From contig OY970176.1 in the NCBI GenBank assembly GCA_963707955.1, forward strand, positions 256,001 through 320,000: a DNA stretch of 64,000 nucleotides, in the 5' to 3' direction. A program made the position numbers and the translations under genes. Numbering within the stretch: position 1 is the stretch's first letter; each line of letters starts with the position of its first letter. This DNA comes from Candidatus Bathyarchaeota archaeon (GTDB lineage Archaea; Thermoproteota; Bathyarchaeia; Bathyarchaeales; Bathycorpusculaceae). Positions 1 through 64,000 of this stretch are shown piece by piece. A model generated the notes under the pieces. It saw only the letters and a list, made by a program, of their open reading frames with translations, made no database searches and was not told where the DNA came from.

Positions 1-941
1 TAGTTCCACCAGGAGAGGATTCGCTTTGGACGGTTGCAAAACCATTTCAACCCATTATCAAAGACGGAAAAATCTACGGAAGAGGCAGCGAAGACAACAC
101 GCAATCAATGGTTTCCTCCATCTTCGCAATAAAAGCCCTAAAGAACTTAGGAATCAAACCGAAAAGGACAGTCGCTCTCTGCTTCGTGGCTGACGAGGAG
201 CAAGGAAGCACCTATGGAATCCAACACCTCATAAAACAGCAACTCTTCAAAAAAGAAGATCTGATAATCGTTCCAGACGGAGGAAACGCCATCGGAAATT
301 TCGTCGAGATCGCTGAAAAGAGTGCTCTCTGGTTCAGAGTGCGCACCGTCGGCAAGCAGACTCACGCGAGCAGACCGGCAGACGGCCTCAACGCCCACCG
401 CGTTGGAATGGAATATGCGTTGGCACTTGACAAAATGCTGCATGAGAAATACGCGGCGAAAGACGAGCATTTCGACCCTCCCGAAAGCACGTTTGAGCCG
501 ACGAAGAAGGACAAGAATGTTGATGCAGTAAACATCGTTCCCGGCGAAGACGTAAACTATTTCGACTGCAGAATTCTACCTCACTACAGTGTGGAAGAAA
601 TATTGTCGAACATCAAAGGGCTTGCACTAGAGTATCAACAGAAAACTGGAGCTAACATCAGCGTTGAATTGGTTCAGAAAACCGTGGCTCCGAAGCCAAC
701 TGATGTGAACGCAAAGATTGTTCTCATGCTGAAAGAGGCCATCAAGAGTGTGAGACGAGTAGAACCGAAGGTTGGAGGAATCGGAGGAGGAACATGCGCT
801 GCTTTCTTCAGAAGAATCGGCATCCCAGCAGTTGTGTGGAGCACAGAGGATGAGATGGCACACCAACCGAATGAATACGCAAAAATAGCAAACCTCGTTG
901 ACGATGCCAAAATCTTCGCTTCCCTGGCGATCAGTCCCTAG
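1..941 (+). CDS. M20/DapE-family metallopeptidase, 5'-truncated by window edge
   Basis: Frame open from window start; GRGSED, ADEE, GKQTHAS and MAHQPNEY motifs typical of M20/ArgE/DapE. Confidence 0.85.
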   Translation, partial: VPPGEDSLWTVAKPFQPIIKDGKIYGRGSEDNTQSMVSSIFAIKALKNLGIKPKRTVALCFVADEEQGSTYGIQHLIKQQLFKKEDLIIVPDGGNAIGNFVEIAEKSALWFRVRTVGKQTHASRPADGLNAHRVGMEYALALDKMLHEKYAAKDEHFDPPESTFEPTKKDKNVDAVNIVPGEDVNYFDCRILPHYSVEEILSNIKGLALEYQQKTGANISVELVQKTVAPKPTDVNAKIVLMLKEAIKSVRRVEPKVGGIGGGTCAAFFRRIGIPAVVWSTEDEMAHQPNEYAKIANLVDDAKIFASLAISP

Positions 942-993
942 GCAGAGCGCACCTATTTTCCAAGATCTGAACGACGAAGCCTGAAGGTCTCGG

Positions 994-1186
994 GCTGGCG
1001 TGTTCCTGAATTTTTTTGGGAAGTGGCTTGCGCTGCTCATTTTGCTCTTCAACCATATTTGGATCATATAGGATACCCGGGGGGGAGGGCGTGAGAGCGA
1101 GAGAGCACCCAGCCGAACCGTGACGGTCACCATCGAAAAACGTCATGCCTGCCTCCTGAACGGAATTTCAGAACCAACATGCGCGC
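994..1186. repeat. Dispersed ~190-bp repeat, copy 1 (copy 2 at 54382-54578)
   Basis: 50-bp identical core CATATTTGGATCATATAGGATACCCGGGGGGGAGGGCGTGAGAGCGAGAG (1054-1103 = 54439-54488) with similar flanks. Confidence 0.9.
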
Positions 1187-1278
1187 TAAACCTTCTAGCA
1201 ATCGTTCGCAAGCTTTGAGAGGAAAAGCACTTAAATAATGTCGGCACGAAACTAGATTTCTCGAATCGAGGTTGTCTT

Positions 1279-1974
1279 ATGTCTGAAGCATCTCAGCTAT
1301 TCAAGCAAGTCATCAAGAGCAGAAGGAAGTCTCTTCTTGAAACAGAGGCCAAGACTGTCTGTATGGAGTACGGGATCCCCGTAACAAAGTTCAAGTTGGC
1401 GAAGAACGCGACAGAAGCTCTCAAGTTTGCGACGTCCATTGGTTTTCCAATAGTTCTGAAAATCGTTTCCCCGGACATCATCCATAAGTCAGACGTTGGA
1501 GGCGTCGTGGTCGGCATTAAAAACGCCCAAGAAGTTCGAAGCGGCTACAGAAACATCATGGATAATGTTAAGAAACATAATCCTAAGGCAAGGATCGTGG
1601 GTATGCTGGTTCAGGAAATGGCCCCAACCGGGACAGAAGTCATAGTAGGCTCAATTAAAGACCCGCAGTTTGGACCGGCTTTGATGTTTGGACTCGGCGG
1701 CGTTTTTGTGGAGGTTCTGAAAGACGTAACCTTCAGAATCGCACCTGTAAACGAAGACGAAGCAGCTGAAATGATAAGCGAGGTGAAGGCTTATCCTCTC
1801 TTGAAAGGCTACAGAAACATGCCTCCTGCTGACCTTAAGGCAATAATCAAGATCTTGGTGAACACTTCAAAGCTTGTTCTGGACAATCCTGAAATCAAAG
1901 AACTAGACCTGAACCCCATAATCGTGTACGAGAAGGGAGCAAAGACCGTCGACGCAAGAATCATACTTGAGTGA
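1279..1974 (+). CDS. acdB: Acetate--CoA ligase (ADP-forming) beta subunit, ATP-grasp
   Basis: LKIVSPDIIHKSDVGGV, DPQFGP, LDLNP, VDAR motifs. Confidence 0.9.
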   Translation: MSEASQLFKQVIKSRRKSLLETEAKTVCMEYGIPVTKFKLAKNATEALKFATSIGFPIVLKIVSPDIIHKSDVGGVVVGIKNAQEVRSGYRNIMDNVKKHNPKARIVGMLVQEMAPTGTEVIVGSIKDPQFGPALMFGLGGVFVEVLKDVTFRIAPVNEDEAAEMISEVKAYPLLKGYRNMPPADLKAIIKILVNTSKLVLDNPEIKELDLNPIIVYEKGAKTVDARIILE

Positions 1975-2115
1975 ACCCACAACAGCAAAAAGAACGACAA
2001 ACTGGCCCTTTTTCAACAAAAGACGCTGCAACAAAACCGTCTCCTGGTAGCCCCGGGCTCAGGGGTAAGAGTAATTAAACAGATTCCAGAATGGAAAAGA
2101 CAGAAGGAAACAGCA

Positions 2116-2991
2116 TTGTCAACGCAGGAGAAAACGCGGGCGATCGACGAACTAATCCGGAGATTAGCACCTTTGACCGAACAAGAAGGCACATTGGACG
2201 ACGAAGCAAACAGACTGGCCGAGAGGCGGAACAGGCTAAATGAAGAGCTGAGAAACCTGCGCGCTGAAATACAAGAGCTACGCAGCGAGAGAGACCAGGC
2301 AAACGAAAAAGTGAAGGAACTAAAACAGCAGCGGAACACCACCACAGCCAGAATCCGCGAAAAGATTGAAGAAATAAAGAAACTAGGCGAGGAAAGGCAT
2401 GATTTCTCAAAGAAAATACCCTCAAGGAGCCATAGGGCTCTCGAAGAAGAAGTCGAAAGCATAGACTGGAAGATCCAGACAAGCTCCTTAACGCTGCAGG
2501 AAGAAAAGGACTTGGTCGGGAAAGTGAAGGCGCTGGAGACACAATTGGATGTCCACAGAAAAGTTGAACAGGTGGAAAGGAAGATCGACGCGTTGCACAA
2601 TGAGAACAAGAATCTTAAGGCTGAACGTGAACGCTGCCACGAAGCACTGACCGCCCAGTCGCAGAAGAGTCAGGAAATTCATGCCAAAATGCTGGCAAAA
2701 ATAGGGGAGTCAAGGAAAACTAAAATGGAGGCCGACGGCGCTCACAAGCGATTCGTAGAAGCAAGAGAAAAGACCAAACCGGTTCGAGAGGAGATCGCGG
2801 CCATTTCCCACAAAATCAGACAGTTGGAAACCGAAGTGCGAGAGGAACACGAGAAAGAAAGGAAGCAGAGTGAGAGCCTGCTTCGCCAGACGCTTGAGAA
2901 CAGAGCAATGGAGAAGCTGAGAAGAGGAGAGAAACTGAGCTGGGAAGAGTTCCAACTTGTCGCGGAAAAGGGATCGCAGTCTAAGGATTGA
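2116..2991 (+). CDS. Archaeal coiled-coil protein (COG1340-like)
   Basis: Long heptad pattern; IDWKIQTSSLT and GEKLSWEEF motifs. Confidence 0.75.
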   Translation: MSTQEKTRAIDELIRRLAPLTEQEGTLDDEANRLAERRNRLNEELRNLRAEIQELRSERDQANEKVKELKQQRNTTTARIREKIEEIKKLGEERHDFSKKIPSRSHRALEEEVESIDWKIQTSSLTLQEEKDLVGKVKALETQLDVHRKVEQVERKIDALHNENKNLKAERERCHEALTAQSQKSQEIHAKMLAKIGESRKTKMEADGAHKRFVEAREKTKPVREEIAAISHKIRQLETEVREEHEKERKQSESLLRQTLENRAMEKLRRGEKLSWEEFQLVAEKGSQSKD

Positions 2992-3203
2992 GCTCGTCGC
3001 GCGGCTCCATGTCCATTCTCCGACCATCGTGCTTGATGGCGGTGAAAAACGTTAGAATACCTCGTGCTCTTAGATTTGTAGCAAATCCATGGACTTTTTT
3101 GCAAGGGTTTGCGCTTCCGCCCGCGCTGAAAGGCACAAGATTGGTTGCAGAAACATAAGATTAAAGTGATTACGCACAGATATAATCAGAGAAAGAGATA
3201 AGG

Positions 3204-4382
3204 ATGAAAGAGGCGTCTGAAAAAGAACAGAAACGCATTCTTGTTCTGTGCGTGGACAGAGACGATGATCTAGGAACTAAGGCAGGAGTCAAGACGCCCG
3301 TTGTGGGAAGGGAAGAAAACCTCGATGCTGCGGTATCCTTGGCTCTGAAGGACCCTGAGGAACCTGACGCAAACGCCATCTTCGAGGCAGTACGCGTATA
3401 TGACCGATTGAAGGCAGATGACAAGCCGGATGAAGTCGTTCAGGTGGCAACTCTATCTGGCTCTGAACTTGGAGGGGTTAGCGCAGACAGAAAGGTTGTC
3501 TCTGAACTGAACGACCTGCTCGGTTCATTTTCTGCAAGCGAAGTAATTCTCGTGACTGACGGATACTCAGACCAAGCAGTCTTGCCAGTTGTTCAATCCA
3601 GGGTGCCCGTATCGTCTGTCAGAAGGATAGTCGTGAAGCACAGTGAGTCGATAGAGGAGACAGCTGCCCTCTTCTGGAAGTATCTCAGAACCGTAGTGGA
3701 GAATCCGCGCTACTCACGCATCGCACTGGGCTTGCCTGGTTTGCTCATTCTGATCCTAGCAATCTTTTCGATCGTCGGCTTTGTCCAGTATTACGTAATA
3801 GCCTTCGTGCTTGTCTTAAGCGTGTCCCTGCTTGTCAAAGGATTCGGAATAGACAGGATGGCTAAAGGTTTCTACAGGTGGATCAGAGAGTATTCCCCGC
3901 CGCCTCTTCGAGTGCAGATTTCAAGTTTCTCTGGGATCGCCGGAGTCTTGTGCGTAGTGCTTGGCGTCTACTTAGGTTGGACCACGGCCGCACCTGAGGT
4001 TTCTGTCCAAAGCAATATTGCTGGATATCTAAGTATCCTGCCTAGAGTCGCGGGCTTTTTCATCAGCGGCGCCATCTTTCTCATTGTGGTCGGGATTTGT
4101 GTAGCCCTATTAGGCAGAGCCATCAGATGGTACCTCGAACGTGACGCCAGACTGCTGCGCAACGGGGCGTTGATCGTCACGGTCGCTTGGTCCACAGAGA
4201 TTTTCCTCGCAGTTTCGGACCTGTTGACAGGAAATGCAGGGCCTGACAGGGTTGTTTTCGCGATACTTATCGGCATCTTAATCGGCGTGGCCTCGGTGCT
4301 TGTAATATTCGTCCTACACCGACGCGCAAAGGAATTTTTCCGCGAGACCGAAGAACAGGTCGAAGAACTTGGTGAAAACTAG
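3204..4382 (+). CDS. DUF373 family membrane protein
   Basis: LVLCVDRDDDLG, DPEEPDAN, VTDGYSD; C-terminal TM helices. Confidence 0.9.
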   Translation: MKEASEKEQKRILVLCVDRDDDLGTKAGVKTPVVGREENLDAAVSLALKDPEEPDANAIFEAVRVYDRLKADDKPDEVVQVATLSGSELGGVSADRKVVSELNDLLGSFSASEVILVTDGYSDQAVLPVVQSRVPVSSVRRIVVKHSESIEETAALFWKYLRTVVENPRYSRIALGLPGLLILILAIFSIVGFVQYYVIAFVLVLSVSLLVKGFGIDRMAKGFYRWIREYSPPPLRVQISSFSGIAGVLCVVLGVYLGWTTAAPEVSVQSNIAGYLSILPRVAGFFISGAIFLIVVGICVALLGRAIRWYLERDARLLRNGALIVTVAWSTEIFLAVSDLLTGNAGPDRVVFAILIGILIGVASVLVIFVLHRRAKEFFRETEEQVEELGEN

Positions 4383-5157
4383 CATTGCAATCATAGGCGG
4401 GTCAGGACTCGAGAGGTTATTCGAAAAGCCAGAACAGTCAATCGTAAAGACGCCCTACGGAACAGCCCCTCCTGTGTCAATTGGAAAAGTGGGAGGCAAA
4501 CAAGTGGTTTTCCTCCCGAGACATGGGCCTAACCATTCTGTTCCTCCCCATCGAATAAACTACAAGGCAAGCATCTGGGCCCTGCACACGCTTGGCGTCA
4601 GAAGAATATTCGCCACAAACGCTGTTGGCGCCATAAACCGCGATTTCAAGCCTGGCCAAATTGCTGTCCCTCACGACTTTGTGGACTTCACAAAAGCTCG
4701 GTGTACCACTTTCTATGACGAAGCACCGGTTACACACGTTGACTTTTCACAGCCCTACTGCCCACAAATGCGGAAACTCCTGCTCGACGCGGCGAGAAAG
4801 ACTGGATTACATGTGTGGGACAAGGTTGTGATGGTCTGCACCGAGGGCCCTCGTTTAGAAACGCCGGCAGAAATAGAAATGTTCAGGCGCTTGGGTTGCG
4901 ACATCGTAGGCATGACTGGTTTTCCAGAAGTTGTCTTGGCCAGAGAGCTTGAAATGTGCTATGCGTCAACATGTTACGTATCCAACATGGCTGCTGGAAT
5001 ACAAAAGGGGCTTTCAGCCCATGACGTTTCAAGGGTTTCCAAGCAGATCATGCCCAAGCTGGAGAAACTCTTAATTGAGAGCATTAGGGGTTTACCCATT
5101 GAGCGCGAGGAAGCTTGCCAGTGTGCTAGCGCACTTCGAAGCGCGAGGTTTGAATAA
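4369..5157 (+). CDS. mtnP: S-methyl-5'-thioadenosine/inosine phosphorylase
   Basis: IIGGSG, FLPRHG, EGPRLETPAE, VGMT, SNMAAG motifs. Confidence 0.88.
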   Translation: MVKTSIAIIGGSGLERLFEKPEQSIVKTPYGTAPPVSIGKVGGKQVVFLPRHGPNHSVPPHRINYKASIWALHTLGVRRIFATNAVGAINRDFKPGQIAVPHDFVDFTKARCTTFYDEAPVTHVDFSQPYCPQMRKLLLDAARKTGLHVWDKVVMVCTEGPRLETPAEIEMFRRLGCDIVGMTGFPEVVLARELEMCYASTCYVSNMAAGIQKGLSAHDVSRVSKQIMPKLEKLLIESIRGLPIEREEACQCASALRSARFE

Positions 5158-5940
5158 GTGTTCAAGACTGTGCTGTCCGCTGTCGGCGTTTACAGGCTCT
5201 ATGAAGGATGGCTGTGGCGTCAAGTAAAAACCGGTGAAAAGCCAGAGCACATAGCCATAATTCTTGACGGAAACAGAAGATGGGCTTCGGAGAACGTTCT
5301 TAACCCCTGGCTTGGACACGAGAAAGGTGCAGAAAAAGTTGAAGAGTTGCTTGACTGGTGTCTGAAACTGGATGTCAAATCTGTCACTCTCTACGCTTTT
5401 TCCACAGAAAACTTTCGACGCACAGCCGATGAGGTTGAAGAGATCATGCGCATCGCGGGTGAGCGGTTTCGCGAGCTTTTGACAGATGAGCGAATACGCA
5501 AAGACAAGGTCCGCGTTAAAGTCATTGGGAGAGTGAACCTCTTGCCTGCTGACCTGCAGCAGCTCATAGGGGAGGTGGAGAAGTCAACAGAGCACTATGA
5601 TGAACACTTCTTGAACTTCGCCTTCGCTTACGGTGGAAGGGCAGAAATTGTGGACGCAGCTAGGAAGATCGCTGAGCAGGTGCACGAAGGCAGGCTTAGC
5701 CCTGAGAAGGTAGACGAGAAAACGTTCGAGCAGTACCTTTACACATCGCACATGCCTCAGCAAGACCCAGACTTGATCATCAGAACTTCGGGCGAGGAGA
5801 GGCTGAGCGGTTTCTTGTTGTGGCAGTCTGCCTACAGCGAACTGTGTTTCTTAGATGTCTACTGGCCTGATTTCCGACTGATAGACCTGTTAAGGGCTGT
5901 TAGGACTTTCCAGAAGCGCAAGAGACGTTTCGGTGAATGA
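5158..5940 (+). CDS. uppS: cis-prenyltransferase (polyprenyl diphosphate synthase)
   Basis: HIAIILDGNRRWA, YAFSTENF, YGGR, IRTSGEERLSGFLLWQ. Confidence 0.95.
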   Translation: MFKTVLSAVGVYRLYEGWLWRQVKTGEKPEHIAIILDGNRRWASENVLNPWLGHEKGAEKVEELLDWCLKLDVKSVTLYAFSTENFRRTADEVEEIMRIAGERFRELLTDERIRKDKVRVKVIGRVNLLPADLQQLIGEVEKSTEHYDEHFLNFAFAYGGRAEIVDAARKIAEQVHEGRLSPEKVDEKTFEQYLYTSHMPQQDPDLIIRTSGEERLSGFLLWQSAYSELCFLDVYWPDFRLIDLLRAVRTFQKRKRRFGE

Positions 5941-5946
5941 GAACAT

Positions 5947-7185
5947 TTAAGCTCTTTTGCGTGCGCTCACTATCGAGACGACATCTCTGTCCCTCAGAAC
6001 GTAGTCTTCGCCAACTCGCTTGCCCTCTCTCGCCTCAGCCGCGTATATGAAGCCCTCTCCCAACTCTGTGTGAATTATGTAGGCAAGCTGACGTGCGGTC
6101 GTGCCGTACGGCACAAGATAGGCGTCAGGCAACACTCTTCCCGCGTGGTCGCTCAGGTGTTCCAAGTCTTCGACAGGATAGACTGTTATCATGTTCAACA
6201 GTTTGAAAAAAGCCGTGTTCACCGCTTCTTGAACCCCTGTTGAGCCGGAGTCGAAGAGGATCTTCTCTCTTATTATTTCCAACGCTTTGACTTGACTTTC
6301 ACTGAGTCTTTCAGGCGCGTTTATTTTGAAGTTGCAGTCTCCAGGCCTGTAGTCTATCAGCTGTTTCTCGGCGGCTCGTCTCAGCGCAAGCTCCGCCTCT
6401 GCGCAGACTGGGACGACAAGGCGGTTCGATTCCCTTAACCGCTCCAGGTTCGCCTGTGAAGTGGGAATGTCCATCTTGTTTGCAACGATTAACATTGGTT
6501 TAGAAACTTGTCTAAGCATGTTTACAAACGTTAGAAAATCTTCGTCACTCCAAAACGTTAGCTTCTCGCCGCTCAAGCCTGTTTTCCTTAGCGCTTCAAT
6601 AAGATGACCTCTTCTTATTCCGAGGCCGCTCAAACGCTCTTCTAGCAAAGTGAAAAGGTCTTTTGATTCGGCTTCTGTTGTTCTCGCAATCTTAGGCCAG
6701 TCCTTTTTCAGTATGGTCGCCATCCACATTGTTATCTCATGTTCCAGGAACCTTACGTCTTCCAGAGGATCATGCTCGCCTTGTTTGCAGAGTCTCCCTT
6801 CGCAGTCCGTTCCCCCAGAGGCATCAACGATGTGAATCAGCACATCTGCCTTTCTGATTTCGTCCAGGAACTGGTTGCCCAAGCCTCTTCCTTCCCATGC
6901 ACCGGGCACTAGCCCCGCGCAGTCGATAAACTCTATGGGGATCAGTCTCACGCCGCTCATGCAGATGGAGTTAGCAGGATTGTCGCTGACGTTAAACTCT
7001 TCGTGGACGCAGGGGGTTCGAACGTAGCCTACTCCTCTGTTGGGCTTTATCGTGGTAAAAGGGTAGTTTGCTATTTCGGCTGGCGCAAGAGTTGCTGCAC
7101 TAAAGAAAGTTGACTTGCCCGTGTTGGGCTTTCCAACGATGCCCAACAGCCTCGAATAGGATTTCTGCATGTCACATCTCACCAA
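5947..7185 (-). CDS. ychF: Obg-family redox-regulated ATPase YchF (archaeal), TGS domain
   Basis: GKPNTGKST, NYPFTT, DCAGLVPGA, GLGNQFL, NKMD. Confidence 0.9.
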   Translation of the reverse strand: MVRCDMQKSYSRLLGIVGKPNTGKSTFFSAATLAPAEIANYPFTTIKPNRGVGYVRTPCVHEEFNVSDNPANSICMSGVRLIPIEFIDCAGLVPGAWEGRGLGNQFLDEIRKADVLIHIVDASGGTDCEGRLCKQGEHDPLEDVRFLEHEITMWMATILKKDWPKIARTTEAESKDLFTLLEERLSGLGIRRGHLIEALRKTGLSGEKLTFWSDEDFLTFVNMLRQVSKPMLIVANKMDIPTSQANLERLRESNRLVVPVCAEAELALRRAAEKQLIDYRPGDCNFKINAPERLSESQVKALEIIREKILFDSGSTGVQEAVNTAFFKLLNMITVYPVEDLEHLSDHAGRVLPDAYLVPYGTTARQLAYIIHTELGEGFIYAAEAREGKRVGEDYVLRDRDVVSIVSARKRA

Positions 7186-7348
7186 AACTCTGTTTGTGAT
7201 GTCCTGGGCATTGCTCGCAAATACTCTGCCTAGCGTCGGTCTGTTTAACTTTGAACTCTTTCCTTAAGCTATGGTCAATCACAGATTAATATAAGAGTGC
7301 AGGGGGTCTATATGAAGTGAACCATCACGCCAAAGGTTGGAAAGACGA

Positions 7349-8314
7349 ATGGTGGCAAACCTGTCGAAAGGACTAATTGCTGACATGTTTCAGAAGATGC
7401 TTGAGATCCGCTTCTTCGAAGAGAGGGTCTTCGAGCTGTACGGCCAAAACCTTGTTCCGGGCACGATACACCTCTACGCTGGTGAAGAGGCTGTGGCAGT
7501 GGGTATCTGCAGTGGCCTTCGAAAAGATGATCTCATCACGAGCACACACCGCGGTCATGGGCACTGCATAGCCAAGGGAGCCGACTTGAAACGCATAATG
7601 GCTGAGATTCTGGGCAAAGAAACTGGGTACTGCAAGGGGAAAGGAGGCTCGATGCACATTGCCGATTTCAACATCGGCATGCTGGGTGCCACCGCGGTCG
7701 TTGGAGCTGGATTACCGATAGCCGTCGGCGCTGGACTGACGATAAAGCTCGGGAGAAAAGACCGAGTGGTGGCATGCTTTTTCGGCGAAGGAGCTTCAAA
7801 CCAAGGAACTTTTCATGAGAGTTTGAACCTCGCTTCGGCATGGTCTTTGCCCGTGATTTTTGTCTGCGAGAACAATCTCTACGCCATGGGAACACGTCAA
7901 TCTAGGATAATGAAGCTTCAGAACGTGGCTGACCGCGCTGTGGCCTATGGAATGCCAGGTGAAGTCGTTGACGGAAACGACGTTCTGGATGTTTATGAAG
8001 CGGCCTGCAGAGCGGTTCACAGGGCAAGAAACGGTGAGGGCCCAACGCTCATCGAATGCAAAACTTACAGACACAAGGGACATTCTCGTGTCGACTCAGC
8101 CAAGTACAGGGCTAAAGAAGAGGTTCAAGAATGGTTAGCCAAAGACCCGGTCAAAAAACTGAAGGAGAGGATGCTGCGAGACAATACTTTGTCGGCGGAG
8201 GAGGTTGAAAAGATAGAGAAGACAGCCTTGGCTGAAGTTGAAGAAGCCGCAAGGTTTGCCCTAGGCAGCCGTTTTCCTGCTCCCGAAGAGGCTCTGGAAG
8301 ATGTCTATGGCTAG
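7349..8314 (+). CDS. TPP-dependent pyruvate/acetoin dehydrogenase E1 alpha
   Basis: STHRGHGH, GKGGSMH, GEGASNQG..N TPP motif, TYRHKGHS; start 7337 or 7349. Confidence 0.9.
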   Translation: MVANLSKGLIADMFQKMLEIRFFEERVFELYGQNLVPGTIHLYAGEEAVAVGICSGLRKDDLITSTHRGHGHCIAKGADLKRIMAEILGKETGYCKGKGGSMHIADFNIGMLGATAVVGAGLPIAVGAGLTIKLGRKDRVVACFFGEGASNQGTFHESLNLASAWSLPVIFVCENNLYAMGTRQSRIMKLQNVADRAVAYGMPGEVVDGNDVLDVYEAACRAVHRARNGEGPTLIECKTYRHKGHSRVDSAKYRAKEEVQEWLAKDPVKKLKERMLRDNTLSAEEVEKIEKTALAEVEEAARFALGSRFPAPEEALEDVYG

Positions 8315-8329
8315 AAGGAGAGGAAGCAC

Positions 8330-9304
8330 ATGAGGAGAATCTCCTACCGAGAAGCACTCCGTGAAGCCTTGAGAGAAGAGATGCGGAGAGACCCCACTGT
8401 GTTCTTGCTGGGAGAGGATATTGGCAGATACTGGGGCGGAGCCTTCAAGGTCACTGAGGGTTTGGCGGCGGAATTTGGGGACGAGAGGGTCAGGGACACG
8501 CCGATCTCTGAGTCAGCCATAATTGGGACGGCAGTAGGCGCTGCAATAACGGGCATGCGGCCTGTTGCAGAGATCATGTTCGGAGACTTGACTGCCCTTG
8601 CTATGGATCAAATCGCGAATCAAGCGGCAAAGATACGTTACATGTTCGGAGGCCAAGCGAGCTGTCCGATGGTTATCAGAACACCCTTCGGTGCAGGCGT
8701 CAACATCGCTTCCCATCATTCTCAAAGCTTGGAAGCATGGTTCATGCACGTTCCCGGATTGTACGTGGCTGTGCCTTCCACACCTTATGACGCAAAGGGA
8801 CTTCTGAAGACGGCCATACGCGGGAACAACCCCGTCTTTTTCTGCGAACACAAGATGCTTTACCCCGTTGAAGGAGACGTTCCAGAAGAGGAGTGCCTGA
8901 TTCCCTTCGGCGTCGCGGACGTTAAGAGGGAGGGGTCAGATGCTACGGTGGTCGCTACTATGTTCATGGTTCACAAAGCCTTGGCAGCGACTGAGAGCCT
9001 CGAAAAAGAAGGCATAAGCGTAGAAGTCGTCGACCCAAGAACCTTGACACCCTTAGACAAAAGAACGATCGTCAATTCTGTCAAGAAAACTGGAAGAATA
9101 GTTATAGTAAGCGAAGATTGCAAGACAGCTGGCGTGAGCGCAGAGATTGCGGCTGTGGTCGCCGAAGAAGCCATAGACTATTTGGATGCGCCGATAAAAC
9201 GCGTGACGGCACCGGACACACCAATTCCATTCAGCCCACCTTTGGAGCAGTTCGTAATCCCGAATGAGAAAGCGATAATCAGAGCCGTGAAGGAGGTTGT
9301 CTAG
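8330..9304 (+). CDS. Pyruvate/acetoin dehydrogenase E1 beta
   Basis: GEDIG, DTPISE, HSQSLEAWF, DPRTL. Confidence 0.92.
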   Translation: MRRISYREALREALREEMRRDPTVFLLGEDIGRYWGGAFKVTEGLAAEFGDERVRDTPISESAIIGTAVGAAITGMRPVAEIMFGDLTALAMDQIANQAAKIRYMFGGQASCPMVIRTPFGAGVNIASHHSQSLEAWFMHVPGLYVAVPSTPYDAKGLLKTAIRGNNPVFFCEHKMLYPVEGDVPEEECLIPFGVADVKREGSDATVVATMFMVHKALAATESLEKEGISVEVVDPRTLTPLDKRTIVNSVKKTGRIVIVSEDCKTAGVSAEIAAVVAEEAIDYLDAPIKRVTAPDTPIPFSPPLEQFVIPNEKAIIRAVKEVV

Positions 9305-9305
9305 A

Positions 9306-10412
9306 ATGCCAACGACCGTCGTGATGCCCCGACTCAGCCTGACAATGAAGGTGGGCACCGTGGGCAAGTGGTACAAGAAGGAAGGCGAAGCCGTCGAAAA
9401 AGGAGAACCAATCGCGGAAATAGTCTCTGAAAAAGCGACCTACGACTTGGAAGCATCATCTTCAGGGATCATACGGAAGATCCTAGTCAAAGAAGGCGTC
9501 GATGCGCCTGTCAACGCGGTCCTAGCCGTAATAGGCACGCGTGACGAGACACTCCCTGAAATAGGGGCGCAGGCTGAAGCCCCCCAGACCGCCGAAACTG
9601 ACGGTGAGAAGCGAGTTGTTGCTTCGCCAGCAGCCAAACGTTTGGCAAGAGAACATAGGATCGACTTATCAAACGTACACGGAAGTGGCCCTGAAGGACG
9701 AATCGTAGAGGACGACGTCACTAGACTCATAGAACCGAAAGGCGGAACTCAGCCCAAGGTCAAAGAAGTCGTACCCTTAAGCGGTTTCAGAAAAACCACC
9801 GCAGAACGGCTTTCCATGAGCTTCAGGACAGCTCCGCACAGTGCGGTTGTGATGGAGGTTGATGTTTCCAAAGCCACAGGGCTTCATGAAAGACTCCAAG
9901 TATCCTATACCACCCTCATCATAAAGGCCGTAGCAACAGCGCTGACTGAAATGCCCATCGTAAACTCAACTCTCGAAGGCGACCGAATAAAAATCTTCGC
10001 GGACGTGAACGTGGGCGTTGCCATCGCCACAGCAAACGGCCTAGTCGTCCCAGTCATACGTAACGCGGATCAAAAGACCTTGAAAGACATTGACGCTGCA
10101 GTCTTGGAGCTAACCGAAAAGGCGCAGCTGGCAAAATTGTCGAGAGAAGAAGTGACCGGAGGAACCTTCACTGTCACTAACCTAGGCATGTACGGAGTCG
10201 ACTTTTTCATTCCAATAATCAACCCACCGGAAGCTGCTATACTCGCGGTTGGAAGAATCGCTGAAAAGCCGGCGTCAGTCAACGGCAAGGTCGAGGTCAA
10301 GCCTGTGATGATGTTAAGCCTCTCCTATGACCACAGGGTAATCGACGGCGCTCCTGCAGCCGAGTTCCTCCGAAAAATCAAAGACAAATTAGAGAATAGT
10401 TCGAGTTTCTAA
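9306..10412 (+). CDS. Dihydrolipoamide acyltransferase E2
   Basis: Lipoyl domain (SEKA), E3-binding ASPAAKRLA, catalytic DHRVIDG. Confidence 0.92.
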   Translation: MPTTVVMPRLSLTMKVGTVGKWYKKEGEAVEKGEPIAEIVSEKATYDLEASSSGIIRKILVKEGVDAPVNAVLAVIGTRDETLPEIGAQAEAPQTAETDGEKRVVASPAAKRLAREHRIDLSNVHGSGPEGRIVEDDVTRLIEPKGGTQPKVKEVVPLSGFRKTTAERLSMSFRTAPHSAVVMEVDVSKATGLHERLQVSYTTLIIKAVATALTEMPIVNSTLEGDRIKIFADVNVGVAIATANGLVVPVIRNADQKTLKDIDAAVLELTEKAQLAKLSREEVTGGTFTVTNLGMYGVDFFIPIINPPEAAILAVGRIAEKPASVNGKVEVKPVMMLSLSYDHRVIDGAPAAEFLRKIKDKLENSSSF

Positions 10413-10542
10413 GAATAGCCCTTAACCGTTTGAAACATTCTGTGTCCTGTCCGACGCTTTCAAGGGCGCATGGAGGCTTTCTACGTAATCGTGCATTTGG
10501 AAAGTTTTAAGTGCCGAGCCAAAGAAAAGCCATTGAACTCAG

Positions 10543-11568
10543 ATGAAGGCCGCCGTATACTACAGTCCGCGGGACACACGGATAGAAGAGGTTGCTATAC
10601 CTGAAATCGGTGATCATGAAGTCCTCGTTGAGATGAAAGCCTGCGGGATTTGTGGTTCAGACCTAATGGAATGGTATCTCAAACCTCGCGCTCCTCTTGT
10701 CCTTGGGCACGAACCTTCAGGAATAATCGCAAAGAGGGGAAAGAAAGTTGAAGGGGTCAACCGGGGAGACAGGGTGTTTGTACATCACCACGTTGCCTGC
10801 ATGACATGCCACTACTGTCTGAACGGCGACTATACCTTGTGCGACCAGTTCCACAAAACTAACATCAAGCCCGGCGGGTTTGCACAGTTCTTCAAAGTTC
10901 CAGTTCCGAACCTTCAGCTTGACACCTTGAAAATCCCAGAACACGTGTCCTTCGAAGAAGCCACTCTTATCGAACCTGTCGGGTGCTGTGTGAGAGCGCT
11001 CAACAAGTGCAATTTCAAGGTAGAGGATTCAGTAGCGGTAATCGGCGCAGGGCCCACTGGGTTGATCCACACGGCTCTGTCAAAAATCTACGGCGCGTCA
11101 ACAACGATCGTGAGCGACCTGATAGACTTTCGATTGAATTTCGCGAGGAAGTTTGGAGCAGACGTGCTTGTCAATCCAAACAGTGAAGATTTGACAGCGG
11201 TCGTCAGGTCTGTAACTGAGGGCAGAGGTGTGGACATAGCGATCGTCACCGCACCGAACTTACAGGCGTACAGAGCGGGGATCAATGTTTGCAGGAAAGG
11301 CGGCAAGCTCTGCGTTTTCGCTCCCACCAATCCTGCCGCTCACTTACGAATGAGCCCGAAAGAACTGTTTTTCTCTGAGACCCAGATAATACCGTCTTAT
11401 TCAACGTCGCACTTGGAAACGCGAACAGCATTGCACCTCATCGAGTCCGGCAGGATAAAAGCAAAGGAGTTAATAACGCACCGCTTCAAGCTGGAAGACG
11501 CCGCAAAAGCTTTCAGAACAGCCCTGGAAAGCACAGAAAGCTTGAAAGTGGTCATCTTGAATAAGTGA
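10543..11568 (+). CDS. Zn-dependent alcohol dehydrogenase (sorbitol/threonine DH-like)
   Basis: CGICGSD, GHE, CxxCxxC...C, GAGPTG. Confidence 0.9.
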   Translation: MKAAVYYSPRDTRIEEVAIPEIGDHEVLVEMKACGICGSDLMEWYLKPRAPLVLGHEPSGIIAKRGKKVEGVNRGDRVFVHHHVACMTCHYCLNGDYTLCDQFHKTNIKPGGFAQFFKVPVPNLQLDTLKIPEHVSFEEATLIEPVGCCVRALNKCNFKVEDSVAVIGAGPTGLIHTALSKIYGASTTIVSDLIDFRLNFARKFGADVLVNPNSEDLTAVVRSVTEGRGVDIAIVTAPNLQAYRAGINVCRKGGKLCVFAPTNPAAHLRMSPKELFFSETQIIPSYSTSHLETRTALHLIESGRIKAKELITHRFKLEDAAKAFRTALESTESLKVVILNK

Positions 11569-11578
11569 AGGAGACGGG

Positions 11579-11998
11579 TTGCTTCCCATGAACGTTAGAA
11601 ACGAAGTGCAGAGTGTCATCTTTGATCAGAAAGACGGAAAACTTGTCATGCTGGTCCAAAAGAAGGACAGAAGGGCCGCTACTCCACACTGGAGACTTCT
11701 TAAGGGAGGAGTCAACGAGGGAGAAACAGAAGTTGAGGCGCTTAGGCGGGAGATTTTTGAAGAGACTGGTCTGAAGAATATCAAGATCATGGGTCAGGTC
11801 CACAAGTATGAGTTTATCTTCAACGAGGTTAGACACACGGTGTCCAGTTTCTTAGTGAAGGCAGACTCCAGAGAACCCGTGAGACTTCAGGAGTCAGAAC
11901 TTGCAGGTTACGCCTGGATGCAGCTTGAGAACGCCAATCGGCTGTTGTACTGGCGCAACGAGAAGGAAGCCGTGAGAAAGTTAAGCCAGTTTCCTTAA
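11579..11998 (+). CDS. NUDIX hydrolase
   Basis: GGVNEGETEVEALRREIFEETG Nudix box. Confidence 0.9.
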   Translation: MLPMNVRNEVQSVIFDQKDGKLVMLVQKKDRRAATPHWRLLKGGVNEGETEVEALRREIFEETGLKNIKIMGQVHKYEFIFNEVRHTVSSFLVKADSREPVRLQESELAGYAWMQLENANRLLYWRNEKEAVRKLSQFP

Positions 11999-12040
11999 TT
12001 GCTGTGACGTTGACACTATTACTGTTCAGGGTGCTGAAAG

Positions 12041-13084
12041 GTGAGCGACGAAAGAATGAGGGCAGCGATGCTTTACGGCGTAACAGATCTGAGAGTGGAA
12101 GAGGTAGAGGTTCCGAAGGCCGGAGCTGGCGAGGTTCTTGTGAGAGTCAAAGCAGCGACAACATGTGGCACAGACCTGAAGATCTTTCAGAGAGGCTACG
12201 TTGAGAACGTGATAAAGCTTCCAACAATCTTTGGCCACGAGTGGGCGGGCGAAGCTGTTGAGGTCGGCGAAGGGCTCGAGTGGCCGAAGGAGGGCATGCA
12301 TGTGCGTGCCGGGAACAGCGCGCCATGCTTGCATTGTACGATGTGCCAGAAAGGCAAGTACAATCTTTGCGAGAACATGATTTGGCTCTGGGGAGCATAT
12401 GCAGAGTACATCAAGGTTCCAGCACGCATGGTTCTGGTGAACATGCAGGAGATCCCGCAAGGCGTATCCTACGAAGAGGCCGCGATCACCGAGCCTTTGG
12501 CATGCGTTCTGCACGGCGTTGAGGAAGCAGGGGTCAGAATGGGTGACACCGTTGCGATCATAGGTGCTGGACCAATAGGGCTACTTCACCTTCTAACCGT
12601 CAAGAAGATGGGCGTTGAAAAGACAATAATGATTGACCTTGTGGATGAGAGACTAGAGTTTGCTAAGAAGCTAGGCGTCGATGAGGCTATCAACGGCCGA
12701 AGAGAAAATGTAATACAAAGAGTCAGGGACCTTACAAGCGGGTACGGCGCTGACGTTGCAATAGAAGCGATAGGCCTGCCTGCAACTTGGGAGCAAGCAA
12801 TGAAACTGGCAAAGAAAGGCGGAACTGTCCTAGAGTTCGGCGGTTGCCCTCCTGGCACAGAGGTCAAGGTCAACGCTGAACAGCTTCACTACGGCGAGTT
12901 GACGGTTCTAGGCGCATTCCACACCACTCCTCTACATTTCAGAAAAGCTCTGAACCTAATAGCCTCAAGGACAATTGACGTGAGGCCGCTCATAACGCGG
13001 AGGATGAAACTTGAAGACATCAAAGAGGCTTTTCAGATTCTCTCAACCTCCAAAAACGAAATAAAGATCGGAATCATCCCATGA
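12041..13084 (+). CDS. Zn-dependent alcohol dehydrogenase
   Basis: CGTD, GHE, structural Zn Cys cluster, GAGPIG. Confidence 0.9.
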   Translation: MSDERMRAAMLYGVTDLRVEEVEVPKAGAGEVLVRVKAATTCGTDLKIFQRGYVENVIKLPTIFGHEWAGEAVEVGEGLEWPKEGMHVRAGNSAPCLHCTMCQKGKYNLCENMIWLWGAYAEYIKVPARMVLVNMQEIPQGVSYEEAAITEPLACVLHGVEEAGVRMGDTVAIIGAGPIGLLHLLTVKKMGVEKTIMIDLVDERLEFAKKLGVDEAINGRRENVIQRVRDLTSGYGADVAIEAIGLPATWEQAMKLAKKGGTVLEFGGCPPGTEVKVNAEQLHYGELTVLGAFHTTPLHFRKALNLIASRTIDVRPLITRRMKLEDIKEAFQILSTSKNEIKIGIIP

Positions 13085-13091
13085 TCAATTG

Positions 13092-13523
13092 ATGGACAGT
13101 TCGAAGTCTGAAATCGCGGGCTACATTCTCAGAATAGCAACTGAACAATGGGTCGACCACGTTTTTGAAATGGCAATCTATTACACCAACATGAAAAGAA
13201 AGTGGAAGTCTGGACAAGCAATTCTATTCATTCACAAAACCAGAACTGGAGACGCATTCGTCGGTTACGGCGTGGTTGACCACATGGCCGAAAGTAGCGC
13301 GTTATCCGAAGAGGACAGGCTCGAATGCGAAAGAGGCAGTTGGAAAAGGGCCATAGAGTTCAAGTATGTCAAGCGGTTTGAGAAACCGTTGCTAGTCAAA
13401 CAGACGTTCTTGAAGGGCTCAAAACGTCACGGAAGATTCGTTCACGGCCTAGAACTCAACAAAAAACAATTGGAGCAGATCCTAGACCAGGCTGAAAAAA
13501 GTCCTCCTCACCAAAAGTCTTAA
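13092..13523 (+). CDS. EVE/PUA-like domain protein
   Basis: WKSGQAILF..FVGYGVV..IEFKYVKRFEKPL pattern resembles EVE fold. Confidence 0.55.
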   Translation: MDSSKSEIAGYILRIATEQWVDHVFEMAIYYTNMKRKWKSGQAILFIHKTRTGDAFVGYGVVDHMAESSALSEEDRLECERGSWKRAIEFKYVKRFEKPLLVKQTFLKGSKRHGRFVHGLELNKKQLEQILDQAEKSPPHQKS

Positions 13524-13561
13524 TACATGTCATCCGCGAATGGCTAAGACGGAGAAGCCTT

Positions 13562-13928
13562 ATGGTTTACTGTACAAAATGTGGCAGCAAGAATCCTGAC
13601 GATGCTAAGGTTTGCTCACAGTGCGGAGCTTCACTGTTATGCAGTTGGTGAACGCGAGGGGCAGGGTCGAGTTGAGGACGAATGCTGGGGAACGCGCAGA
13701 GAGGGCGAACCTTACAGGCGGATGGAAATCGAGTGCTTCGGCATCCCCAGGGGCGGCGTAATCGTTGGGATAGCCATAGGCGTGATCATCTTACTCGCAG
13801 GTGTCATAGTGCTTATGCAACAAGCAGGCCTGATTTCTACTAGCGTCAGCGTTTGGCCGTTTGCCATCATAATCTTTGGAATACTGATAGTCATCGGCGC
13901 CTTGTACGGGCTGAGTCGAAGAAGGTAG
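13562..13928 (+). pseudogene. Zinc-ribbon membrane protein with +1 frameshift near 13637
   Basis: ATG 13562 gives MVYCTKCGSKNPDDAKVCSQCGASL; removing one T at 13637-8 joins it to YAVGERE... and two TM helices. Confidence 0.7.
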
Positions 13929-13932
13929 CGCT

Positions 13933-14646
13933 CTACTCTTTTTTTCGTTTGCATTGGTAGTTGCAAATCAGACAGATTCTCGAATGATCCCACTGTGAAA
14001 TGGCTATTCGTGTCATGATCCAAAACACGACTAGACCCATCATGTACAGGTCAACGAAAAAGTTGCCTATGTGTTGATCCATTCCAATCACAATCAGAGA
14101 GCTTCCGAACACGAAAAAGGCATTCGCGGCAGCGCGCATCCATCCCTTGAACGTGAACTGGATGAAACCGACTAGAGGTCCGAGCAGTCCGATCGCCAAG
14201 TATAGAAGGCTGAACCCTCCTATGGAAAGTCCCAAGAAAAAGTAAGCAACACTCATCGCCACAGCAAGAGAAGCTCCTACGACTAAGCCTGAGCACGCGG
14301 CGCAATACGAGGTGCGTCTGAACTGAATTGTATGGGCTGAGAACCTTCCACAGTTCGGGTGATGTGCTTTGGAGCCCACTGAGGACACGATTTTCGATTC
14401 CTGTACAGACGTTGCTTTGGGTACGTGAGTGTCGAACGACGTGGAGCATTTTCTCGGCGAAAGTGCAGCTGCGGTTCCTGCAACGCATATCACGATGAAA
14501 GTGGAGCCGATCAGCGGTTCTCGCAGAAAGAGGTCCGCTGAGACCTTCGGTGGATACGCCATCATCAACAACGTGGTAAACAGACCGAACAGCGAAACAA
14601 ACAGCGTAAATTTCATCATGAACGGCGGTCTTGTTTCGGTCTTCAT
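13933..14646 (-). CDS. Cys/His-rich membrane protein (DUF2085-like)
   Basis: HHPNC..HT..YCAAC motif and several TM segments; ATG 14646 overlaps the restored stop of the upstream gene (ATGA). Confidence 0.65.
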   Translation of the reverse strand: MKTETRPPFMMKFTLFVSLFGLFTTLLMMAYPPKVSADLFLREPLIGSTFIVICVAGTAAALSPRKCSTSFDTHVPKATSVQESKIVSSVGSKAHHPNCGRFSAHTIQFRRTSYCAACSGLVVGASLAVAMSVAYFFLGLSIGGFSLLYLAIGLLGPLVGFIQFTFKGWMRAAANAFFVFGSSLIVIGMDQHIGNFFVDLYMMGLVVFWIMTRIAISQWDHSRICLICNYQCKRKKE

Positions 14647-16075
14647 GCAGGGACGCCCACAAAAAGGCTCTTGAACTGTTCCAGCAGTGCCTTGCCCGCC
14701 ATGTACCTGAAAACCCTTCTTTTCAGCTGGTTGCTTGAGAACACGCCTGCAGTTTTCTTTTCCACGGGCCGTAGAAGCTTCTGTAACATTCATAAAGCTG
14801 TTCCTGCAACTCCGTTCTTGACAATGTTTCTGTCGGCATTATTGCGTGAACCATGTCGTAATGTGACCAGTTGAAGTCTTCGATCCACCCGTTTCGTCTT
14901 GCTTCCTCGTAGACTTGAGTTCCAGGGAAAGGCGTCAGAACGCCGAACATCACAAAGTCTGGGTCAAGAGCGTTCGCGAATTCTCTCTGCTTTCTTATCG
15001 ACTCGACAGTGTCCTTTCGTCCGCCTATTATGAGCATCACGTGTGCGAAGATGTCGTTCTCTTTGAGAAGTCTCACAGCTGTCTTTGCTTGTTCCGGGGT
15101 TATGTCCTTCTTAAACGCGTTCAACGTTGATGGTTCAGAGTTCTCAACGCCTAGAAGAACCCAGTTAAGCCCAGACTTCCGCAGTTTCGGCAGGGCTTCC
15201 TTGTTTCTGACTATGTCGTCGCATCTTGCCTGCACAAACCAGGTTGCTTTGTCGGATACCCTGGTTTTGATGATTTCGTCAGCGAGGTCGTTGGCACGCG
15301 TGCCTGCGCCGAAGTTGTCGTCTGTCAACCAGATGAACCTGCTGGCGAAGTTTCTGTGGCAGAATTCCATTTCGTTAGCAACACGCTTCGGCGACTTCAG
15401 CCTCCACGTTCCCTGCCAGTGCTTCCATTGCGTGCAGAAGATGCAGTCGTGCGGGCATCCTCTTGAACCTTCAATCAGCGCGTAGACCGCGTCGCGTCCT
15501 GCCATCATTGCAAAGTGATACTTACTCATGGTATGCTGTACGAGGTGATAGCCAGGGTACGGCAATTCCTCCAAATTCTCAATCAGCGGTCTGGGTGGAT
15601 TATGGATGATTCTTCCTCGCTGTCTGAAAGAGATGCCCATGATTTTCGGAAGATTCGATTTCTCTTTTGCCTTAGTTACGAGTTCAGCTAGGGTTCGTTC
15701 CCCTTCTCCGCGCACGATCACGTCTATCACGGGATATTCTTTCAGGCTTTCCTGAGCTGTTGCCGTGAAATGCTGGCCCCCGGTGACCGTGAGGATGTTT
15801 GGGTCCACTTTCTTGACCGTTTCCAGAGTTCTGGCGACCACGTACGTGTTGCAGGTGGCCAGCGAGCTCGATGCAACGATGTCAGGGCTGGATGCTACGA
15901 TCCGTTTCTCCATTCTGCTCCAATCCGCATGTTCTGCGTTGCAGTCGAGGATCTCGATCTCAACGTCCTTAGCTTCCTTCTCGACGTAAGCGGCCAGTTG
16001 AATAATTCCATAGGGTGGTGGCAGGTACTCACCCATGACGAACCACATGTCTTTAGGCGGCTCAATAAACATGAT
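14643..16075 (-). CDS. B12-binding radical SAM protein, probable -1 frameshift near 14747
   Basis: SRGCPHDCIFC CxxxCxxC, N-terminal cobalamin domain (GGQH); as sequenced the ORF stops at 14723, alternative frame continues GVFSSNQLKRRVFRYMA to 14643. Confidence 0.85.
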
Positions 16076-16303
16076 TTTCATTCTAACCCTTCTTTAGAAA
16101 TGTCCGCGTTTCTCTTCTAAGAATGCTGATTTGAGCGTGCTAACTGTCACAGGTCAACCTGTCCATGAGCTGCTTGGATGATTCGCTTCTTTCCCCGTTT
16201 CTGGTTCCCTTCGTGCTTGATCACTTTGTGGCAAGACGCTAGACGAAAGAGCTTAAATCCTGACTGGAGCCTATTCGTTGTCTCATTGCGGAAGGGGGAG
16301 CAA

Positions 16304-17932
16304 GTGGTTAAGTACGTTTTTGTGACTGGCGGCGTTCTGAGCTCTGTTGGGAAGGGGATTTTGACTTCTTCTATCGGCAAGATTCTTCAGGCAAGAGGGC
16401 TCAAGGTCAACGTGATAAAGATTGATCCCTACGTGAATGTTGATGCTGGAACGATGAACCCATACATGCACGGTGAGGTCTACGTGACGGATGACGGCGG
16501 CGAGACGGACCTCGACTTGGGCTGGTACGAACGCTTTCTCGACTTGAACCTGAAGAAGGAGAACAACATCACAACGGGCCTAGTGTACAAGGCAGTGATC
16601 GAGAAAGAGAGGAGAGGTGACTTCCTCGGAAGATGCGTGCAAATCGTGCCACATGTAACGAACGAGATAAAACATCGCATACGCGACGTTGCAAAAGACT
16701 CAGATGCTGATGTCATCTTAACCGAGGTCGGAGGCACAGTGGGGGACATTGAAGGTCTACCTTTTCTTGAAGCGATCCGGCAGATGCGTCTTGAAGAGGG
16801 CTATGAAAACACCCTGTACGTGCACGTTGCTCTGGTTCCGATATTGGATGTCACAGGAGAAATGAAGACGAAACCGCTTCAGCACAGCGTGAATGAACTG
16901 CGGCGGATCGGTATACAGCCAGACACGATCGTTGCGAGAAGCCCTGAGATGATCGACTCTGAGGCCCTTAGAAAGATCGCCCTTTTCGGCACGATACCCG
17001 AAAATGCGGTCTTCTGTTCGTACAACGTGCCGTCTATCTATCAGGTTCCTCTCATACTGGATGAACAGGGGATGAGCGATTTCATCTGCAAGAGGCTTGG
17101 GTTTTCAGAGCGATCACAAGACTTTAACGATTGGAGAAGCTTCGTGGACGCAGTCTTGAAGCCAGAGCACGAAGTGAAGATTGCTCTGGTAGGCAAGTAC
17201 GCGAACCTTGCTGACAGCTACGTGAGCATGAGTGAAGCTATGAAACACGCTGGCGCAGCGTGCAAAAGCAGAGTGTGTGTTGATTATATTGAAGCTGAGA
17301 AGCTTGAGCAAAATCCTGACTGCACGAAGATGCTTGAAGATGTTGATGGAATATTCGTGCCTTACGGCTTCGGTCCGCGAGGAACCGAAGGAAAGATAAC
17401 GGCGATCAGGTTCGCAAGAGAGAACGACGTACCATTTCTCGGCATATGCTATGGTTTCCAGCTTGCAGTGATAGAGTTTGCCCGTGATGTCTGCGGCTTG
17501 ACGGACGCGAACAGCACGGAGATCAACCCTAGCTCAGCCTATCCGGTGATCGACCTGATGCCTGAACAGCGGGGAATAGAACTCAAGGGGGCCACGATGC
17601 GGCTTGGTGCTCACAAAATAGTCGTCGAACCCGACACGCTAGCACATTGCCTTTACAACAGCGGGGAAGTCTACGAGCGACATCGCCACAGGTTCGAGGT
17701 CAACCTCGACTATTCCGAAACTCTTCGAAAGAATGGGCTGGTGTTCTCTGGAAAGAGCTCAGACGCGAGGAGGATGGAGATTCTGGAGTTGGCCGATCAT
17801 TTCTTCTTCTTCGCGTCACAGTTTCATGGAGAGTTCAAGAGTCGACCTGGGAGACCTGACCCAGAATACTACGGTTTCGTAAAAGCGTGTCTAGACAAAA
17901 AACAGGGCAGGCGGAAGCCTGAATTCAGGTAG
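16304..17932 (+). CDS. pyrG: CTP synthase
   Basis: KYVFVTGGVLSSVGKG, KIDPY, ETDLDLG, GICYG, ERHRHRFE; GTG start 16304. Confidence 0.97.
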   Translation: MVKYVFVTGGVLSSVGKGILTSSIGKILQARGLKVNVIKIDPYVNVDAGTMNPYMHGEVYVTDDGGETDLDLGWYERFLDLNLKKENNITTGLVYKAVIEKERRGDFLGRCVQIVPHVTNEIKHRIRDVAKDSDADVILTEVGGTVGDIEGLPFLEAIRQMRLEEGYENTLYVHVALVPILDVTGEMKTKPLQHSVNELRRIGIQPDTIVARSPEMIDSEALRKIALFGTIPENAVFCSYNVPSIYQVPLILDEQGMSDFICKRLGFSERSQDFNDWRSFVDAVLKPEHEVKIALVGKYANLADSYVSMSEAMKHAGAACKSRVCVDYIEAEKLEQNPDCTKMLEDVDGIFVPYGFGPRGTEGKITAIRFARENDVPFLGICYGFQLAVIEFARDVCGLTDANSTEINPSSAYPVIDLMPEQRGIELKGATMRLGAHKIVVEPDTLAHCLYNSGEVYERHRHRFEVNLDYSETLRKNGLVFSGKSSDARRMEILELADHFFFFASQFHGEFKSRPGRPDPEYYGFVKACLDKKQGRRKPEFR

Positions 17933-17950
17933 GCTTCGTGAAGCGCGTCA

Positions 17951-18400
17951 TCAATGGTTTGGAAACAGCTTCTTGTGTTCCACCATCATACACCTGTTCA
18001 TGACAACTGTTAAGCCTGCGGCTCTCGCAGTCGTTGCCGCTTGTTCGTTGATTATTCCAAGCTGCATCCAAACGACGTACGGTCTGTCGTAGCGTTCCTT
18101 CAGCTTAACCGCCTCTTCAACTATTGGCGGCACATCGGCGGAGGGCCTGAAGATGTCCACGATGTCTAGGGTCCTCTGAATTTCGGGCGGAATTTCAAGC
18201 AGACTCTTGTAGCTTTTCTCCCCTAAGACCTCGTCCGCGGTGGGGTTCACGGGAACGATGCGGAACCCTTGACTTTTCAAGTATTCAGCCACTCGGTGAC
18301 TTTCCTTGGAGGGGTCGCGCGACAGCCCCACAACTGCAACGGTCTTGTACTTGGTAAGGATTTCCTTCGCCCTGTCCTTGCTCAAACCCGCAACCTTCAA
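17951..18400 (-). CDS. CoA-binding protein (YccU-like)
   Basis: VAVVGLS, VPVNP, DIVDIFRPS, WMQLGI, MNRC. Confidence 0.9.
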   Translation of the reverse strand: MKVAGLSKDRAKEILTKYKTVAVVGLSRDPSKESHRVAEYLKSQGFRIVPVNPTADEVLGEKSYKSLLEIPPEIQRTLDIVDIFRPSADVPPIVEEAVKLKERYDRPYVVWMQLGIINEQAATTARAAGLTVVMNRCMMVEHKKLFPNH

Positions 18401-18584
18401 AGAGGCAATTGGTTGAAGGCCGCTTGTCGTACTTAAGGCATTCTTCTACGGTTTGGAGTGATTCATTTGACAAGCGCTCTAATCTCTAATAATGATTGTG
18501 TTTTCATAACTGCTTTATTAGGCAACAGATTCTTTGTTGAATGCTCGCCGTCCAAGGCAGCTCAACGAGGTTTGAACAAGAGGG

Positions 18585-20738
18585 ATTATAATCACAACGA
18601 ATATACATCCTTCCAAGTTCAAACAGAAAACGACGCTTGCAGAGGAATATGCAGTAGTTCTTCTGTTCATTATCGCCGGCGTATCAGCATACGTAATAGA
18701 TTCGGAAGTTGACGCATTCATCTATCACGAGGGGACATTCTTTAATGTTCTAACTTCTATTTCGCTTGGCAACCTCCCTATGCGGTTATACATACTGGCG
18801 TCTCTTGTTATTCTCGGCGTTTTCATGCGCGGAGCTCTGGCTAACCGCAAGAAGAGCGAGGAAAGACTTGCTGCATTAAACTTCTACGGCGGAAAACTGA
18901 ACACGGCCAAGGATGTTCAAGAAGTCTATGAATTAACTGTAGACGCCATGGAGAAAACATTGGGTTTTGAATATGCCGCGTTTATGGTTGCAGAGAGAAG
19001 CACTCTTAAGGTTGTATGCTATCGCGGACGTTCGGAACCACAACTCCGTGAACTTCCGGTCGGCGGGGCAAACGGTGTGACAGTGAGAGCGATGAAGACA
19101 GGCGCACCCATCCTCGTTCCAGACGTGAGTAAAGACAAGGAATATGTTGCTGGCTACCCTGGGATTCGGTCAGAGCTTGCCGTTCCAATCGCTGCAGATG
19201 ACAAGATCCTAGGCGTTCTGAACGTCGAAAGCAGCAAACAAGGAGCATTCAGTGAGAGGGATGCGACTTTGCTTCAGGTCTTGGCTTCGCATGCTGGGAC
19301 AGCGATCACCAACCTCTTAAGGCAGGGGGAAATTGAGAAGCGCAGTGACCAAATGGCTTTGCTGCTGAAGAACTCTGCTGAGATCATTCACTCCGCAAGC
19401 TTGCGGCGACGTCTCCAAACGATCGTTGAGGCAATCAGAGACCTTGGGTGGCGAAGAGTTGTTATCTCCGTCAGAGACGAAAACATGGAGATGAGGAGCC
19501 CCGATGACTTGGTAACCGTGGGCATAACGGACGAAGAGAGAGAACACATGTGGGACAACAGACCGCCAGGTAGCGTCGTTCGTGAAAGTTTTGGGCCAGA
19601 GTATGAGCGTTTCAGAATCGGCGAATTCTACTACTCGCCTTGGAGTGACCCTTGGGTTAGAGAAAGACAGAGAAGCGTCAGCAACCTCGTTGAAAGCCAT
19701 CTCAAACCTGAAGACATGATTGACTGGGACCCACAAGACATGCTATACGCTCCGCTACGATTGGCTGACCGCCGCATCGTAGGTCGACTAGTCATGGATG
19801 ATCCTCTTGATGGGAAGAAACCCACTCTGGAATCTCTGAGACCTCTGGAACTCTTCCTAAGCCAAGCGGCAGTGGCCATCGAAAATGCTCAGCTGATTCA
19901 GCGGTTGAACGATGCCGGGGCCAAACTTGAGGAATACGCAGACCATCTTGAAGCGAAGGTTGAAGATAGGACCCGAGAGTTGAAAGAAGCTCAAAACCGA
20001 CTTCTCAAGTCCGAGAGACTCGCAGCAATCGGTGAACTGGCTGGGATGGTTGGCCATGACCTGCGCAATCCTTTGACTGGCATAACGGGTGCAGCCTATT
20101 ACCTGAAGAACAAAGTGGGTGAGACGACGAATGGCAAGGCAAGAGAGATGCTCGAAATCATCGAGAAAAACATTGCATACTCTAATAAGATCATCAACGA
20201 CCTCCTGGACTATTCAAGAGAAATCAAGCTTGAACTGGTTGAAAGCAGCCCCAAAACGATAGTGGAAGAAGCCTTGTCTCTCGTAAAAATTCCAAGAAAC
20301 GTGAAGGTCTTGGATTTGACGAAGAGCGAGCCGAAGGTAGAAGTTGACGTTGACAAGCTGAAAAGAGCCTTTGTCAATATTATAAAGAACGCTGTGGAAG
20401 CCATGCCGAAGGGGGGGAGACTGGCAATCAAGAGCAAAAGGTCCGCTGTTGACTGCGAAATTGCTTTTTCAGACACGGGAACAGGCATGGCGGATCATAT
20501 GCTGGGAAATTTGTGGTCACCGTTGTACACGACAAAGGCGAAAGGAATGGGCTTCGGCCTGCCCATCTGCAAACGGATCGTGGAAGCACACGGAGGCAAA
20601 ATCGCTGTGGAAACCGCTTTGGCAAAGGGAACAACTTTCACAGTGAGCATTCCCATCAACCAGCCGAAGCTAGAAGAGGTCTGCACGTTCGTACCAGAAT
20701 CTTCGTTGCAGAAGATCACAAACGGGTGCCAAAACTAA
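18585..20738 (+). CDS. Membrane GAF-GAF sensor histidine kinase
   Basis: Two GAF domains, HDLRNPL H-box, N/G boxes (DTGTG, GMGFGL); frame open about 65 codons upstream of ATG 18780 and encodes an extra TM helix; true start uncertain. Confidence 0.9.
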   Translation: MIITTNIHPSKFKQKTTLAEEYAVVLLFIIAGVSAYVIDSEVDAFIYHEGTFFNVLTSISLGNLPMRLYILASLVILGVFMRGALANRKKSEERLAALNFYGGKLNTAKDVQEVYELTVDAMEKTLGFEYAAFMVAERSTLKVVCYRGRSEPQLRELPVGGANGVTVRAMKTGAPILVPDVSKDKEYVAGYPGIRSELAVPIAADDKILGVLNVESSKQGAFSERDATLLQVLASHAGTAITNLLRQGEIEKRSDQMALLLKNSAEIIHSASLRRRLQTIVEAIRDLGWRRVVISVRDENMEMRSPDDLVTVGITDEEREHMWDNRPPGSVVRESFGPEYERFRIGEFYYSPWSDPWVRERQRSVSNLVESHLKPEDMIDWDPQDMLYAPLRLADRRIVGRLVMDDPLDGKKPTLESLRPLELFLSQAAVAIENAQLIQRLNDAGAKLEEYADHLEAKVEDRTRELKEAQNRLLKSERLAAIGELAGMVGHDLRNPLTGITGAAYYLKNKVGETTNGKAREMLEIIEKNIAYSNKIINDLLDYSREIKLELVESSPKTIVEEALSLVKIPRNVKVLDLTKSEPKVEVDVDKLKRAFVNIIKNAVEAMPKGGRLAIKSKRSAVDCEIAFSDTGTGMADHMLGNLWSPLYTTKAKGMGFGLPICKRIVEAHGGKIAVETALAKGTTFTVSIPINQPKLEEVCTFVPESSLQKITNGCQN

Positions 20739-20960
20739 ATCATATTTGAAGTTCTGGCGGCGTGCTGCCTGTTGGGAAACGATTTTTTTGCCTCGGCTTG
20801 TTCCGGCAATGTTTATTGACAGCTCGCTGATGCTATCTGTCCTGTTTGAACTTCTGGAAGTGGTACCGAGCGACCGCGCAAAGAAGCATCTTCTCGGAAC
20901 AATGCTTCAGTCGAGTGCTTTAGCTCCACATGCCATATAAGTTGCTGGCTGTTCTGACTC

Positions 20961-21488
20961 TTGCCGAGGAATGGTTTGAAGAGCGAAGGAGATTCGTCTT
21001 CAGTTGAACAGTATCGCAGCCGATTAGAGAACGCCGCTAGCTACGGCGAGGTCTGGGAAATCGTTAAGGACACGGTGGAGTTTGCCTTACACAGGCGAAG
21101 AGGCAGCATGATGCTGTTTCTGGACGACTTACCGATTCAGCTCGGCGCCTACCACTCGCTGGGGACCAACAACATCGTTTTGAACAGAGTTCTGGTTCAG
21201 ATCGTGGAAGCAGCAATTGAAAGCAGGAGAGTGGTTAACGCCTTGGTGTACAACTTGTTGCTGCATGAATACTTGCACGCTCTGGGTGAAGTTTCTGAGG
21301 CCGGCGTCAGAGGGTTCGTTATTGAGGTTTGCAGAAAATCTTTCGGTCAAGACTACGTTGCAACCCGCATAGCCGTTAAGAGTCCTTGGGCCCTACTCAG
21401 GGGGATACCTCTTGACAGCGTAAGCGTTCCCAAACGTGTCATGGAAATCGTTAAGGACTTCGAAAAGCCCGACAAGTACATCGTCTAA
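20961..21488 (+). CDS. Conserved archaeal protein with HExxH zincin-like motif
   Basis: LLHEYLHALG motif; LGAYH upstream. Confidence 0.65.
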   Translation: MPRNGLKSEGDSSSVEQYRSRLENAASYGEVWEIVKDTVEFALHRRRGSMMLFLDDLPIQLGAYHSLGTNNIVLNRVLVQIVEAAIESRRVVNALVYNLLLHEYLHALGEVSEAGVRGFVIEVCRKSFGQDYVATRIAVKSPWALLRGIPLDSVSVPKRVMEIVKDFEKPDKYIV

Positions 21489-21625
21489 GGCCTGCCTTGT
21501 GGGTTTTTCATACGAGCCAATGCTTCTTGTGCAAACTAGAGTTAGTCCAGATTTGGCGCATCCTTGAGGCGGGATTGGGCGCGAAAAGTGAAAAGGACTT
21601 TAGCATTGTGGTTCTTTGAACGTGG

Positions 21626-22627
21626 CTATTTGGTCTTCTCGAAGTGAATGACGTAGACAAGTTGGTCCTCATCCCATTCAGTATGCGTTTTTTTCCACAG
21701 TTTCTTGAACTGCTCCAGAGTGTATCCGCCTTCTCTCTTCGCGTCTTCTTCGTCAAAGTATTTCAAACGTTTCCTTTCAACTGATGAGATTCGCAGGTCT
21801 GCAACGTGGGGTTCCCATATGGCTGCGCGAACTATTGCGCCTGCCTTGATCTTGGGGTCAGGTACGCCTGTTCTGGAAGTCTGAGTTTTCATTCCCTTGA
21901 GCAGTGGTTCCTTATCGACTGCTTCGAACTGCATCTCGTATGGGGCCTCGGCGACCTCTTGCATGACCTGCTCGACCGGCTTTTCAGGTTCATGGGCCAA
22001 CTTCTCTATGACCTGCGCCTTTTCATTCGCTGGAAGCCTCTTCTCAGCCAGCTTCTTGATCGCTTCCACCCTCTTTCCAGGCTCTTCAACCGCCCGCCCC
22101 ACTCTTACAGCTGTCAAATAATCTATCTTTCCCTCAGGTACCTGCCCAGAAACCGTTGAAGGGGCCACATATTTCTGCGCTTCCTTCGGAATCACTTCAA
22201 TCGTTCGGAGCCAAAGAGAGACGGCGTCGCTGCTGACACCGATCTTCTTGGCTACCGCAGCCTGAGAAGGATATTTTTCGCCACAATTGTCTAGAAGATA
22301 CCTGCAGACCTTTCCTTTTTCGATTGCACTGAGGTCCTCTCTCTGCACGTTCTCGATCAAGTTTAATTGCACAACTTCACCGTCGCTGTACTCTCTAACT
22401 ATGACAGGAATCTTCTCAAGGCCAGCTTGCTGCGAAGCCCTGTAGCGCCTTTCACCAAGGACTACTTCAAACTCGCCGTTCGACGGCCTGACGATAATAG
22501 GCTGAAGCAAGCCGACCTCTCTTATGCTGACAGCAAGCTCGTTGAGGCGCACTATGTTCACTTCCAACCTCGGGTTAAGCTTTGACGGATGAATCTTCTT
22601 GAGCTCGATTTCGACCACAGCGGACAT
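21626..22627 (-). CDS. ParB/Spo0J-family protein with C-terminal ASCH domain
   Basis: NPR, GLLQPI, GERRYRA, ENVQREDL, HTH; C-terminus GMKTQTSR...EEDAKREGG...VYVIHF fits ASCH. Confidence 0.85.
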   Translation of the reverse strand: MSAVVEIELKKIHPSKLNPRLEVNIVRLNELAVSIREVGLLQPIIVRPSNGEFEVVLGERRYRASQQAGLEKIPVIVREYSDGEVVQLNLIENVQREDLSAIEKGKVCRYLLDNCGEKYPSQAAVAKKIGVSSDAVSLWLRTIEVIPKEAQKYVAPSTVSGQVPEGKIDYLTAVRVGRAVEEPGKRVEAIKKLAEKRLPANEKAQVIEKLAHEPEKPVEQVMQEVAEAPYEMQFEAVDKEPLLKGMKTQTSRTGVPDPKIKAGAIVRAAIWEPHVADLRISSVERKRLKYFDEEDAKREGGYTLEQFKKLWKKTHTEWDEDQLVYVIHFEKTK

Positions 22628-22718
22628 GAGTCCCAGCTCCTAAGTTTCGTGTTTATTGCAGTTGATTTCACTATTTAAGAAGTTGCAGTGACTGTTCGGT
22701 TCTGCATAGTGGGGAGTT

Positions 22719-23273
22719 TTACAGACCTATCTGCGAAGCTGATTTTTTCAGCCCGTTCAATGATATGCCGAAAAACTTCTCCCTGGGGATCCCTATCTGC
22801 TCGCAGAAGAGTATCCTCTCCCTGTCCGCGCCTCTTGCAAAGTCCTTTTCCCTGAACTTCTTGGCGACCGATTCGACCCTAACGTCTGCCAGTTTTTTCG
22901 AAGGCATGACTAGAGCGCAGGCAATAAGCAGACCTGAAACAGCGTCAGCAGCGATCAAGGCTTTCTCCATTTTTGTTTCAGGCTTAACGGCCGTGTGCTC
23001 AAAGTTATGAGCCTTGACCGCTCTTATCACATCTTCACTCACGGACTCTTTCAACATGTCCTCAGCCAAAAGACTGTGACGCTGGGGTGTCGCCTCAGTT
23101 CTTTCGTAGTCAACATCGTGAAGCAAGCCTGTTAGCCCCCACTTTTCCTCGTCTTCTGCGAGGTACGTGGCCAATTCTCTCATTATAGCTTCAACGGCGA
23201 TCATGTGATAAAGGACGTTCTTCTTCAAGACGTGGCTCTTCACCAACTCGAGAGCTTGTTCGCGCGTCAACAT
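22719..23273 (-). CDS. HDIG domain protein
   Basis: HMIAV, GLLHDVD, AH, AADAVSG, KDFARG. Confidence 0.88.
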   Translation of the reverse strand: MLTREQALELVKSHVLKKNVLYHMIAVEAIMRELATYLAEDEEKWGLTGLLHDVDYERTEATPQRHSLLAEDMLKESVSEDVIRAVKAHNFEHTAVKPETKMEKALIAADAVSGLLIACALVMPSKKLADVRVESVAKKFREKDFARGADRERILFCEQIGIPREKFFGISLNGLKKSASQIGL

Positions 23274-23422
23274 AGGCTCCACCTGCACCTATGTACAAGC
23301 GAATAGGATTTAATGCTTGAGATACAAGGTTCTCTTTCCACCCGGGAAGAAACTGGCGGTGCCCTTCTAGAAATTGGCAAACTATATAATGGTGCTGAGT
23401 GCCCTCTTGCTTTCGTTGATGG

Positions 23423-24517
23423 GTGCGAAGGTTTTTGTCTGCACCGAAGTATAAGGTTACTTGGAAAACTCTGCTACTGCTGATCATTGGACTAGTCGCC
23501 TTCTTCGTTTACATCTACGTTTTCAACGTTGACCTCCAAGAGATCATCGCAAAGGTCCAGCAGACCAACCCCTACTACTACACTCTAGCGGCAATAGCCT
23601 CAGTTCTCGACATAGTCTTTTTCACTCTGGCTTGGCACTCCCTGCTCAGGTTCCTTTCAGTGAAGCTTTCAGTCTTCAAGTCATTCGCCTTCGTTTGGGC
23701 AGGGATATTCGTTGACACGCTGATCCCTGCAGAGTCCGTCAGCGGGGAAATCACGAAGATCTACTTGGTGAACAGGGAGCAAAACGGAGCGGCAGGGAAA
23801 GCAACGGCCTCTGTTGTTGCGCACAGGCTTATTGGAATGGGAATAAACATCGCAGTTTTGCTGGTAGGTGCGGGCCTCTTGCTGTTTGAGAGCCAGCTTT
23901 ACGGAATTGTGCTGGGCCTCCTACTCTTTCTCATCACTGCGATTTCCATTTTGTTCATTCTAGTTCTTCTGCTATGCTTCAGAGAAAAGTGGACTTACCG
24001 TATCGTTGACGGCGTGATCGGGTTTGCAGAGCGTATAAGCAGGGGGCATTGGAGATTGAAGAAGTTACGGGGACAAGTTGTTGAAATTCACAGGTCTTTT
24101 CACGTCGCAATCAAAGAATACGTGCATGCTCCAAGAACGCTGTTCATCGCCTCTCTTTTCACGGTGATTGCGTGGGTCCTGTCTATGTCAGTGTTGTATC
24201 TCACGTTCGTGTCCATGGGATATCCTCAAATAAGCTGGAGTGCCATACTAGTGATCTCCGCCATCTTCGTAGCTGTAAAGTCTGTTCCGACAGGGGTTCC
24301 GTTTGGAGTAGGCCTGCCAGAAATAGCCTTGACAACCCTGCTTGTCTTTTTCGGGGTTCCTTGGACGATAAGCGCAACTGCCACGATTTTGATGCGTTTG
24401 TTGACGTCGTGGCTGAGGTTTTTCATAGGTTTTGGGGCACAGCAGTGGATAGGCGCGAAAGCTGTCATCACAAGGCAGAACATTGAAACTGGCCCTGCAC
24501 CAGACTGCAAAAGCTAA
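23423..24517 (+). CDS. UPF0104/flippase-like membrane protein
   Basis: Multi-TM; P..SVSGE, P.G.G..E, R..T.W motifs. Confidence 0.85.
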   Translation: MRRFLSAPKYKVTWKTLLLLIIGLVAFFVYIYVFNVDLQEIIAKVQQTNPYYYTLAAIASVLDIVFFTLAWHSLLRFLSVKLSVFKSFAFVWAGIFVDTLIPAESVSGEITKIYLVNREQNGAAGKATASVVAHRLIGMGINIAVLLVGAGLLLFESQLYGIVLGLLLFLITAISILFILVLLLCFREKWTYRIVDGVIGFAERISRGHWRLKKLRGQVVEIHRSFHVAIKEYVHAPRTLFIASLFTVIAWVLSMSVLYLTFVSMGYPQISWSAILVISAIFVAVKSVPTGVPFGVGLPEIALTTLLVFFGVPWTISATATILMRLLTSWLRFFIGFGAQQWIGAKAVITRQNIETGPAPDCKS

Positions 24518-24553
24518 ATTCAACCTTGGAATATTCTTGAAAGATGTTAGACC

Positions 24554-25006
24554 ATGACAGCGGTAATAGAAGACGCTCTGGTTAGACACCTCGACAGACT
24601 CTGTGAAATCGAAACCGAATGCTTCAGAGATGAGGCCTTCACCAAGGAGCAGATCCTTCAGCTGCTCAAGGAATACAACTGTGTGAACTTGGTCGCCAGA
24701 GTGGATGGAATAATCGCAGGTTTCGTCATAGGCCTGATGTACGTTGACAGGAAAGCTCTGTACGCACACATACTAACCATAGACGTGTCGCCAGCTCACC
24801 GTCGAAGGGGGATCGGCCGGTTGCTCCTTCAAGAAATAGAGCGAATCTTTAAGGAGAAAGGCGTCAAAGCGTCTCACCTTGAAGTGAGGGAAGACAACGT
24901 CGCGGCTATCAACCTTTACAGAAAGTTGGGCTACGAGAAGATCGGTAAACTCAGGAACTATTATGGCAAGGCGAACGGCATATACTTTAAGAAGGTTTTA
25001 GCCTAG
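24554..25006 (+). CDS. rimI: RimI/Ard1-type N-acetyltransferase
   Basis: RRRGIG, LEVREDNVAAINLY, YY. Confidence 0.85.
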   Translation: MTAVIEDALVRHLDRLCEIETECFRDEAFTKEQILQLLKEYNCVNLVARVDGIIAGFVIGLMYVDRKALYAHILTIDVSPAHRRRGIGRLLLQEIERIFKEKGVKASHLEVREDNVAAINLYRKLGYEKIGKLRNYYGKANGIYFKKVLA

Positions 25007-25420
25007 TTTTAGGAGTTTCAGCTTCGTTTTTTCATCATACCTTCTCCGCAAGTGGACGCTGGCGGCTTCGACTACGACCAGTTCTGCTGTCGGGCCAACG
25101 CGACAACCTTTCATCAAGTGGCCGCCATAGGTTTCACCGTTTTCGTTTGAAACAACGATGTGCGCGTGGACTATTGTTTCGCCTTTTTCATCAACAGCCA
25201 GATTACCCATGCACGAAGCCACTTCCAGAGGGCCATTCAACTTTGTAGTTACGTACTCTCCTTCCTTGTAACATCCGAGCACCGCGCACTTCAAGGCTCC
25301 GATAAGCATGAATATTCCGGCCTTTACGCCACTCTCATCTGCATTTTTCTTAATGGATTCAGCCACATCGTCATCTTCTTGCAGGCGCGAGAAGAAGAGC
25401 TTTCCACAATGTCCTTCCAA
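24998..25420 (-). CDS. PPC/DUF296 domain protein
   Basis: GAL, EVASCMGN, HAH, GGHL, TAE. Confidence 0.9.
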   Translation of the reverse strand: MEGHCGKLFFSRLQEDDDVAESIKKNADESGVKAGIFMLIGALKCAVLGCYKEGEYVTTKLNGPLEVASCMGNLAVDEKGETIVHAHIVVSNENGETYGGHLMKGCRVGPTAELVVVEAASVHLRRRYDEKTKLKLLKLG

Positions 25421-25505
25421 GAGACAACCGCCCTCTCATTCTGAGTACTATGAGTGCCCTTTGGATTCTGAAACACAAACCCTAAAAGCGTTTCGTCGGT
25501 ATATC

Positions 25506-25790
25506 ATGAAAGCGTCGTGGAAAACTTTGACTGCAAAAGAAAACGGTGATGGGCAGAACATTGTCCAGGCAATAGTGATCCTCATTCGGAACACGACTTG
25601 GAGATGCGGAAAGCTTGAGCGACTGATAGTAAAGAATCTCTGCAGGAGGAGTGCAGGTTTGGGAAAATCTGGAATGCCCATCAGAGAGATGATTCAGAGC
25701 TTCAAGTTGACTGGAAAGAAAAAGAGCGAGTTCTTGGACGCTTTGAAGAGGCTAGAGAGAAGGAATATAATAAGAATCTCGATCGTTTAG
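25506..25790 (+). CDS. Small basic hypothetical protein, possible wHTH
   Basis: EFLDALKRLERRNII C-terminus; start uncertain. Confidence 0.55.
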   Translation: MKASWKTLTAKENGDGQNIVQAIVILIRNTTWRCGKLERLIVKNLCRRSAGLGKSGMPIREMIQSFKLTGKKKSEFLDALKRLERRNIIRISIV

Positions 25791-25817
25791 TTTCCTGAGA
25801 CGCTTGCTCAACGCTTC

Positions 25818-26324
25818 TCAGGACTTTTTTAGGATTTCTTTGGCGTTTTCGATCCATTTTCCGGTGAAATAGGGCGCTATCTTCAGTTTTGCGGCCAAGT
25901 CTTCTGCTGAAGCTTTTGACAAATCCTCGACTGTCTTTATGCCTATGGCATTCAGTTGCTGTGCGCGTTTCTCCTTGATTCCTTTGACTTCTAGGAGTCC
26001 TATAGGCGGCGGTTTGACTTCTGCCACTGGTATGGCTTGAACAATTGGTTCAGGCTTTGCTTCCTCTGGTTTCTTCTCTTCCACGACTTCTGTGACCTTT
26101 GGCGCCGGCACTGATACTGCGAGGGGTGGAGGTGGAGCAACCGCCATTTGCGTGGTTACTGTCTGTTTCGGTCTCTGCGTGTAGCCCAACCCGATGAAGA
26201 CAAGTCCGAAGACGACGGGTGTTACTGTCCACAATGGCTGTGTGGTAATGTAGACCGCCGCCGAAACACCGGAGATGATGAAGCATATTACTGCAACCGC
26301 GTATAATGCATAGTCTGAGCGCAT
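25818..26324 (-). CDS. Membrane-anchored HhH (DUF4332-like) protein
   Basis: Two TMs, Pro-rich linker, VKGIKEKRAQQL..GIKTVEDL. Confidence 0.8.
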   Translation of the reverse strand: MRSDYALYAVAVICFIISGVSAAVYITTQPLWTVTPVVFGLVFIGLGYTQRPKQTVTTQMAVAPPPPLAVSVPAPKVTEVVEEKKPEEAKPEPIVQAIPVAEVKPPPIGLLEVKGIKEKRAQQLNAIGIKTVEDLSKASAEDLAAKLKIAPYFTGKWIENAKEILKKS

Positions 26325-26437
26325 GTAGTTTTCTCCAGCTATCTATCTTCTATGGAAGTGTTTAAATAATTTTCTACATTCGTCGTGCAAAAAAGGAAGA
26401 ATTTAGGCTTGTTTATGATTATTTTTCGTTTGCAGGT

Positions 26438-27823
26438 TTACTTGCCTAGCAACTTGTCTTCCGGCGGCATAGGCTTGATTAGGCCCTGCTTCATGAGCGC
26501 TCTGAGCGATTCGCGAGCATTCTGGATTATCGCAACAGCTCTGTCGTAGAGCTCTTTCCTGCTCGGTTTTATTCTTGCCACTCCCTCGTCTATGGATTTC
26601 AGCGCGCAGGCCACTGCTTCGCGTGGGAAGACTTCCCACTCCTCCATCCTTGGAAGAATATCTTTTTCATGCATTCCGCGTTCTTCAGCGAACTTGGCAA
26701 GCTCTTGGGCCGCGGCGATGCACATGTCATCCGTGACGGTTCTTGCCCTGACATCAAGCACGCCTCGGAATATCCCTGGAAATCCTAGGCTGTTGTTGAC
26801 TTGGTTAGGAAAGTCGCTTCTTCCTGTTGCCACGATTCGAGCTCCCCCCTCTTCAGCTTCCCAGGGCCATATTTCGGGTATCGGGTTTGCGCACGCGAAG
26901 ACTACCGAATTGTCAGCCATGGTCTTTATCCACTCTTTCCTAATCGTGCCGGGCCCAGGTTTTGACGCGGCCACAACGGCATCAGCACCCTTGAAGGCTT
27001 CCTCTATGCTGCCTGTCCTATGCTCCGCGTTTGTCTTCTGCGCCAACTCGTACTTCCACGGGTCTTCACTCTTGACCAAGTCTTTCCTGCCCGGGTACAC
27101 TAGACCTTTCGTGTCGACGAACATGATGTTTCCAGGCTTTATCCCCCACCTTATCAGAACGAATGCGGTCCGCAAGTTCGCCGAACCCGCACCTACCAGA
27201 GTTATCAACGTCTTCTTCGGATCCTTGCCCACAATCTTGAAGGCGTTCATCAGGCCTGCCAGGATTACCGTCGCCGTTCCCTGCTGGTCGTCATGCCAAA
27301 CGGGGATTTGCAGCCGTTCTCTTGCCTTCTCAAGAACGTGGAAACACTTCGGCTTCTCTATGTCTTCTAGGTTTATGCCGCCAAACGTCGGTTCAATAAG
27401 CTCACATGTTCTGATTATTTCCTCAGGGTTCTTCGTCCTGAGACAGATCGGAAAGGCGTCCACCCCGCCTAAGTACTTGAAAAGCAGGGCTTTTCCTTCC
27501 ATCACCGGCAATCCAGCTTCTGGACCTATGTCGCCCAGTCCTAGCACCCGGGTTCCATCCGACACGATGGCCGTGTAGTTCCAACGGTTCGTGAGCTCGA
27601 AAGACTTGTCTCGGTCTGCTTGGATCTCTCTGCATACAGCGGCCACGCCCGGCGTGTACCATATGGCAAAATCGTTCGGGCTTTCGACGGCGCATTTGGG
27701 CATTATCTGGACTTTCCCTTCGTAGAACCTGTGCAGTGGCGGAGCTAGCATTGAAGGTTTTTTCGCCTTTGCCAACAGTTCTTCCACTGTTGGTTTGACT
27801 TCTTTGCCTTTTGGTTTAGACAT
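26438..27823 (-). CDS. NAD(P)-dependent malic enzyme
   Basis: YTPGVA, GLGDIG, MEGKA, NLEDI, HDDQQGT, GAGSA, TGRSDFPNQVNN. Confidence 0.95.
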   Translation of the reverse strand: MSKPKGKEVKPTVEELLAKAKKPSMLAPPLHRFYEGKVQIMPKCAVESPNDFAIWYTPGVAAVCREIQADRDKSFELTNRWNYTAIVSDGTRVLGLGDIGPEAGLPVMEGKALLFKYLGGVDAFPICLRTKNPEEIIRTCELIEPTFGGINLEDIEKPKCFHVLEKARERLQIPVWHDDQQGTATVILAGLMNAFKIVGKDPKKTLITLVGAGSANLRTAFVLIRWGIKPGNIMFVDTKGLVYPGRKDLVKSEDPWKYELAQKTNAEHRTGSIEEAFKGADAVVAASKPGPGTIRKEWIKTMADNSVVFACANPIPEIWPWEAEEGGARIVATGRSDFPNQVNNSLGFPGIFRGVLDVRARTVTDDMCIAAAQELAKFAEERGMHEKDILPRMEEWEVFPREAVACALKSIDEGVARIKPSRKELYDRAVAIIQNARESLRALMKQGLIKPMPPEDKLLGK

Positions 27824-28076
27824 CTCTACCTTCTCCTCTGATGGAAAGCTGTTGTCTTCGTGCAAAAGCTTTAAAGATTGTGGTTGACTTGACCAGAAGC
27901 TACATAGAAGGATTCATAGTCTTCACTAATTTGGCGAGGAGAGTCTGTTTTTTCGCTTTTGGACCGACTCTAAAAATATTCTGTCTGAGTCACAAACTCT
28001 TTTTCGGCCGCGAACATGTCCCCTTGCTCTTTTGGTAAAAGAAAATGGTGGAGGGTGTCTAAATCGTGGGTCCCGT

Positions 28077-28574
28077 CTAGTAGCGTCTTTGTCGGTAGCC
28101 GCCTCTTCTGTCTCGTCCGCCGAAATCGCGTCTGCCGCCGCCGAAGTCTCCTCTGTCGCCTCCTCTGAACGGCCTTCTCGGCTGTTCGTACACTTGGGTG
28201 GACATGTTGTTTTCAGTGTTCACTTCACCCGCAATTGGTTGCTCCGCAATTTCCAGTGTGCCGTATCTTCCGACGTTCAGACGCATGTTGCCCCTGAACA
28301 GGTTTATGTAACCGTTCTTGACGTTTATCGTGTCTCCTTCTTTCACTTTCTCAATGTTGTCGTCCCAGAGTGTTACGTAAATGCATCCTGTCTCGTCTCC
28401 GACCATTGCGTCGCTCACTTTGTGCGGCTCTCCGTCTCTTCCGGCGGCAACGTTTCTGACTTCGCTCTTAGATAAGACCTTTGCCAGAACGTTAACGGCT
28501 CTGGAAGAGGGGTTTAATTCGCCCACTTTCGCGTCTACGGGTTGTCTAGCTCCAGTAAAACCTTCAACTGCCAA
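28077..28574 (-). CDS. ssb: Single-OB-fold ssDNA-binding protein with RG-rich tail
   Basis: VGDETG.I..TLW, LNVGRYG; crenarchaeal-type SSB. Confidence 0.9.
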   Translation of the reverse strand: MAVEGFTGARQPVDAKVGELNPSSRAVNVLAKVLSKSEVRNVAAGRDGEPHKVSDAMVGDETGCIYVTLWDDNIEKVKEGDTINVKNGYINLFRGNMRLNVGRYGTLEIAEQPIAGEVNTENNMSTQVYEQPRRPFRGGDRGDFGGGRRDFGGRDRRGGYRQRRY

Positions 28575-28627
28575 GCTTTTTCAACGTCCTATTTTTTCAA
28601 CGATTCAACCATAACAAAATAACCACA

Positions 28628-28642
28628 CTTAAGCCTTTTGGT
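28628..28642. repeat. Left att core CTTAAGCCTTTTGGT, overlaps putative ssb BRE/TATA
   Basis: Identical 15-mer at 40853-40867; both followed after 16 nt by TAAGTAC. Confidence 0.85.
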
Positions 28643-28691
28643 GCGTACTTTTTTTAGCTAAGTACCTACCTTTTCTGGTTCCCAGCCGCGG

Positions 28692-30131
28692 TTAGACTTT
28701 GATGCTGCTTCTGAGGGCTTTGGGCCTGCGGTAGTAGCTTATGACGGTTCCTGCGACTGTGCGTTCGTCGTATTTCTGAGCGCCCAGCATACCCATCTGC
28801 TTGATTTCCTCGTCTGTCGACGCGGTGAAAACGTCGTAGTCTTCGGGCCTTGTCAGCTTGATTCTTCTCACGTATTTCATCGTGCTGTTGATGTTTCGGT
28901 GTCTCAGTTTCTCTTTGACGATGAGCATGTTGCCGTTGAAAAGCCAGGCTAACTGTGTTCCAGCCCAATGTCGGAAGCTGACGAAGCTTACTTTGAGGAG
29001 CCTTGGGTTCTGAGTGCGCGCTGCTGCTCTTCTTCTCAGTTTAATGTAGATGCTCTGCATGTTGCGGTACGTTGTGGGGAAAACTTTGGTACTCGTCTTC
29101 GGAAGCGCGTCCAGCATGTTTAACAGTTTCGGGCTGACCTCAAACTCTCCTGCCAAGTGGTCTTTGACCGGATGGTTTATGGCTATGACGCCTCGTTTGG
29201 TGTCGACGTCTTCCCAGCCGATTCTGAGGACCTCCTCTGGATCTGCGAAGGTTTCTTTCAAGCTTTGCAGGTAGGCTCTGAGCCGCGCACTCGTCGTTGC
29301 CGATATCAACGTGTCAAGTTCGTCTTCTTGCGGCAGGAAGAAAATGAAGTCTTCTTGCCTGTACGAGGGCATAGTCCAGCTGAGACCCGCCATCCGCGTA
29401 AAAGCGTCGTAAGCGTACGCAGCCTGCATTTTGGTTCCGTCTTTCCACTTTTTCTTTGAGATTATGGCCTTGACCTTGTCCGGGTTGTAGATGTCGCAGC
29501 CTTCCGAGTTGAGCAGCATGCGTATGCACGTGGTATACTTGCAGTTGGCGCCGTAGCCTTCCTTGTCCAGGTAAAGAGCGTACTGCAGGAGAAGGCCCTT
29601 CTTGGCTTTCGCGTCTAACGTGCCCAGGTGTGCCTTGACTTCTTCTCTATCTCCACCAACAGTCTTCGTTTCTGTTGGAGTGCTCAAGTTTTTCGCCTCG
29701 ATTTCCTCGGCGCATACTCGGCCACTCAGATCTATAGTGCTCGTGCTTCTTAAGCTCAATCTCTCAAGGTTCTCAACATTCTCAACTGCTTGAGACGACG
29801 AATATTCAACCTTGGAAGGCTCAGAAAAGCGGTATCCGCAGAGTTTGCAGTAATATCGTTGAACCTGCTGCTTGACGCCTTCCCTGGACACGAAGCGGAA
29901 TCCGCTGTGAATGATTGCCTGGGACCCACATTCCGGACACCTGAGGGGCTGGTTTGGGAGCTGCTGCGGCTGGATCTCCTGGTCAAGACCCAACTTCCCA
30001 TTGGTTCGTCGCTTTGCCGAGGTGTAAGGTGAAAGTGAAAGAACAGCTTTTCCCCCAGCCCCGTTTTCATTCGTGTTCGTCGTCGTCATCGTCAGCCCTT
30101 CTAGGTCGAGCTCCTCGCGAGACAATACCAC
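28692..30131 (-). CDS. Tyrosine integrase with N-terminal Zn ribbon
   Basis: CPECGS..CKLCG; SFRHW, LRHRNINSTMKY; first Arg position reads ADPEE. Confidence 0.88.
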   Translation of the reverse strand: MVLSREELDLEGLTMTTTNTNENGAGGKAVLSLSPYTSAKRRTNGKLGLDQEIQPQQLPNQPLRCPECGSQAIIHSGFRFVSREGVKQQVQRYYCKLCGYRFSEPSKVEYSSSQAVENVENLERLSLRSTSTIDLSGRVCAEEIEAKNLSTPTETKTVGGDREEVKAHLGTLDAKAKKGLLLQYALYLDKEGYGANCKYTTCIRMLLNSEGCDIYNPDKVKAIISKKKWKDGTKMQAAYAYDAFTRMAGLSWTMPSYRQEDFIFFLPQEDELDTLISATTSARLRAYLQSLKETFADPEEVLRIGWEDVDTKRGVIAINHPVKDHLAGEFEVSPKLLNMLDALPKTSTKVFPTTYRNMQSIYIKLRRRAAARTQNPRLLKVSFVSFRHWAGTQLAWLFNGNMLIVKEKLRHRNINSTMKYVRRIKLTRPEDYDVFTASTDEEIKQMGMLGAQKYDERTVAGTVISYYRRPKALRSSIKV

Positions 30132-30406
30132 TCTTTGATGAGGGTCCAGCGGTCGCCACCGAATTCGTGCATAAGCAGGTTTCCTACTCCTCGATGCCAG
30201 CTAACTTCAGCGCTTACGAGGATGCCGACGACCTGGCCTGCCGGAGTTTCCACGATGCAATGATAATTCAGGAAGCGCCTCAGCATCGTCTGCGCCTCTG
30301 ATGGGCTAGCCACTTTTTCCCCTCGGTTTTGAGAATGAAATCTTGGCAGTAAGGGGCCCGCGACAAGCATCCACCGGCCATGCATGCTAACGCTCGCTTC
30401 AAGCAT
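30101..30406 (-). CDS. Small protein with possible Sm/LSm-like fold
   Basis: LRRFLNYHCIVETPAGQVVGILV..GNLLM resembles Sm1 motif. Confidence 0.5.
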   Translation of the reverse strand: MLEASVSMHGRWMLVAGPLLPRFHSQNRGEKVASPSEAQTMLRRFLNYHCIVETPAGQVVGILVSAEVSWHRGVGNLLMHEFGGDRWTLIKEWYCLARSST

Positions 30407-32255
30407 GCTGCTGCTCTCCTGCGATTAGCTTCTCAAGTTTGAGGCCGCAGTCTGAGCAGAGGAGTCCCCAGGATCCGTCGTGCTCTGTTACTTGCCACTC
30501 CATGTGAACCCTGCGACCGCAGGCCTGGCAGTTGTTCTCTCCAAAATCGCTCATCAGCCGTCCAAGCTTCTGCGTCTTAGAAGCTAGGTCCTGAAGTATT
30601 TGTGGAGAATGCAGATTTTGCACGCTTTTCTGATTATCTGTTTTTTCCTGCACGCTTTCAGCCGAGGGGCCTTCGTTTGGGCTTAGAACATTAACCGAGG
30701 AATCCTGATTTTCGTCTGAGAAGTGCCTAGTGTATATGGCTTCAGGCGTCGTCTCAGCATCATCGACCAAGTTTTCTCTGAGTAAAATTTTGTTTTCCTC
30801 GATTATCGATTGGGCCTCATTTAGCCAAGCTTTGAACGATTCGAGGCTGAAAAAAACAGATAAATCGTTTTGCGTGCATTCTCCGTTTTTTTCCTGAATC
30901 ACTTCAAGCAGGTTCTCCCGCTTGTCCGCTGGGTTAGGAATCTTCGACATGTAGCCGATCAAGCATAGAAAGTCAACCCAGTTGCGGATCGTGTCGCTGC
31001 TCTTGCGATCTGGAAACTTCGCGTTCCAAGAGTCAGTCAGGTCCTTGACAGTCAGCAGGGAATCCACCTTCTCCTTGGCCATTGGCTCAACGACTTCATG
31101 GAAGAATCGCAGGTGATGACTGGCAGCGCTTGTCTCCGTTGTCTCCCGGATCTCCTGCCAGAGGGCCAGGGTGTTATCATAATCTGTCTTCGTTGCCAGC
31201 ACATACGCGCGCTGCATGTCCTTCAGCTTCCTGACGAGAATGGGCCTCTGTGCAAGGTGAAACAACGCGCTAACCTGGATCAGGCCCAGCACGTGTTTGA
31301 AGTCTCTCATGGACCTTGGAAACCGTGCAGGAAACGTGTTCGCAAATGCTGCAGCATACGGAACGATGGCCTCGAGCTCCTGCACGTGAGCCTTGAAGTA
31401 TGCGATGTACGCCTCCAACAGAACGTCGTCCTGGTCCTTCTCAAACTTCCAGGGAAAAGCAGCCTTTGACCCCGTTAGTACGTTAGCATCTTTGAATTTG
31501 GCTTCCGTCGTCTCCGGCGTGAACGTGAAGCTCCTCGTAGCCAAGTCCTGGATGAACCTCTCGCTGGTACTGCAGAAAATCGTCGCAGGCCAACCTCGCA
31601 AAACAACATGCGTCGTCCGGAGGGCTCCCTTCTGACCTGTGTCCGTGAACTTGTAGCTGATCTCAAAAACGTCATGGCTTAGGACTGGCCGAAGCTTGTT
31701 GAATGTCTCGATGTTTGGCGCCTCGACGAACACGAGGATCCTGTCTTGGAGGTCGACGACGTAATGTGCGGTCTTGATTTTTTCCTTGAATTCCCGGTAC
31801 GCGTCTTTCTCTTCCTCTGTAGCGTCCTTGTCCGGCTTGGAAACGATTATGATAGGCTCGCCGTCCTCGTCGACGAGCAGGCCTCGATCGTGCACTAGGG
31901 CCGTAGGCGATAGGCCTCCCAAGAACCAGACGTCCTCTTTCGGAAAGTTTGTCAGGCTGTTGACGACAACGTATGTTTTTCCGATGCTGCTTTCACCTCG
32001 AAGAAAGAGGTTTAACGGCTCCTTCGTGTATGCGCTGAGGCCTGTTTTCAAGACCAGGTTGCTCGTCATCCTGTCGTGTTTCACTGTTCGCCCGATGTGC
32101 TGCATGAACTTGCTTTCCAGCTCTGGGTCAACGGCTAACACGTCGCCTGCTTTGAGTCCTCCGAGTTCCTTCAGTTTTTCAAGGTTGAAGAGAGAATCCG
32201 TCCGGCGCGCTAAGTCTTCCGGAACCGCAAAATCTTTATGCTGTTCGTGACTCAT
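30399..32255 (-). CDS. P-loop AAA+ replication ATPase/helicase (MCM-like) with C-terminal Zn finger
   Basis: GESSIGKT Walker A, ILVFVE Walker B-like, ATRS, PRSMRDF; CQAC..CSDC. Confidence 0.7.
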   Translation of the reverse strand: MSHEQHKDFAVPEDLARRTDSLFNLEKLKELGGLKAGDVLAVDPELESKFMQHIGRTVKHDRMTSNLVLKTGLSAYTKEPLNLFLRGESSIGKTYVVVNSLTNFPKEDVWFLGGLSPTALVHDRGLLVDEDGEPIIIVSKPDKDATEEEKDAYREFKEKIKTAHYVVDLQDRILVFVEAPNIETFNKLRPVLSHDVFEISYKFTDTGQKGALRTTHVVLRGWPATIFCSTSERFIQDLATRSFTFTPETTEAKFKDANVLTGSKAAFPWKFEKDQDDVLLEAYIAYFKAHVQELEAIVPYAAAFANTFPARFPRSMRDFKHVLGLIQVSALFHLAQRPILVRKLKDMQRAYVLATKTDYDNTLALWQEIRETTETSAASHHLRFFHEVVEPMAKEKVDSLLTVKDLTDSWNAKFPDRKSSDTIRNWVDFLCLIGYMSKIPNPADKRENLLEVIQEKNGECTQNDLSVFFSLESFKAWLNEAQSIIEENKILLRENLVDDAETTPEAIYTRHFSDENQDSSVNVLSPNEGPSAESVQEKTDNQKSVQNLHSPQILQDLASKTQKLGRLMSDFGENNCQACGRRVHMEWQVTEHDGSWGLLCSDCGLKLEKLIAGEQQHA

Positions 32256-32366
32256 GTTTGATTGCTCCTAGAGTTGTTCTGTGGGCGTGGGGGAGGCGAG
32301 GCTTCCAACGGAGAAGAAAACAAGTGAACTTCGCGCCTCCCAGGTTTCCACGCATTCCACGATGGT

Positions 32367-32717
32367 TCACTGCGCCTTTTTACGTCCGATTTTCGTTCCG
32401 TCAGTGAATTTCCACACGAAATAGGGCCCTACTCGCATTTTCCCCTTGTGCTCGGCGAGAATTCTCGTGAGCTCTTGGAACACGGGGTTTGTCGGGTCGT
32501 CAGCCTGCTCGTAGGGGCCCTTGGAGCCGTCGGCCGCCTGCCAGGGGATGCGTGACAGATCTAGTTCGCTCTTTCCTTTGGCTCCGGCAGCAGATCCTGC
32601 TGCAGGCTCTTTCTGCAATCCTTGAAGCTGGGCTACTTCATGCTTGACCTTGACAGCTGCTGCCTCGAGCGCGTCAGCCAGGTCGACGAGGATCTCGAGG
32701 GCTTTGTCGCTACTCAT
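32367..32717 (-). CDS. Hypothetical MGE protein
   Basis: ORF coupled to RHH gene; WQAADGSKGPYE. Confidence 0.7.
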   Translation of the reverse strand: MSSDKALEILVDLADALEAAAVKVKHEVAQLQGLQKEPAAGSAAGAKGKSELDLSRIPWQAADGSKGPYEQADDPTNPVFQELTRILAEHKGKMRVGPYFVWKFTDGTKIGRKKAQ

Positions 32718-32902
32718 GCCTTGGGGCCCTCCTGGAAGATTCTTTTGTATAAGTCAGGGGCGTCGCGTTGAATTTTCTCGCGGATAGCGTCGCGGATGAG
32801 ATCGCTCTCGTTCATGTGAGAGTCGAGCGCTACGAACTGTTCCATGAGCTTTTTCAGAGTGTGGGGAACGCGCGCGTTGATTCTAATTTCGTTTTCTGCC
32901 AT
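32714..32902 (-). CDS. Ribbon-helix-helix (CopG) regulator
   Basis: IRINARVPHTLKK..NESDLIRDAIREK. Confidence 0.85.
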   Translation of the reverse strand: MAENEIRINARVPHTLKKLMEQFVALDSHMNESDLIRDAIREKIQRDAPDLYKRIFQEGPKA

Positions 32903-32976
32903 ATGTATTTCCTTCGTACGACAAAGGTAAGTCATAAATACTTAAAACCTCTTAATTGAGGGTTAGGAGATTCTAC

Positions 32977-33603
32977 ATGGCAAAGCTCAAACTGTGGAAA
33001 ACGTTAGCAGAAGAAACGTTCAAGTGGATAGAAAATCAGAAAAAGTTGAAGAGGCCAGGAAGACGCGAAGAAGAAAGCGAAACAGAGGAGGGCAGGAGAA
33101 AGCAGCACTGGTACAAGATTCGAGAAACTGCTAAGGCAGAGATCCTCGATCTGAAGAGACTTGCTGACATTCTGCCTGAAGACCAGCTGCAGCAAATCTT
33201 CAATGAAAAAAACCTGTGCAGCCCAGACGAAAAAGGCAGACCAAGCCTCTTCCAGGTACTATTCAGCTTCTCCGAAGAGCATGGAGTACACGTTGGTACG
33301 TGGGTGGAAGACAAAGTAGTGAAAGGAGAGCAGAATAAGATTAGTTTGACGGCTGACGCCTTGAAGAGAAGGGTCCGGATCCTGGAACTATCACGCGCCA
33401 TCATAGAGATGCTCGACGGCGATATTCCTAATCTTTCTGGCCCGTTAGCACCAGCGTTTCACGACGTCACTCTCCGAGAAGGGGGAGCGCTACCACACCT
33501 ACGAGCAATTTACTATGCTTCACTCCGACAGGCTCAGGAAGAAGGCCTCGCTCAAGCAAGAAAGAGTTCCAAAGAGGCTCCGGCCTCCAGAGAACGTATC
33601 TAG
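32977..33603 (+). CDS. Hypothetical protein divergent from replication operon
   Basis: 209-aa ORF with AGGAG RBS. Confidence 0.7.
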   Translation: MAKLKLWKTLAEETFKWIENQKKLKRPGRREEESETEEGRRKQHWYKIRETAKAEILDLKRLADILPEDQLQQIFNEKNLCSPDEKGRPSLFQVLFSFSEEHGVHVGTWVEDKVVKGEQNKISLTADALKRRVRILELSRAIIEMLDGDIPNLSGPLAPAFHDVTLREGGALPHLRAIYYASLRQAQEEGLAQARKSSKEAPASRERI

Positions 33604-33910
33604 ACGTTCCCAGACCGTCTGCAGAGGCTTCCAGACCCTCTCCAGAGGGGGTTTCAACGCTTTTGGCAACATGAAAAAGGCGAATTTCAGAGCCCTCCGA
33701 TTCGAGGGATCCAGCCCTCGGAATAGGACCCAAAATCCTGAAAATTGACCCTTTCTGGTCAATCCGTGCACCTCTGAATCAGAGGTGGAAAGTTCAACAT
33801 TATGTCGCGCGACATAATGTTAGCTGGCTAAGCTGTCGATCGGGGGAGCCCCCTCGAAATCAGAGGTAGAGCATGCCGTAATCAGAGGGGGAACTTCGCG
33901 CTCGCGCTCT
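33587..33910. promoter_or_regulatory. Putative origin/recombination region: phased repeats and palindromes
   Basis: 21-bp tandem unit (33607-33648), CCTCTGAATCAGAGG palindrome (33771-33785), 26-bp palindrome (33796-33821). Confidence 0.6.
33796..33821. repeat. Perfect 26-bp palindrome AACATTATGTCGCGCGACATAATGTT
   Basis: Read directly from sequence. Confidence 0.95.
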
Positions 33911-34163
33911 TGAAACAGGGCTTCAATTCCAAAGCCTCGCGAAACAGTCGACACAGTAGTATCTGGTTCGCTGTGAGCCTTTCCCGTAATGTCCAAGATG
34001 GCGCCAAACCTGCTGTTTCATTTCCAGACTTCGTCCACATGACCGGCAGCTTGCGTCCTTTCGATGAAGAATGACAAGTGAGAAAGCGGGCAAGTCTAGG
34101 CCCTCAGACAGAAATAGAAGATAGTTCTATATGTCTTTTTCTGAACCTATAACAATCTTGCTT

Positions 34164-34394
34164 TCACTTCTGCAGCGTTCCGGTTCCTCTGCCGTCACTC
34201 AACACCTCTCCCTTCTCATAATCCGCTGCACAGGGGATGAAGACCTTGAAAACTTGACCTGCGCAAGCGGCGATATCAGAGGGGGAGAGAACGTTAACTG
34301 TCTCACCGCGCTGCCGGTCTGAAAAAGCACTTTCAAGGACCAGGCGTTTGATGAATCTCCTCTGTTGTGCTTCTTTGCTGTGTCGATTGACCAT
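34164..34394 (-). CDS. Hypothetical protein
   Basis: ORF in minus-strand operon; no motif. Confidence 0.35.
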   Translation of the reverse strand: MVNRHSKEAQQRRFIKRLVLESAFSDRQRGETVNVLSPSDIAACAGQVFKVFIPCAADYEKGEVLSDGRGTGTLQK

Positions 34395-34463
34395 TGAAGA
34401 AAAGCTTTCTGAGTTCTAGGAAGATAAGATTTGTCTACGAAGGCGTGTCAAAACGTGCCCATT

Positions 34464-34715
34464 CTAGAGATATCTTCTGCTCTTCAACTGGCTTCTAAGT
34501 TTTCCGTAGTCTTCAACGAACCTGCGCGCGCGGTCATAACGGTTTCGAAGCCTGAAGAGCATATTCCTGGCAGAGACGTATTCCATGTGTGTCTGCGATG
34601 CAGCATAACGGAGGGGACTAGTGTGCTTGTCCTTGATGGCTTGAAGCAGGACGTCGACTAACTGTTTCTCTCGCATGGTCAGTCCGACATGAGAACGCTC
34701 ACTCAAAATGTACAC
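34464..34715 (-). CDS. Small basic protein, possible HTH
   Basis: LTMREKQLV..LRYAASQTHM..SARNMLFRLR. Confidence 0.6.
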   Translation of the reverse strand: MYILSERSHVGLTMREKQLVDVLLQAIKDKHTSPLRYAASQTHMEYVSARNMLFRLRNRYDRARRFVEDYGKLRSQLKSRRYL

Positions 34716-34825
34716 CCCCTTTCTGCTCTCTAATTAAGGTGACAAGTACCTCGTTTGACGTTTGCATGTCACTCAAACAGAGAAACGTCCCCTCCTCTGA
34801 GTCGGGGTAGTAGGGGCAAACAGTC

Positions 34826-35599
34826 TCAGTTGATAGTAGCATGCTCTACCTCCATTTTGACTATTGGCTTGAAACGACAGCCGAGGGCGTACTCAGGGAC
34901 CGTCCCGGCGTACTTGCACACGTTGACGATGCTGCAGTCACTGCAAGGTCCAGAACATGCTTTTAATTTGCCCTCTGCTAAGGGCCCGTTCATGACTTCG
35001 TCGTATGCCGATTGAACGTCCTCGAAATAGACGAGCCTAGCCAGGTAGAACTGAGTGTACGCAAGGCTCTTATGGCGAAGGATCCTGCGGAGAACTTCAA
35101 GGCTTTTCCCGCTCTGATGCCACTCTGCAGCGAAGAAATGTCTCAAGATCCGAGGATTGAAATCGTCGACGCCAGCGTCTTTAGCTATCGTTCGCGCTCG
35201 GATCCAGACCGTCGCTGTGCGCAGGGGGTTTTCGCTGCGTATGTACTTCCAGCTTCTTTGCTGCCTGAAAACGTAACCCTCTGACCTTTTCCCAGCGAGG
35301 GCCCTGATGAACTCCAACGTCACCGGGTCCAACGGCAACGGATACAGCTTCTTCCGTTTGCTATCCAGAACCTGGAAGGTTCTGCTTTCAAAGTCAATGT
35401 TCTCTATTCTGAGGGTGCAGATCTCCCCGGTGCGAAGGCCTATCTTCATTGGCAATCGAATGAGCAGGTAATCCCTGGGTTCGCAGTTTGCCCGCGCGTA
35501 ATCGTGCACGCTGATGATGTCACTGCGTTTGATTATGAGAGTTTCCCGCGGCTCGCCTAGGGGCCCCTCTGAGTATTGCGGACTTGCATTCAAGGTCAT
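34826..35599 (-). CDS. Second tyrosine recombinase (catalytic domain) with Cys-rich tail
   Basis: GLRTGE, SKRK, PRILRHFFA, LRHKSLAYTQFY; CSGPCSDC..C..C. Confidence 0.9.
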   Translation of the reverse strand: MTLNASPQYSEGPLGEPRETLIIKRSDIISVHDYARANCEPRDYLLIRLPMKIGLRTGEICTLRIENIDFESRTFQVLDSKRKKLYPLPLDPVTLEFIRALAGKRSEGYVFRQQRSWKYIRSENPLRTATVWIRARTIAKDAGVDDFNPRILRHFFAAEWHQSGKSLEVLRRILRHKSLAYTQFYLARLVYFEDVQSAYDEVMNGPLAEGKLKACSGPCSDCSIVNVCKYAGTVPEYALGCRFKPIVKMEVEHATIN

Positions 35600-35850
35600 G
35601 TTTTCGGCGCCTCCGTTCTCGGCAGCTGCTCGAGCTCCGTCCTCGTCTGTCTGATCATCTCCTGGATTTCCTGCTCTAGCCCCTGGAGATGCTTGAGTTT
35701 TGTTTCCAGGGCCCTTCGCTGAGTCCTAAGCGTTCCAGCTCTGCCGAGGTAGACTTCAGACTTGTGGCCGCTGCCGTCGTAGGTCCAGAAGTACTTGTAC
35801 GTGTGGCCTTTAACCGTCTTGTCCAGGAAGCCGAAGGTAAACTGGGTCAC
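35596..35850 (-). CDS. Small DNA-binding protein, SSV1 D335-N/DUF6788-like, with coiled coil
   Basis: KTVKGHTYKYF...EVYLGR motif. Confidence 0.6.
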   Translation of the reverse strand: MTQFTFGFLDKTVKGHTYKYFWTYDGSGHKSEVYLGRAGTLRTQRRALETKLKHLQGLEQEIQEMIRQTRTELEQLPRTEAPKT

Positions 35851-36122
35851 TGCGTCACTTCTCCTCTGAGTGATGCCCGGAAGGCCCTCAGGTCCTCTCG
35901 TAGCTGCGCAGCCTCTGCGTCTTCGATCGTGATTTGACCTTTCAAGGTAAGCTTAGAGTTCATAACGCGCTGGGAACTTTGTCCTTTCACATGACCGCAC
36001 TTCGGGCACTTGAGGCCCTCCTCTGTCAGAGTCCACCTGTCCAGCTCTGAGGTGATTCTGCATGCCTCGCAGACCCTGCCGATGTACTTCGTCATGTTGA
36101 TTCTTCTCGTGTAAGTCCTCAT
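35847..36122 (-). CDS. Zn-finger protein
   Basis: CEAC...CPKCG. Confidence 0.7.
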   Translation of the reverse strand: MRTYTRRINMTKYIGRVCEACRITSELDRWTLTEEGLKCPKCGHVKGQSSQRVMNSKLTLKGQITIEDAEAAQLREDLRAFRASLRGEVTQ

Positions 36123-36270
36123 GAGTTATCCCCATTTAGGTATAATAGCTTAGCTGGATATAAAGGTTATCCCTGAATGTCGATAACCCTCTGACCATCA
36201 AACCGAGGAGCCTCCAACCCCCAGAATTCGTGTTTTCAGAGGAAAAGTAAGTACACATGTGCTCAGATCT

Positions 36271-36630
36271 CTAACTTCTGTAGGTTTCAATCGGAGGCGC
36301 CTCGCCAGTGCTGGTAGGGCCCCGGTTTGAATCAGGACCCCCCTCGGAAACTGGACTTTTCTGTCCGATTGTAAGCACTTCTCGTCTTCTGTTCTCCTGG
36401 TACTTTGACTTCTGTAGTGTGACCGTGCCCTTGCTCTTGGCCAGGTGCGCCTCGAGGAAGTCGCCTTCTTTCCAGCCGAGGGTGCAAAGCCATTTCTGGG
36501 GAAGAGTCACGGCCTCAGCGTTTCCGGACCTGCGGATCTTCACTGTCCGCCTCATGTCTATGTCTGCTAACAGTCGGTCCACGTTGGCGCCGTACTCTTT
36601 CTTGAAGAGTTTACTTAGCTCGCCCTTCAA
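36271..36630 (-). CDS. AbrB/MazE-type DNA-binding protein
   Basis: VKIRRSGNAEAVTLPQKW...GWKEGD; TTG start overlaps upstream stop. Confidence 0.8.
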   Translation of the reverse strand: MKGELSKLFKKEYGANVDRLLADIDMRRTVKIRRSGNAEAVTLPQKWLCTLGWKEGDFLEAHLAKSKGTVTLQKSKYQENRRREVLTIGQKSPVSEGGPDSNRGPTSTGEAPPIETYRS

Positions 36631-37028
36631 GTCTCCTGAGCCCCCTGCAGCTTCTTCGCTTCTTCCTCTGAGGTTTTCCTGAGTTTCCTCTGATCGACCT
36701 TGCTCAAAAGTGTCGCATTGATTACGTAGAGTTCTCCTTCGTTCCAGACCACTTGGTTCATCACCATATCTGTGTGCGTGACTTGGCATATCGCACGAGC
36801 CCGGAGGTATTTGCCAGTATCTACCGTACGAATCTGGCTGTACTTGCCTGACTTCTTAATATCAAACCAAAGCTTGTCGCCACGGCTGGCCCACATATTG
36901 AGTTTTTTCATGAGCTTAGAGATTTCCTCGTCTGAGCAGTGCTTCCCTATGGAGAACACGACGAAGCAACTTCTGGGAATCATCCCTTTTCTTGCCTTTA
37001 AGAACACCGGCTCCTGATTTGTTGACAA
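36627..37028 (-). CDS. Hypothetical protein, paralogous to C-terminus of 37031-37492
   Basis: IPRSCFVVF...GELYVINATLL vs IPRSAFILF...GEVILINETRL. Confidence 0.65.
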   Translation of the reverse strand: MSTNQEPVFLKARKGMIPRSCFVVFSIGKHCSDEEISKLMKKLNMWASRGDKLWFDIKKSGKYSQIRTVDTGKYLRARAICQVTHTDMVMNQVVWNEGELYVINATLLSKVDQRKLRKTSEEEAKKLQGAQET

Positions 37029-37030
37029 CT

Positions 37031-37492
37031 CTAGTGGGCCCCCTGCAGCTTCTCGACCTGCAGCCTGTCAAGCCTCGTCTCGTTGATCAGGATCACTTCC
37101 CCAGCTGAGCGCTCACCGGATGTCGACACGAAGATATCTTCGTGCTTGTGCGTCCATTCTTTGAGTTTGTCCCATTCGCCCGGAGGTAGAGTGAAGAGGA
37201 TGAAGGCGCTGCGAGGTATGTGGAACTCTCTATGTTCTACGAAGGGGTGCTTGGCCTTGGGGCCCGTCTTCTGGACAGCTGCGCGCATAAGATGGCTAAC
37301 TGCCTCTGATATCCCTCCTGGATAGTGCGGGTAGACAACGCGGTCCTGGAAGTCTTGAAGCAAGTCCTTTGAAACCGTGCAGCAGACCAGTGCCTCTCCT
37401 TTTAAACTGTTCTTCTCTGCTTCTTCAATGAGTCTGCGGGTTCCGGCTGCAACTTCATGTACGAGGTCGCTCTGACTTGTTTGTTTTTCCAA
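37031..37492 (-). CDS. Hypothetical protein with RHH-like segment
   Basis: VCCTVSKDLL..GISEAVSHLMR. Confidence 0.65.
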   Translation of the reverse strand: MEKQTSQSDLVHEVAAGTRRLIEEAEKNSLKGEALVCCTVSKDLLQDFQDRVVYPHYPGGISEAVSHLMRAAVQKTGPKAKHPFVEHREFHIPRSAFILFTLPPGEWDKLKEWTHKHEDIFVSTSGERSAGEVILINETRLDRLQVEKLQGAH

Positions 37493-37596
37493 CTCTTACA
37501 CGTCCCGCTTCTCATGTATCTGTGCAAATGCTATATAAGGCTTTACGAAGTATTACTAAGTTGCATAAAGTCTTAAAGAGTTATGGAGGTAGCAGA

Positions 37597-37773
37597 ATGG
37601 TGTTGGAAGTTTTGGAAATGGTGAGAGCCCGAGTTTTTGCCACGATCCGCGAGGACCTTCTCAGCTGGGTCGATGACCAGGTCAAGAGCGGGAGGTTCCG
37701 GAACCGGAGCCATGCGCTCGAGTATGGCTTGATCAAACTGCGAGAGTCAGATCAGAAACGCGGGGGGGAATAG
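37597..37773 (+). CDS. Ribbon-helix-helix regulator
   Basis: GGAGGT RBS; ATIREDLLSWVD..GRFRNRSHALE. Confidence 0.85.
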   Translation: MVLEVLEMVRARVFATIREDLLSWVDDQVKSGRFRNRSHALEYGLIKLRESDQKRGGE

Positions 37774-37778
37774 AAAGC

Positions 37779-38159
37779 ATGAGCAAGAACGAATTTACGA
37801 CAGTCTCAAAGTTGTGGGATCCACCTCGGCCGACGACGCTGCAACAGAGGTGGGAACGCTGGCTCAGGGACAACTCGTACGGCAACGGAAGCGAACATGC
37901 CAGAAGGTTCCCGGTTGATGGGACGGTCCGCTTCTTTTATGACCCGAATCCAGTGACTTTGAAGGTCGGCGACAACGTTGTCCTCGGCTTAGATGAGGCC
38001 GTGCAGCCTGTCCGACTCCTGGTTAATGCTACTTTCAACAAGGTCAGCGGCGACGGGGGCGTAAAAGTGACTGTTGAAAAGGCCACTTTGAAAGAGCTTG
38101 GGCTTGATGAAAAATCACTCAACATCCTCGTGCGACGGATTCTTGCAGGAGGTGACTAA
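37779..38159 (+). CDS. Hypothetical protein
   Basis: ORF in plus-strand operon. Confidence 0.65.
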   Translation: MSKNEFTTVSKLWDPPRPTTLQQRWERWLRDNSYGNGSEHARRFPVDGTVRFFYDPNPVTLKVGDNVVLGLDEAVQPVRLLVNATFNKVSGDGGVKVTVEKATLKELGLDEKSLNILVRRILAGGD

Positions 38160-38161
38160 GG

Positions 38162-38965
38162 ATGGTCAGTAAAGACTTTTCACTGAAGTTCGTAATCCCT
38201 TTCAACGCTGACAAGGTTGACTCACAGTTAGCCATCAGGGAGCGCCTTCTCAACATAGAAGGCGTCGCGATTGATACAAGCGTCAACGCGAACAAGTGGC
38301 AAATCCCGCCTGAGGACTTGGACTATTTCACGGCGACGTTGAAGGGGGCTCAGCTGCGCGTCGATCACGCTGAAAGCGCGCTTGCAGTCATCGGCATCGT
38401 GCCTGAAGCGAGGCGGGTTGGCAGCCAGGTTGTCTTTCGCGCAGAGATTGGCGACGCTGCATTAATAGAAAAAATCCTACGTGGCTACATCAGCAATGTG
38501 AGCGCACAAGTGGACTCTGATAACGTTGAATGCTCAAAGTGCTTGAAGCAAACGCGGAAAGAAGGCATGCTCATCCACCTCTGCCCGGGCGCTTGGGAAA
38601 TCGTCCATAAACCCAAAGTCAGAGAACTTAGTATCGTCGCCAGCCCGGCATATGAGAAGACGAAGTTCCTGCCAGTTGGCTTCGCGCAAGCTATGGATGC
38701 GTCGCAGTCGCAGAAGTTCAGTGCCGAAGTCGGCAATCCAATGCAGCCGTTGACGAAAGGGATTCTGGTTTTAAAGCTAAAACTGCTGACAAGGGAAGTG
38801 GAACGTCAAGACATAGCTGCAAGAATAGCTGCTATTGACTCTCAACTAGCTGAGTGGGATTTAGAGAGCACTGCTAAGCCACTGCATAAATATGAAGCTA
38901 AGAGACAGCAAAGACCTCAAACCTTCATGGACGAACTACACGCTGCAGTTAACACGCGACCGTAA
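38162..38965 (+). CDS. HK97-type prohead maturation protease with coiled-coil tail
   Basis: IEGVAI, LRVDH, IG.V, ISNVS, CSKC..H.C insert, RELSIVASPAY. Confidence 0.8.
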   Translation: MVSKDFSLKFVIPFNADKVDSQLAIRERLLNIEGVAIDTSVNANKWQIPPEDLDYFTATLKGAQLRVDHAESALAVIGIVPEARRVGSQVVFRAEIGDAALIEKILRGYISNVSAQVDSDNVECSKCLKQTRKEGMLIHLCPGAWEIVHKPKVRELSIVASPAYEKTKFLPVGFAQAMDASQSQKFSAEVGNPMQPLTKGILVLKLKLLTREVERQDIAARIAAIDSQLAEWDLESTAKPLHKYEAKRQQRPQTFMDELHAAVNTRP

Positions 38966-38992
38966 CTGACAGCATGCTTGGAGGTGAAAACT

Positions 38993-39118
38993 ATGTCAAA
39001 AAAGACTCATCGGTTTGATTGGGATGGTACGCCGAAAAAAGAGGAGCCGCTACAAGAATCCCTCGGTGGTCCCGGCGGCCCAGGCGTGTTCAACCGAAGC
39101 AAAAAGCGCAGGCAGTAG
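38993..39118 (+). CDS. 41-aa small basic protein
   Basis: GGAGGTGA RBS; MSKKTHRFDWDG...KKRRQ; absent from ORF track. Confidence 0.55.
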   Translation: MSKKTHRFDWDGTPKKEEPLQESLGGPGGPGVFNRSKKRRQ

Positions 39119-39128
39119 GTGAAGCTGG

Positions 39129-39437
39129 ATGTCAGAACAAAAGGTGTTCAACCCCAAAGAGTTCGCCAAGGAGAGCCAGGCACTGAAGGAGGTCTACGAT
39201 CCTGACATGGGCCTAATCAGGTATCGCCCTCTGCTCTTCAATGATTTGGCTGCACTTGAGAAGGCCGGAACAAAGGCAGAGAGAAGTCAGCTGGCACTTT
39301 TCACGATGCTGAAAGCTGGCTGTCTGGACTTGACTCTTGAGCAGGTGGGACAGTTTGAATTGAGGAAGGCTGCATTATTGCTCAAGCGCATAGCCGGAGA
39401 CCTGGTGCCCGCGCTGAGAGAATTCGGGTTGGAATAG
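39129..39437 (+). CDS. Putative tail assembly chaperone-like protein
   Basis: ~100 aa; IRYRPL..DL...LTLEQV..F pattern typical of siphovirus chaperones. Confidence 0.45.
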   Translation: MSEQKVFNPKEFAKESQALKEVYDPDMGLIRYRPLLFNDLAALEKAGTKAERSQLALFTMLKAGCLDLTLEQVGQFELRKAALLLKRIAGDLVPALREFGLE

Positions 39438-39446
39438 GCGAGAAAG

Positions 39447-40490
39447 ATGCTGTTATGTGAACCGGAAAGAAACCTGAGCGCTGAGCAGAGCCTCATTAAT
39501 GATACTAACTTGTACGGAGCTAACTCAACGTCGTTCGGGACGATCCATGACTATGGTAACATTACGGTTCCAGCTGGCGGAAGCTTAGTCGCCTTCAGTC
39601 TTGAAACCCTGCTTGCCCACATCAGCTTCATAAACGGGGCCGTCCTCGCCATCCAAGTTGGCAGTCTCAAATACGTCGCAGGCTACTATTACGACAACAA
39701 CGGCCCAGACGAGAAGCACCTCGGCGCGCTGATTTGGCTTTCAGCAGGAACCTACGATATCTCTGTCGTTGGTCTTGTTCCGGACATAACGGAAACCGTG
39801 GAAATATATAACATGAAGGTTGGCCTTGTCCAGTTCAACGATGTCCAGCCGTCAGCACTAGCATACTACACGGCAGCGACAAACTCGATACAGCTTACAG
39901 TTCCAAATCGGACGTTGCCAGTCGGAAGCTTGAACCAGGCAGTATTCGCCATTAACATCTGCACAAGCGGAACCCTAGGGTCAACATTCGTCTTGACTGT
40001 AGACGGCGTTGCTCACACTGATATGGATGAGTCAAGCTGGCTCGAATATCCAGGGATCCAGCAGGTTAATGGGTATGACATCTACAAGTTTTACATTCCA
40101 CTTTCAGTCGGAGTCCAGCACACGATCGGCATCGCACTTTCAGGCGGCGCCGTCGCTTACGCCTCCGTAATCGCGTGCCCATGGATATGCGCCCTCGCAG
40201 GAAGACGACACAACCCTCTCAAGCTGAGCTTCTCGCAGCTGAGCACTTTCTACGTTGACATTGGCAGTCTCTTCAATAATGGAGCAAAAAACTGCTACAT
40301 AGGCGCGCAAAAAGCCATTTCATACGGAGCAGCCGATTACGGTCCTACTGCATCGCAGACGAGTACTGGCGGGATGCTTTCCTTCAGCTACACCTTCACA
40401 GCCGTAAGCGTGTCAGCCTCTTCCTTCGTCGTAGACTCAAACAGTGTTCTCGGCAGCTGCATCGAAAACATCGCGGTGGACATTCAATAG
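39447..40490 (+). CDS. Beta-rich putative virion/tail or receptor-binding protein
   Basis: Ser/Thr/Gly/Tyr-rich, low charge, no signal peptide. Confidence 0.5.
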   Translation: MLLCEPERNLSAEQSLINDTNLYGANSTSFGTIHDYGNITVPAGGSLVAFSLETLLAHISFINGAVLAIQVGSLKYVAGYYYDNNGPDEKHLGALIWLSAGTYDISVVGLVPDITETVEIYNMKVGLVQFNDVQPSALAYYTAATNSIQLTVPNRTLPVGSLNQAVFAINICTSGTLGSTFVLTVDGVAHTDMDESSWLEYPGIQQVNGYDIYKFYIPLSVGVQHTIGIALSGGAVAYASVIACPWICALAGRRHNPLKLSFSQLSTFYVDIGSLFNNGAKNCYIGAQKAISYGAADYGPTASQTSTGGMLSFSYTFTAVSVSASSFVVDSNSVLGSCIENIAVDIQ

Positions 40491-40852
40491 GAAGCATGAA
40501 CAGAGGCGACCTAACGTCTAATCAGAGGGGGTTCTCCCTCGAATCAGAGGCGCGCCCTCGAATGTGAACTCAATCAGAGGACGAGTCCAATCGGAGGGGC
40601 CAAATGGGAAAATATAGGAAAGTATAGACTTTTGGGGTTAACTTCTGGGACTTCTGGTTCAAATGAACCGAAAGTTGAGCTCCCTCCGGAGGAGCTGTGA
40701 ATATTCCGCGCGGCATAGCTTGGATCTCAGTCAGGTCCTTCTAAGACGTCGACGACGTCGATGAGGGGGCCGGGTGAGCCTGTCAACGTTGAAAAACAGA
40801 AAAAAAGAGGGGTTGCGGTGGAGATGAGTGTTGTTGACTCCACTTGGGGTTG

Positions 40853-40867
40853 CTTAAGCCTTTTGGT
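40853..40867. repeat. Right att core CTTAAGCCTTTTGGT
   Basis: Identical to 28628-28642; adjacent to the 3' end of the second integrase remnant. Confidence 0.85.
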
Positions 40868-40897
40868 AGTGCAGTTTTGACTGTAAGTACTCCCTGT

Positions 40898-41600
40898 CTA
40901 CGCAAGGCTGACGAATCTCTTTGGTTTTCTGTAGAGGTGGATTCCGTTGAACTCGTCGTATTTTTCGAATCCTGCTTCTCCTAGCTTCTTGACTTCCTCT
41001 ACGGTTGTGGCTGCTGTCACGTCGTAGTCGCTGTCCTTGAACTCGATGAGCTGAGTGTATTTCATGGTGCTGTTGATGTTCTTGTGCCCTAGCAACTTCT
41101 TGACCAGGAGTATTTTGTTTGTGCGGAAATAGACCATTGTGGCTCCCCAATGCCTGAACGTGACTAGGCTGATCTTGAGGATCCTTGGATTGTTGAGTTT
41201 CGCAGCTATCCTCTCTCGCATGGTGAAGTAGCATCGAGCAAGCACCTGATACGTTGTCGGAAAGATCAACTCTGAAGTCTTCGGCAAAGCATTGAGCATC
41301 GAGCACAGATTATTGCTTACCTGTACCTGTCTCGGATAGTGTCCTTTGACAGGCCTGTTGATTGTTACGACGTTGCCGTTCAGGTCTATCCATCGTAGCC
41401 TTAAAGCTTCTGAGGGGTCAGCCATCGTTTCCTTTAAAGTTTGTAGGTAAGCCGTCATCCGTTTGCTGTTAGCCTCCAAGACCAGGGCATCAATTTCCTT
41501 CTCGTCAGGCATGAAGGGAAACGCTTCTTCTTGGCGGAATCTCGGGGAGTCCATGAGAGCTTCAACATCTTCGTCAAAGCGTCATAGGCGTAGGTCACCT
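40898..41600 (-). pseudogene. 5'-truncated, frameshifted paralog of the 28692 integrase
   Basis: ETMADPSE, TFRHW, LGHKNINSTMKY; upstream frame VTYAYDALTKMLKLSW matches AAYAYDAFTRMAGLSW; homology ends at GCGCGCGC 41601. Confidence 0.88.
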
Positions 41601-42174
41601 GCGCGCGCAATTGTTGGTGGTCACTCTAAAGGGATGATGATGAGAGCGCGCTAAGATTAGGTGATAGAATGAAAAAACCTTTAAGGTCGAAAGAAAGAAG
41701 ATTGAGATTATTGAATGGTAAGAATGTTAAAGCTGTTCTGTCTGATCGAACAAATGCTATCGGGACATTAAATCATGTTGGAAGAGGAATATGGAGTATT
41801 ACTGCAATAAAGAGTCTAAAACCTTACAAAAGGGAAAGTTAAGATGAGGTAGATTTGATGCACAGATTTCTTGTTCAAGGACTTTCAACTATTGCTTACT
41901 ACATTCGCTTCTCTTTTCCTAATGTTTCGTTTGCATTATTCCTTCTTGCGTATTCAATTATAAAGTTGACTTACATTAGCATAGACGGAACACGTTATCT
42001 AAGAACAGGTGTTTATTTCTTTCCTGATGTAATACCATTATCTGAAATGGAAGTGCTAGTTTTTTCTCGTGCTTCTTTCTCACGAAATTAGCGCGCGCTC
42101 GCGCTCCATCCAAAATACATGGTAGAAAAAGGGGAAGATGCAGGAAATATCGCCAGTTAGAATGAAAATGAGCT

Positions 42175-42268
42175 CGCGCGCAACGGCACCCATCTCAACG
42201 GCAAGCTTGGCAAAATTCTTCAAATCATCTTCAAACACCGTCTCACTATTCACGTTGCTTCTATCCAT
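42175..42268 (-). pseudogene. N-terminal fragment of a DUF2284-like protein
   Basis: DDLKNFAKLAVEMGAV then abrupt junction at CGCGCGC. Confidence 0.4.
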
Positions 42269-42283
42269 TTCTAGGCCTCATTT

Positions 42284-43159
42284 CTAAGACTCGGTGGTCA
42301 ACCCAAGCATCTTTGCTGTTGCATCCCACAAAGACTTCTGGGCTTGTTGGTCATAGGTTATGGGAGTCGTGCTTGTTTCCTTCAGTTTTGAGAAGCATTT
42401 TCCAGTCACACCTTCAACCTCATGCGATGATGCTAAATATACTGCGGTTTCGGCACCCTTCTTCGGAGAGATTAGAAAAGGTCGCATCATCATAAACATA
42501 AAAGATTGTATACGACTGCCACTATTCTTTCCGAGGTTAGTTGCAACCAAGCCCGGTTGAACTGCGTTAACAGTGACTCCAGTGCCTTGTAGACGCCTAG
42601 CCAATTCATATGTAAACATTATGAGCATCAGCTTTGCATTGGCGTACGAATTCGCACGCCGATAAGAAAATCCCCTATAATTCTTCTCATTCTGAAGATC
42701 GTCAAGATCAATCCTTCCTAATTTGTACAGTCCAGAAATTATGTTTATAATCCGAGACGGAGCACTGCTCTTCAACGAAGGTAACAGTTTGTGTGTGAGA
42801 AGAAATGGTCCGAGATAATCTACCGCCAATGTCAGCTCAAAACCATCAACTGAGGTTTGACGCTTGCTGAAAACAGCGCCAGCATTATTAATCAGTACAT
42901 CAAGTTTTTCATATTTTTCCGCAAACTCCTTTGCAAATTTTCGGATTGAACCTGCCGAGGACATATCACAAATCATCAAGACTGTCGATTGGGTACCAGT
43001 TTTATCAATTACCTCTTTCAAGGCTTTCTCACCACGTTCTTGGCTTCGCACGGTCATAACAACGGTTGCGTCCATGTTCGCCAAAGCCATAGCTGTTTCT
43101 TTACCCATTCCAGAGTTGCTGCCGGTTACAATACAGACCCTGCCTTTCATTTCGCTCAT
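42284..43159 (-). CDS. SDR oxidoreductase (retinol-DH-like), cargo
   Basis: TGSNSGMG, NNAG, YANAK, PGLVAT; AT-richer than the backbone. Confidence 0.9.
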   Translation of the reverse strand: MSEMKGRVCIVTGSNSGMGKETAMALANMDATVVMTVRSQERGEKALKEVIDKTGTQSTVLMICDMSSAGSIRKFAKEFAEKYEKLDVLINNAGAVFSKRQTSVDGFELTLAVDYLGPFLLTHKLLPSLKSSAPSRIINIISGLYKLGRIDLDDLQNEKNYRGFSYRRANSYANAKLMLIMFTYELARRLQGTGVTVNAVQPGLVATNLGKNSGSRIQSFMFMMMRPFLISPKKGAETAVYLASSHEVEGVTGKCFSKLKETSTTPITYDQQAQKSLWDATAKMLGLTTES

Positions 43160-43261
43160 TTTCGTTCCTCGCGACTAGCGCACACAGAGGTAGAAGCGCG
43201 CGCTATTAACCTTCAGCAGAGAAAAAAGGGAATTGTGCGGGAGACGTCTCAAATATTATAA

Positions 43262-43277
43262 CATAAGGCTTTTGGTG
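43262..43277. repeat. Third, degenerate att core CATAAGGCTTTTGGTG
   Basis: 14/16 identical to 28628-28643; next to a third integrase tail. Confidence 0.7.
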
Positions 43278-43298
43278 TGGATGTTCGATCTTTTGGTG

Positions 43299-43400
43299 TC
43301 ATATTTTGATGCTTCCGAACCTTTTGGGTCTCCTGTAGTAGCTGATGTGCGTCGCTCCAACGATGCGTTTATCGTATTTCTGGTATCCCTGCATGCCCAA
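43299..43400 (-). pseudogene. C-terminal 33-codon remnant of a third integrase paralog
   Basis: LGMQGYQKYDKRIVGATHISYYRRPKRFGSIKI* vs MGMLGAQKYDERTVAGTVISYYRRPKALRSSIKV*. Confidence 0.85.
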
Positions 43401-43475
43401 ACTAAATTCTATGGGTGCGTTATTCTGCCGAAAGTGATAAATTCTGAAATAGAAAAACACGGTGAGTGATAAAAC

Positions 43476-44214
43476 ATGAACTGCAGAATCGTGTTGCTCA
43501 GTTTGATCTCAGCATTCCTGTTGCTTGCATTTGTCGTAGAAGCGTCAGCTCAAACGAGGACGGTAGGCGTCAGCGTGGGCAACACGTTTACGTACAGTGC
43601 CATCGCTGGTCTGGAGTTCAAACGACCCAAATGCTACGCCTCCGTCCGGCCTAGTGGAACTCAACAAGACACAATGGTTAGAGGTTGCCGTTACAGCAAT
43701 TTCTGGCACAAACATAACTGGACAACTGACAAGCCATTACAAGAACGGGACCGAAATAACCTCGGGCGGTTGGGTAGACGTAGACACTGGAGGCAGCGTG
43801 AACCTGACAACTTGGTTCATTTCAGCCAACCTAGTCCGAGGCGATTTGATGTACACTCTTTCGCCATACAACACTACGACGATAAATGAGACCGTAACCA
43901 GAACGTATGCCAATGGTGTGAGAGACACAAATCATGTAAACCTGACCAGTGTTTCAACATCTTCCTTGGGAAATCTCAGCCTTGCTACTAATCTGTACTG
44001 GGACAAGTCAACAGGGGTGGTTGTTGAATTTTCGACAGGAGAGTCCAACCAGACGGGAACACACACGACAACGTGGTCAGAAGGCTTGCAAATCTCAGAC
44101 TCAAACGTCTGGACGGTGCCTGAGTTTCCCATATGGACCACACCGCTGATCATGCTCAGCGCGGTCGCTGTGATCATTGCCAGAAAAAGGCAGCCCAGAA
44201 GACCGCTCCGCTAA
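43476..44214 (+). pseudogene. Secreted PEF-CTERM surface protein, frameshift near 43608
   Basis: Signal peptide and VGVSVGNTFTY in one frame; WSSNDP...VPEFP-TM-RKR in another. Confidence 0.75.
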
Positions 44215-44504
44215 CCGCCCCTTCTTTTTCAAGCGCGCGAAGTTTGACCAATTCACCCTAGAATGCCAACTTTGGAAAAGATATGTGGTCGTTTCTTGAC
44301 ACTATTCTATCGCGCGCGCCATCTACTAGAAAATAGTAGTTAAAACTTGTTTTTGTCTGTCTCTGCCTGTTTGTCTGGGTAGCGTGATTTAAATGGCCTT
44401 GAAAACGTGCAGGTTTGATGAAAGTTATTCGTGAACTATGCCTTGAAAAAGAAGAGGATTCTACGTGCCCAACGATAAAAGTGAACTGCCAGGACGAGTG
44501 TTGC

Positions 44505-44801
44505 TTATTTTTGCTGTTCTTTGTTGGTCATTTCGTTTATCTGCTGTTCCATCGTGTGACCGCGGCAGTAGATCAATGCCTTCTTGACCCCGGACACCTT
44601 GAGCGCAGCATTCTTTATGTCACTTGCAAGCTTGAAGGCTATTGGGCAGAACGGGCTTGACGGAACGAACTCGACCTTTACGACGCCAGCTTCCTCTTCT
44701 TTGACGTTGGTTATCATCTGCATCTCTGCAAAGGACATGCCGGTCTCTGGGTCGACAACCTGGCCTACGGCTTCACGGACCTTTTCCTCCAACTCCGTCA
44801 A
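44505..44801 (-). CDS. DUF59/MIP18 Fe-S cluster assembly protein
   Basis: VVDPETG, PSSPFCP. Confidence 0.85.
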   Translation of the reverse strand: MTELEEKVREAVGQVVDPETGMSFAEMQMITNVKEEEAGVVKVEFVPSSPFCPIAFKLASDIKNAALKVSGVKKALIYCRGHTMEQQINEMTNKEQQK

Positions 44802-44864
44802 ACTCTTGCACTTCCGTTTGCGTTGGTACCGATCAGGACAGAGCCATCCTATATACGTGTTGCA

Positions 44865-46409
44865 TTAACTCGGTATTTTTTTCCTTTGTTTTGTCAAGTG
44901 CATGCGCCAGCTCAAAGTCATGGTCTTAGGATGGGACGCCTTAACTTCATCTAGACGCGAGACAGCCGTGTTGTGCGGCGCCTTCAGGACGACATCAGGG
45001 TGTGCGTATGCCTCTTCGCAGATTTTTTGCATCGTGTCAGCGAACCGGTCTATTTCCTCCTTCTCGAAGGTCTCCGTTGGTTCAATCATTAACGCCTCAT
45101 CAACAATGAGGGGAAAATAGACCGTCGGCGCGTGCAGACCGTAGTCAAGCAAGCGCTTTGCGATGTTTAAAGCTGAAACGCCAGTGTCGTCCTTCAAAGG
45201 CTTGGCGCTGAAGACGCATTCATGCTTTCTCAGCTTTTCGGTGTCGTAAGGGAGAGCCAAGCCTTTGATCCGACTGAGCTTCTTCATCAGGTAATTAGCG
45301 TTCAATGCCGAAACTTCAGCTGCTTCCTTCAGCCCTTCAAAACCCATGCTAAGCACGTAGACATAAGCCCTAAGCAGAACTGCGACGTTTCCGTAGAAGC
45401 CCCTGATCTTTCCAATGCTTCGTGGCCTTTCATAGTCCAAGTGGTACCGCTTTCCGTCGTAAACTATTCGTGGAACTGGCAAGAAATCAGCCAAGTCTTT
45501 CGACACACCGACTGGGCCTGCTCCGGGTCCGCCTCCCCCGTGAGGTGTGCTGAAAGTCTTATGGATGTTGATGTGAACAATATCGAAACCCATGTCACCT
45601 GGTCTGGCCTTGCCGAGCAGCGGGTTGAGGTTTGCCCCGTCATAGTAAAGAAGGCCCCCTGCGTCATGGACAACTTCGGCTATTTCTTCAATGTCCTTTT
45701 CGAATATTCCGAGAGTGTTGGGGTTGGTAAGCATCAAGCCTGCCGTTCTATTCGAGGCGACTGACTTGAGAGCCTCCAAATCCATGCACCCGTCAGCACC
45801 TGACGGGAGAACCACTACGTTGAAGCCAGCCATTGCCGCGCTTGCAGGGTTCGTCCCATGTGCAGAGTCAGGAACGATCAATTCTGTCCTCTTTTCGCAC
45901 TCACCGTTCGATTTTAAGCATGCACGCATCAACAACGTACCCAGAAGCTCACCATGAGCTCCTGCAGCGGGCTGCAAACAGACCTCGTATGTTCCAGTTA
46001 TCTCACTGAGCCAACGTTCAAGCTTGAACAGAATCTCCAGTATGCCCTGCACTGTGCTTTCATCCTGATACGGGTGGATCATTCCCAGCGCGGGCGAGCA
46101 TGCCAGCAGCTCGTTGATTTTCGGATTGTACTTCATGGTGCAGCTTCCGAGCGGATAAAACCCTGAGTCAACACCATAATTCATCTCCGACAAATGCAAA
46201 AAGTGCCTGTTAACCTCGACCTCAGAGAGCTCTGGAAGACCAAGCTCGCTCTTCCTCTGCATGTTTTTTGGTAGAAGCGCGTTGAGATCACCTACTGCTT
46301 CTCTAATTTCGTCCTCGACGGCTGGAAGGACATGTCCTCTCCGTCCCTTCTTTCCGAGGTTGAAAATAACCGGTTCATTCCAGTTTGCCTGTTTGTACAT
46401 GGTTTTCAT
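44865..46409 (-). CDS. gcvPB: Glycine cleavage P-protein subunit 2
   Basis: PLGSCTMKYNP, SAHGTNPASA, HKTFSTPHGGGGPG. Confidence 0.95.
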   Translation of the reverse strand: MKTMYKQANWNEPVIFNLGKKGRRGHVLPAVEDEIREAVGDLNALLPKNMQRKSELGLPELSEVEVNRHFLHLSEMNYGVDSGFYPLGSCTMKYNPKINELLACSPALGMIHPYQDESTVQGILEILFKLERWLSEITGTYEVCLQPAAGAHGELLGTLLMRACLKSNGECEKRTELIVPDSAHGTNPASAAMAGFNVVVLPSGADGCMDLEALKSVASNRTAGLMLTNPNTLGIFEKDIEEIAEVVHDAGGLLYYDGANLNPLLGKARPGDMGFDIVHINIHKTFSTPHGGGGPGAGPVGVSKDLADFLPVPRIVYDGKRYHLDYERPRSIGKIRGFYGNVAVLLRAYVYVLSMGFEGLKEAAEVSALNANYLMKKLSRIKGLALPYDTEKLRKHECVFSAKPLKDDTGVSALNIAKRLLDYGLHAPTVYFPLIVDEALMIEPTETFEKEEIDRFADTMQKICEEAYAHPDVVLKAPHNTAVSRLDEVKASHPKTMTLSWRMHLTKQRKKIPS

Positions 46410-47815
46410 CTCTCGCCCACTATTTCTTCAAGAGCATTCGCGAGGTGTTGAATCTGCTCTTTTGAGTGGATTTCGGTCACGCAGAACAGCGCTGCTTGAC
46501 CCAGCTCGGGGAACTCTTTTGACAGGTCTTTTCCTCCCTGAATCTGATGCTTCAAAAGTCTTCCGTTGACCTCATTGACCGTGAGGTTTGCTTGGTCGAA
46601 GTTCACTGTGAACTCTTTGAAGTGTGCTGTTTTGAAAATGGGGACTCTGACGTTGCCTATTCTTGAAAGCAGACGCATGGCGTAGTTGGCCTTGTACATT
46701 ATTGTTTCTCCGAGCTCGCGCAGGCCTTCTGGTCCGAGCAAAGCCATGTAAACGGCGGAGGCCACTGCGCACAGAACTTCGTTCGTGCAGATGTTGGACG
46801 TTGCTTTCTCCCGTCTTATGTGCTGCTCGCGAGTTTGCATCGTCATGCAAAAGCCCTGTTTGCTGTCGTCTTGAGTTGTGGTCAGCCCGATTATTCTGCC
46901 CGGCATCTGTCTTATCAGAGTCATGTCGTCGCGGCAAGCCATTATCCCTAACAGAGGACCTCCGAAGTTCATCGCGTTCCCTAGGGGTTGAGCCTCTCCG
47001 ACGACGATATCTGCCCCATACTTGCCCGGAGGCTTTAACAGTCCAAGTGACGTTGGGTCGACTCCTGTTATGAAAAGGGCGTTGTGCAGGTGTGCTTCCT
47101 GGCTTATCTCCTCGGCTTGTGTTTCGATGAGTCCTAAATAGTGCGGGTTTTCGATGTAGACGGCTGCCGTTTCGTCTGAGATTTTGCTTTTTAAATCTTC
47201 GAGGCTCAGCTGTCCCGTCTCCTTGTCATAGGCAACTTCTCTGATTTTGATTCCTACTGGGTCAGAGTAGACTTTCAGCGTTGAGACTCTCTCTGGATGA
47301 ATAAGCTTCGGAACCAATACCTCCTTCCGCCTCTTGATCCTTGCAGCCATGCGCGCCGCTTCGCCTAGTGCGGAAACCCAGTCGTACATCGAGCAGTTAG
47401 CAACTGTCATACCTGTCAGTTCACAGATCATACTCTGATACTCAAAAAGTGCTTGAAGCATACCCTGGGAGATTTCAGGCTGGTACGGAGTGTAGGACGT
47501 TAGAAACTCGCTGCGCTGAACAATCTCTTGAACGACGGCTGGCACATAATGGGGCCAGCAGCCTGCACCTAAGAAAAGTGACATACGATTGTTTGCATCA
47601 TTTTTTGACAGCAAGGCTTCAACATGCTTTCTGACTTCGAACTCAGACAAGCCCTTCTCTGGAAGGTTTAGCCTTTTCTTCAGAAGGTACTTCTCTGGAA
47701 CGTCTCTGTACAATTCAGTGATGTTACGTATGCCTATTTCTCGCATCATTTCCTGTTTGGTTTCGGGAACGGAATTGGGAATGTAAGGATGACTGCTTCT
47801 GCTCACGAACTTCAC
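46406..47815 (-). CDS. gcvPA: Glycine cleavage P-protein subunit 1
   Basis: YTPYQPEISQG, TREQHIRREKATSNICTN. Confidence 0.95.
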   Translation of the reverse strand: MKFVSRSSHPYIPNSVPETKQEMMREIGIRNITELYRDVPEKYLLKKRLNLPEKGLSEFEVRKHVEALLSKNDANNRMSLFLGAGCWPHYVPAVVQEIVQRSEFLTSYTPYQPEISQGMLQALFEYQSMICELTGMTVANCSMYDWVSALGEAARMAARIKRRKEVLVPKLIHPERVSTLKVYSDPVGIKIREVAYDKETGQLSLEDLKSKISDETAAVYIENPHYLGLIETQAEEISQEAHLHNALFITGVDPTSLGLLKPPGKYGADIVVGEAQPLGNAMNFGGPLLGIMACRDDMTLIRQMPGRIIGLTTTQDDSKQGFCMTMQTREQHIRREKATSNICTNEVLCAVASAVYMALLGPEGLRELGETIMYKANYAMRLLSRIGNVRVPIFKTAHFKEFTVNFDQANLTVNEVNGRLLKHQIQGGKDLSKEFPELGQAALFCVTEIHSKEQIQHLANALEEIVGER

Positions 47816-47874
47816 CGTTGCGAATTAAAAGGTTAATGTACTAGCTTCTTTAAGCTTTTTCAAGTGCTCTCAAG

Positions 47875-48036
47875 ATGAACTCTTTGAAGAGTGAAGACCG
47901 AGAGAAGTGGGAACCGCTCTACCCAGTCGAGTTTTACGAAGCGAGATGTGGGCTGTCGAAGTGTCATTTCATGCTGATGATCAAGAAGTGCGTGCCGATT
48001 CCAACGCTAACTAGATCGGTGCAGATTTTTAGGTGA
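47875..48036 (+). CDS. Possible 53-aa small protein
   Basis: ATG about 25 nt after TTTAAG; MNSLKSEDREKWEPLYPVEFYEARCGLSKCHF... Confidence 0.3.
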   Translation: MNSLKSEDREKWEPLYPVEFYEARCGLSKCHFMLMIKKCVPIPTLTRSVQIFR

Positions 48037-48156
48037 GTCTGCCACTAGATTTTCCAATCGTTCGGATACTGCTTCGGAGGTCTGCTCGTCGATTTCGGGT
48101 CCCCGCTTGCAAGTCCCTCTTCCTTCTTTCTTGTCGAGATTCTCTAACCTCTAGAC

Positions 48157-48669
48157 CTAATACTGAATCCCCTTTGTCGTGACCAGATCTTTTGGAGATT
48201 TGATGTCTTTGACCTCGTTGACGAAGTCTGCCCTGTCTAGCAATTCTTTTGGAGCATACCTTCCGGTTAAGACAACGTCAGTATTCTCCGGAATCTTCTC
48301 TAGAAGCTTCAGAACCTCTCTAATATCTAGGAGCTGACAGTACAGGGCGAGGTTGATTTCGTCCAGAACGAGCAGCGCAGGTTTTTTCTCTTTGACCACT
48401 TTTTCCGCGAATTTCAAGGCCTTCTGCGCTAATTCTACGTCCTTGTCGCCCAAGTTGCCAAGACCAATCCATCCTCTACGCCCAAATTGGTAGATTTCGT
48501 AGTAAGGTGCAAGCATTTTCTGAACCTTGTATTCGCCGATGTTTTTCCACCATTTCAGAAACTGAATTATAACGACCCTGTGCTTGTGTCCGATCGAGCG
48601 CAACGCTAAGCCCAAGGCATTTGTGGTTTTCCCCGCCCCTGTCCCAGTGTACAGATACACGTGACCCAT
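48157..48669 (-). CDS. cobO: Cob(I)alamin adenosyltransferase CobO/BtuR
   Basis: YTGTGAGKTT, IQFLK, LDEI, LTGR, GIQY. Confidence 0.9.
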   Translation of the reverse strand: MGHVYLYTGTGAGKTTNALGLALRSIGHKHRVVIIQFLKWWKNIGEYKVQKMLAPYYEIYQFGRRGWIGLGNLGDKDVELAQKALKFAEKVVKEKKPALLVLDEINLALYCQLLDIREVLKLLEKIPENTDVVLTGRYAPKELLDRADFVNEVKDIKSPKDLVTTKGIQY

Positions 48670-48825
48670 CTCTGTCCCCTCTCGTGTGATTTGTTGATGC
48701 CTGTTTTTATGATTTTCCAAATCCATGCAGCAATTGCAGCTCGCAAACACGAGACAGAAGTCTGACTTTTTAGAATAAAGTCTTTAATAGTGTATCGCGT
48801 CTTGTTTCTGTTGGAGAGTTCACCC

Positions 48826-49236
48826 ATGAAATATGACTACGACGAACTGCTTAAGCGAGCACGGGGCCAGTTTCCAGAGGTGGCCTCAAAGCGTGAACGC
48901 TTGGAACTCCCTAGGCTGAGCTACGCAAGGATAGGCATGCGCACGGTGATTTACAATTTCAAGGAAATCGCTGACGCCTTGAACCGTGACCCGCAACACC
49001 TGCTCAAGTTCTTGACAGGCGAAATGGCCACGGCTGCAACGATGCAGGCGTCAAGGGTGATTTTCCAGGGCAAGTTTTCAGAGGACACTTTTCAGAGACT
49101 CATGCAGAGATACTTAGGAACCTTCGTTGTCTGCCCGGTGTGTAAGCGTCCGGACACGAAAATCGTTAAAGAAAAACGCTTGTCTTTCCTAGTGTGCGAG
49201 GCGTGCGGGGCACGATCCTCCATCAAGCAGCTGTAA
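48826..49236 (+). CDS. Translation initiation factor aIF-2 beta
   Basis: YDELLKR, LNRDPQH, CPVCKRPDT, CEACGA. Confidence 0.95.
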   Translation: MKYDYDELLKRARGQFPEVASKRERLELPRLSYARIGMRTVIYNFKEIADALNRDPQHLLKFLTGEMATAATMQASRVIFQGKFSEDTFQRLMQRYLGTFVVCPVCKRPDTKIVKEKRLSFLVCEACGARSSIKQL

Positions 49237-49249
49237 GAGTGTTCAAACG

Positions 49250-49546
49250 TTGGAAGTCTACATGAACCTGAAGAAAATCGGCAGAAACGTGCTTCTCTGC
49301 ATGTGTGACATTGAGGTTCTTGGAAGAACTTTGCGCGAAGGAAAGATAGTTTTCTGCGTTAAGGAAGACTTCTACAAGGGCGCCCGAGTACCTGTTGAAG
49401 AGGCAGTCTGTTTGATTGAAACGTCTACAATAGTTAACATGGTGGGCAAGAACATCGTGAAGAAAGCAATAGAAAGAGGCTTCGTTCACCCAGAGGCAGT
49501 ATTGAACATAGAAGGCGTGCCACACGCTCAAATCGTAAAACTCTAA
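49250..49546 (+). CDS. DUF424 protein
   Basis: MCD..LG, FYKG, NMVG, VPHAQ. Confidence 0.9.
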   Translation: MEVYMNLKKIGRNVLLCMCDIEVLGRTLREGKIVFCVKEDFYKGARVPVEEAVCLIETSTIVNMVGKNIVKKAIERGFVHPEAVLNIEGVPHAQIVKL

Positions 49547-49695
49547 GGACAAAAAGAGACTCTTGCTTGCTCCTTCTCTCGACCATTTTGGAGGTGCCGA
49601 AAGTCGGAGACAAACTTTCAAAGGAAGGGGCTAATAGCGCGCGCTTTTCTTCCAGCCAAACGTCTGCTATTCTTTTCCTGGTGTTTTTATGACCG

Positions 49696-50169
49696 TCACT
49701 TTGTCGCTAAGGCGCGCGTGCTCACCGAGTCTCCAAGAGTCTCGTATAGTCTTCTTATGTCTGCATATTTGAATGGCGGTAACTCGTCATGATCAGTCAG
49801 ATATTCCCGGAGCAAATCGTGTTCAAGGTTCGTGGGTTCGCTGCATGGACACCAAGCAACTTCCATGGCGTATTTCTTCAAGAAGCTATTAAGTCGCTGA
49901 TTTGTCCATTGTGTAGGACCAGGATGAAAATACTGCATAAGCCTCTGTCTTAACCCACCTTTCGAAGTCGTGCTTCCTATGTAAAGTATGTCTGACTTAC
50001 CCTGCAAGCGACCAATGAGCTGGCCCTTAGCTTGGCGTATCACGTAAACACCTGTGGTCGAAGGCGCCTCTTGCACGCTTCGATTAGTAAAGAAATGCCA
50101 GCGCTCAAACTCCTTCCTGATCCGGCCCAACCCAATCGAATCCATGATTTCCTCCATGACTGATTTCAT
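49696..50169 (-). CDS. GIY-YIG-like nuclease domain protein
   Basis: GVYVI...LYIGS...LRQRL..Y...E..L..ELPP. Confidence 0.7.
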   Translation of the reverse strand: MKSVMEEIMDSIGLGRIRKEFERWHFFTNRSVQEAPSTTGVYVIRQAKGQLIGRLQGKSDILYIGSTTSKGGLRQRLMQYFHPGPTQWTNQRLNSFLKKYAMEVAWCPCSEPTNLEHDLLREYLTDHDELPPFKYADIRRLYETLGDSVSTRALATK

Positions 50170-50486
50170 TTTTAAATACCTTAAGTCTTTGCCTGAAAAA
50201 GCGCGGCCTATGACTACCCTATTCCAATATGCATTATTCAGAGTAGTATAGCGCACGTTCAAGCTCTCTTTTCAATGTTCGTAGAGAATCCCTTTCGTTT
50301 ACTCAAGGTTAACCTCGACTACAAAAGCATCAACAAAACACTCCAAAAATGGGGATGGACGGGAGACATCCCCATCCGAACGCAAGTACCTCACCCCGCC
50401 CACTATTTAGTGACCGCATAGGCTTTTCTCATCAATATTGATATAAACCAAGAGCGGTAATATCAAACAGAAAAAAGGGGAATTGG

Positions 50487-51284
50487 ATGAGCAGGCAGAG
50501 AGCTGAAGACAAGCTGACGAGGAAAGAGCAGGACTACGAGCGCGGTCAGAAGATGCTGACCAAAGACTTTTCATCTGATCGAGCGGTTATGGAAGAGGTT
50601 TTCGACAGGTCCACGCTCATGGTAATCTACGAATTCATGAACAAGGGGATCATAGATGAGATTCACGGCGTTGTCAAGGCCGGAAAGGAGTCGAGGGTCT
50701 ACTGGGGAAAGGACAAAGAAGGAAAGGAGCTGGCGATAAAGATCTACCTGGTCGTATCCTCAGAGTTCCGGAAAGGCTTATTGAAGTACATTGAGGGAGA
50801 TCCTCGTTTTCAAGGAGTGAGACATGACACCCGCTCTTTGATTTTTGCTTGGGCCCAGAAAGAGTTCAAAAACCTGGAGCTGGCCACACGAGCCAAGGTA
50901 AGGGTGCCGAAACCGATCGCCGTGAAGAACAATGTGCTCATCATGGAGTTCATAGGCGAAAACGGCGAAGGCGCGCCATCATTCAAAGAGAAGACACCTA
51001 AAAACCCCGCGAAAGTCTACGAGACGCTCATGACTTATCTGGAGAGGCTGTACCGCAAGGCTGAACTAGTCCATGGAGACCTGAGCGAGTACAACATAAT
51101 GACTTGGAGAGGACGAACAGTGTTGTTCGACGTGTCCCAGGCTGTTCCCCTTGTGCACCCCATGGCAAGCTATCTTCTTCGCAGAGACCTCACTAATATC
51201 AACAAGTATTTCAGCCGCTTAGGCGTTAAGGTTCCGTCCGTCGAAGAATCCTACAAGAGGGTGACTGGTCGTGGCGAGGGCTAA
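50487..51284 (+). CDS. rio1: RIO1 serine kinase
   Basis: AGKESRVY, AIKIY, MEFIG, HGDLSEYN, FDVSQ. Confidence 0.95.
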   Translation: MSRQRAEDKLTRKEQDYERGQKMLTKDFSSDRAVMEEVFDRSTLMVIYEFMNKGIIDEIHGVVKAGKESRVYWGKDKEGKELAIKIYLVVSSEFRKGLLKYIEGDPRFQGVRHDTRSLIFAWAQKEFKNLELATRAKVRVPKPIAVKNNVLIMEFIGENGEGAPSFKEKTPKNPAKVYETLMTYLERLYRKAELVHGDLSEYNIMTWRGRTVLFDVSQAVPLVHPMASYLLRRDLTNINKYFSRLGVKVPSVEESYKRVTGRGEG

Positions 51285-51852
51285 CACGTTCATAAAAATC
51301 CCCAAAGAACGCGTAGGTGCATTGATCGGCCCCCAGGGAACCATAAAAAAGAGCATTGAGGAAAAGCTCTCAGTGGAACTTCAAATTGACAGCGAAACCG
51401 GCGACGTCACCGTGGTGATGGGTGAAAACGTCACCGACCCCTCCATGCTTTTCAGGGCAAAAGACGTTATCACGGCCGTTGGAAGAGGATTTTCACCCGA
51501 GCATGCCTTTCGGCTTATTCGCGACGAAGAAGCCGTTCTGGACATTTTGGACCTGAGGACCGTTTTCGGAAAGTCTGAGGCAGACATCATCCGTGTCAAA
51601 GGAAGAATAATCGGAATGAACGGCAAGACCCGCATGATAATCGAAGAACTAACAGACACTAATATTGCTGTCTACGGGCACACAGTAGGCATAATCGGCA
51701 CGTTAGAACAGGCTCAAGTGGCAAGAGAAGCGATTGAAATGCTCATAAGGGGCGGCATGCATGCCACAGTCTACAGGTTTCTGCAGAGAAAGCGAAGACA
51801 ACTGAAGAAGAAGATGCTTGAGATCTGGAAAAAGCCGCCTGAAGAAAAATAG
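51271..51852 (+). CDS. KH-domain pre-rRNA processing protein (Pno1/Dim2-like)
   Basis: ALIGPQG, GRGFSPE, GRIIG..G. Confidence 0.92.
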   Translation: MARANTFIKIPKERVGALIGPQGTIKKSIEEKLSVELQIDSETGDVTVVMGENVTDPSMLFRAKDVITAVGRGFSPEHAFRLIRDEEAVLDILDLRTVFGKSEADIIRVKGRIIGMNGKTRMIIEELTDTNIAVYGHTVGIIGTLEQAQVAREAIEMLIRGGMHATVYRFLQRKRRQLKKKMLEIWKKPPEEK

Positions 51853-52120
51853 GAAACGCGCTGTGCCCTGAGACAAAAAGCCCAATTTCTAAATTGTTCT
51901 TGCCACAGAAACGTTGTTTCGTATACAAAAGCATCAACGCAGTTCGTTCCTTCAGACTGCTTCACCCGTGCGCGGTTCCTTCGTCCAGAAGCGGGCTCCG
52001 CACTCAAGATCACAATCATTTTGAGTTCATGGGGCCAGAGTCTTCATTGCCCGCCACGCAAAACTAAAAGTATCCCACATAAAAAGCTTATACGCATCGC
52101 ACAAGTTGCTGTGAGACCTG

Positions 52121-53104
52121 ATGCTAAGAAGGATTCGCGTCGTTCCGTTGGCTGCTGAGAGTCTCGGAGTGAGGTCTATGTGCACATACGTTGAGACGCC
52201 TGACACGCGAATTCTCTTGGATGCTGGCGTTTCACTGTGTCCAAACCGTTTCGGCCTCCCTCCTCATCCCAAAGAGTTCAAGGCAATAGTTGAGAGTCGC
52301 AGAAAAATCGCGCGGGCCGCAGAGAAGGTTCAGGTTGTCACCATAAGCCACTACCATTACGACCATCACACGCCTTCCTTCGAGGATTGGCTGGTCAACT
52401 GGACAGATGCAGGTGAGACTGCTGGGCAGATCTACGAGAACAAGACCGTTCTAGCGAAGAATCCTCGAGAACAAATCAATTACAGCCAACGGGAGAGAGC
52501 TTGGATGTTCAGCAAGACAGGCGGCAAGTATGCAGAGAAGATCGAAAATGCAGATGGCAAAACCTTCATGTTTGGCGCCACGACAGTCAAGTTCTCCGAA
52601 CCGGTTTTCCACGGACCAGAAAACTCGCAGCTAGGATGGGTGCTGATGACAACGATTACGTCTCAGGATGAGAAGTTCCTTTTTGCTCCAGACGTCCAAG
52701 GGCCAATGTCCGCCTACACGCTCCAAACTATCATCAATGAAAACCCTCAGCTGCTGATGATCGGAGGGCCACCCATCTACCTTTCTCCGTTGAAGGTTGG
52801 CGAAAATGAACTTCAAACTGGGCTCAAAAACTTGGGGGATATCGCCAGAAAAATCCCAAACGTGATCCTTGACCATCACGTTCTGCGAGACGAAAACTGG
52901 CAAGAAAACACGATTAACATACTCTACGATAGTTACAAGTCAGGGTCCACGCTCCTAACGGCAGCCGAATTCTTGGGCAAACAGAGTGTTTTGCTGGAAG
53001 CTTCAAGGAAGCGACTCTTCAACGAAAACCCGCCGTCCAAAGAGTTTGAAACCTGGATGAAAGCCAACGATGAGACCAAGAGGCACGTGAAGCCGCCCAT
53101 CTGA
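52121..53104 (+). CDS. UPF0282 MBL-fold hydrolase
   Basis: AESLGVRSM, SHYHYDH, DVQG, DHH. Confidence 0.88.
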   Translation: MLRRIRVVPLAAESLGVRSMCTYVETPDTRILLDAGVSLCPNRFGLPPHPKEFKAIVESRRKIARAAEKVQVVTISHYHYDHHTPSFEDWLVNWTDAGETAGQIYENKTVLAKNPREQINYSQRERAWMFSKTGGKYAEKIENADGKTFMFGATTVKFSEPVFHGPENSQLGWVLMTTITSQDEKFLFAPDVQGPMSAYTLQTIINENPQLLMIGGPPIYLSPLKVGENELQTGLKNLGDIARKIPNVILDHHVLRDENWQENTINILYDSYKSGSTLLTAAEFLGKQSVLLEASRKRLFNENPPSKEFETWMKANDETKRHVKPPI

Positions 53105-53826
53105 AGAGTTCGACGTTGCTGGACTTCCGTTTTCAAATGCTTTCTGAGCGTCAGCAGTGGCCATGCTGATGCCTTTGCGGGTCAGCACGCATGCTTGTTT
53201 CGAGAATGGTCAAAAATGGTCAAAATTCCGCTCACGCATTCTAGGAAAAGACTGCTTGATACAAGCTGACATAGAAACGCGTGAAATTCAAGAGTGCCCT
53301 CAAAGCCCAAAAGAAGAATAAAAACCATTTTTAGCCAATTAAGGAACAACCATGCGCGCCACCTTAGGCCCCTTTTTAATGGCGGAACCACTGTCACCTG
53401 TCGTCTAGCTTGTCTCTTCAAATATTTCGAGTACCTTCTATGGTAAGGCAAGTCTGAATCACCAAAAGAAAAATCAGTTATGGATGCGCCTTAGAAATCT
53501 TGGGATGCGCCATGCATGCAAAAAGAACATTTTCACTCAGATCGAGGAGGGGAAAGGATTACGCATGACGCACCTTAAGGTTATTGTATGATACGACGCG
53601 ATATAAAAGTTACATTCATCAAAGTTTTTTTCCGTTATCTAGTGAACATACGTGTGTTCTTGGATTTTTCACATTTGAATCAAAATTGCATGGGCTTGTT
53701 TTACGAGTCGCATCCGACGATTTTTCATATGAACCCCAAATCCGATGACAACTTCACAGAACCGTTTTGCGACACCTTGATTTACTGGTTCTGAGAAACG
53801 AAGTCTCCATCCATGTGGTGAAGTCC

Positions 53827-54060
53827 ATGGGATACAGCGAGGATGGCACGAACAGGTTCTCATTCTTGTCTTTCGTGTTCAGCGTTTTGGGATTCTTCCT
53901 CATCGGCTTTTACTCAATCGGGTTGTATATTGGAGTTGGTGCGATAATCCTTTCGTTCGCGGCAGAAGACCTATTCAAAGAAAGGTCGATGTGGCAATAC
54001 CTAACGATCATCATGGCAGTGGTTGCATTCTCGGCGCGTTGGCCGGATGGAACATATTGA
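53827..54060 (+). CDS. Small membrane protein in AT-rich remnant next to tRNA-His
   Basis: Three hydrophobic segments; start uncertain. Confidence 0.45.
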   Translation: MGYSEDGTNRFSFLSFVFSVLGFFLIGFYSIGLYIGVGAIILSFAAEDLFKERSMWQYLTIIMAVVAFSARWPDGTY

Positions 54061-54196
54061 AAAGAGCAACATAGCGAGAAGATGAAAAATCGAGCCTACT
54101 TCCTTAGAAGACACACAAGCAACTGTCGATTTATCCACCGCCAAAAACGATCCTGAAAGTTCCATTTCTGACTTATGTGTCTCTCAAAAAAACGTG

Positions 54197-54273
54197 TGGG
54201 GCCGGGGCCGGGATTTGAACCCGGGCGCTAGGCTCCACAGGCCTATAGGCTACCAAGCTACCTCACCCCGGCC
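54197..54273 (-). tRNA. tRNA-His(GTG), encoded G-1 and CCA, no intron
   Basis: GGCCGGGG acceptor, TAGGC-CTGTGGA-GCCTA anticodon arm, GGTTCAAATCC T-arm, CCCCGGCC-CCA. Confidence 0.96.
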
Positions 54274-54381
54274 ACTCTTCTGCTGATTTAGGTGTCTTTT
54301 TTCGCTGCTCTTACTCATTTGCGTTTCCTCAGGAATATCAGGTTATCCTTCTAATAGACATGCTCGAGCTCAACTTAGCGC

Positions 54382-54578
54382 GCTAGCGTGTTCCCGAAGT
54401 CTTTTAGGTGGCTTGTGCTGCTCATTCTGCTCTTCAATCATATTTGGATCATATAGGATACCCGGGGGGGAGGGCGTGAGAGCGAGAGCGCCCAACCCGA
54501 ACCGTGAAAGTAACCATTCACCATCGGAGAACGCCATGCCTGCCTCTTCAACGGGATTAGGGAACAGGCAAGCGCGCG
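54382..54578. repeat. Dispersed repeat copy 2
   Basis: See 994-1186. Confidence 0.9.
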
Positions 54579-54994
54579 ATCTGCCCAATGGGCGTTCATA
54601 GCAACAAGGATCATGTGTGGAAGGCTTCTATATGGGATCAGGTGTTACGAAAATCATCGAAGTTTATAAGCAAAGCGTGAATTGTCGCGCGTGCTTCTTC
54701 TATCATGGAACTACTAACGTCAATCAACAGGCCTGACACGCTGTGTGAGCAAAAAGGGCGACGAAAAAACATTGATTGCGCAGGTCTTGCTACGCAACAT
54801 AAATTGTTTTTCGAATCGTTTGTTCGAAGGTCGGTTGATTATAAAAAGTTGACAAGAAGGTCTCAACTATTTCTATCTTCTCTAACCGTAGAATATGGAA
54901 AGGTGTAAAACCATGCGGGTTTTGTGGCGCTTTTGGCATCAGTTGAGATCCGAAGCGAAAGTGCGGGACGGATTACTATGGCAGGTTCGGTGCG

Positions 54995-55849
54995 TCATGC
55001 GTTGCCGCCAATTAGCAATGAGACTATTACTGCTATGGCGACGATGACGATCGTCTCAAGTAACGTTGTTTTCCAGTGAACTTGCGACCTTTCTGAGCGG
55101 TAGCGGACTAGAAAGACCCCAACAACAGTGGCGACCATTACCAGAGAAAGAGCAATATTGAAGGGTCTTGGCAATGTCAAGTAAGTCACGATCGGGAGAA
55201 TGCCTGCCAGAAAGGTCGTTGCGCTGCATGTTAGAGCTGCGATCAGATTGGACCTGCTTATCTCCTTGTGCAGCACGGTGAACAAGTGCTTTACGAGCAT
55301 CAATGACTTGTCTCGCTCGGCCATGTCGGCGATGTCGCTGAGGCTGTAATTCATCAAGGTCTGAAGCGTAATCATATCCGCCAGGTCTTCGGTTATTCCG
55401 CCGAGCAGGAAGCTGGAAAAGTTCGTCACGGCAACGGCCGACAAAGTTAAGGATGCAGCGAAAGCTGCTGCTCGTGTAGCCAGACCGGCAAAAAGGGCTG
55501 AAAGAATAACGACCAGCGCCGTGATTGAACCGTCGACCAATCCTGCCACGACTTCAAGAATCGGCTCCTTTCTCAAGAGCAACCTTGCCCATTCTCTGCC
55601 CAGTTTTGCGCCTTGCTCAGTGAGTTGCACCGTCTGGCCGCCGTCGCTGATGAGTCCCTCGGAAACCATTTGCCCGAGAGCATTGTCGAGGTCGCGCATT
55701 TCGATACAGGCATAGCCAGCGCAAACCCTGTCAATCTCCAGTTTCAATCTGGACTTCTCAACTGCAGCTCCATTGCGAAGATTCACGAGAACGACCACTC
55801 TTATTATGTCGAGCAATTCCTGTATCTCAAACGACAAACCAGGTGACAC
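54995..55849 (-). CDS. wHTH plus VIT1/CCC1-like membrane domain fusion
   Basis: LDNALGQMVSEGLI..VQLTEQG wing; VAGLVDG...GILPI VIT1-like. Confidence 0.6.
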   Translation of the reverse strand: MSPGLSFEIQELLDIIRVVVLVNLRNGAAVEKSRLKLEIDRVCAGYACIEMRDLDNALGQMVSEGLISDGGQTVQLTEQGAKLGREWARLLLRKEPILEVVAGLVDGSITALVVILSALFAGLATRAAAFAASLTLSAVAVTNFSSFLLGGITEDLADMITLQTLMNYSLSDIADMAERDKSLMLVKHLFTVLHKEISRSNLIAALTCSATTFLAGILPIVTYLTLPRPFNIALSLVMVATVVGVFLVRYRSERSQVHWKTTLLETIVIVAIAVIVSLLIGGNA

Positions 55850-56524
55850 CGCTCGAACGGAGAAATGACGATTGATAGCTAATAACTCTTGCGCGGGAAC
55901 TCGTCAAAAAGCAAAATGGGCAACGAACATTCTCGAACCTTAAAAGGACGAACAAAAAGGGAAGACTGCTGTCCAATACCAATGCTCTGTTAGGAAACCC
56001 ACCCTACGCTTTCATGGAAGAACACCATGATCCTAAGGCTTCTTATGACCCCTCGAACGCAGTCTAGAAAGGTTCCAGAGAGTCTCTAAGACAGAGAACA
56101 TACGAAAAAACACGAAGGCCAATATTTTTAAACAGAGGCTTCAAATTCAACATGGAAAGAGTGAAGAAATGCGCTAAAACTCTAAAATCAACCGTGGCAG
56201 ATACTGTCTGGCCGACAAGTCAGACCCGAACCAGAGACTTGAAGACTCACAAGAAAGTATTCGACATCGACTCAAATTCTCTCCTCGAAACAGAAGCTCA
56301 CCCATCTTTGGAAGGTAACACAAGAGACCAAAGTAAAGACTGGCGTGCTGGGAATACTGAGGGGCGTACAGAAAAACTCCAAGGAGACCAGAATAGACCG
56401 GAAGACGGGGCGAAGTAAGACGCGTTGCGTGCTTGATGTAGCGCACCGGTCTAGTGCAAAAAAAATGAGGAAACATGATAGAGTTTGAGTAGCTCCACGA
56501 TGCAAAATGGCTGAGCCGTGGTTG

Positions 56525-57316
56525 CTACGACCGTTCAAAAAGGTAAGTCACTACACCCTCCAAGATTCTTCGATGGACTTCTTTCTTGAGCTCCATCTTG
56601 TACGATCGAGACTTCCACGTAGGAAGTCCTCTGAGGGGGAGGTCCCCTATCCTAATTATGCCCGCCGCCTTCTTACCGTAATAGCCCGCTAAAGCGTACA
56701 GCACCGAAAGTTCCATATCAACTGAAACAACTCCTTGGCTCTGCAGCCTCGTGAGGAGCTGCTTCGTTTCTGAAAGGAAGAACGGCACTGTTGCATGAAC
56801 TCCTCCGTGGACCTCTATTCCGAGGCTTCTCACGGCCTTTTCAACCATCAGCTTCAACGTTTTCCACAGGTCTTCGTCAGCATCTGCTGGAGCTTCAGGC
56901 GGCAAGATTATCTCCAGCACCTTATCGAGTCGCATGCAAGAAGGTGGCATGTTAACGTCCCCCGTCTCCACACGTTTGCCTATTCCTCCGCCTGTCCCGA
57001 CGAACAGTATCTCCTCTACGTTTCTGCAGTGGCAGAGAACAATGGTTGAGTCCGCGAAATTTGACGCTCCTGTACCACCCTCACAGAACAAAGCCGATTT
57101 CTGATCATTCCAAACCAAGAAACCGCTCCGAACTCTCCTAAAGTCAAAGGCTTTCGAGGTCATGGTTGTTTGAAAATCTTCAAAACACTCATCAACCCTC
57201 ACAGGGCTTATCACGACGCTCGCGGGCATCGCTGCTGGGCTGAGACCAAAGCCGAACTCCGTGGCCCACTTGAGCGCGCTGCCCTTCAGCTCACCATAGG
57301 TCAAATCATTGTTCAC
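56525..57316 (-). CDS. Nucleoside phosphorylase-family protein
   Basis: GTGA, FVGTGGG, SVDME. Confidence 0.75.
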   Translation of the reverse strand: MNNDLTYGELKGSALKWATEFGFGLSPAAMPASVVISPVRVDECFEDFQTTMTSKAFDFRRVRSGFLVWNDQKSALFCEGGTGASNFADSTIVLCHCRNVEEILFVGTGGGIGKRVETGDVNMPPSCMRLDKVLEIILPPEAPADADEDLWKTLKLMVEKAVRSLGIEVHGGVHATVPFFLSETKQLLTRLQSQGVVSVDMELSVLYALAGYYGKKAAGIIRIGDLPLRGLPTWKSRSYKMELKKEVHRRILEGVVTYLFERS

Positions 57317-57707
57317 CTATAACCTGTATGATCACTGTTCTCCTTCTCGGATGAGTGTCCGTCTCCACGAAGAGCAAGGACTGCCATGTCCCGAACTCGA
57401 CGCGACCATCAATTACTGGCATCGTCCTGTCAGGCGGAAACAAAACTGACCTCAGATGTGAGTGCGCGTTGGAAGGGTGCCCATACTTCCCCTGCTTTGG
57501 AACCAGCTTCTCCAGAAGCATCTTAATGTCCTCTAACAGGCCGTACTCGTTCTCGGTCAAGACCAGCACACCCGTCGCATGCGGCGCGAACACGTGTACC
57601 AAACCTTCCTTGACGCCAGACTTGGCAACGGTTTCCCCGACCTCGTCTGTCAAGTCGATAAACTCTATCTCGCCCTTCGTAGAAAAGCTGTAAGTTGTGC
57701 TAAACAC
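57306..57707 (-). CDS. yjbQ: YjbQ/UPF0047 protein
   Basis: HATG..TENE, H..NAHSHLRS, GTWQ. Confidence 0.9.
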   Translation of the reverse strand: MFSTTYSFSTKGEIEFIDLTDEVGETVAKSGVKEGLVHVFAPHATGVLVLTENEYGLLEDIKMLLEKLVPKQGKYGHPSNAHSHLRSVLFPPDRTMPVIDGRVEFGTWQSLLFVETDTHPRRRTVIIQVIGEQ

Positions 57708-57729
57708 TTTGCATCCCGGCACGAGCCTC

Positions 57730-58278
57730 TCACTCCAACAGCTTTGCCATCGCTATCTCGTCTATGTACTTCCTTTCCTTGAAATGCTTTTTTGGAACCC
57801 GGCCAGTCTGCACAAACCCAACCTTCTCATAAACGTGAATTGCACGCTTATTGGTCGCAAAGACAGAGAGTACCAGAACCTTCAAACCGATCCTTTGGGC
57901 TTCCTTCACAATAGCCCGCATGACCCGCGTTCCAATGCCCAAATCCCTGAAACCGCTCTTGACAGCTATGCCAACCGCACTGGCACGCTTCTCGGAGCCT
58001 CTACCCACGTGGAGGTCAGAAGACGCAACAACCTTTCCATCCACCTCTGCAACCAAGAAAAAGATCTGACCCTTTTCCAGACGAAGAAGCACGCCGGAAA
58101 GCCACTCAGCCTCTTGCTCTCTTGACAGCTTCTCGTCCACAATTACCTCAGCCTTCTCCTCCACAAGCGAGTTAATGAGTTCCAACAAGTCGTCCAGGTC
58201 TTCCCACTTTGGAGTTCTCAAGACAACCCTGCGCCCGTCTTTAGCAGAGAAAGTCTCGAGGATTTTGCCCGACTTCAT
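57730..58278 (-). CDS. GNAT acetyltransferase
   Basis: FRDLGIG, NKRAIHVYEKVGF. Confidence 0.9.
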   Translation of the reverse strand: MKSGKILETFSAKDGRRVVLRTPKWEDLDDLLELINSLVEEKAEVIVDEKLSREQEAEWLSGVLLRLEKGQIFFLVAEVDGKVVASSDLHVGRGSEKRASAVGIAVKSGFRDLGIGTRVMRAIVKEAQRIGLKVLVLSVFATNKRAIHVYEKVGFVQTGRVPKKHFKERKYIDEIAMAKLLE

Positions 58279-58332
58279 AAGCCAAGCTAAGGCAGCACAA
58301 CTTTAATACCTTTTCAAACCGCTCGCTCTAAA

Positions 58333-58965
58333 TAGCCCCGAGACGAAGTGACCGGGGTGATGCTTTCGTATACACGGCCTTGCGCGTCGCGGAAAGCTGG
58401 GGGCTTTGGTGACATGTTAAAAACCCCTGCAATACTGTGGTCACTGAGGCCACCAGCAAGTAATCTAGATATGTTAAGCAAGCCAGAATTTCGCACTCTT
58501 GGCCTACAGTCGACAGTACAAACATGTGCACTCATGGGGGAGACGCCAGAATTTGGCTTCATTAGTTCTCAAATCCGCCCCGCAGAAGTTGGTGAAAACC
58601 CCTGAATCTGCCTCGGTGTAGGGATGCTGGCGTAGACAATAGCATCGCCAAGAGTCAGTTCGGAGCATCGGCTAACACACTGCCGGGTGCCTGGTCAAAA
58701 GAGCTGGTTCTGCCCTAGAAGGCGGTAGCCGATGGGCCAGGTTTGTGCGCAGGACACATGTGAGAACGATTTGGGTTCACAAGGCACTATCTCACAGTAC
58801 ACATTAGGCAAACAGCACGTGCAGTATTTGGAGTTGTATGAGTATTGGTCAGGTCTCCTAACGGTTTAGCTCTAAGTCATTGGAAAGGGTCGAAGTAGTT
58901 ACGAAGGTCTAGGCTGCTGGGTTCGCATGGAGATTTTCGTCGGTTCTTCTATGAGGCCCCGACCA
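58333..58965 (+). ncRNA. Candidate ~630-nt structured RNA of unknown family
   Basis: TTTAATA box at 58302; no credible ORF; many nested helices with G-U pairs on the plus strand; ends ...CCCCGACCA next to an integrase. Confidence 0.5.
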
Positions 58966-59155
58966 TCCACGTTATGAACCTATCCCTCAGATTTAAGGTT
59001 CTTTCGCCAAAACAAGCCTATTTCATAAAGTCGGTTTTGAGTGGTTTTTGACCATTCACTTCGAGAAAAAGCATGGTATGTTTCGAAGAAAGTCCATGAA
59101 AGCGAAGGTTTTTCGAAGTTTGATGGTCTTTTTCCATGAAAACTACTTCGAAACG

Positions 59156-59908
59156 CTAGGCTACCGGGTACTTCTCATATCTACGTCTCAAGTATGGCTG
59201 AAGACTGCGCGGATCCGCTTTAGTCTTATCTGTGACTGCCATAATGTCATGGTCCATCATGTCATAGTCATAGTTGTAGCCGAAGGCTCTCAAAAAGTGC
59301 TGAGTGATGTTTGGCAGTAAGGCTTTCACGATTTGCCATTCTCTCTTAACCCCGGCGATTTGAACGCTGTATCTATGCCTAACCGTTCCATCATGCAGCG
59401 TGTAGTCATGGCCCTTAATCAGATACCTTCTTTTCGTTAAGCTAAATGCGAACAGTCTAGGCTGATTCTTTGACCTTTTTCCTTCCTTGTCATATTCAGT
59501 TATGTCCTCTAGGTATTCCAGAATCAGCTTTGTAAAGCGCGCGCGCTCACCTTTCAGTGGCAGCCTCGCGGTTCGAAACAGAATCTTGTTAGCTTTCCTC
59601 TTGCCAACCAGAACGCCGAAGACGTTGATGTATGTCTGAGAGTCTTCTTTGTCGGCTGTGTGTTTCTCAAAGTTATCCGGCGTCAGTGGCAGGACTTCGC
59701 TGGCTCTGAAGTCACCTAGATAGAGTAGGGCAACGAGAGCGCGGTCCCTTCGCTGATAGAAGGCCATGTTAGACTTGTAGTCGATGCCAGGACTTTTCAT
59801 CAAGTTTTCATAGAGCTCTTTCGGTGTTGGATACTTCTCTATCTGCAGCAACGTGAGCCTAGAGGGTTTCTTATCTGAATCTTTTGAGGCCAAAGTCCTT
59901 CGCTTCAC
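59156..59908 (-). CDS. Tyrosine recombinase/integrase
   Basis: LYLGDFRASE, GKRK, QHFLRAFG, C-terminal PY. Confidence 0.8.
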   Translation of the reverse strand: MKRRTLASKDSDKKPSRLTLLQIEKYPTPKELYENLMKSPGIDYKSNMAFYQRRDRALVALLYLGDFRASEVLPLTPDNFEKHTADKEDSQTYINVFGVLVGKRKANKILFRTARLPLKGERARFTKLILEYLEDITEYDKEGKRSKNQPRLFAFSLTKRRYLIKGHDYTLHDGTVRHRYSVQIAGVKREWQIVKALLPNITQHFLRAFGYNYDYDMMDHDIMAVTDKTKADPRSLQPYLRRRYEKYPVA

Positions 59909-59946
59909 TTCTTATTAGGTTTATAATAAGACCTTTTATGGATGCT

Positions 59947-60759
59947 TCAATTCTGAGAATCGGTTTCATGGTTTGCATTACCACTTCGCTCTGCGTTACG
60001 TGTTACGCTCGCATACTCGCTGCAAATCTTGATAATACTTCTTTTTATTTGCTCACGACTCAACTTAGTGATAGTTTCTATTTCAGCGATAGACTTCCCC
60101 TCTGCACGTAACTGTGCAACCTGGCCGTCTCTATCTAGGTTGCCTAATGGTAACTTCTTTTTTAACGTGAAGATTGCAACATCCTTAGAGTTAAACCTAA
60201 TAGAAGTTCTAGGTATGTTACATAAAGTCCATGATTTTCCAGATACACGATCATTGATGATTGCGGTCTGTCTGCTAACCTTGTGAATGTATAAGTCAAG
60301 GATGTCCGTGTCTAGGATTTTGCGGTCTATGAAAACGTGGCTCGGGCTGATGGCAATAAAGCCACAGTCATAATGCCTGCACATTTGGATAACGTCAAAG
60401 ATTTCCACGTTCTTTTGACTCATAAAGCGCATCCTTCCCAAGTGGATCCCCGCTTCGTCGAGGATGTAGAGTTTCTTGCCGGGCCTCTGCAGCCATAGTT
60501 TAAGGCTCTCGAGATCTGTGATCTGTGCTTCTATCATGTAGCTTTCAGTCTTGATGTTCGTGGCTATGTGAGTATGATATTTTTGAACGTAGCATATTTC
60601 AGCTAGAAGCAACGAGAAATCTGTCTTGCCCTTATCCTTCCGGCCTTTGATGACAATTACGAACCCATCTTGTTCTAGGATAGGCTCAATGTCAGGGATG
60701 ATAGGAACAAGGACTTCAGCCTTACTTGTTGGCGGCCTGGCTAATTCTGTCCCGGACAT
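59947..60759 (-). CDS. Zot-like P-loop ATPase with C-terminal HTH
   Basis: KGRKDKGKT, ATNI, ILDEAG, RH; GKSIAEI..LSR. Confidence 0.7.
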   Translation of the reverse strand: MSGTELARPPTSKAEVLVPIIPDIEPILEQDGFVIVIKGRKDKGKTDFSLLLAEICYVQKYHTHIATNIKTESYMIEAQITDLESLKLWLQRPGKKLYILDEAGIHLGRMRFMSQKNVEIFDVIQMCRHYDCGFIAISPSHVFIDRKILDTDILDLYIHKVSRQTAIINDRVSGKSWTLCNIPRTSIRFNSKDVAIFTLKKKLPLGNLDRDGQVAQLRAEGKSIAEIETITKLSREQIKRSIIKICSEYASVTRNAERSGNANHETDSQN

Positions 60760-61066
60760 TCTTAGCACTCACGGTTTTTGATTGATCGCCCACGATCATG
60801 GACAGCCTGGTCAATTCGCCAAACCTTTCCATGCCTTCGACAATTCCGTTATAGTGAATGAGCTCTTTAATAAATTCCATAGTGTCCATACCGCTTCTCA
60901 AATCTTCTAAATGGTCCAGAACCCATAAAGCAATGGCAGTGTCAGGGTCAAGCCTTGCGATTTCGACATACTCAGGGAACTTTTTGCTAATGGCCATACC
61001 TAGCGTTAAATATTGCTGAAATCTGATGTAGGCGTCTTCCTCGTTTCTTCTATTTCGTTCAGTCAT
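60722..61066 (-). CDS. Hypothetical protein
   Basis: ORF in operon. Confidence 0.6.
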   Translation of the reverse strand: MTERNRRNEEDAYIRFQQYLTLGMAISKKFPEYVEIARLDPDTAIALWVLDHLEDLRSGMDTMEFIKELIHYNGIVEGMERFGELTRLSMIVGDQSKTVSAKNVRDRISQAANK

Positions 61067-61356
61067 ATCTTATCACGTGCTGCAGGGCATATTCTTCGCG
61101 TAGACTCTCGGCGAGCGCCTTCATTGCTTCCACATCGTCTAGCGCAATGATGGTTATCAGGTTTGATATCATTCTGAGGTCTTGCGGTGTGAAGGTTGGT
61201 TTCTTTTGTTTGGGTTTCATAGTTTTCACCATGACTTTGACAGGAACATATCAAAAGTGTATGGTGAAAGCTCGAGTGTGCGGGTTTGGTTAGCGCACTG
61301 CCTCGAGCCTTCAGCTTCGCGTCGACGCGCAATAGTGCCATAGCCAACGAACACCT

Positions 61357-61575
61357 TTAAGATTTTCTCTGATTCATAGCGTTAAAGCACTTCGCATGAT
61401 AAATCGTTCTGAAAGCATCATACTCGCCATAGGCCACATGATGCTTACTGACTGTGAGGTCACCATGCCGTAAGGCTTCACTACACAGGCAACATTCAAC
61501 ATGCTTGAACCCATCAGGATCCACAAACTTGTACACGTGAAGGGGCTTCATTGGCCTAGCCTCTGAATTTCCCAT
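61357..61575 (-). CDS. Small Zn-finger protein
   Basis: CCLC...YHAKC. Confidence 0.55.
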   Translation of the reverse strand: MGNSEARPMKPLHVYKFVDPDGFKHVECCLCSEALRHGDLTVSKHHVAYGEYDAFRTIYHAKCFNAMNQRKS

Positions 61576-61639
61576 GTAACAGAGTTACAGAGTTTATCGA
61601 GTTCCGAGAGTGTGTGACCATCCTTTTTACCATGCTTTT

Positions 61640-63037
61640 TCATGGTAGCGCACCCTCGGAACTTAGTAAACTCTGTAACTTCGTTACAAGTTCATAACCA
61701 TACTTTTTGGCAACCTTCCTAAGCTTGATGAGATCAAACTCGTAGCCTCTGACAACTACATCCTTCCCTTCGGAATCCTTCTCTCGCATAGCCTTAGACT
61801 TTCCGCTTATAACTTCTCTTAGGCGATAACCAACTTTATTCTTCGTGACCTTGAAGAAGTCACCAGTATCCATTTCGTTTGGCTTGTTCTCATTCAGTTT
61901 TCCGTCTAATTCAAGGCCTAATTCTTCCCATATCTTCTTTAAAGGCAGAGAATAAATTTGAGCCTTAGAATCAATTTGAGCCTCGTTGCATAGGTCCACA
62001 ACTACCTTAACGATTTTGCCCTCTAAAGTGTCCTGGCGGCCGCTTAACCTGGCTTTCCTCTGGTCTTCGACAAACCGGTACAAATCGCTGTAGATTGGAA
62101 GGTCACTCGTTATCTGCAGGATAGGCTTCCACAGTTCCTTGAGTCGTCCTTTCACGGTTAACTCAACATTTGGCAAGTCCTCTTGTCTACTGGTCATTCG
62201 CCACTTCAGAAGCATGTTTCTAAGGGTCCGTATGCGTTCTTTGTCAGTTCTTGACAAGTCACACCATTCTTTTTGCGGTGAGCCTTCAACCATAGACAAA
62301 AACATGAATCTCTCGTTAAACCCCTTCACTTGCGGTATCTGTTCACTAGCGCAAGCCTTGAAACAGAATGTTCGGTAATACTTGATTATGCGAGTGAAAT
62401 TCGTCATCAGAGTCCTCGGCACTACGGCGCCTTCTTTGTATCCGGCCTTGTAAATTTTGATTTTATCCGTGTCCTTTTGGATTCCTTGAACTTCATCCTC
62501 GAGTATGCAGCCTTGACCGTCAGAATCTTCCAAGTAGCCGTAGAGGTCAGCCGAAGGAATAGTGACGCCGTACATAGGCCGGTAGCATAGGCTCTTCAAG
62601 ACTTGCAGAACAGTTGATTTGCCACTTTCGTTATCGCCATAACAGAACAGGTACGGAACGGTCTGCAGTTTCTCTTGTTGATAGGTTAACAGTGTGCAGG
62701 CTGTCAAGACGTCTTTCCAAATAGGTTCAACGTCTATCCACGTTTCAAACTCGTTTCTAACCTGTCGGGCTAATTCCTCTCTTCCCGGCGTTTCTTGTTT
62801 GCAGTAGCCGTAAGGCTCGTATGGAATGTTCTGCCTCTCTTTTGGACTGATCGTTTCCTCTGCAAACTCTATCGTTTCGACCAGGCTGAAGCTGCCACCA
62901 TTCAACCGTAGAAAATAGGGTTTATCACTGTCATAGACAGCTTCAAAGCAACCATTCGAAAGAATGCCGGAGTCTTTGAGTTTCTTCCGTTGCTTCTTGT
63001 CTTTTTCTGTTTCTTCAAGTTCTTCAGTGAAGGCCAT
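61640..63037 (-). CDS. Primase-associated P-loop NTPase/helicase (DUF3631-like)
   Basis: TVPYL..GDNESGKST, ILEDE, GYKEG, R..ELW.P. Confidence 0.75.
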   Translation of the reverse strand: MAFTEELEETEKDKKQRKKLKDSGILSNGCFEAVYDSDKPYFLRLNGGSFSLVETIEFAEETISPKERQNIPYEPYGYCKQETPGREELARQVRNEFETWIDVEPIWKDVLTACTLLTYQQEKLQTVPYLFCYGDNESGKSTVLQVLKSLCYRPMYGVTIPSADLYGYLEDSDGQGCILEDEVQGIQKDTDKIKIYKAGYKEGAVVPRTLMTNFTRIIKYYRTFCFKACASEQIPQVKGFNERFMFLSMVEGSPQKEWCDLSRTDKERIRTLRNMLLKWRMTSRQEDLPNVELTVKGRLKELWKPILQITSDLPIYSDLYRFVEDQRKARLSGRQDTLEGKIVKVVVDLCNEAQIDSKAQIYSLPLKKIWEELGLELDGKLNENKPNEMDTGDFFKVTKNKVGYRLREVISGKSKAMREKDSEGKDVVVRGYEFDLIKLRKVAKKYGYELVTKLQSLLSSEGALP

Positions 63038-64000
63038 GTTTCTTTATCTCCTGCACGACTTCGCGGATCCCTGATATTCCTTTGAGGCATCTTTTGAGGC
63101 GGTTCTGATAGTGATAGTCAACTGAAGCAAGTCTAATGGCTCTTTGATCGTCACCGGTTCTCAGAACGACCTCTTCAATTATGCGTCTTGCCGATTCAAT
63201 GGAAACGCCTTTCCTCAGGCAGAAACCGAGAAAGTACATTTCAAGGTCGTTACGATAACCATGTATCCAATACTTGCACAGAAACGCTACGGATTTTTCC
63301 TCTTCCCTATTGCTTAATGGCTTGAAAGTCTTAGGCAGATTAAACATGGCTTGAACGTTGCTTTTCTGTTTTAAACTCAATATTCTCGCTATATCTGCTT
63401 CGCTGAAGCTGATGCCTTGAAAATCTGATAAGTACGTGTTCGGTAGAGGCGTCCAGGCTTCATGATCAAGTATTCTGGACCACTTCTGTTCTTTTTGGTG
63501 AAGGCCTAGAGGCAGCTTAACGAAGTTGCCGTAAGGCCGGTCTTCTGTCAACTCTGTTTGCTTCGGGAAAACCTCAACTTCCTTAGGATTCAAGTTTGAG
63601 AGCTCAAGTATGCGGTAGCCTAGCCACTGCGCCACTTTCGCGTCGACTGCAGGCGCGAAGAATATCCACACGTGAAAACTCGGATCAGAATATCGGCTTG
63701 CTTCCAACATGACGGCAGAAGGCCATATTCTAGGCTTCGGGGTTCCTTCCTCTTCCTTCACTTCGAAAATAACCGGCAGCAACTTGAGGACTGTTGTTTT
63801 CGGTTCTTTCAGTTTTTCCGGGTCAAAGTCAAAGCATAGGTACTTGACCGTGTTATCTGTGCCTAATTGATAGCTGCCAACAGTCTTACGACCCTGCAAG
63901 TGGTCGTTAAGCTGTTGAAAGGTCAACGGTTCCGCTATTCGACTGTAGCTTCCATCCTTATTCTGTTGACAATAACAGTCTTCCCGGTTCACGAAGAGGT
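63024..64000 (-). CDS. AEP primase-polymerase (TOTE-type domain) with PriCT-like tail, 5' end at window edge
   Basis: HLQG..TVGSY, CFDFD, FHVWIFF, EVFPKQ, GNFVKLPLG, GYRN. Confidence 0.85.
   Translation of the reverse strand, partial: LFVNREDCYCQQNKDGSYSRIAEPLTFQQLNDHLQGRKTVGSYQLGTDNTVKYLCFDFDPEKLKEPKTTVLKLLPVIFEVKEEEGTPKPRIWPSAVMLEASRYSDPSFHVWIFFAPAVDAKVAQWLGYRILELSNLNPKEVEVFPKQTELTEDRPYGNFVKLPLGLHQKEQKWSRILDHEAWTPLPNTYLSDFQGISFSEADIARILSLKQKSNVQAMFNLPKTFKPLSNREEEKSVAFLCKYWIHGYRNDLEMYFLGFCLRKGVSIESARRIIEEVVLRTGDDQRAIRLASVDYHYQNRLKRCLKGISGIREVVQEIKKHGLH

Follow-up and report, generated by a model that had tools for sequence, protein, structure and literature searches.

Analysis of the window (64,000 nucleotides of a Candidatus Bathyarchaeota archaeon genome; contig OY970176.1, positions 256,001 to 320,000) revealed a real integration hotspot, in which a 12-kb element and two older wrecks stand in line at the predicted ssb promoter. 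In our assessment it is likely that a short core in this promoter is the attB site of Bathyarchaeia tyrosine integrases, and that elements were inserted there as a stack whose older members are decaying. The ssb gene (28077..28574, minus strand) encodes a single OB-fold SSB (PF21473, E 1.7e-19; NCBIfam SSB models), and an orthologue was present in 41 of 41 related genomes.

Core repeats, integrases and cargo

The exact 15-mer CTTAAGCCTTTTGGT was found on the plus strand at 28628-28642 and 40853-40867. A third copy, CATAAGGCTTTTGGT (43262-43276), matched at 13/15 positions, or at 14/16 against copy 1 when the next G was counted; all the repeats reported by an earlier sequence-only reading were thus recovered. 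A fourth match in the window (13/15) lay at 13510-13524 on the minus strand. Four matches at no more than two mismatches compare with 0.18 expected, and at least four were obtained in 0 of 100 shuffles. The motif TAAGTAC, also claimed previously, was located exactly 16 nt past copies 1 and 2 and was absent from the sequence inspected after copy 3. Each copy had been said to lie within about 50 bp of the stop of a homologous integrase; the measured gaps were 50 nt for int1, 31 nt for the int2 fragment and 23 nt for the int3 tail, and PF00589 was detected in int1 and int2.

The int1 gene (28692..30131, minus strand) encodes an intact tyrosine integrase of 479 aa (PF00589, phrog_1 integrase) with an N-terminal Zn ribbon (IS1-type Zn-ribbon domain), a catalytic domain and a C-terminal ..YYRRPK.. 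tail. The int2 fragment (40898..41599, minus strand) is 5'-truncated and frameshifted, with the catalytic domain and tail present, and its homology stops at a GCGCGCGC (CG) tract at 41601-41608. The PF00589 scores were 32.3 bits for int1 and 44.3 bits for int2 (cutoff 27.1). Only the C-terminal tail of an int1-type integrase, 31 codons plus the stop, is present in int3 (43299..43394, minus strand). In alignments with int1 the identity was 48% for int2 and 65% for the int3 tail, and the motifs LR(I/L)xW, FRHW and (R/G)H(K/R)..STMKY were judged by eye to be kept in int1, int2 and relatives. An SSV-type (type I) integrase, whose gene contains attP and is split on integration, was rejected as a candidate, since the int1 ORF is uninterrupted and lies beside the core, not across it.

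Core copies 1 (28628..28642, minus strand; exact repeat) and 2 (40853..40867, minus strand; 15/15) correspond to attL and attR of element 1, the latter fused to the P' arm of remnant 2. The P' arm of element 1 (28643..28691, minus strand), between the core and the int1 stop, contains ACTTAG..AAAAAAA and a second ACCAGAAAAGG half-site; ACTTA(C/A)AG..AAAA was common to the arms of int2, of elements in the relatives G012, G041 and L084, and of a remnant in G003. At the far end, the P-arm motif of element 1 (40798..40824, plus strand), which comprises an A-rich run, GGGG and TTGCGGTGGAGA, stands 28 nt before copy 2. Similar motifs were found in three further places: within the G041 element at its distal end, ahead of the right junction of a remnant at the EF-1alpha gene, and 16 nt before copy 3, where the motif belongs to remnant 2 (43220..43245, plus strand). 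Copy 3 itself (minus strand) carries the AAAGCC variant, as in relatives.

Element 1 (28643..40852; 12.2 kb) is integrative and bounded by the exact 15-bp direct repeats. Its cargo consists of a 101-aa ORF (30101-30406), a 618-aa protein (30399-32255), a second Xer-like recombinase (34826-35599), an AbrB/MazE-like protein (36271-36789) and ORFs of 267 aa and 347 aa. Family scans of the element detected no recognisable capsid genes and matched the 267-aa and 347-aa ORFs to no known family. Homologues of the 618-aa protein adjoin family integrases in G018, G026, G012 and G014, and an Atlas lead pointed to PF27228 clusters. Element 1 looks plasmid-like.

Three stacked elements had been proposed from the sequence. 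Three cores with integrase ends were indeed present, but only element 1 is complete; what had been counted as "elements" 2 and 3 are remnants truncated at GCGCGCGC tracts. Remnant 2 contains a short-chain dehydrogenase (SDR) gene (42284..43159, minus strand; PF00106, E 1.6e-35), flanked by CG tracts (42175-42181 and 43196-43203) in a stretch of low GC (0.43-0.44 at 41-43 kb); this gene either came as cargo or was added later as a cassette. The rest of remnant 3 (43395..44393) carries a plus-strand ORF pair (43476-43889 and 43597-44214), probably a single signal-peptide gene, and a CG tract at 44311-44319. One base was missing at 43610 in the contigs of all four runs. No fourth core was found at the right end of the stack (~44393), where homology to host sequence resumes (44387/44394). 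This result, together with the position of the right boundary near a CG tract, suggests that remnants 2 and 3 were shaped by non-integrase processes.

Empty and occupied ssb loci in relatives

The right-hand neighbour of the stack is a host FeS_assembly_P (former DUF59) gene (44505..44801, minus strand; PF01883). The order ssb - DUF59 - gcvPB was conserved at 9 of 18 relatives' loci, with DUF59 present at the locus in G001, G003, G004, G007, G008, G014, G015, G016, G021 and G022. Empty ssb-DUF59 loci had been predicted to hold the 15-mer, and G001 and G007 (95% ssb identity) carried one copy there. Homology of these two genomes to the window stops at 28642 or 28648, at the distal edge of the 15-mer, and returns at 44387 or 44394; given the single core, both were taken as empty sites. 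All of the genus relatives compared (8/8) break at 28642-28652, 0-10 nt from the same edge, and a variant contig of run X3 departs from the window at 28643.

Homologous integrases were also expected upstream of ssb elsewhere, and those of G012, G041 and L084 proved to abut the same core. In G041 (= L082) a 400-aa integrase is followed by 34 nt, ACCAAAAACCTTAAG, ssb and malic enzyme. The G041 element is complete at 6.7 kb, with a 14/15 repeat 6.7 kb upstream on the same strand, and its core had only two matches at no more than one mismatch across 2.5 Mb. The L084 contig terminates at the core, after the integrase. Traces of further insertions were an int3-like remnant next to ssb in G010 (a decayed, diverged tail) and in the X3 variant contig, and a P' arm adjoining the ssb core in G003. 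In G009 and G023 a P-arm motif lies beside the ssb core in reversed orientation, which the simple model leaves unexplained. Joints of excised or circular element 1 were not found in the contigs of four runs from one study, of which run X1 may be the source of this DNA, and the predicted attP junction 25-mer gave 0 matches in metagenome_contigs and 0 in viral_contigs; contigs drop rare forms.

These comparisons bear on two other explanations of the locus. The first is that its variability arose mainly from GCGCGCGC-tract joints, transposon-like cassettes or homologous recombination, with the integrases as passengers. Consistent with this, the truncation point of int2 coincides with a CG tract, such tracts bracket the SDR gene and another lies near the right end of the stack. 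However, element 1 ends on both sides in the exact 15-mer, each core being free of CG tracts for at least 90 nt around it, the G041 element is bounded by the same core, and the breakpoints of 8/8 relatives fall at the core and none at CG tracts. We consider this explanation very unlikely. The second, that the three 15-mers are ordinary consensus promoters of their own genes and lie near integrase stops by chance, could draw on copy 3, which precedes the co-oriented SDR gene by about 100 nt, and on the frequency of the consensus, which is common in the genome. It is disfavoured and appears extremely improbable, since copies 1 and 2 agree at all 15 positions and have in common a G/C variant absent from the nearest relatives, no minus-strand ORF of at least 50 aa was found within 500 nt downstream of copy 2, a homologous integrase end and similar arms follow each copy, and the homology of relatives breaks exactly at the core.

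The integrases of int2, G012, L082 and L084 formed one clade (support 93/99), with 4/4 located at ssb, and the ssb-located integrases as a whole fell into two separate lineages. The nearest relative of int1 (65-68% identity) sits at another promoter, away from ssb, so that for int1 it is the anatomy of the locus, on its own, that points to specificity for the 15-mer core. The int3 sequence was 83% identical at the nucleotide level to the integrase tail of a G007 element (G007:C6).

Promoter-like character of the core and further targets

A promoter matrix was learnt de novo from the upstream regions of 26 tRNA genes of the same genome (consensus CCGAAAACCTTAAATA). On the minus strand copy 1 reads ACCAAAAGGCTTAAG, the predicted BRE and first half of the ssb TATA box. 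This BRE-TATA-like core, previously placed about 55 nt upstream of ssb, ends 53 nt before the start codon and was the best matrix match of 171 upstream positions, with 10.4 bits against 2.3 for the runner-up; 10.4 bits was reached by just 3.5e-5 of random genome positions. The core stood at -52..-67 from the ssb start codon in 16 of 20 loci at no more than two mismatches, the remainder being three loci with a diverged core and one without sequence at that position. We infer that ssb transcription would start from the predicted core.

The family had been proposed to be aimed at the ssb core promoter. The occupied relatives support that proposal as far as ssb is concerned, but ssb is one of several promoter targets and its integrases come from two lineages. 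At the EF-1alpha gene the site is empty in G001, with blocks overlapping by 16 bp, and holds a 1.69-kb remnant (integrase tail, P-arm motif and degenerate repeat) in G000 and G007. The junction is the upstream edge of the promoter-like ATGATAAACTTAAAAT, which at 9.5 bits was the best matrix match of the flank, and is in the same register as at ssb. The G007:C6 element lies at a wHTH gene and terminates at ACGCCTTTAAACCC, the start of the empty G000 site. Integrases of the wider family lie next to the promoters of EF-1alpha, an S6e-like gene, tRNAs and further genes; a distal repeat was looked for at the G007:C6 and S6e-like sites and was not found. A forward promoter match of at least 7 bits within 110 nt was detected in 16/28 integrase 3' flanks, compared to 7/28 on the reverse strand and 0.25 of shuffles, an enrichment in which some loci share targets and the matrix comes from one genome.

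It is also conceivable that the att site is real and its overlap with a promoter incidental, any conserved intergenic word having been chosen and the 15-mer not being a functional ssb BRE/TATA. Archaeal att sites with no known promoter link do occur between genes: the 68 sites of thaumarchaeal integrated elements comprise 39 tRNA, 15 intergenic and 14 gene 3' end sites (Krupovic et al. 2019, PMC6563490, in the portion consulted), and the extract used of PMC8371274 describes PsiM100 as likewise intergenic. Against incidental overlap, the core is the single strong match of an independently learnt tRNA matrix, the promoter of tRNA-Pro in this genome has the sequence ACAAAAGCCTTAAACT, the near-match at 13510 also stands about 40-55 nt ahead of a plus-strand ORF, and the EF-1alpha and wHTH junctions too lie at the upstream edge of promoter-like words. 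An incidental overlap is on these grounds rather unlikely.

Proposed mechanism and relation to known systems

In the mechanism proposed here, the 15-bp ACCAAAAG(G/C)CTTAAG, the predicted ssb BRE and first TATA half, would act as chromosomal attB. Recombination between an element core and the identical chromosomal core would place the element directly upstream of the promoter, leaving the 3' end of the integrase facing ssb over a P' arm of 20-50 nt; the crossover was probably in or near CTTAA. The promoter would be rebuilt at attL, with a second core at the far end (attR) behind the conserved P-arm motif. If incoming elements use the ssb-proximal copy, the newest would lie next to ssb and older ones would be pushed outward and decay, which would give the order of intact element 1, a 5'-truncated integrase with GCGCGCGC-bounded cassettes, and a 31-codon integrase tail. 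A deletion may have taken the original right end together with a host gene present there in relatives. We infer this insertion order and, likewise, the present-day mobility of the elements.

A broader reading, offered as a tentative possibility, is that the core promoter itself is the target class of this lineage. The crossover would then fall in (C)TTAA of the TATA box, the variable BRE side would select the gene, and new specificities might arise by hops between strong promoters (ssb, EF-1alpha, S6e-like, tRNAs, TBP), perhaps with some aid from TBP/TFB bending or marking the DNA. The T-run in the complement of the P arm, just downstream of the attR promoter copy, would insulate the element from this additional copy.

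Archaeal integration sites are usually summarised as tRNA genes, some gene 3' ends and unspecified intergenic sites. In the present case the intergenic target can be named as the predicted BRE/TATA of a strongly conserved housekeeping gene. Insertion in this register was seen again at a second gene, and related integrases lie just upstream of promoter-like words of further genes. If confirmed, this would provide a rule for locating the ends of elements in Bathyarchaeia, possibly in other uncultured archaea as well, and account for hypervariable regions just upstream of strong promoters between close strains. It would also raise a testable question: by what means do elements restore or adjust an essential gene's promoter, and how do they deal with the additional promoter copy that comes to lie at their distal end? 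Short defined cores could be landing pads for genetic tools, of which Bathyarchaeia have none. The Ty3 retrotransposon, which TFIIIB directs to the start sites of RNA polymerase III, offers no more than an analogy, in that a core promoter occupied by TBP and a TFB-like factor is the docking place of a mobile element. It differs from the Bathyarchaeia integrases in enzyme class, mechanism and domain of life.

The thaumarchaeal elements, as far as the consulted part of PMC6563490 describes them, resemble the ssb elements in being tyrosine-recombinase elements with short flanking direct repeats, and include a tandem insertion at one intergenic site (NitGar-E1/E2). That part reports no promoter-element tie for the intergenic targets, whereas here the core coincides with a predicted BRE/TATA, the register is the same at a second gene, and the integrases are a Bathyarchaeia lineage with a ..YRKPKRF tail. 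The Thermococcales element pTN3, according to the extract of PMC8371274, uses the 5' half of a tRNA gene as attB, with the integrase split and the tRNA expressed from the integrase promoter. Both pTN3-like and ssb elements enter the 5' side of a gene and end with their own sequence upstream of it; unlike pTN3, the ssb elements leave the gene body untouched and the integrase whole, and the predicted host promoter is the core. A pTN3-like tRNA attB was rejected, since the only tRNA of the window is at 54197-54272 and the core is upstream of a protein-coding gene.

Classical tRNA-3'-end integrases and the int1 group belong to the same catalytic family (PF00589). More distant relatives with a ..LFRKRK tail (G012:C38 and G014:C2) abut a tRNA gene 3' end, beside homologues of the 618-aa protein; in contrast, the ..YRKPKRF-tail group faces the 5' side and promoter of co-oriented genes. 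Head-tailed virus families of Bathyarchaeia are described in PMC10848311 and PMC11705971, with promoter targets unmentioned in the sections consulted. The head-tailed Bathyarchaeia proviruses G042 and G043 (IMG/VR) encode terminase, portal, HK97-type capsid and tape measure proteins, unlike element 1, which has none of these. Both carry family integrases, 65% and 50% identical to int1, respectively, and in each case the integrase stands at the very end of the provirus.

Conservation and breakage of the core upstream of ssb

The proposed attachment core, CTTAAGCCTTTTGGT, was found by window search as exact plus-strand copies at 28628 and 40853 (core copies 1 and 2), a 13/15 match at 43262 (copy 3) and a further 13/15 match on the minus strand at 13510. 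Four matches to the 15-mer at no more than two mismatches were thus observed in the window, where chance predicts 0.18; this number was not reached in any of 100 shuffles. The word TAAGTAC was present 16 nt past copies 1 and 2. The start of ssb (PF21473) is reached 53 nt past copy 1.

Orthologues of ssb were present in all 41 related genomes, a group that is Bathyarchaeia by genome titles. In the 20 loci that were fetched, ACCAAAAG(C/G)CTTAAG was located approximately 52-67 nt before the ssb start codon. The core was retained at two mismatches or fewer in 16 of these loci (10/10 from the genus, 6/10 from elsewhere); it had diverged in three, and the remaining contig stopped short of the site.

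A 16-nt promoter matrix was learnt de novo from the regions upstream of 26 tRNA genes (ARAGORN) of the same genome. In its consensus, CCGAAAACCTTAAATA, sited 28-55 nt ahead of the 5' ends of the tRNAs, a BRE-like, A-rich half precedes a TATA-like one; the promoter of tRNA-Pro, for example, reads ACAAAAGCCTTAAACT. The top match in the 186 nt upstream of ssb was CCAAAAGGCTTAAGTG, at 10.4 bits compared to 2.3 bits for the runner-up, a score that was reached by a fraction of 3.5e-5 of 200,000 random genome positions. Together with the conservation upstream of ssb, this result backs the sequence-only reading of the minus strand of the core as a BRE/TATA-like element, and the core is part of the host sequence and the strongest candidate for the ssb promoter. 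The near-match at 13510-13524, which reads ACCAAAAGTCTTAAT on the plus strand some 40-55 nt before a plus-strand zinc-ribbon ORF, is likely another promoter of the same consensus.

In relatives a variable stretch separates ssb from DUF59, which gcvPB follows; the former DUF59 gene of the window (PF01883) occupies 44505-44801. Homology to the window, followed from ssb, was lost at 28642-28652 in all eight genus relatives that were compared and was regained at 44387-44518 in five (G007, G001, G008, G003 and G004). Empty ssb-DUF59 loci had been predicted to keep the 15-mer. The two such relatives with 95% ssb identity, G001 and G007, have a single core, at which homology breaks, and next to it a host gene, or what is left of one, that is absent from the window; their ssb loci are empty sites, and 28643-44393 (15.75 kb) is an insert or replacement. 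A variant contig from sequencing run X3 matched the window to 28642 and then diverged, its new part resembling the arm next to the third integrase frame of the window and the corresponding arm of G010, and the G005 contig terminated at the core. These junctions point to the core as a recombination breakpoint.

One element and two wrecks

The proposal that each core copy lies close to the stop of a homologous integrase was borne out. All three frames are on the minus strand, and the spacing between core and stop was 50, 31 and 23 nt for copies 1, 2 and 3, respectively. The first integrase, int1 (28692-30131), is intact and encodes 479 aa; int2, from 40898, retains the catalytic domain and tail only; and int3 is a tail of 31 codons (43299-43394). 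In a three-way alignment int2 and the int3 tail were 48% and 65% identical to int1, and PF00589 scored above its cutoff in both int1 and int2. The same reading had described three stacked elements, of which one stands: since the surroundings of int2 and int3 are only remnants, with a truncated int2, a 31-codon int3 tail and no distal core, the stack consists of one element and two wrecks.

Element 1 spans 28643-40852 and is complete. It runs from attL through a 49-nt P' arm (the stretch between core and integrase stop), int1, a 101-aa ORF, a 618-aa protein, an Xer-like recombinase (34826-35599), an AbrB/MazE-like gene and ORFs without a known family to a P-arm motif (40798-40824) and attR. The N-terminus of int1 is an IS1-like zinc ribbon. 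The second recombinase is short (257 aa) and scored 79.7 bits against PF00589, with NCBIfam XerA below its cutoff. No capsid genes were recognisable in element 1 by family scans. Homologues of the 618-aa protein adjoin family integrases in G018, G026, G012 (contig C38) and G014 (contig C2), and element 1 thus has a recurrent, plasmid-like backbone. No free relatives of this protein were found in viral_contigs; in the Atlas it was placed near clusters with PF27228 in 10-41% of their members, which is a lead only. It showed no similarity to the 646-aa protein beside the integrase of the G042 provirus.

Remnant 2 contains the frameshifted int2 fragment, cut off precisely at a GCGCGCGC tract (41601-41608), then a stretch of low GC in which a dehydrogenase gene lies between CG tracts, a P-arm motif (43220-43245) and core copy 3. 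Remnant 3 comprises the int3 tail and about 1 kb more, ending near the CG tract at 44311-44319 without a distal core. A fourth core was not found at the right end of the stack at two mismatches or fewer, and homology to relatives resumes there, at 44387/44394, without one. The GCGCGCGC tracts (41601-41608, 42091-42098, 42175-42181, 43196-43203 and 44311-44319) are placed at the int2 truncation point, on both flanks of the dehydrogenase gene and approximately 70 nt before host homology resumes. Such tracts are also frequent near 714-718 kb of the genome.

Comparison of the run contigs with the window revealed single-base indels at 33701 and 43610 in all four runs and at 33841 in X1 and X3, and the window probably carries small assembly errors at these three positions. 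Without the base at 43610, the ORFs at 43476-43889 and 43597-44214 would fuse into one signal-peptide gene.

Occupied ssb sites and a proposed mechanism

A search for homologous integrases beside ssb elsewhere, which the hypothesis called for, revealed three further occupied sites. In G041 (locus L082) the integrase has 400 aa and shares 70% identity with int2; 34 nt past it come ACCAAAAACCTTAAG, ssb, malic enzyme and an HhH gene, in the same order as in the window. The sole other match at no more than one mismatch in this 2.5-Mb genome was ACCAAAAACCTTAAC, on the same strand 6.7 kb upstream; the two therefore bracket an element. In both G012 and locus L084 the integrase stop is 30 nt from the core, the contigs stopping inside the integrase gene and at the core, respectively. 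Remnants were also detected, with a decayed int3-like tail adjoining the ssb core of G010 and an arm resembling that of int2 adjoining the core of G003. Target-site duplication by a transposase was rejected as the origin of the 15-mers, the identical sequence being used in independent genomes.

A tree built on the last 225 residues placed int2, G012, L082 and L084 in one clade (support 93/99), all four members of which are at ssb. In the same tree the partners of int1 were L073 and a provirus integrase (100/98; 100/99 for int1 plus L073), and by alignment the tail of int3 belongs to the int1 type. Since int1 falls outside the int2 clade, two integrase lineages use the ssb core. A family integrase with 30-36% identity to int1 was also located 10-14 kb upstream of ssb in G003 (contig C6) and G004 (contig C22), beyond gcvPB and oriented as ssb; this locus may be a further docking site nearby.

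The conserved P-arm motif (an A-run, GGGG and then TTG.GCGGGAGACATCGCC) lies 8-28 nt from TATA-like words and is present at the P arms of elements. It also occurs in a gene island and, in the genome of the window, at 86677, 694756, 714946 and 717671 (L069-L071); the copy at 694.7 kb is just upstream of the promoter of a TBP gene, where homology to G001 and G007 resumes. Next to ssb, G009 and G023 carry the motif at the core but pointing the opposite way to it. Directly behind core and motif in G023 is a different PF00589 integrase (L058:606-1643; 346 aa, partly masked) that reads away from ssb, a second organisation at the ssb site. For G009 and G023, a core that is palindromic throughout and would thus let elements insert either way round was considered and dropped, as the left halves of the attP-like sites of the window do not mirror the right half.

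Crossover would occur in or near CTTAA; repeat identity in G041 stops after TTAA, and the G/C variant of the BRE half travels with the adjacent arm. New elements would enter the ssb-proximal core copy, so that age would rise outward, and the attL promoter would be a host/element hybrid. Judged from anatomy alone, int1 appears specific for the ssb core. The P' arms have ACTTA(C/A)AG..AAAA in common, and those of int1 and int3 hold a second ACCA(G)AAAG half-site, as expected of candidate extra binding sites. No joints indicative of excision or a circular form were seen over 27000-46000 in the assembled contigs of four runs from one study, and the predicted attP junction had no matches in metagenome_contigs or viral_contigs.

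Taken as a whole, the ssb core promoter is a real integration hotspot. Its att repeats and tandem accretion are those of known site-specific tyrosine integrases; in contrast, its target class, a core promoter, is unusual and apparently systematic. The available portions of two papers describe tRNA genes as the chief target of archaeal tyrosine recombinases and thaumarchaeal elements, with intergenic and intragenic sites and tandem arrays also known, and pTN3-like integrases inserting into tRNA genes at the 5' half (PMC8371274, PMC6563490). An att site tied to BRE/TATA was not found in those portions, nor in the corresponding portions of Bathyarchaeia virus and provirus papers (PMC10848311, PMC11705971). 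A full-text literature search, supplements aside (e.g. Table S2 of PMC6563490, possibly with intergenic sites), returned no paper on promoter-targeting archaeal integrases.

Other promoter targets of the integrase family

Relatives of int1 were found at 25 loci in a scan of one genome per species, and 24 of these were titled Bathyarchaeia or Bathyarchaeota. The exception, L075 (contig DATKLC010000035.1; 50% identity to int1), is in a bin titled Krumholzibacteriaceae bacterium, which is probably a binning error.

Most 3' flanks of the integrases lead through a TATA-like word to a gene in the same orientation. These targets were EF-1alpha (L092, L096 and L097, plus, at 238.5 kb of the genome of the window, a fourth integrase tail), a gene starting MAKFKIIVSDPE that we take to be S6e-like (L078, L089), tRNAs (L079, L093), a gene beginning MAYLTTTG (L086 and L091; L076 has a similar flank) and one beginning MVRKARIR (L080, L094). 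When flanks of at least 60 nt were scored with the tRNA matrix, a forward promoter match scoring 7 bits or more was present within 110 nt in 16 of 28, compared to seven on the other strand and a shuffle mean of 0.25, a count that overstates independence because loci share targets.

The EF-1alpha site is empty in G001, where two homology blocks overlap by 16 bp. The genome of the window (238.4-240.2 kb, L072; outside the window) and G007 carry a 1.69-kb remnant there, made up of the tail of an integrase (..YYRRPKRF..), a P-arm motif and, in degenerate form, a second copy of the promoter-like core; G008, G009 and G004 have other inserts of approximately 4-19 kb. The junction falls at the upstream edge of ATGATAAACTTAAAAT, the best matrix match in the flank (9.5 bits), and EF-1alpha is a second promoter hotspot. 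At a wHTH gene, the element on contig C6 of G007, whose integrase is 65-68% identical to int1, ends 22 nt past the integrase stop, where, in the window's genome, the unoccupied site starts with ACGCCTTTAAACCC. No distal repeat of this element was evident as a common word of at least 11 nt in 20 kb, and at the S6e-like site (G044/G045) the proximal copy alone was found at two mismatches or fewer. In more distant relatives bearing a ..LFRKRK tail, the integrase adjoins the 3' end of a tRNA, the classical arrangement. Two IMG/VR proviruses (G042 and G043) that encode terminase, portal, HK97-type capsid and tape measure proteins have a family integrase at their extreme end.

Follow-up and report, generated by a model that had tools for sequence, protein, structure and literature searches.

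A plasmid-like integrative island with variant copies of tailed-virus assembly genes in a Bathyarchaeia genome

Why should an integrative island that encodes no capsid protein, portal, or terminase carry an operon related to the head and tail genes of a tailed virus? Virus satellites influence the evolution of bacterial viruses, the movement of genes, and host defence. Few sediment archaea are as abundant as Bathyarchaeia, for which, to our knowledge, no virus-host system is in culture. The question is raised by a 12.2-kb island in the genome of Candidatus Bathyarchaeota archaeon (GCA_963707955.1), analysed here within a window of 64,000 nt (contig OY970176.1, positions 256,001 to 320,000, forward strand). 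All coordinates are positions within this window, position 1 being its first letter. An earlier note on this DNA had read the island as an archaeal satellite of a tailed virus, or its genes as dominant-negative decoys for defence.

The island and its backbone

The ends of the island are formed by an exact 15-bp direct repeat, CTTAAGCCTTTTGGT, whose copies at 28628 and 40853 are spaced by 12,225. These copies, attL (28628..28642, + strand) and attR (40853..40867, + strand), are the only two exact occurrences of the 15-mer in the 2.35-Mb genome, and both stand just 3' of integrase coding sequence, complete or fragmentary. Next to attL stands an intact tyrosine integrase of 479 aa with an N-terminal Zn-ribbon region (28692..30131, − strand; Pfam Phage_integrase, 1e-7; phrog_1, 1.3e-12). 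The island was thus correctly described as a fully bounded 12.2-kb element, and in its size range (about 10-20 kb), its defined ends, and its integrase it resembles a virus satellite. A further repeat, D2 (61 nt, 74% identity), was rejected as an att site; it reflects homology between integrase coding regions.

Beyond attR the locus continues as a tandem array. An older island remnant follows, marked by an integrase fragment at 40898-41554. A further integrase fragment lies at 43302-43400, and a version of the 15-mer with two mismatches is found beside it at 43262. With two decayed islands next to the present one, the locus reads as an integration hot spot. Four runs of a single study, possibly including the source run, yielded independent Logan contigs in which 38219-40506 is unchanged, and the depth of the island in these contigs equals that of its flanks (31.3 versus 31.2 in X1). 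The same contigs, assembled from total DNA and liable to miss rare forms, contain no excision or circle joints. One Logan contig from X3 diverges exactly at 28643, just past attL, into sequence absent from this genome, perhaps from a related strain in which the site is empty or otherwise occupied. The genome also holds a single CRISPR candidate of four repeats.

The leftward genes include a 618-aa backbone protein (30399..32255, − strand) with a P-loop (GESSIGKTY), a MarR-like winged helix (PDB profile match to a MarR wHTH, E 6.5e-4), and a C-terminal Zn ribbon. Profile searches assign it to no Pfam or other known family, and it is a putative replication or maintenance protein. Members of its family, adjoining an integrase, occur in 86 of the 401 genomes of the order, and the protein itself has no match in IMG/VR. 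Six related islands retain the 618-aa gene, which is adjoined by the integrase in four of them, and a 116-aa gene (32367..32717, − strand) is conserved beside it in the related islands L126 and L127. None of the six carries a homologue of the four operon genes ORF126, ORF267, ORF102, and ORF347 described below; one of them, L125, carries a homologue of p117, the virus gene before TerL. On the sequences compared, the backbone formed by the integrase and the 618-aa P-loop/wHTH protein is a common non-viral integrative family that does not carry these operon genes.

The leftward half also encodes a second, XerA-like tyrosine recombinase of 257 aa (34826..35599, − strand; Pfam Phage_integrase, 3e-22; NCBIfam XerA, 2.1e-24, which is below its cut-off) and an AbrB/MazE-fold DNA-binding protein of 172 aa (36271..36789, − strand; PF04014, 1.3e-4; TIGR02609, 4e-7). 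Two iteron-like clusters, each with three AATCAGAGG repeats, lie in a non-coding stretch (33777..33888, + strand) and, together with AATCGGAGG, at 40520..40597 (+ strand); clusters of the AATCAGAGG motif are confined to this island. The stretch from 33.6 to 34.1 kb contains no convincing gene, even with two assembly indels (33701 and 33841) corrected. The neighbouring 76-aa gene (34164..34394, − strand) has a viral counterpart. It is a homologue of p83, the first gene of the virus late operon, with 39% identity to the provirus gene; it matches no Pfam family and retains the family-invariant EKGEVLxDxRGxG motif of a 17-sequence alignment.

The right-end operon and its viral counterparts

The right end of the island is occupied by a tight operon comprising genes for an RHH protein, ORF126, ORF267, a 41-aa ORF, ORF102, and ORF347. 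The RHH protein (ParD/CopG-like, 58 aa; 37597..37773, + strand; TIGR02606, 2.3e-5; phrog_4738, 0.0043) starts at 37597 and is preceded by GGAGGT. ORF267, the 41-aa ORF, and ORF102 are each preceded by GGAGGTGA or AGGTGA as ribosome-binding site. The 41-aa ORF (38993..39118, + strand), previously unlisted and read from the sequence, has a strong site (GGAGGTGA) and a basic C-terminus, and lies in what had seemed a 163-nt gap. Since ORF126, ORF267, ORF102, and ORF347 are all open on the + strand, the spacing is tight, and ribosome-binding sites were found, the earlier description of a compact, intact operon with good sites is upheld, with a weak site before ORF347.

None of the 19 island ORFs matches a Pfam or PHROG family of major capsid protein (MCP), portal, or TerL. 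The TerL, portal, MCP, and tape measure of the resident provirus, used as tblastn queries, likewise retrieve nothing in the island at E ≤ 1, and the claim that MCP, portal, and TerL are missing between the att sites therefore extends to their remnants. The island combines an incomplete virion gene set with helper-related morphogenesis genes, as expected of a virus satellite.

The earlier proposal to look for a helper in the same genome was rewarded. A complete head-tail provirus, and with it a compatible helper in the same host, lies at C1:2054289-2076920, 1.77 Mb from the island, and encodes TerL, portal, a protease-slot gene, MCP, a neck protein, tape measure, and a tail gene. Its homologues of ORF267, ORF102, ORF347, and the 76-aa gene are found, respectively, in the protease/scaffold slot, before the tape measure, after the tape measure, and at the start of the late operon. 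The protease-slot gene is 71% identical to ORF267 over residues 6-187, and the 344-aa tail gene is 69-71% identical to ORF347. Neither an integrase nor an att site was found for the provirus, and its ends show no att-like repeat of at least 14 nt, so that it may not be inducible. The island has no visible terminase small subunit and shares no DNA with the provirus beyond two coding matches, so that the two have no recognisable pac or cos site in common.

ORF267 (267 aa; 38162..38965, + strand) has a prohead-protease-like N-domain (residues 1-182) with a CxxC...HxC insertion. Compared with most virus copies (375-420 aa), its linker lacks about 100-150 aa, and its C-terminal tail motif is degenerate. 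Assemblin-like proteases have a His-Ser-His pattern. Residues H69, S114, and H149 of ORF267 are invariant across 82 homologues and in three further homologues of 22-24% identity; of the catalytic His/Ser motifs claimed earlier, the conservation stands, and a catalytic role is inferred. ORF267 has no Pfam or PHROG match at E ≤ 0.1, and none of the 82 family members matches Peptidase_S78 at E ≤ 1, so that profiles do not place the family there. The distant G215 homologues (22-24% identity) match phrog_7015, "head maturation protease", at 3.3e-4, 0.0062, and 0.013, and give a weak Peptidase_S78 match (E 0.016) whose 15.8 bits fall below the cut-off of 21. By Atlas language-model features, the clusters nearest to ORF267 carry S78, S78_2, and S77 (scores 0.93-0.95). 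The family holds the position between portal and MCP: MCP follows it in 26 of 29 genome loci (one of the others is too short and two are decayed) and in 76 of 80 IMG/VR loci (the other four are too short), while the island copy has neither neighbour. Only coiled-coil chains of the PDB match the C-terminal region of the family, and a coiled coil at about residues 200-245 of ORF267 is plausible.

ORF102 (102 aa; 39129..39437, + strand) is a shortened homologue of the gene found directly upstream of the tape measure, the tail-assembly-chaperone slot, in the resident provirus and many other loci; the island copy lacks a tape measure. It is 27% identical to the 154-aa provirus gene, of which it covers residues 27-115, and up to 44% identical to genes of other proviruses. 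Neither ORF102 nor the 154-aa gene matches Pfam or PHROG, and the earlier term "chaperone-like" remains apt as a putative assignment by position.

ORF347 (347 aa; 39447..40490, + strand) is a full-length homologue of the tail gene that immediately follows the tape measure, the distal-tail/hub slot. A tape measure lies upstream of its relatives in 18 of 25 metagenome loci (the other seven have less than 1.1 kb upstream), in 10 of 19 genome loci, and in all six IMG/VR loci, which is the position of a Dit/hub gene. Pfam, PHROG, and PDB sequence searches with ORF347 returned no match that would add a Dit/hub profile, its Atlas feature leads reach only 0.85-0.86, and PDB sequence searches with the ORF267 and ORF347 profiles gave coiled-coil or chance matches only. 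The names "protease", "chaperone", and "distal tail" are thus provisional, drawn from gene position, weak transitive HMM matches, and language-model features.

ORF126 (126 aa; 37779..38159, + strand) is island-specific. Profile and sequence searches place it in a tiny family with a conserved C-terminus, VEKATLKELGLDEK, and eight matches among 1.84 billion representatives. Protein and alignment queries found it neither in IMG/VR nor in 400 other genomes of the order. The family has no relative among the virus genes (best hhalign probability 7.6% against 38 virus and island families). One ORF126 relative (P0150, 52% identity) and a short protease (P0013) both have a longest contig of 13,560 bp; this equal figure, the sole basis for linking them, is a hint of co-occurrence.

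A mosaic capture or an inert recombinant

In phylogenetic trees ORF267 groups with other short forms (P0038, P0046, and P0023; support 0.87) and ORF347 is sister to the helper provirus gene (support 0.88). The dN/dS comparison proposed in the earlier note indicates that ORF347 is constrained (dN 0.21, dS 1.34, dN/dS 0.16, versus the helper copy). The ORF267 protease domain has dN 0.27 and saturated dS against the helper copy, and neither this domain nor ORF347 is interrupted by stops. At the DNA level, the match between island and provirus at ORF347 extends from 14 nt ahead of the start codon to the stop codon. The capture is, as these comparisons read, mosaic and gene-precise, and the captured genes are apparently intact and constrained, shortened in ORF267 and ORF102, and different in their nearest donors.

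Where the flanking DNA is long enough, the relatives of ORF267 and ORF347 all lie inside a full head or tail module. The earlier note had accepted that relatives with a full head-tail module would mark the island as a simple deletion derivative. At the level of genes such relatives exist, but the island is not a simple deletion derivative because its backbone belongs to a non-viral integrative family, because remnants of the missing genes are absent, and because ORF267, ORF102, and ORF347 differ in nearest relatives. The expectation that the gene set would recur in other MAGs and viromes failed: the four-gene arrangement is absent from all 109 protease loci and all 50 ORF347 loci searched (genomes, metagenomes, and IMG/VR), and in these sets the island does not recur as an element family with the same hijacking module. 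The satellite reading of the earlier note is partly supported, by the helper provirus and its homologous genes.

The absence of the module elsewhere in the loci searched speaks for a rather unlikely alternative, in which a provirus recombined with an integrative element at this integration hot spot and the virus genes are functionless passengers. The tandem array with its integrase fragments is the kind of place where this would happen, decaying proviruses of the family are common (L059, L083, L084, and L086), and the order ORF267, ORF102, ORF347 is colinear with the virus. In IMG/VR contig L155 an integrase of this type sits right within the tail module of a virus; therefore such junctions do arise. 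Functionless passengers would nevertheless fit poorly with five intact, tightly spaced operon ORFs with ribosome-binding sites, with a dN/dS of 0.16 at a dS above 1, or with three genes that have three different nearest relatives. The clade that contains ORF267 consists of diverged short forms, other samples contain conserved relatives of ORF126 (48-52% identity), and none of the roughly 20 missing virus genes has left a pseudogene remnant.

Parasite or decoy of a tailed virus

The best explanation of the locus is a plasmid-like integrative element that has captured variant copies of four genes from the family of tailed Bathyarchaeia viruses also present in this genome, and keeps them under selection. 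That the island is moreover a satellite-like hitcher of the tailed virus we regard as having a probability of about 0.4. In this proposal, the late programme of the helper virus would be the trigger, upon which the island would supply three parts: a prohead-protease/scaffold variant with the shortened linker that keeps the catalytic-looking residues and the degenerate C-terminal tail, a shortened protein of the tail-chaperone slot, and the island's own version of the tail gene downstream of the tape measure. Joined by ORF126 and the 41-aa protein, these parts would take part in the head and tail assembly of the helper or divert it. The island would travel in the resulting particles, built by the helper and partly chimeric, and the helper would pay some cost. 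All of these functional steps (incorporation, size redirection, chimeric tails, and packaging) are inferred. The fuller claim, a first satellite of a tailed archaeal virus whose kit from at least two donors yields chimeric, possibly smaller particles that carry the 12.2-kb island, is tentative and somewhat less probable.

The same truncations could instead serve interference with assembly, an unlikely reading in which the island is an unpackaged plasmid-like element and its truncated or variant parts are dominant-negative decoys that would poison the heads and tails of incoming related viruses during assembly and so protect the host population. In two of the three captured genes, truncation spares one interaction region and removes another, ORF102 being reduced to residues 27-115 of a 154-aa gene and ORF267 lacking most of the linker. 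Bacterial mobile elements encode tail-assembly blockers, as described for Tai (PMC11364771) and Rta of PLE11 (PMC12987554). The island, moreover, has no visible packaging signal or terminase gene and no extra copy number. Decoys would, however, also poison the resident provirus of the same family, though its tail gene is the closest known relative of ORF347, and ORF347 itself is full length and constrained, resembling a working structural gene. None of 17 island proteins matches a PADLOC model, and known satellite interference genes mostly coexist with piracy. Were the decoy reading true, the island would be the first archaeal mobile element known to carry assembly decoys as cargo. It is very improbable that the island is a self-sufficient miniature virus with one of the ORFs without a family (ORF347, ORF126, or several leftward genes) as its capsid protein, as relatives of ORF347 follow the tape measure in viruses with their own HK97-type MCP and the island has neither portal nor terminase.

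The satellite-like reading finds its closest parallel in PLE of the Vibrio cholerae phage ICP1, which, in the account of Mathur et al. (Nature 2026, PMC12987554), encodes its own TAC, tape measure, and hub and builds chimeric tails. PLE is described there as an integrative island of similar size without capsid, portal, or TerL, and its partial tail pathway (TAC and hub) is diverged from the helper (20-41% identity in PLE; 27% and 70% here). By the same account PLE remodels capsids as well, carries its own tape measure, unlike this island, is not described with a protease/scaffold homologue such as this island has, and exploits a virulent myovirus of a bacterium; its transduction and chimeric tails were demonstrated experimentally, whereas the present island is known from its genes (PMC12987554).

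Among archaea, pSSVx/pSSVi and SRCE similarly combine a plasmid-type replicon with incomplete helper morphogenesis genes, and are presented as the only archaeal satellites described (Zhou et al., 10.1101/2025.02.15.638363). As portrayed there, their helpers are spindle-shaped viruses, the captured genes are MCP and an AAA+ ATPase, and the elements are small circles of 2.7-9 kb, none tied to a tailed (Caudoviricetes) virus (10.1101/2025.02.15.638363).

With P4, SaPI, and PICI the island shares an integrase, a regulator module, and a head-assembly gene variant, at about a third to half of the size of helper relatives (12.2 kb versus IMG/VR contigs of 23.6-38.3 kb). It has no sequence relation to their redirecting proteins (Sid, CpmA/B, and Ccm) or to cfPICI, and Sid, Psu, Cpm, TerS, and AlpA are all absent from it. 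A serine protease module is reported for cfPICI and some PICI (de Sousa et al. 2023, PMC10085698). In that description cfPICI have a whole capsid and no tail genes, the reverse of this island, and archaea do not occur in the text available (PMC10085698). The head-tailed Bathyarchaeia viruses "Fuxiviridae" and "Kunpengviridae" (Duan et al. 2024, PMC10848311) are the probable kind of donor and helper; they are reported as complete viruses, unlike the island, and the terms "satellite", "protease", and "scaffold" do not occur in the text at hand (PMC10848311).

The literature searched contains no satellite of a tailed archaeal virus. The island may parasitise the tailed virus, and such an element has not yet been described for archaeal tailed viruses. 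If this is true, piracy directed both at head assembly of the HK97 type and at tail assembly would have arisen independently in archaea, and a single element would be the archaeal counterpart of both P4-type capsid redirection and PLE-type chimeric tails. The island and its helper provirus would then form a defined pair, in one closed genome, for expression tests.

Attachment site and gene content of the island

The window corresponds to C1:256001-320000 of a closed genome of 2,346,764 bp, which the names of homologues assign to a Bathyarchaeia archaeon. An exact 15-mer, CTTAAGCCTTTTGGT, occurs at 28628 and 40853, with no further copy genome-wide, and both copies lie directly 3' of an integrase gene or its fragment: a full-length integrase of 479 aa (28692-30131) stands beside the left copy, and a C-terminal fragment of 218 aa (40898-41554) beside the right. 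At 43262, a further copy carrying two mismatches adjoins another integrase fragment (43302-43400). Because each copy is accompanied by an integrase gene or fragment, the region forms a tandem array on a single attachment site, with the intact 12.2-kb island (28643-40852) as its first member. A 61-nt 'repeat' at 74% identity was rejected as an att site, being merely homology between integrase coding regions. The stretch past attR (40868-43400), which holds the two integrase fragments and the att-like copy of older island remnants, has a lower GC content of 0.43-0.47 and contains an intact ORF (42284-43159) that resembles short-chain dehydrogenases. In Logan run X3, one related-strain contig follows attL to its end and from 28643 onwards runs into 64 nt foreign to the genome; the attachment site in that strain may be empty or occupied differently.

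The island backbone includes a 618-aa protein that combines a P-loop and a Zn ribbon with a winged helix of the MarR type (PDB profile E 6.5e-4), together with small proteins of the RHH, AbrB and Zn-ribbon types and a second, XerA-like recombinase. Clusters of three to four direct repeats of the motif AATCAGAGG occupy non-coding DNA at 33777-33888 and 40520-40597; absent from the rest of the 2.35-Mb genome, provirus included, they may be iterons or arrays of protein-binding sites.

The right end carries a compact operon of six genes on the + strand, with intergenic spacers of 2-27 nt. It encodes a 58-aa ribbon-helix-helix protein (37597-37773), ORF126 (37779-38159), ORF267 (38162-38965), a 41-aa ORF (38993-39118), ORF102 (39129-39437) and ORF347 (39447-40490). 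What looks like a gap between ORF267 and ORF102 is filled by the 41-aa ORF, which is shorter than the length cut-off of the ORF list, is preceded by its own strong GGAGGTGA site and has a basic C-terminus. The ORFs are confirmed across 38219-40506 by Logan contigs from four runs of one study, one run possibly being the source. Outside the operon, these contigs differ from the assembly by single-nucleotide indels at 33701 and 43610 (all four runs) and 33841 (X1 and X3), which are probably errors of the assembly. Caution is needed with genes predicted close to these positions, and perhaps with the provirus tape measure, which is split. The ORF126 family is tiny (eight matches among 1.84 billion representatives), with a strongly conserved C-terminus, and its profile showed no similarity to 38 virus and island gene families in hhalign (top probability 7.6%).

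Relatives of the operon genes in tailed viruses

The helper that the earlier note proposed to look for, a provirus with a homologous protease in the same genome, is present. ORF267 and ORF347 have one paralogue each, 1.77 Mb distant, in a complete head-tail gene set at C1:2054289-2076920. This provirus begins with an 83-aa gene (p83), a 117-aa gene (p117) and TerL (phrog_2, 1.9e-38), followed by the portal (PF04860, 1.2e-14), a Mu-F-like piece and several small genes. Next come the ORF267 homologue (389 aa, P0015), a 128-aa cement/scaffold-like gene, the MCP (Phage_capsid_4, 2.4e-10), a Neck1-type gene, a 154-aa gene, the tape measure (phrog_58, 5.5e-18), the ORF347 homologue (344 aa) and further tail genes. 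The structural module ends with a 483-aa fusion of an ABC-type ATPase and a GNAT acetyltransferase region (C1:2075469-2076920; L006:15469-16917), which is conserved at 57-94% identity across many proviruses of this tailed virus family. No integrase, replication gene, att or flanking repeat of the provirus was recognised in C1:2049700-2080000, and host purine genes (purE/purC/purP-like) stop at 2049686, directly left of its flank. Copies of the provirus family are decaying in several Bathyarchaeia genomes, with frameshifted portal, MCP or protease genes (L059, L083, L084, L086).

Residues 6-187 of ORF267 are 71% identical to the protease-slot gene of the provirus, and ORF347 is 69-71% identical over its full length to the gene downstream of the tape measure. 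ORF102 matches the 154-aa gene upstream of the tape measure at 27% identity over residues 27-115 of that gene's product (E 3e-6). Elsewhere in the island, a 76-aa gene on the - strand (34164-34394) shares 39% identity with p83, the first late-operon gene, and retains the invariant EKGEVLxDxRGxG motif of that family.

The ORF267 family (358 members at E<=1e-3) has a highly conserved N-domain with 55 invariant columns and a variable, coiled-coil-like linker (PDB matches to coiled coils only), and most members end in the tail WFKDxLKAxxxLxGxK. It lies between portal and MCP in 26 of 29 genome loci (one of the others is too short and two are decayed fragments) and in 76 of 80 IMG/VR loci, the other four having too little downstream DNA. 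No Peptidase_S78 match was obtained for any of 82 members, and the protease label draws on weaker evidence; ORF267 is therefore called putative and prohead-protease-like. Homologues in genome G215 (22-24% identity) weakly match S78 (E 0.016) and phrog_7015, 'head maturation protease' (3.3e-4). Language-model features place the domain nearest to clusters with S78, S78_2 and S77 (scores 0.93-0.95), and H69, S114 and H149 are invariant even in the remote G215 homologues. Most virus copies (375-420 aa) have a linker approximately 100-150 aa longer than that of ORF267, whose C-terminal TFMDELHAAV is a degenerate form of the tail motif. In HK97, the C-terminus of the protease directs its entry into the procapsid.

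In virus loci, the tape measure is flanked by ORF102 homologues directly upstream and ORF347 homologues directly downstream. A tape measure upstream of the ORF347 relative was found in 18 of 25 metagenome loci (the other seven have <1.1 kb upstream), 10 of 19 genome loci (within 1.5 kb of flank) and all six IMG/VR loci. Because neither protein finds a sequence match in Pfam, PHROGs or the PDB, 'tail assembly chaperone' (ORF102) and 'distal tail/hub protein' (ORF347) are names by position only. In one IMG/VR virus contig, an integrase of the island's type (L155:13248-14192) directly follows a 163-aa tail-module gene, where further tail genes would be expected; this integrase type therefore occurs inside virus tail modules.

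Gene capture, decay and constraint

The earlier note had set its reading against a simple deletion derivative whose close relatives carry a full head-tail module. At the level of genes such relatives exist, because all relatives of the captured genes sit in full modules; the deletion itself is opposed by four findings, namely a non-viral backbone, differing nearest relatives, gene-precise capture and constraint, which argue against a simple decayed provirus. Of 401 genomes sampled from the order, 86 have a member of the 618-aa family, and six related islands keep this gene (four with an adjoining integrase), none with a homologue of ORF126, ORF267, ORF102 or ORF347. ORF126 was not found in the five closest genomes, which either lack protease relatives or have them on other contigs. 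In a related island of G215 (L125:3504-3761, contig C55), a homologue of p117, the virus gene before TerL, lies between the 618-aa gene and the integrase (38% identity, E 1.4e-16), so that this island family has independently taken up a virus late-operon gene a second time.

The captured genes also differ in their nearest relatives. ORF347 is sister to the provirus gene (support 0.88, 57-sequence tree), whereas the ORF267 N-domain groups with the other short forms P0038, P0046 and P0023 (support 0.87), apart from the provirus; ORF102 shares 40-44% identity with other viruses, against 27% with the provirus. DNA similarity between island and provirus extends from 14 nt upstream of the ORF347 start codon to its stop, and tblastn with provirus proteins recovered no pseudogene remnants of virus genes in the island.

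It is unlikely that recombination at a hot spot left the module there as an inert passenger. Against a satellite, the expectation that the same gene set would recur in other sequences was not borne out, the four-gene arrangement appearing in none of 109 protease loci and none of 50 ORF347 loci, and ORF126 was absent from 400 other genomes of the order and from IMG/VR contigs. A hint of a second instance comes only from P0150, a 52% relative of ORF126, and P0013, a short protease of 273 aa, which share the same longest-contig figure of 13,560 bp. Within the island, ORF347 and the protease domain are constrained: ORF347 and the provirus copy have a dN of 0.213 and a dS of 1.337 (ratio 0.16), the protease domain has a dN of 0.27 with dS saturated, and neither contains stops. 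A copy that had been neutral for half of the divergence would have its ratio pushed towards 0.5.

A satellite-like reading and its rivals

Somewhat less probable than an inert recombinant is that the island proteins act solely as dominant-negative assembly poisons, for which Tai systems, as described in the available part of PMC11364771, and Rta of PLE11 offer a comparison; none of 17 island proteins matched PADLOC defence models. The earlier statement that no MCP, portal or TerL lies between the att sites holds, and that the island is a tiny self-sufficient virus is very improbable: none of its 19 ORFs matches capsid, portal or terminase families (Pfam, PHROGs), and tblastn with the provirus TerL, portal, MCP, neck, tube and tape measure left no trace at E<=1. 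No terminase small subunit was recognisable in the island, and no non-coding sequence common to island and provirus was seen. Island depth equals flank depth in the Logan contigs of the four runs, and no excision or circle joint was found in these contigs, which may miss rare forms.

The best-supported reading, at a probability of roughly 0.4 and from one instance, is that the island is a satellite-like hitcher of the provirus family. Published archaeal satellites, in the available text of a preprint that adds small circles associated with spindle-shaped viruses (10.1101/2025.02.15.638363), comprise only pSSVx and pSSVi. The word 'satellite' does not occur in the available text of a Bathyarchaeia virus survey (PMC10848311), archaea are unmentioned in that of a bacterial satellite census (PMC10085698), and two further papers name satellites in their reference lists only (PMC13573593, PMC12934983). 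No satellite of a tailed archaeal virus was found in the literature listings searched. Among worked examples, PLE of Vibrio cholerae comes closest: according to the available part of PMC12987554, it has TAC, tape measure and baseplate hub genes of its own, 20-41% identical to those of the helper, and assembles chimeric tails.

By this satellite-like reading, every functional step of which we infer, a plasmid-type integrative element would have gained helper-compatible assembly parts. With its much shorter linker, the protease/scaffold could be taken into procapsids of the helper and perhaps dictate a smaller shell, the island measuring 12.2 kb against 23.6-38.3 kb for IMG/VR contigs of helper relatives. 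The chaperone-slot protein, together with the island's own post-tape-measure tail protein, could yield chimeric tails.

Follow-up and report, generated by a model that had tools for sequence, protein, structure and literature searches.

The question raised by this locus is whether an ORF-poor interval beside an integrase-like gene encodes a large structured RNA and, if it does not, what has kept it conserved. Bathyarchaeia are abundant and uncultured, and, to our knowledge, little is known about their non-coding genome or about how their mobile elements choose targets. The whole stretch of DNA analyzed, called the window here, is 64,000 nt long and belongs to genome G000. An earlier note had proposed that positions 58333 to 58965 form a highly structured RNA or ribozyme of about 630 nt. 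The results showed that this interval is not a single large structured RNA. It covers the left two-thirds of a non-coding locus, modular and single copy, that belongs to one Bathyarchaeia family, and we lean, with confidence just short of even, to reading the core of this locus as a putative small RNA gene. The modules are the box pair GTTGATGCTTTTGTATAC and its complement, a fast-evolving spacer, and a core of about 110 nt.

The region is ORF poor, as had been claimed: the interval 58279-59155, flanked by a GNAT gene (57730-58278, minus strand) on the left and a 250-aa ORF on the right, contains no ORF of more than 90 aa. A coding function was rejected because similarity among relatives appeared in every one of the six frames, restricted to the surroundings of the core, because indels between relatives had lengths that were not multiples of three, and because variation within the core, read from an alignment of 108 sequences (A2), had no period of three. 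The claim that no known RNA family is present also held. Rfam 15 returned nothing at the gathering threshold for the whole window, the local region, or uninterrupted and distant loci, and the best subthreshold matches were mir-361 (20.9 bits versus 70) and snoR116 (16.1 bits versus 47). ARAGORN found no tRNA gene across 21 loci. The tRNA model RF00005 gave no match at an E value of ≤10 in 58200-59200 and none at ≤1 in seven uninterrupted loci; the sole tRNA of the window is tRNA-His (54197-54272). RNase P RNA, suspected from the stretch AGCGAAGTCC, and signal recognition particle (SRP) RNA were rejected, as the genomic copies lie elsewhere (RF00373 at 846859-847165, 187 bits; RF01857 at 685422-685736, 152 bits). 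No C/D-box or H/ACA sRNA was matched by the Rfam models, which made up the whole sRNA search together with inspection by eye, and the best antisense pairings to rRNA were exact 10- to 12-mers with E values of 0.2 or worse.

The complementary segments on which the large-RNA proposal was built are present in the sequence: ACTCTTGGC at 58495 with GCCAAGAGT at 58647, CATCGGCTA at 58666 with TAGCCGATG at 58726, TGTGAGA at 58759 with TCTCACA at 58790, and GTCGG at 58939 with CCGAC at 58959. We compared the folding energy of 58333-58965 with that of dinucleotide-shuffled sequences. The plus strand reached -203 kcal/mol versus -211.9 ± 8.3 kcal/mol for the shuffles (z = +1.08), and 18 of the 20 shuffles folded as well or better; the minus strand gave a z of -0.56. 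The consensus folding energy was about zero over most windows in two clades (16 and 10 sequences), and RNAalifold on alignment A1 gave -1.78 kcal/mol. The predicted helices of close relatives carried no compensatory signal: in the three nearest relatives, single substitutions left the pair intact in 13 of 33, 14 of 64, and 19 of 57 cases, canonical double changes amounted to 0 of 3, 4 of 10, 3 of 6, and 22 of 43 (null, 16.3; P = 0.03), and the minus-strand fold retained pairs similarly. Apparent covariation on a genus alignment (30 double-change pairs versus 13.8 in the shuffle control) was removed by a within-sequence null, the excess having been inflated by one divergent sequence.

The 660-nt unit evolved at or above the rate of the third codon positions of the flanking GNAT and LonB genes. 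Its identity was 0.90 in G001 (third positions, 0.885 for GNAT and 0.918 for LonB), 0.80 in G007 (0.87 and 0.87), 0.78 in G010 (0.87 and 0.84), and 0.53 in G003 (0.57 and 0.52). Fast evolution, shuffle-level folding, and absent covariation all speak against the large RNA, and since the last two had been named in the earlier note itself as grounds for giving it up, that reading fails. OLE, GOLLD, and ROOL are large bacterial non-coding RNAs whose families are defined by strong covariation. The locus is like them in size class and in matching no known family; it is unlike them in lacking covariation and in evolving near the synonymous rate. It is a caution for screening: a region can be ORF poor, offer many hand-drawn helices, and lie beside an integrase, yet fold at the level of shuffles and show no compensatory change.

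The right end of the interval proved to be composite. The proposed RNA was said to end in ACCA, but this end spans an insertion junction, and the DNA from 58961 onward belongs to an integrated element; the GTCGG/CCGAC pairing crosses the junction and is built partly from element DNA. In uninterrupted relatives, the sequence across this point reads GAGGCCCC|AGCGAAGTCCATGCC. The element is 5.9 kb long and splits the core in G000. It is bordered on the left by a 29-nt direct repeat (attL, 58932-58960), whose partner copy (attR) is 93% identical and lies 871 nt past the window end, at G000 C1:320871-320899 (64871-64899 in window coordinates); the predicted duplicate of the 3' end at the far end of the element was therefore found, 5.9 kb on. 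Empty, uninterrupted sites occur in three genomes of the same genus (L002, L003, and L004). The viral contig L185 carries TTTTCGAGGGTTTTTATATGAGGCCCCAG with unrelated flanks, an attP-like copy, and was the one convincing hit among the 74 matches of a loose pattern scan. Direct repeats around the element, empty sites in relatives, and the viral copy together bear out the proposal that the host locus is an integration target, that is, an attB site. The crossover may lie within the candidate core segment GATTTTC..CGGTTCTTCTATGAGGCCCC. The insertion carried the 3' arm of the host hairpin, with all the sequence that follows it, over to attR, a short way past the window end.

Next to attL lies a non-coding arm of the element (58961-59155). 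It is a copy, now diverged, of what natively follows the core and shares the motifs TTTTCCATGAAAA and TTCGAAACGC with that sequence; a related arm in G009 matches it at 81 to 96%. Elements rebuild the 3' hairpin arm just partly. The 250-aa ORF (59156-59908, minus strand) does point at the region, as an integrase had been said to do, but the support for a recombinase family is weak (TIGR02224 XerC; E = 0.0039; 16.6 bits against a cutoff of 335), and neither Pfam nor PHROG assigned it to a family. We infer its integrase-like role from its place beside attL and call it a putative integrase. The further element ORFs, all on the minus strand, are a 273-aa ATPase/DnaA-like ORF with a C-terminal helix-turn-helix (59947-60768; phrog_1979, 1.2e-11; phrog_5484, the DnaA-like match, 9.7e-6; HTH_7, 0.0055), a 465-aa ORF (61640-63037) with no family in Pfam, PHROG, and TIGR/NF profile searches, and a primase-polymerase (AEP) gene that continues beyond the window end (63024-64000; PF22548, 8.8e-26; phrog_5362, 5.3e-21; NF040561, 1.9e-25).

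Use of the site resembles that of the tRNA and tmRNA genes serving as attB for tyrosine recombinases. The crossover site is short, conserved, hairpin forming, single copy, and non-coding; the element brings a 29- to 30-nt identity segment together with sequence that stands in for the downstream part it displaces; the integrase-like gene adjoins attL; and unrelated elements use the same site. It is unlike a tRNA gene in that neither ARAGORN nor Rfam recognizes a tRNA, the outer stem has 9 bp and the loop 14 to 18 nt, and the RNA itself is putative. One review (PMC8371274) gives the general rule that integrases take tRNA genes or, in bacteria, tmRNA genes too as their attB, and it also describes prophage PsiM100 of Methanothermobacter wolfeii as integrated in an AT-rich intergenic region and not in a tRNA gene. 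The present site is like that of PsiM100 in being an AT-rich intergenic target, and differs in being conserved family-wide over about 110 nt and in lying inside a conserved non-coding locus of greater extent; this implies a host function. Automated searches for tRNA-flanked islands would overlook insertions at this site, as it is no tRNA gene. With attB and attP defined precisely for at least two types of element, integrated elements should become easier to recognize in metagenome-assembled genomes (MAGs), and genetic tools could later draw on the pair. The available portion of the Bathy-6 MAG paper (PMC11697101) reports a 46.8-kb provirus with an integrase and does not mention this site, and the literature, as far as its accessible text goes, contained no description of the locus.

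The host part of the core in the window (58878-58960, plus strand), TCGAAG-N6-CGAAGG ... TTCGCATGGAGATTTTCG..GGTTCTTCTATGAGGCCCC, is ultraconserved, and model R1 matched 58878-58984 with 58.9 bits. The locus is conserved in relatives, and R1 had exactly one match in each of 21 of the 22 genomes of the family (f1) and matched none of 128 genomes from 29 other families. A pattern scan recovered the core on at least 120 contigs. Among the matches listed, nearly all titles name Bathyarchaeia or Bathyarchaeota, with three naming only archaeon, Thermoproteota, or Crenarchaeota. Three records named Acidobacteriota also occur among the pattern matches listed.

In A2, the core is conserved as blocks of primary sequence, and the spacers between them vary but keep their length. 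The core can form an imperfect hairpin, GCATGGAGA ... loop GGTACTTATATGAGGCC ... TCTCCATGC, with pairing in 84.5% of cells versus 35 to 46% when the partner was slid. The hairpin was predicted in all six clade alignments, and its plus-strand energy was below the minus-strand energy in five of them. Its covariation is marginal, with five pairs changing on both sides versus 6.3 in shuffles and a score of 0.127 versus 0.121, a value reached by 33 of 500 shuffles; RNAalifold on all 108 core sequences gave just -1.07 kcal/mol. Column-shuffle z-scores were significant on both strands, as is expected of a DNA palindrome.

Tentatively, the core may be the gene, used as attB, of a small RNA about 130 nt long and read from the plus strand. 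The 5' end of this RNA would lie close to the conserved CTCGAAG (37 nt before TGGAG) and its 3' end at a positionally conserved T-run about 87 to 89 nt after TGGAG. YCGAAB stands at -37/-38 in 106 of the 108 core sequences. A first run of at least four T's beyond +50 is found in 108 of 108 (median, +89), with 64 in the +80 to +89 bin. Among the 52 sequences with an AAAGT box, 36 have it 36 to 38 nt before CTCGAAG, a spacing that matches the GCAAAGTTTTATAG box 37 nt ahead of the SRP RNA of G000. Runs of five or more T's lie inside the proposed RNA in 26 of 108 sequences, including relatives of G000, with GGTTTTTATATG. Integrases would exploit the core as they do tRNA genes, with the element bringing replacement sequence for the 3' part that it displaces; tRNA attB sites would have in the core an equivalent that is not itself a tRNA gene. 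With more reserve, we suggest that it is an undescribed, family-specific, single-copy small RNA that serves unrelated elements as a landing site. The conserved loop could then be the single-stranded working part and a putative protein- or RNA-binding site, its invariant 17 nt acting as the business end of a Bathy-6-type small RNA.

To the left of the core, a promoter-like box, CTTTAATA (58300-58307), lies within a conserved block of a 99-sequence profile (58298-58312, plus strand), between the GNAT start and the first B box. It resembles the cGAAAg plus CTTAAATA boxes upstream of G000 tRNA genes; its direction and use are putative, and the divergent GNAT gene is just as likely to be the one it serves. 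Box B1, CGGGGTGATGCTTTCGTATAC (58353-58373, plus strand; 29.9 bits with the position weight matrix [PWM]; family consensus, TTTGTTGATGCTTTTGTATAC), precedes the core by no more than 900 nt in the majority of loci that extend far enough upstream. Its reverse complement, B8 (58632-58652, minus strand; 22.4 bits), lies 273 nt downstream. The B1-B8 spacing is mostly 252 to 275 nt (range, 241 to 275; 52 loci in A1), steadier than the B1-to-core distance, which varies from about -424 to -774 nt. Between the two boxes, an inner inverted repeat, GGTGAC ... GCAATAC ... GTCAC/CACCAG (58404-58456, plus strand), gives a GGUGA/UCACC helix predicted in four of six clade alignments and in A1, with little covariation (counts of GC 50, UA 50, and the like). 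A proven long-range helix between B1 and B8 was rejected because the two boxes do not covary: columns 17/327 hold C.A 13 times versus C-G twice, and plus-strand G.U cells numbered 45 versus 62 A.C cells. The spacer that follows (58653-58887) changes at about the pace of synonymous sites and has low profile conservation and a consensus energy of about zero; it contains the 58666/58726 and 58759/58790 pairings, and about 50 nt of it is missing in G010.

The B box is also a dispersed intergenic repeat. Solo copies in the window lie upstream of a RIO1 kinase gene (50317-50337, minus strand; 22.4 bits) and downstream of a KH-domain gene (51921-51941, minus strand), the latter being a perfect 18-mer with the best PWM score of the genome (34.0 bits). 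Pairs of B boxes are also present elsewhere in the order, in families that gave no match to the core. The B1-B8 module resembles a miniature inverted-repeat transposable element (MITE), being about 290 bp long with terminal inverted repeats of 18 to 21 bp and intergenically dispersed solo repeats. It is unlike MITEs in its fixed place beside the core throughout the family, its occurrence as a pair in other families, and its restriction to one pair in each genome, the internal blocks of which are conserved; a multicopy full-length set was not seen. On a tentative reading separate from that of the core, the B box could be the sign of a new sequence-specific system that binds DNA or RNA at a few intergenic sites near one another. 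The conserved core and the repeated 18-mer each point to putative binding partners.

The main rival of the small RNA gene, unlikely by itself and nearly as likely as the small RNA, is a core that acts purely at the DNA level, as a promoter, operator, or protein-binding site, with no stable RNA made from 58333-58965. The core could be a promoter because its loop center, CTTATATGA preceded by CGAGGG, resembles local BRE/TATA boxes of G000; a BRE/TATA-like center would then sit between inverted GGAGAWWWTCG arms, and the B boxes, by the same rather doubtful account, would be sites for putative DNA-binding proteins. Conservation as sequence blocks with spacers of fixed length suits this account, as do the absence of covariation in B1:B8, the core hairpin, and the helices of the earlier note, and structure z-scores that are similar on both strands. 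So do the B boxes, found in either orientation and between genes that converge, diverge, or run in tandem, with 8 copies inside 14 kb in G012 and 1 to 8 per relative genome versus 0 to 2 control-pattern matches, and the enrichment of A5+ and T5+ runs in homologs (2.3- and 3.5-fold over shuffles). Against it, about 55 contiguous bp conserved over a family of more than 25 genera would be unusual for a promoter, and plus-strand folding beats minus-strand folding in five of six clades. The right-hand gene is moreover variable: as just 37 of the 120 loci among the matches listed have LonB at +333 to +381, no constant regulated gene is evident.

One long plus-strand RNA of about 700 to 900 nt, with little stable structure, is improbable. 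It would extend from the 58300 box across B1, B8, and the core, and its conserved single-stranded blocks would do its work. It would fit the promoter-like box about 55 nt before B1, the similar length of the ORF-free stretch left of the core (median, 613 nt, over loci with a left-neighbour ORF), the A- and C-rich plus strand (A, 0.35; G, 0.18), and the lack of any T5+ run in 58330-58960 on the plus strand of G000. T-run depletion was nevertheless rejected as a sign of a long transcript, as plus-strand T5+ runs are enriched in homologs (118 observed versus 33 expected in 107 sequences). Moreover, the bulk evolves like third codon positions, as in G007 and G010 above, the B1-to-core distance is inconstant, and the B1-B8 module occurs without the core in other families.

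Still less probable is a relic without host function, in which old integration debris surrounds a core kept uniform by repeated integration and excision. The right flank, which is variable, AT rich, and ORF poor (up to 2.9 kb in L050), and the diverged downstream-arm copies carried by elements would agree with this. However, the left arm GCTTCGCATGGAGA and the CTCGAAG block equal the shared att segment in conservation, although the element and virus copies lack both, and exactly one copy is kept in 21 of 22 family genomes.

Least probable is a chromosomal landmark, either an extra replication origin or a segregation site, with B boxes and CCATG-centered repeats as sites of an initiator or partition protein. 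A dif (Xer) site was rejected, since it needs 11-bp arms 6 bp apart and the core arms are about 20 nt (GGAGAWWWTCG) or 31 nt (GCATGGAGA) apart; with the Thermococcales consensus from Table 2 of PMC4640148, which may not be that of Bathyarchaeia, the genome yielded no 11-6-11 dyad and two pattern matches with 5 of 11 arm matches each. An origin would suit the long intergenic region with clustered repeats in two orientations (four boxes within 8.3 kb here and eight within 14 kb in G012) and the immediate native neighbours, which are transcribed away from the locus. B8 shares TATACAAA with ATTATACAAAC, the 11-bp ucm element of Sulfolobus origins, whose binding protein is reported only in Sulfolobales and Desulfurococcales in the accessible text of PMC12141716. 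The mini-ORB hallmark, TTCC ... GAA with four bases between (PMC1904270), is unmatched, as TTCCATAGAA has three intervening bases. At the locus, we found no adjacent orc1/cdc6 gene, skew or strand switch, ORB spacing, or AT-rich unwinding element, the GC content between the boxes in G000 being about 0.50 to 0.52. An origin with no initiator gene beside it is improbable here but conceivable. The two Orc1/Cdc6 genes lie at 692 and 1457 kb and the locus at 314 kb, a point at which the skew and the gene-strand curve both run on without a turn; the cumulative AT skew has its peak at 1.45 Mb.

Between the minus-strand gene of a GNAT acetyltransferase (57730-58278) on the left and a minus-strand 250-aa ORF (59156-59908) on the right lies an ORF-poor gap, 58279-59155. 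It holds the interval 58333-58965, which an earlier note had read as a structured RNA of about 630 nt and a possible attachment site. The region is non-coding. In a search of its own genome (G000), the 29 nt at 58932-58960 turned up again with 93% identity at 320871-320899, which is 871 nt past the end of the window; the two copies are 5,939 bp apart. In three same-genus genomes, the site is uninterrupted and reads ...TATGAGGCCCC|AGCGAAGTCCATGCC..., and the relatives' sequence after the junction is exactly what comes after the second repeat in G000. The duplicate of the 3′ end that the note had suggested looking for at the element's far end is thus present, and the repeat at both ends, together with the empty site in relatives, confirmed the idea of an attachment site. 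Both the ACCA end and the last helix, GTCGG/CCGAC, which the note took for parts of the RNA, cross the junction, and some of their bases belong to the element.

The integrated element is plasmid-like, 5.9 kb long, and runs from 58961 to 64000 and on to G000 320870 (positions 1-1500 of locus L021), with all ORFs on the minus strand. Its ORFs are an integrase-like one with a weak match of XerC type (E 0.0039), one for an ATPase with an HTH and a DnaA-like PHROG match, three small ones, one of 465 aa that matches no family, and one for a primase-polymerase. The 51-kb viral contig L185 (IMGVR_UViG_3300032069_000017), the sole convincing one among 74 viral matches to a loose pattern, has at 3650-3710 an attP-like copy of the central 29 to 30 nt of the split sequence. 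Since the flanks of this copy are unrelated, a second kind of element uses the site. In the arm after the copy are TTTTCTATGGAAAAG-type motifs that resemble the ones found downstream of the split sequence in the host, and a Pfam scan of five nearby ORFs found no integrase family.

The split sequence, a core of about 110 nt, is a previously undescribed, family-specific and conserved sequence that serves as a non-tRNA attachment site. By BLAST, the full 680 nt was found only in three same-genus genomes (90, 80 and 75% identity), while the last 45 to 90 nt were found in 25 of 36 same-family genomes and in none of 24 genomes representing the order's other families. With Infernal's stricter filters, a covariance model of the core gave exactly one match in 21 of 22 family genomes, each at least 85% complete, and none in 128 genomes from 29 other families of the class. 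Among the matches listed, nearly all record titles of public contigs name Bathyarchaeia or Bathyarchaeota, one being labelled Bathy6. The core and its flanking genes were also seen in three MAG contigs titled Acidobacteriota (L035, L072 and L090; Acidiferrales, Acidoferrum, Sulfotelmatobacter), which are probably mis-binned archaeal contigs.

We then considered the large structured RNA. The complementary segments listed in the note were present, at the coordinates given there, when the sequence was read directly. The folding energy of the plus strand was -203 kcal/mol; dinucleotide shuffles gave -211.9 ± 8.3 (z = +1.08), and out of 20 shuffles, 18 folded as well or better. For the minus strand, z was -0.56. 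Across the whole window, the only Rfam match was a tRNA-His at 54.2 kb; a local scan gave just two matches, both far below threshold. Cross-clade alignments of the variable parts are unreliable and covariation tests there have limited power; therefore, clade-level and genus-level tests are those that count. Measured against column-shuffle controls, most of the interval had a consensus folding energy of about 0 in two clades, one of 16 and one of 10 sequences. Energies were negative in the clade of 4 containing G000, but only one of nine windows departed from shuffles, to about the same degree on both strands. On a five-sequence genus alignment, the G000 MFE structure had 30 double-change pairs versus 13.8 in shuffles, an apparently positive outcome from a control that does not keep relatedness, with one of the five sequences only 53% identical. 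In a within-sequence null test on the three close relatives, pairing survived 13 of 33, 14 of 64 and 19 of 57 single changes; canonical double changes numbered 0/3, 4/10, 3/6 and 22/43 (null, 16.3 ± 2.7), and the minus-strand fold behaved alike. The identity of the 660-nt unit was 0.90 in the relative G001 (third codon positions of GNAT and LonB, 0.885 and 0.918), 0.80 in G007 (0.87 and 0.87), 0.78 in G010 (0.87 and 0.84) and 0.53 in G003 (0.57 and 0.52); most of the unit evolves near neutrality. With folding no better than shuffles, no compensatory signal and a near-neutral rate, a large structured RNA is not supported; the earlier observation is partly confirmed, the attachment site being the part that stands.

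Conservation is block-wise rather than continuous, according to a profile of 99 sequences and three alignments, among them those of 52 loci and of 108 cores. Conserved are a promoter-like box at 58300, box B1 (58353-58373), GGTGAC ... GTAATAC ... TCACC and ATTTCGC..GGCCTAC between B1 and B8, box B8 (58632-58652, the reverse complement of B1), and, beyond a spacer of low conservation, the core with the pattern CTCGAAG-N6/7-CGAA ... GCTTCGCATGGAGATTTTCG-NN-GGTACTTATATGAGGCC-NN-GATATTCTCCATGCC. Across the 52 loci, B1 and B8 lie mostly 252 to 275 nt apart (range, 241 to 275), and no covariation was found between them. Box pairs with a spacing of about 251 to 271 nt were also seen in further families of the order, ones that lack the core, which makes box module and core two independent units. 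The 18-mer B box is itself a repeated sequence: solo copies at 50317-50337 and 51921-51941, the latter the best match of the whole genome (34 bits), flank a RIO1 kinase/KH-domain (Pno1/Krr1-like) gene pair, and a few distant sites exist. Relatives' genomes have 1 to 8 copies versus 0 to 2 matches of a control pattern. Eight lie within 14 kb in L146 (G012:C24:30500-47500), in convergent, divergent and tandem intergenic contexts; its neighbours include LonB, a Tsr3-like ribosome-biogenesis gene and a 138-aa ORF with the size of the UPF0047 gene.

The core itself can form an imperfect hairpin, predicted in all six clades: 84.5% of cells pair versus 35 to 46% with the partner slid, and covariation is marginal. 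Plus-strand energies were below minus-strand energies in five of six clades, with significant z-scores on both strands. Among the 108 aligned cores, in which positions set by the search pattern are invariant by construction, CTCGAAG lies at -37/-38 (counted from TGGAG) in 106, and a run of at least four T's occurs in all 108 (median, +89). An independent BLAST set showed the same conservation, apart from a few changes. An AAAGT box lies 36 to 38 nt upstream of CTCGAAG in 36 of the 52 sequences having AAAGT, a spacing that matches that of the box before the SRP RNA of G000. The CTCGAAG position, the AAAGT spacing and the T run all fit a small plus-strand gene. Judged from such motifs, the core is possibly a small RNA gene on the plus strand, a tentative reading that we rank first. 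Ranked second, and rather unlikely, is a protein-binding DNA element. It would fit the conservation of the core, which is of sequence and block-wise, a loop centre resembling the local BRE/TATA, and the runs of at least five T's that 26 of the 108 sequences have inside the putative RNA.

A replication origin or dif is a weak reading: the Orc1/Cdc6 genes are far off (692 and 1457 kb), there is neither skew nor strand switch at 314 kb, and the motif spacing is unlike mini-ORB and Thermococcales dif. The octamer TATACAAA in B8 (58632-58650), shared with the 11-bp ucm element of Sulfolobus origins (PMC12141716), is only a lead and may be a chance match; the protein that binds ucm has been reported in Sulfolobales and Desulfurococcales alone. 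Antisense pairing with rRNA was dropped because no complementarity of the locus to rRNA was found.

To the left of the core, the median ORF-free length is 613 nt across loci with an ORF on that side. There, GNAT matched at 22 of the 120 loci listed, and LonB lies right of the core, at +333 to +381, in 37 of these 120; elsewhere the right flank is variable, often ORF-poor, up to 2.9 kb. Of 12 sampled loci, 11 have translated left ORFs with a conserved sequence of about 140 aa in common, and the only one scanned, from locus L050, matched the Hjc model NF040854 (E 3.3e-13, under the model cut-off). In G000, the gene for UPF0047 (57306-57722) is on the left side of the locus; in L050, a 138-aa ORF that was taken by eye for UPF0047 (6414-6830) is about 2.9 kb to the right of it. 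Because both are transcribed away from the locus, an inversion with its breakpoint at the locus is indicated. The native DNA between attR and LonB (L021 1530-1876), 340 nt and non-coding, holds a TTTTCATGAAAA palindrome and TTCGAAACGC repeats; within the genus (0.94, 0.93 and 0.87), it is better kept than the flanking genes are at their third codon positions. Elsewhere in G000, the 16S (707791-709284) and 23S (1028718-1031758) rRNA genes are unlinked, and ARAGORN found just 26 tRNA genes in the whole genome, probably because many tRNAs contain introns or are atypical.
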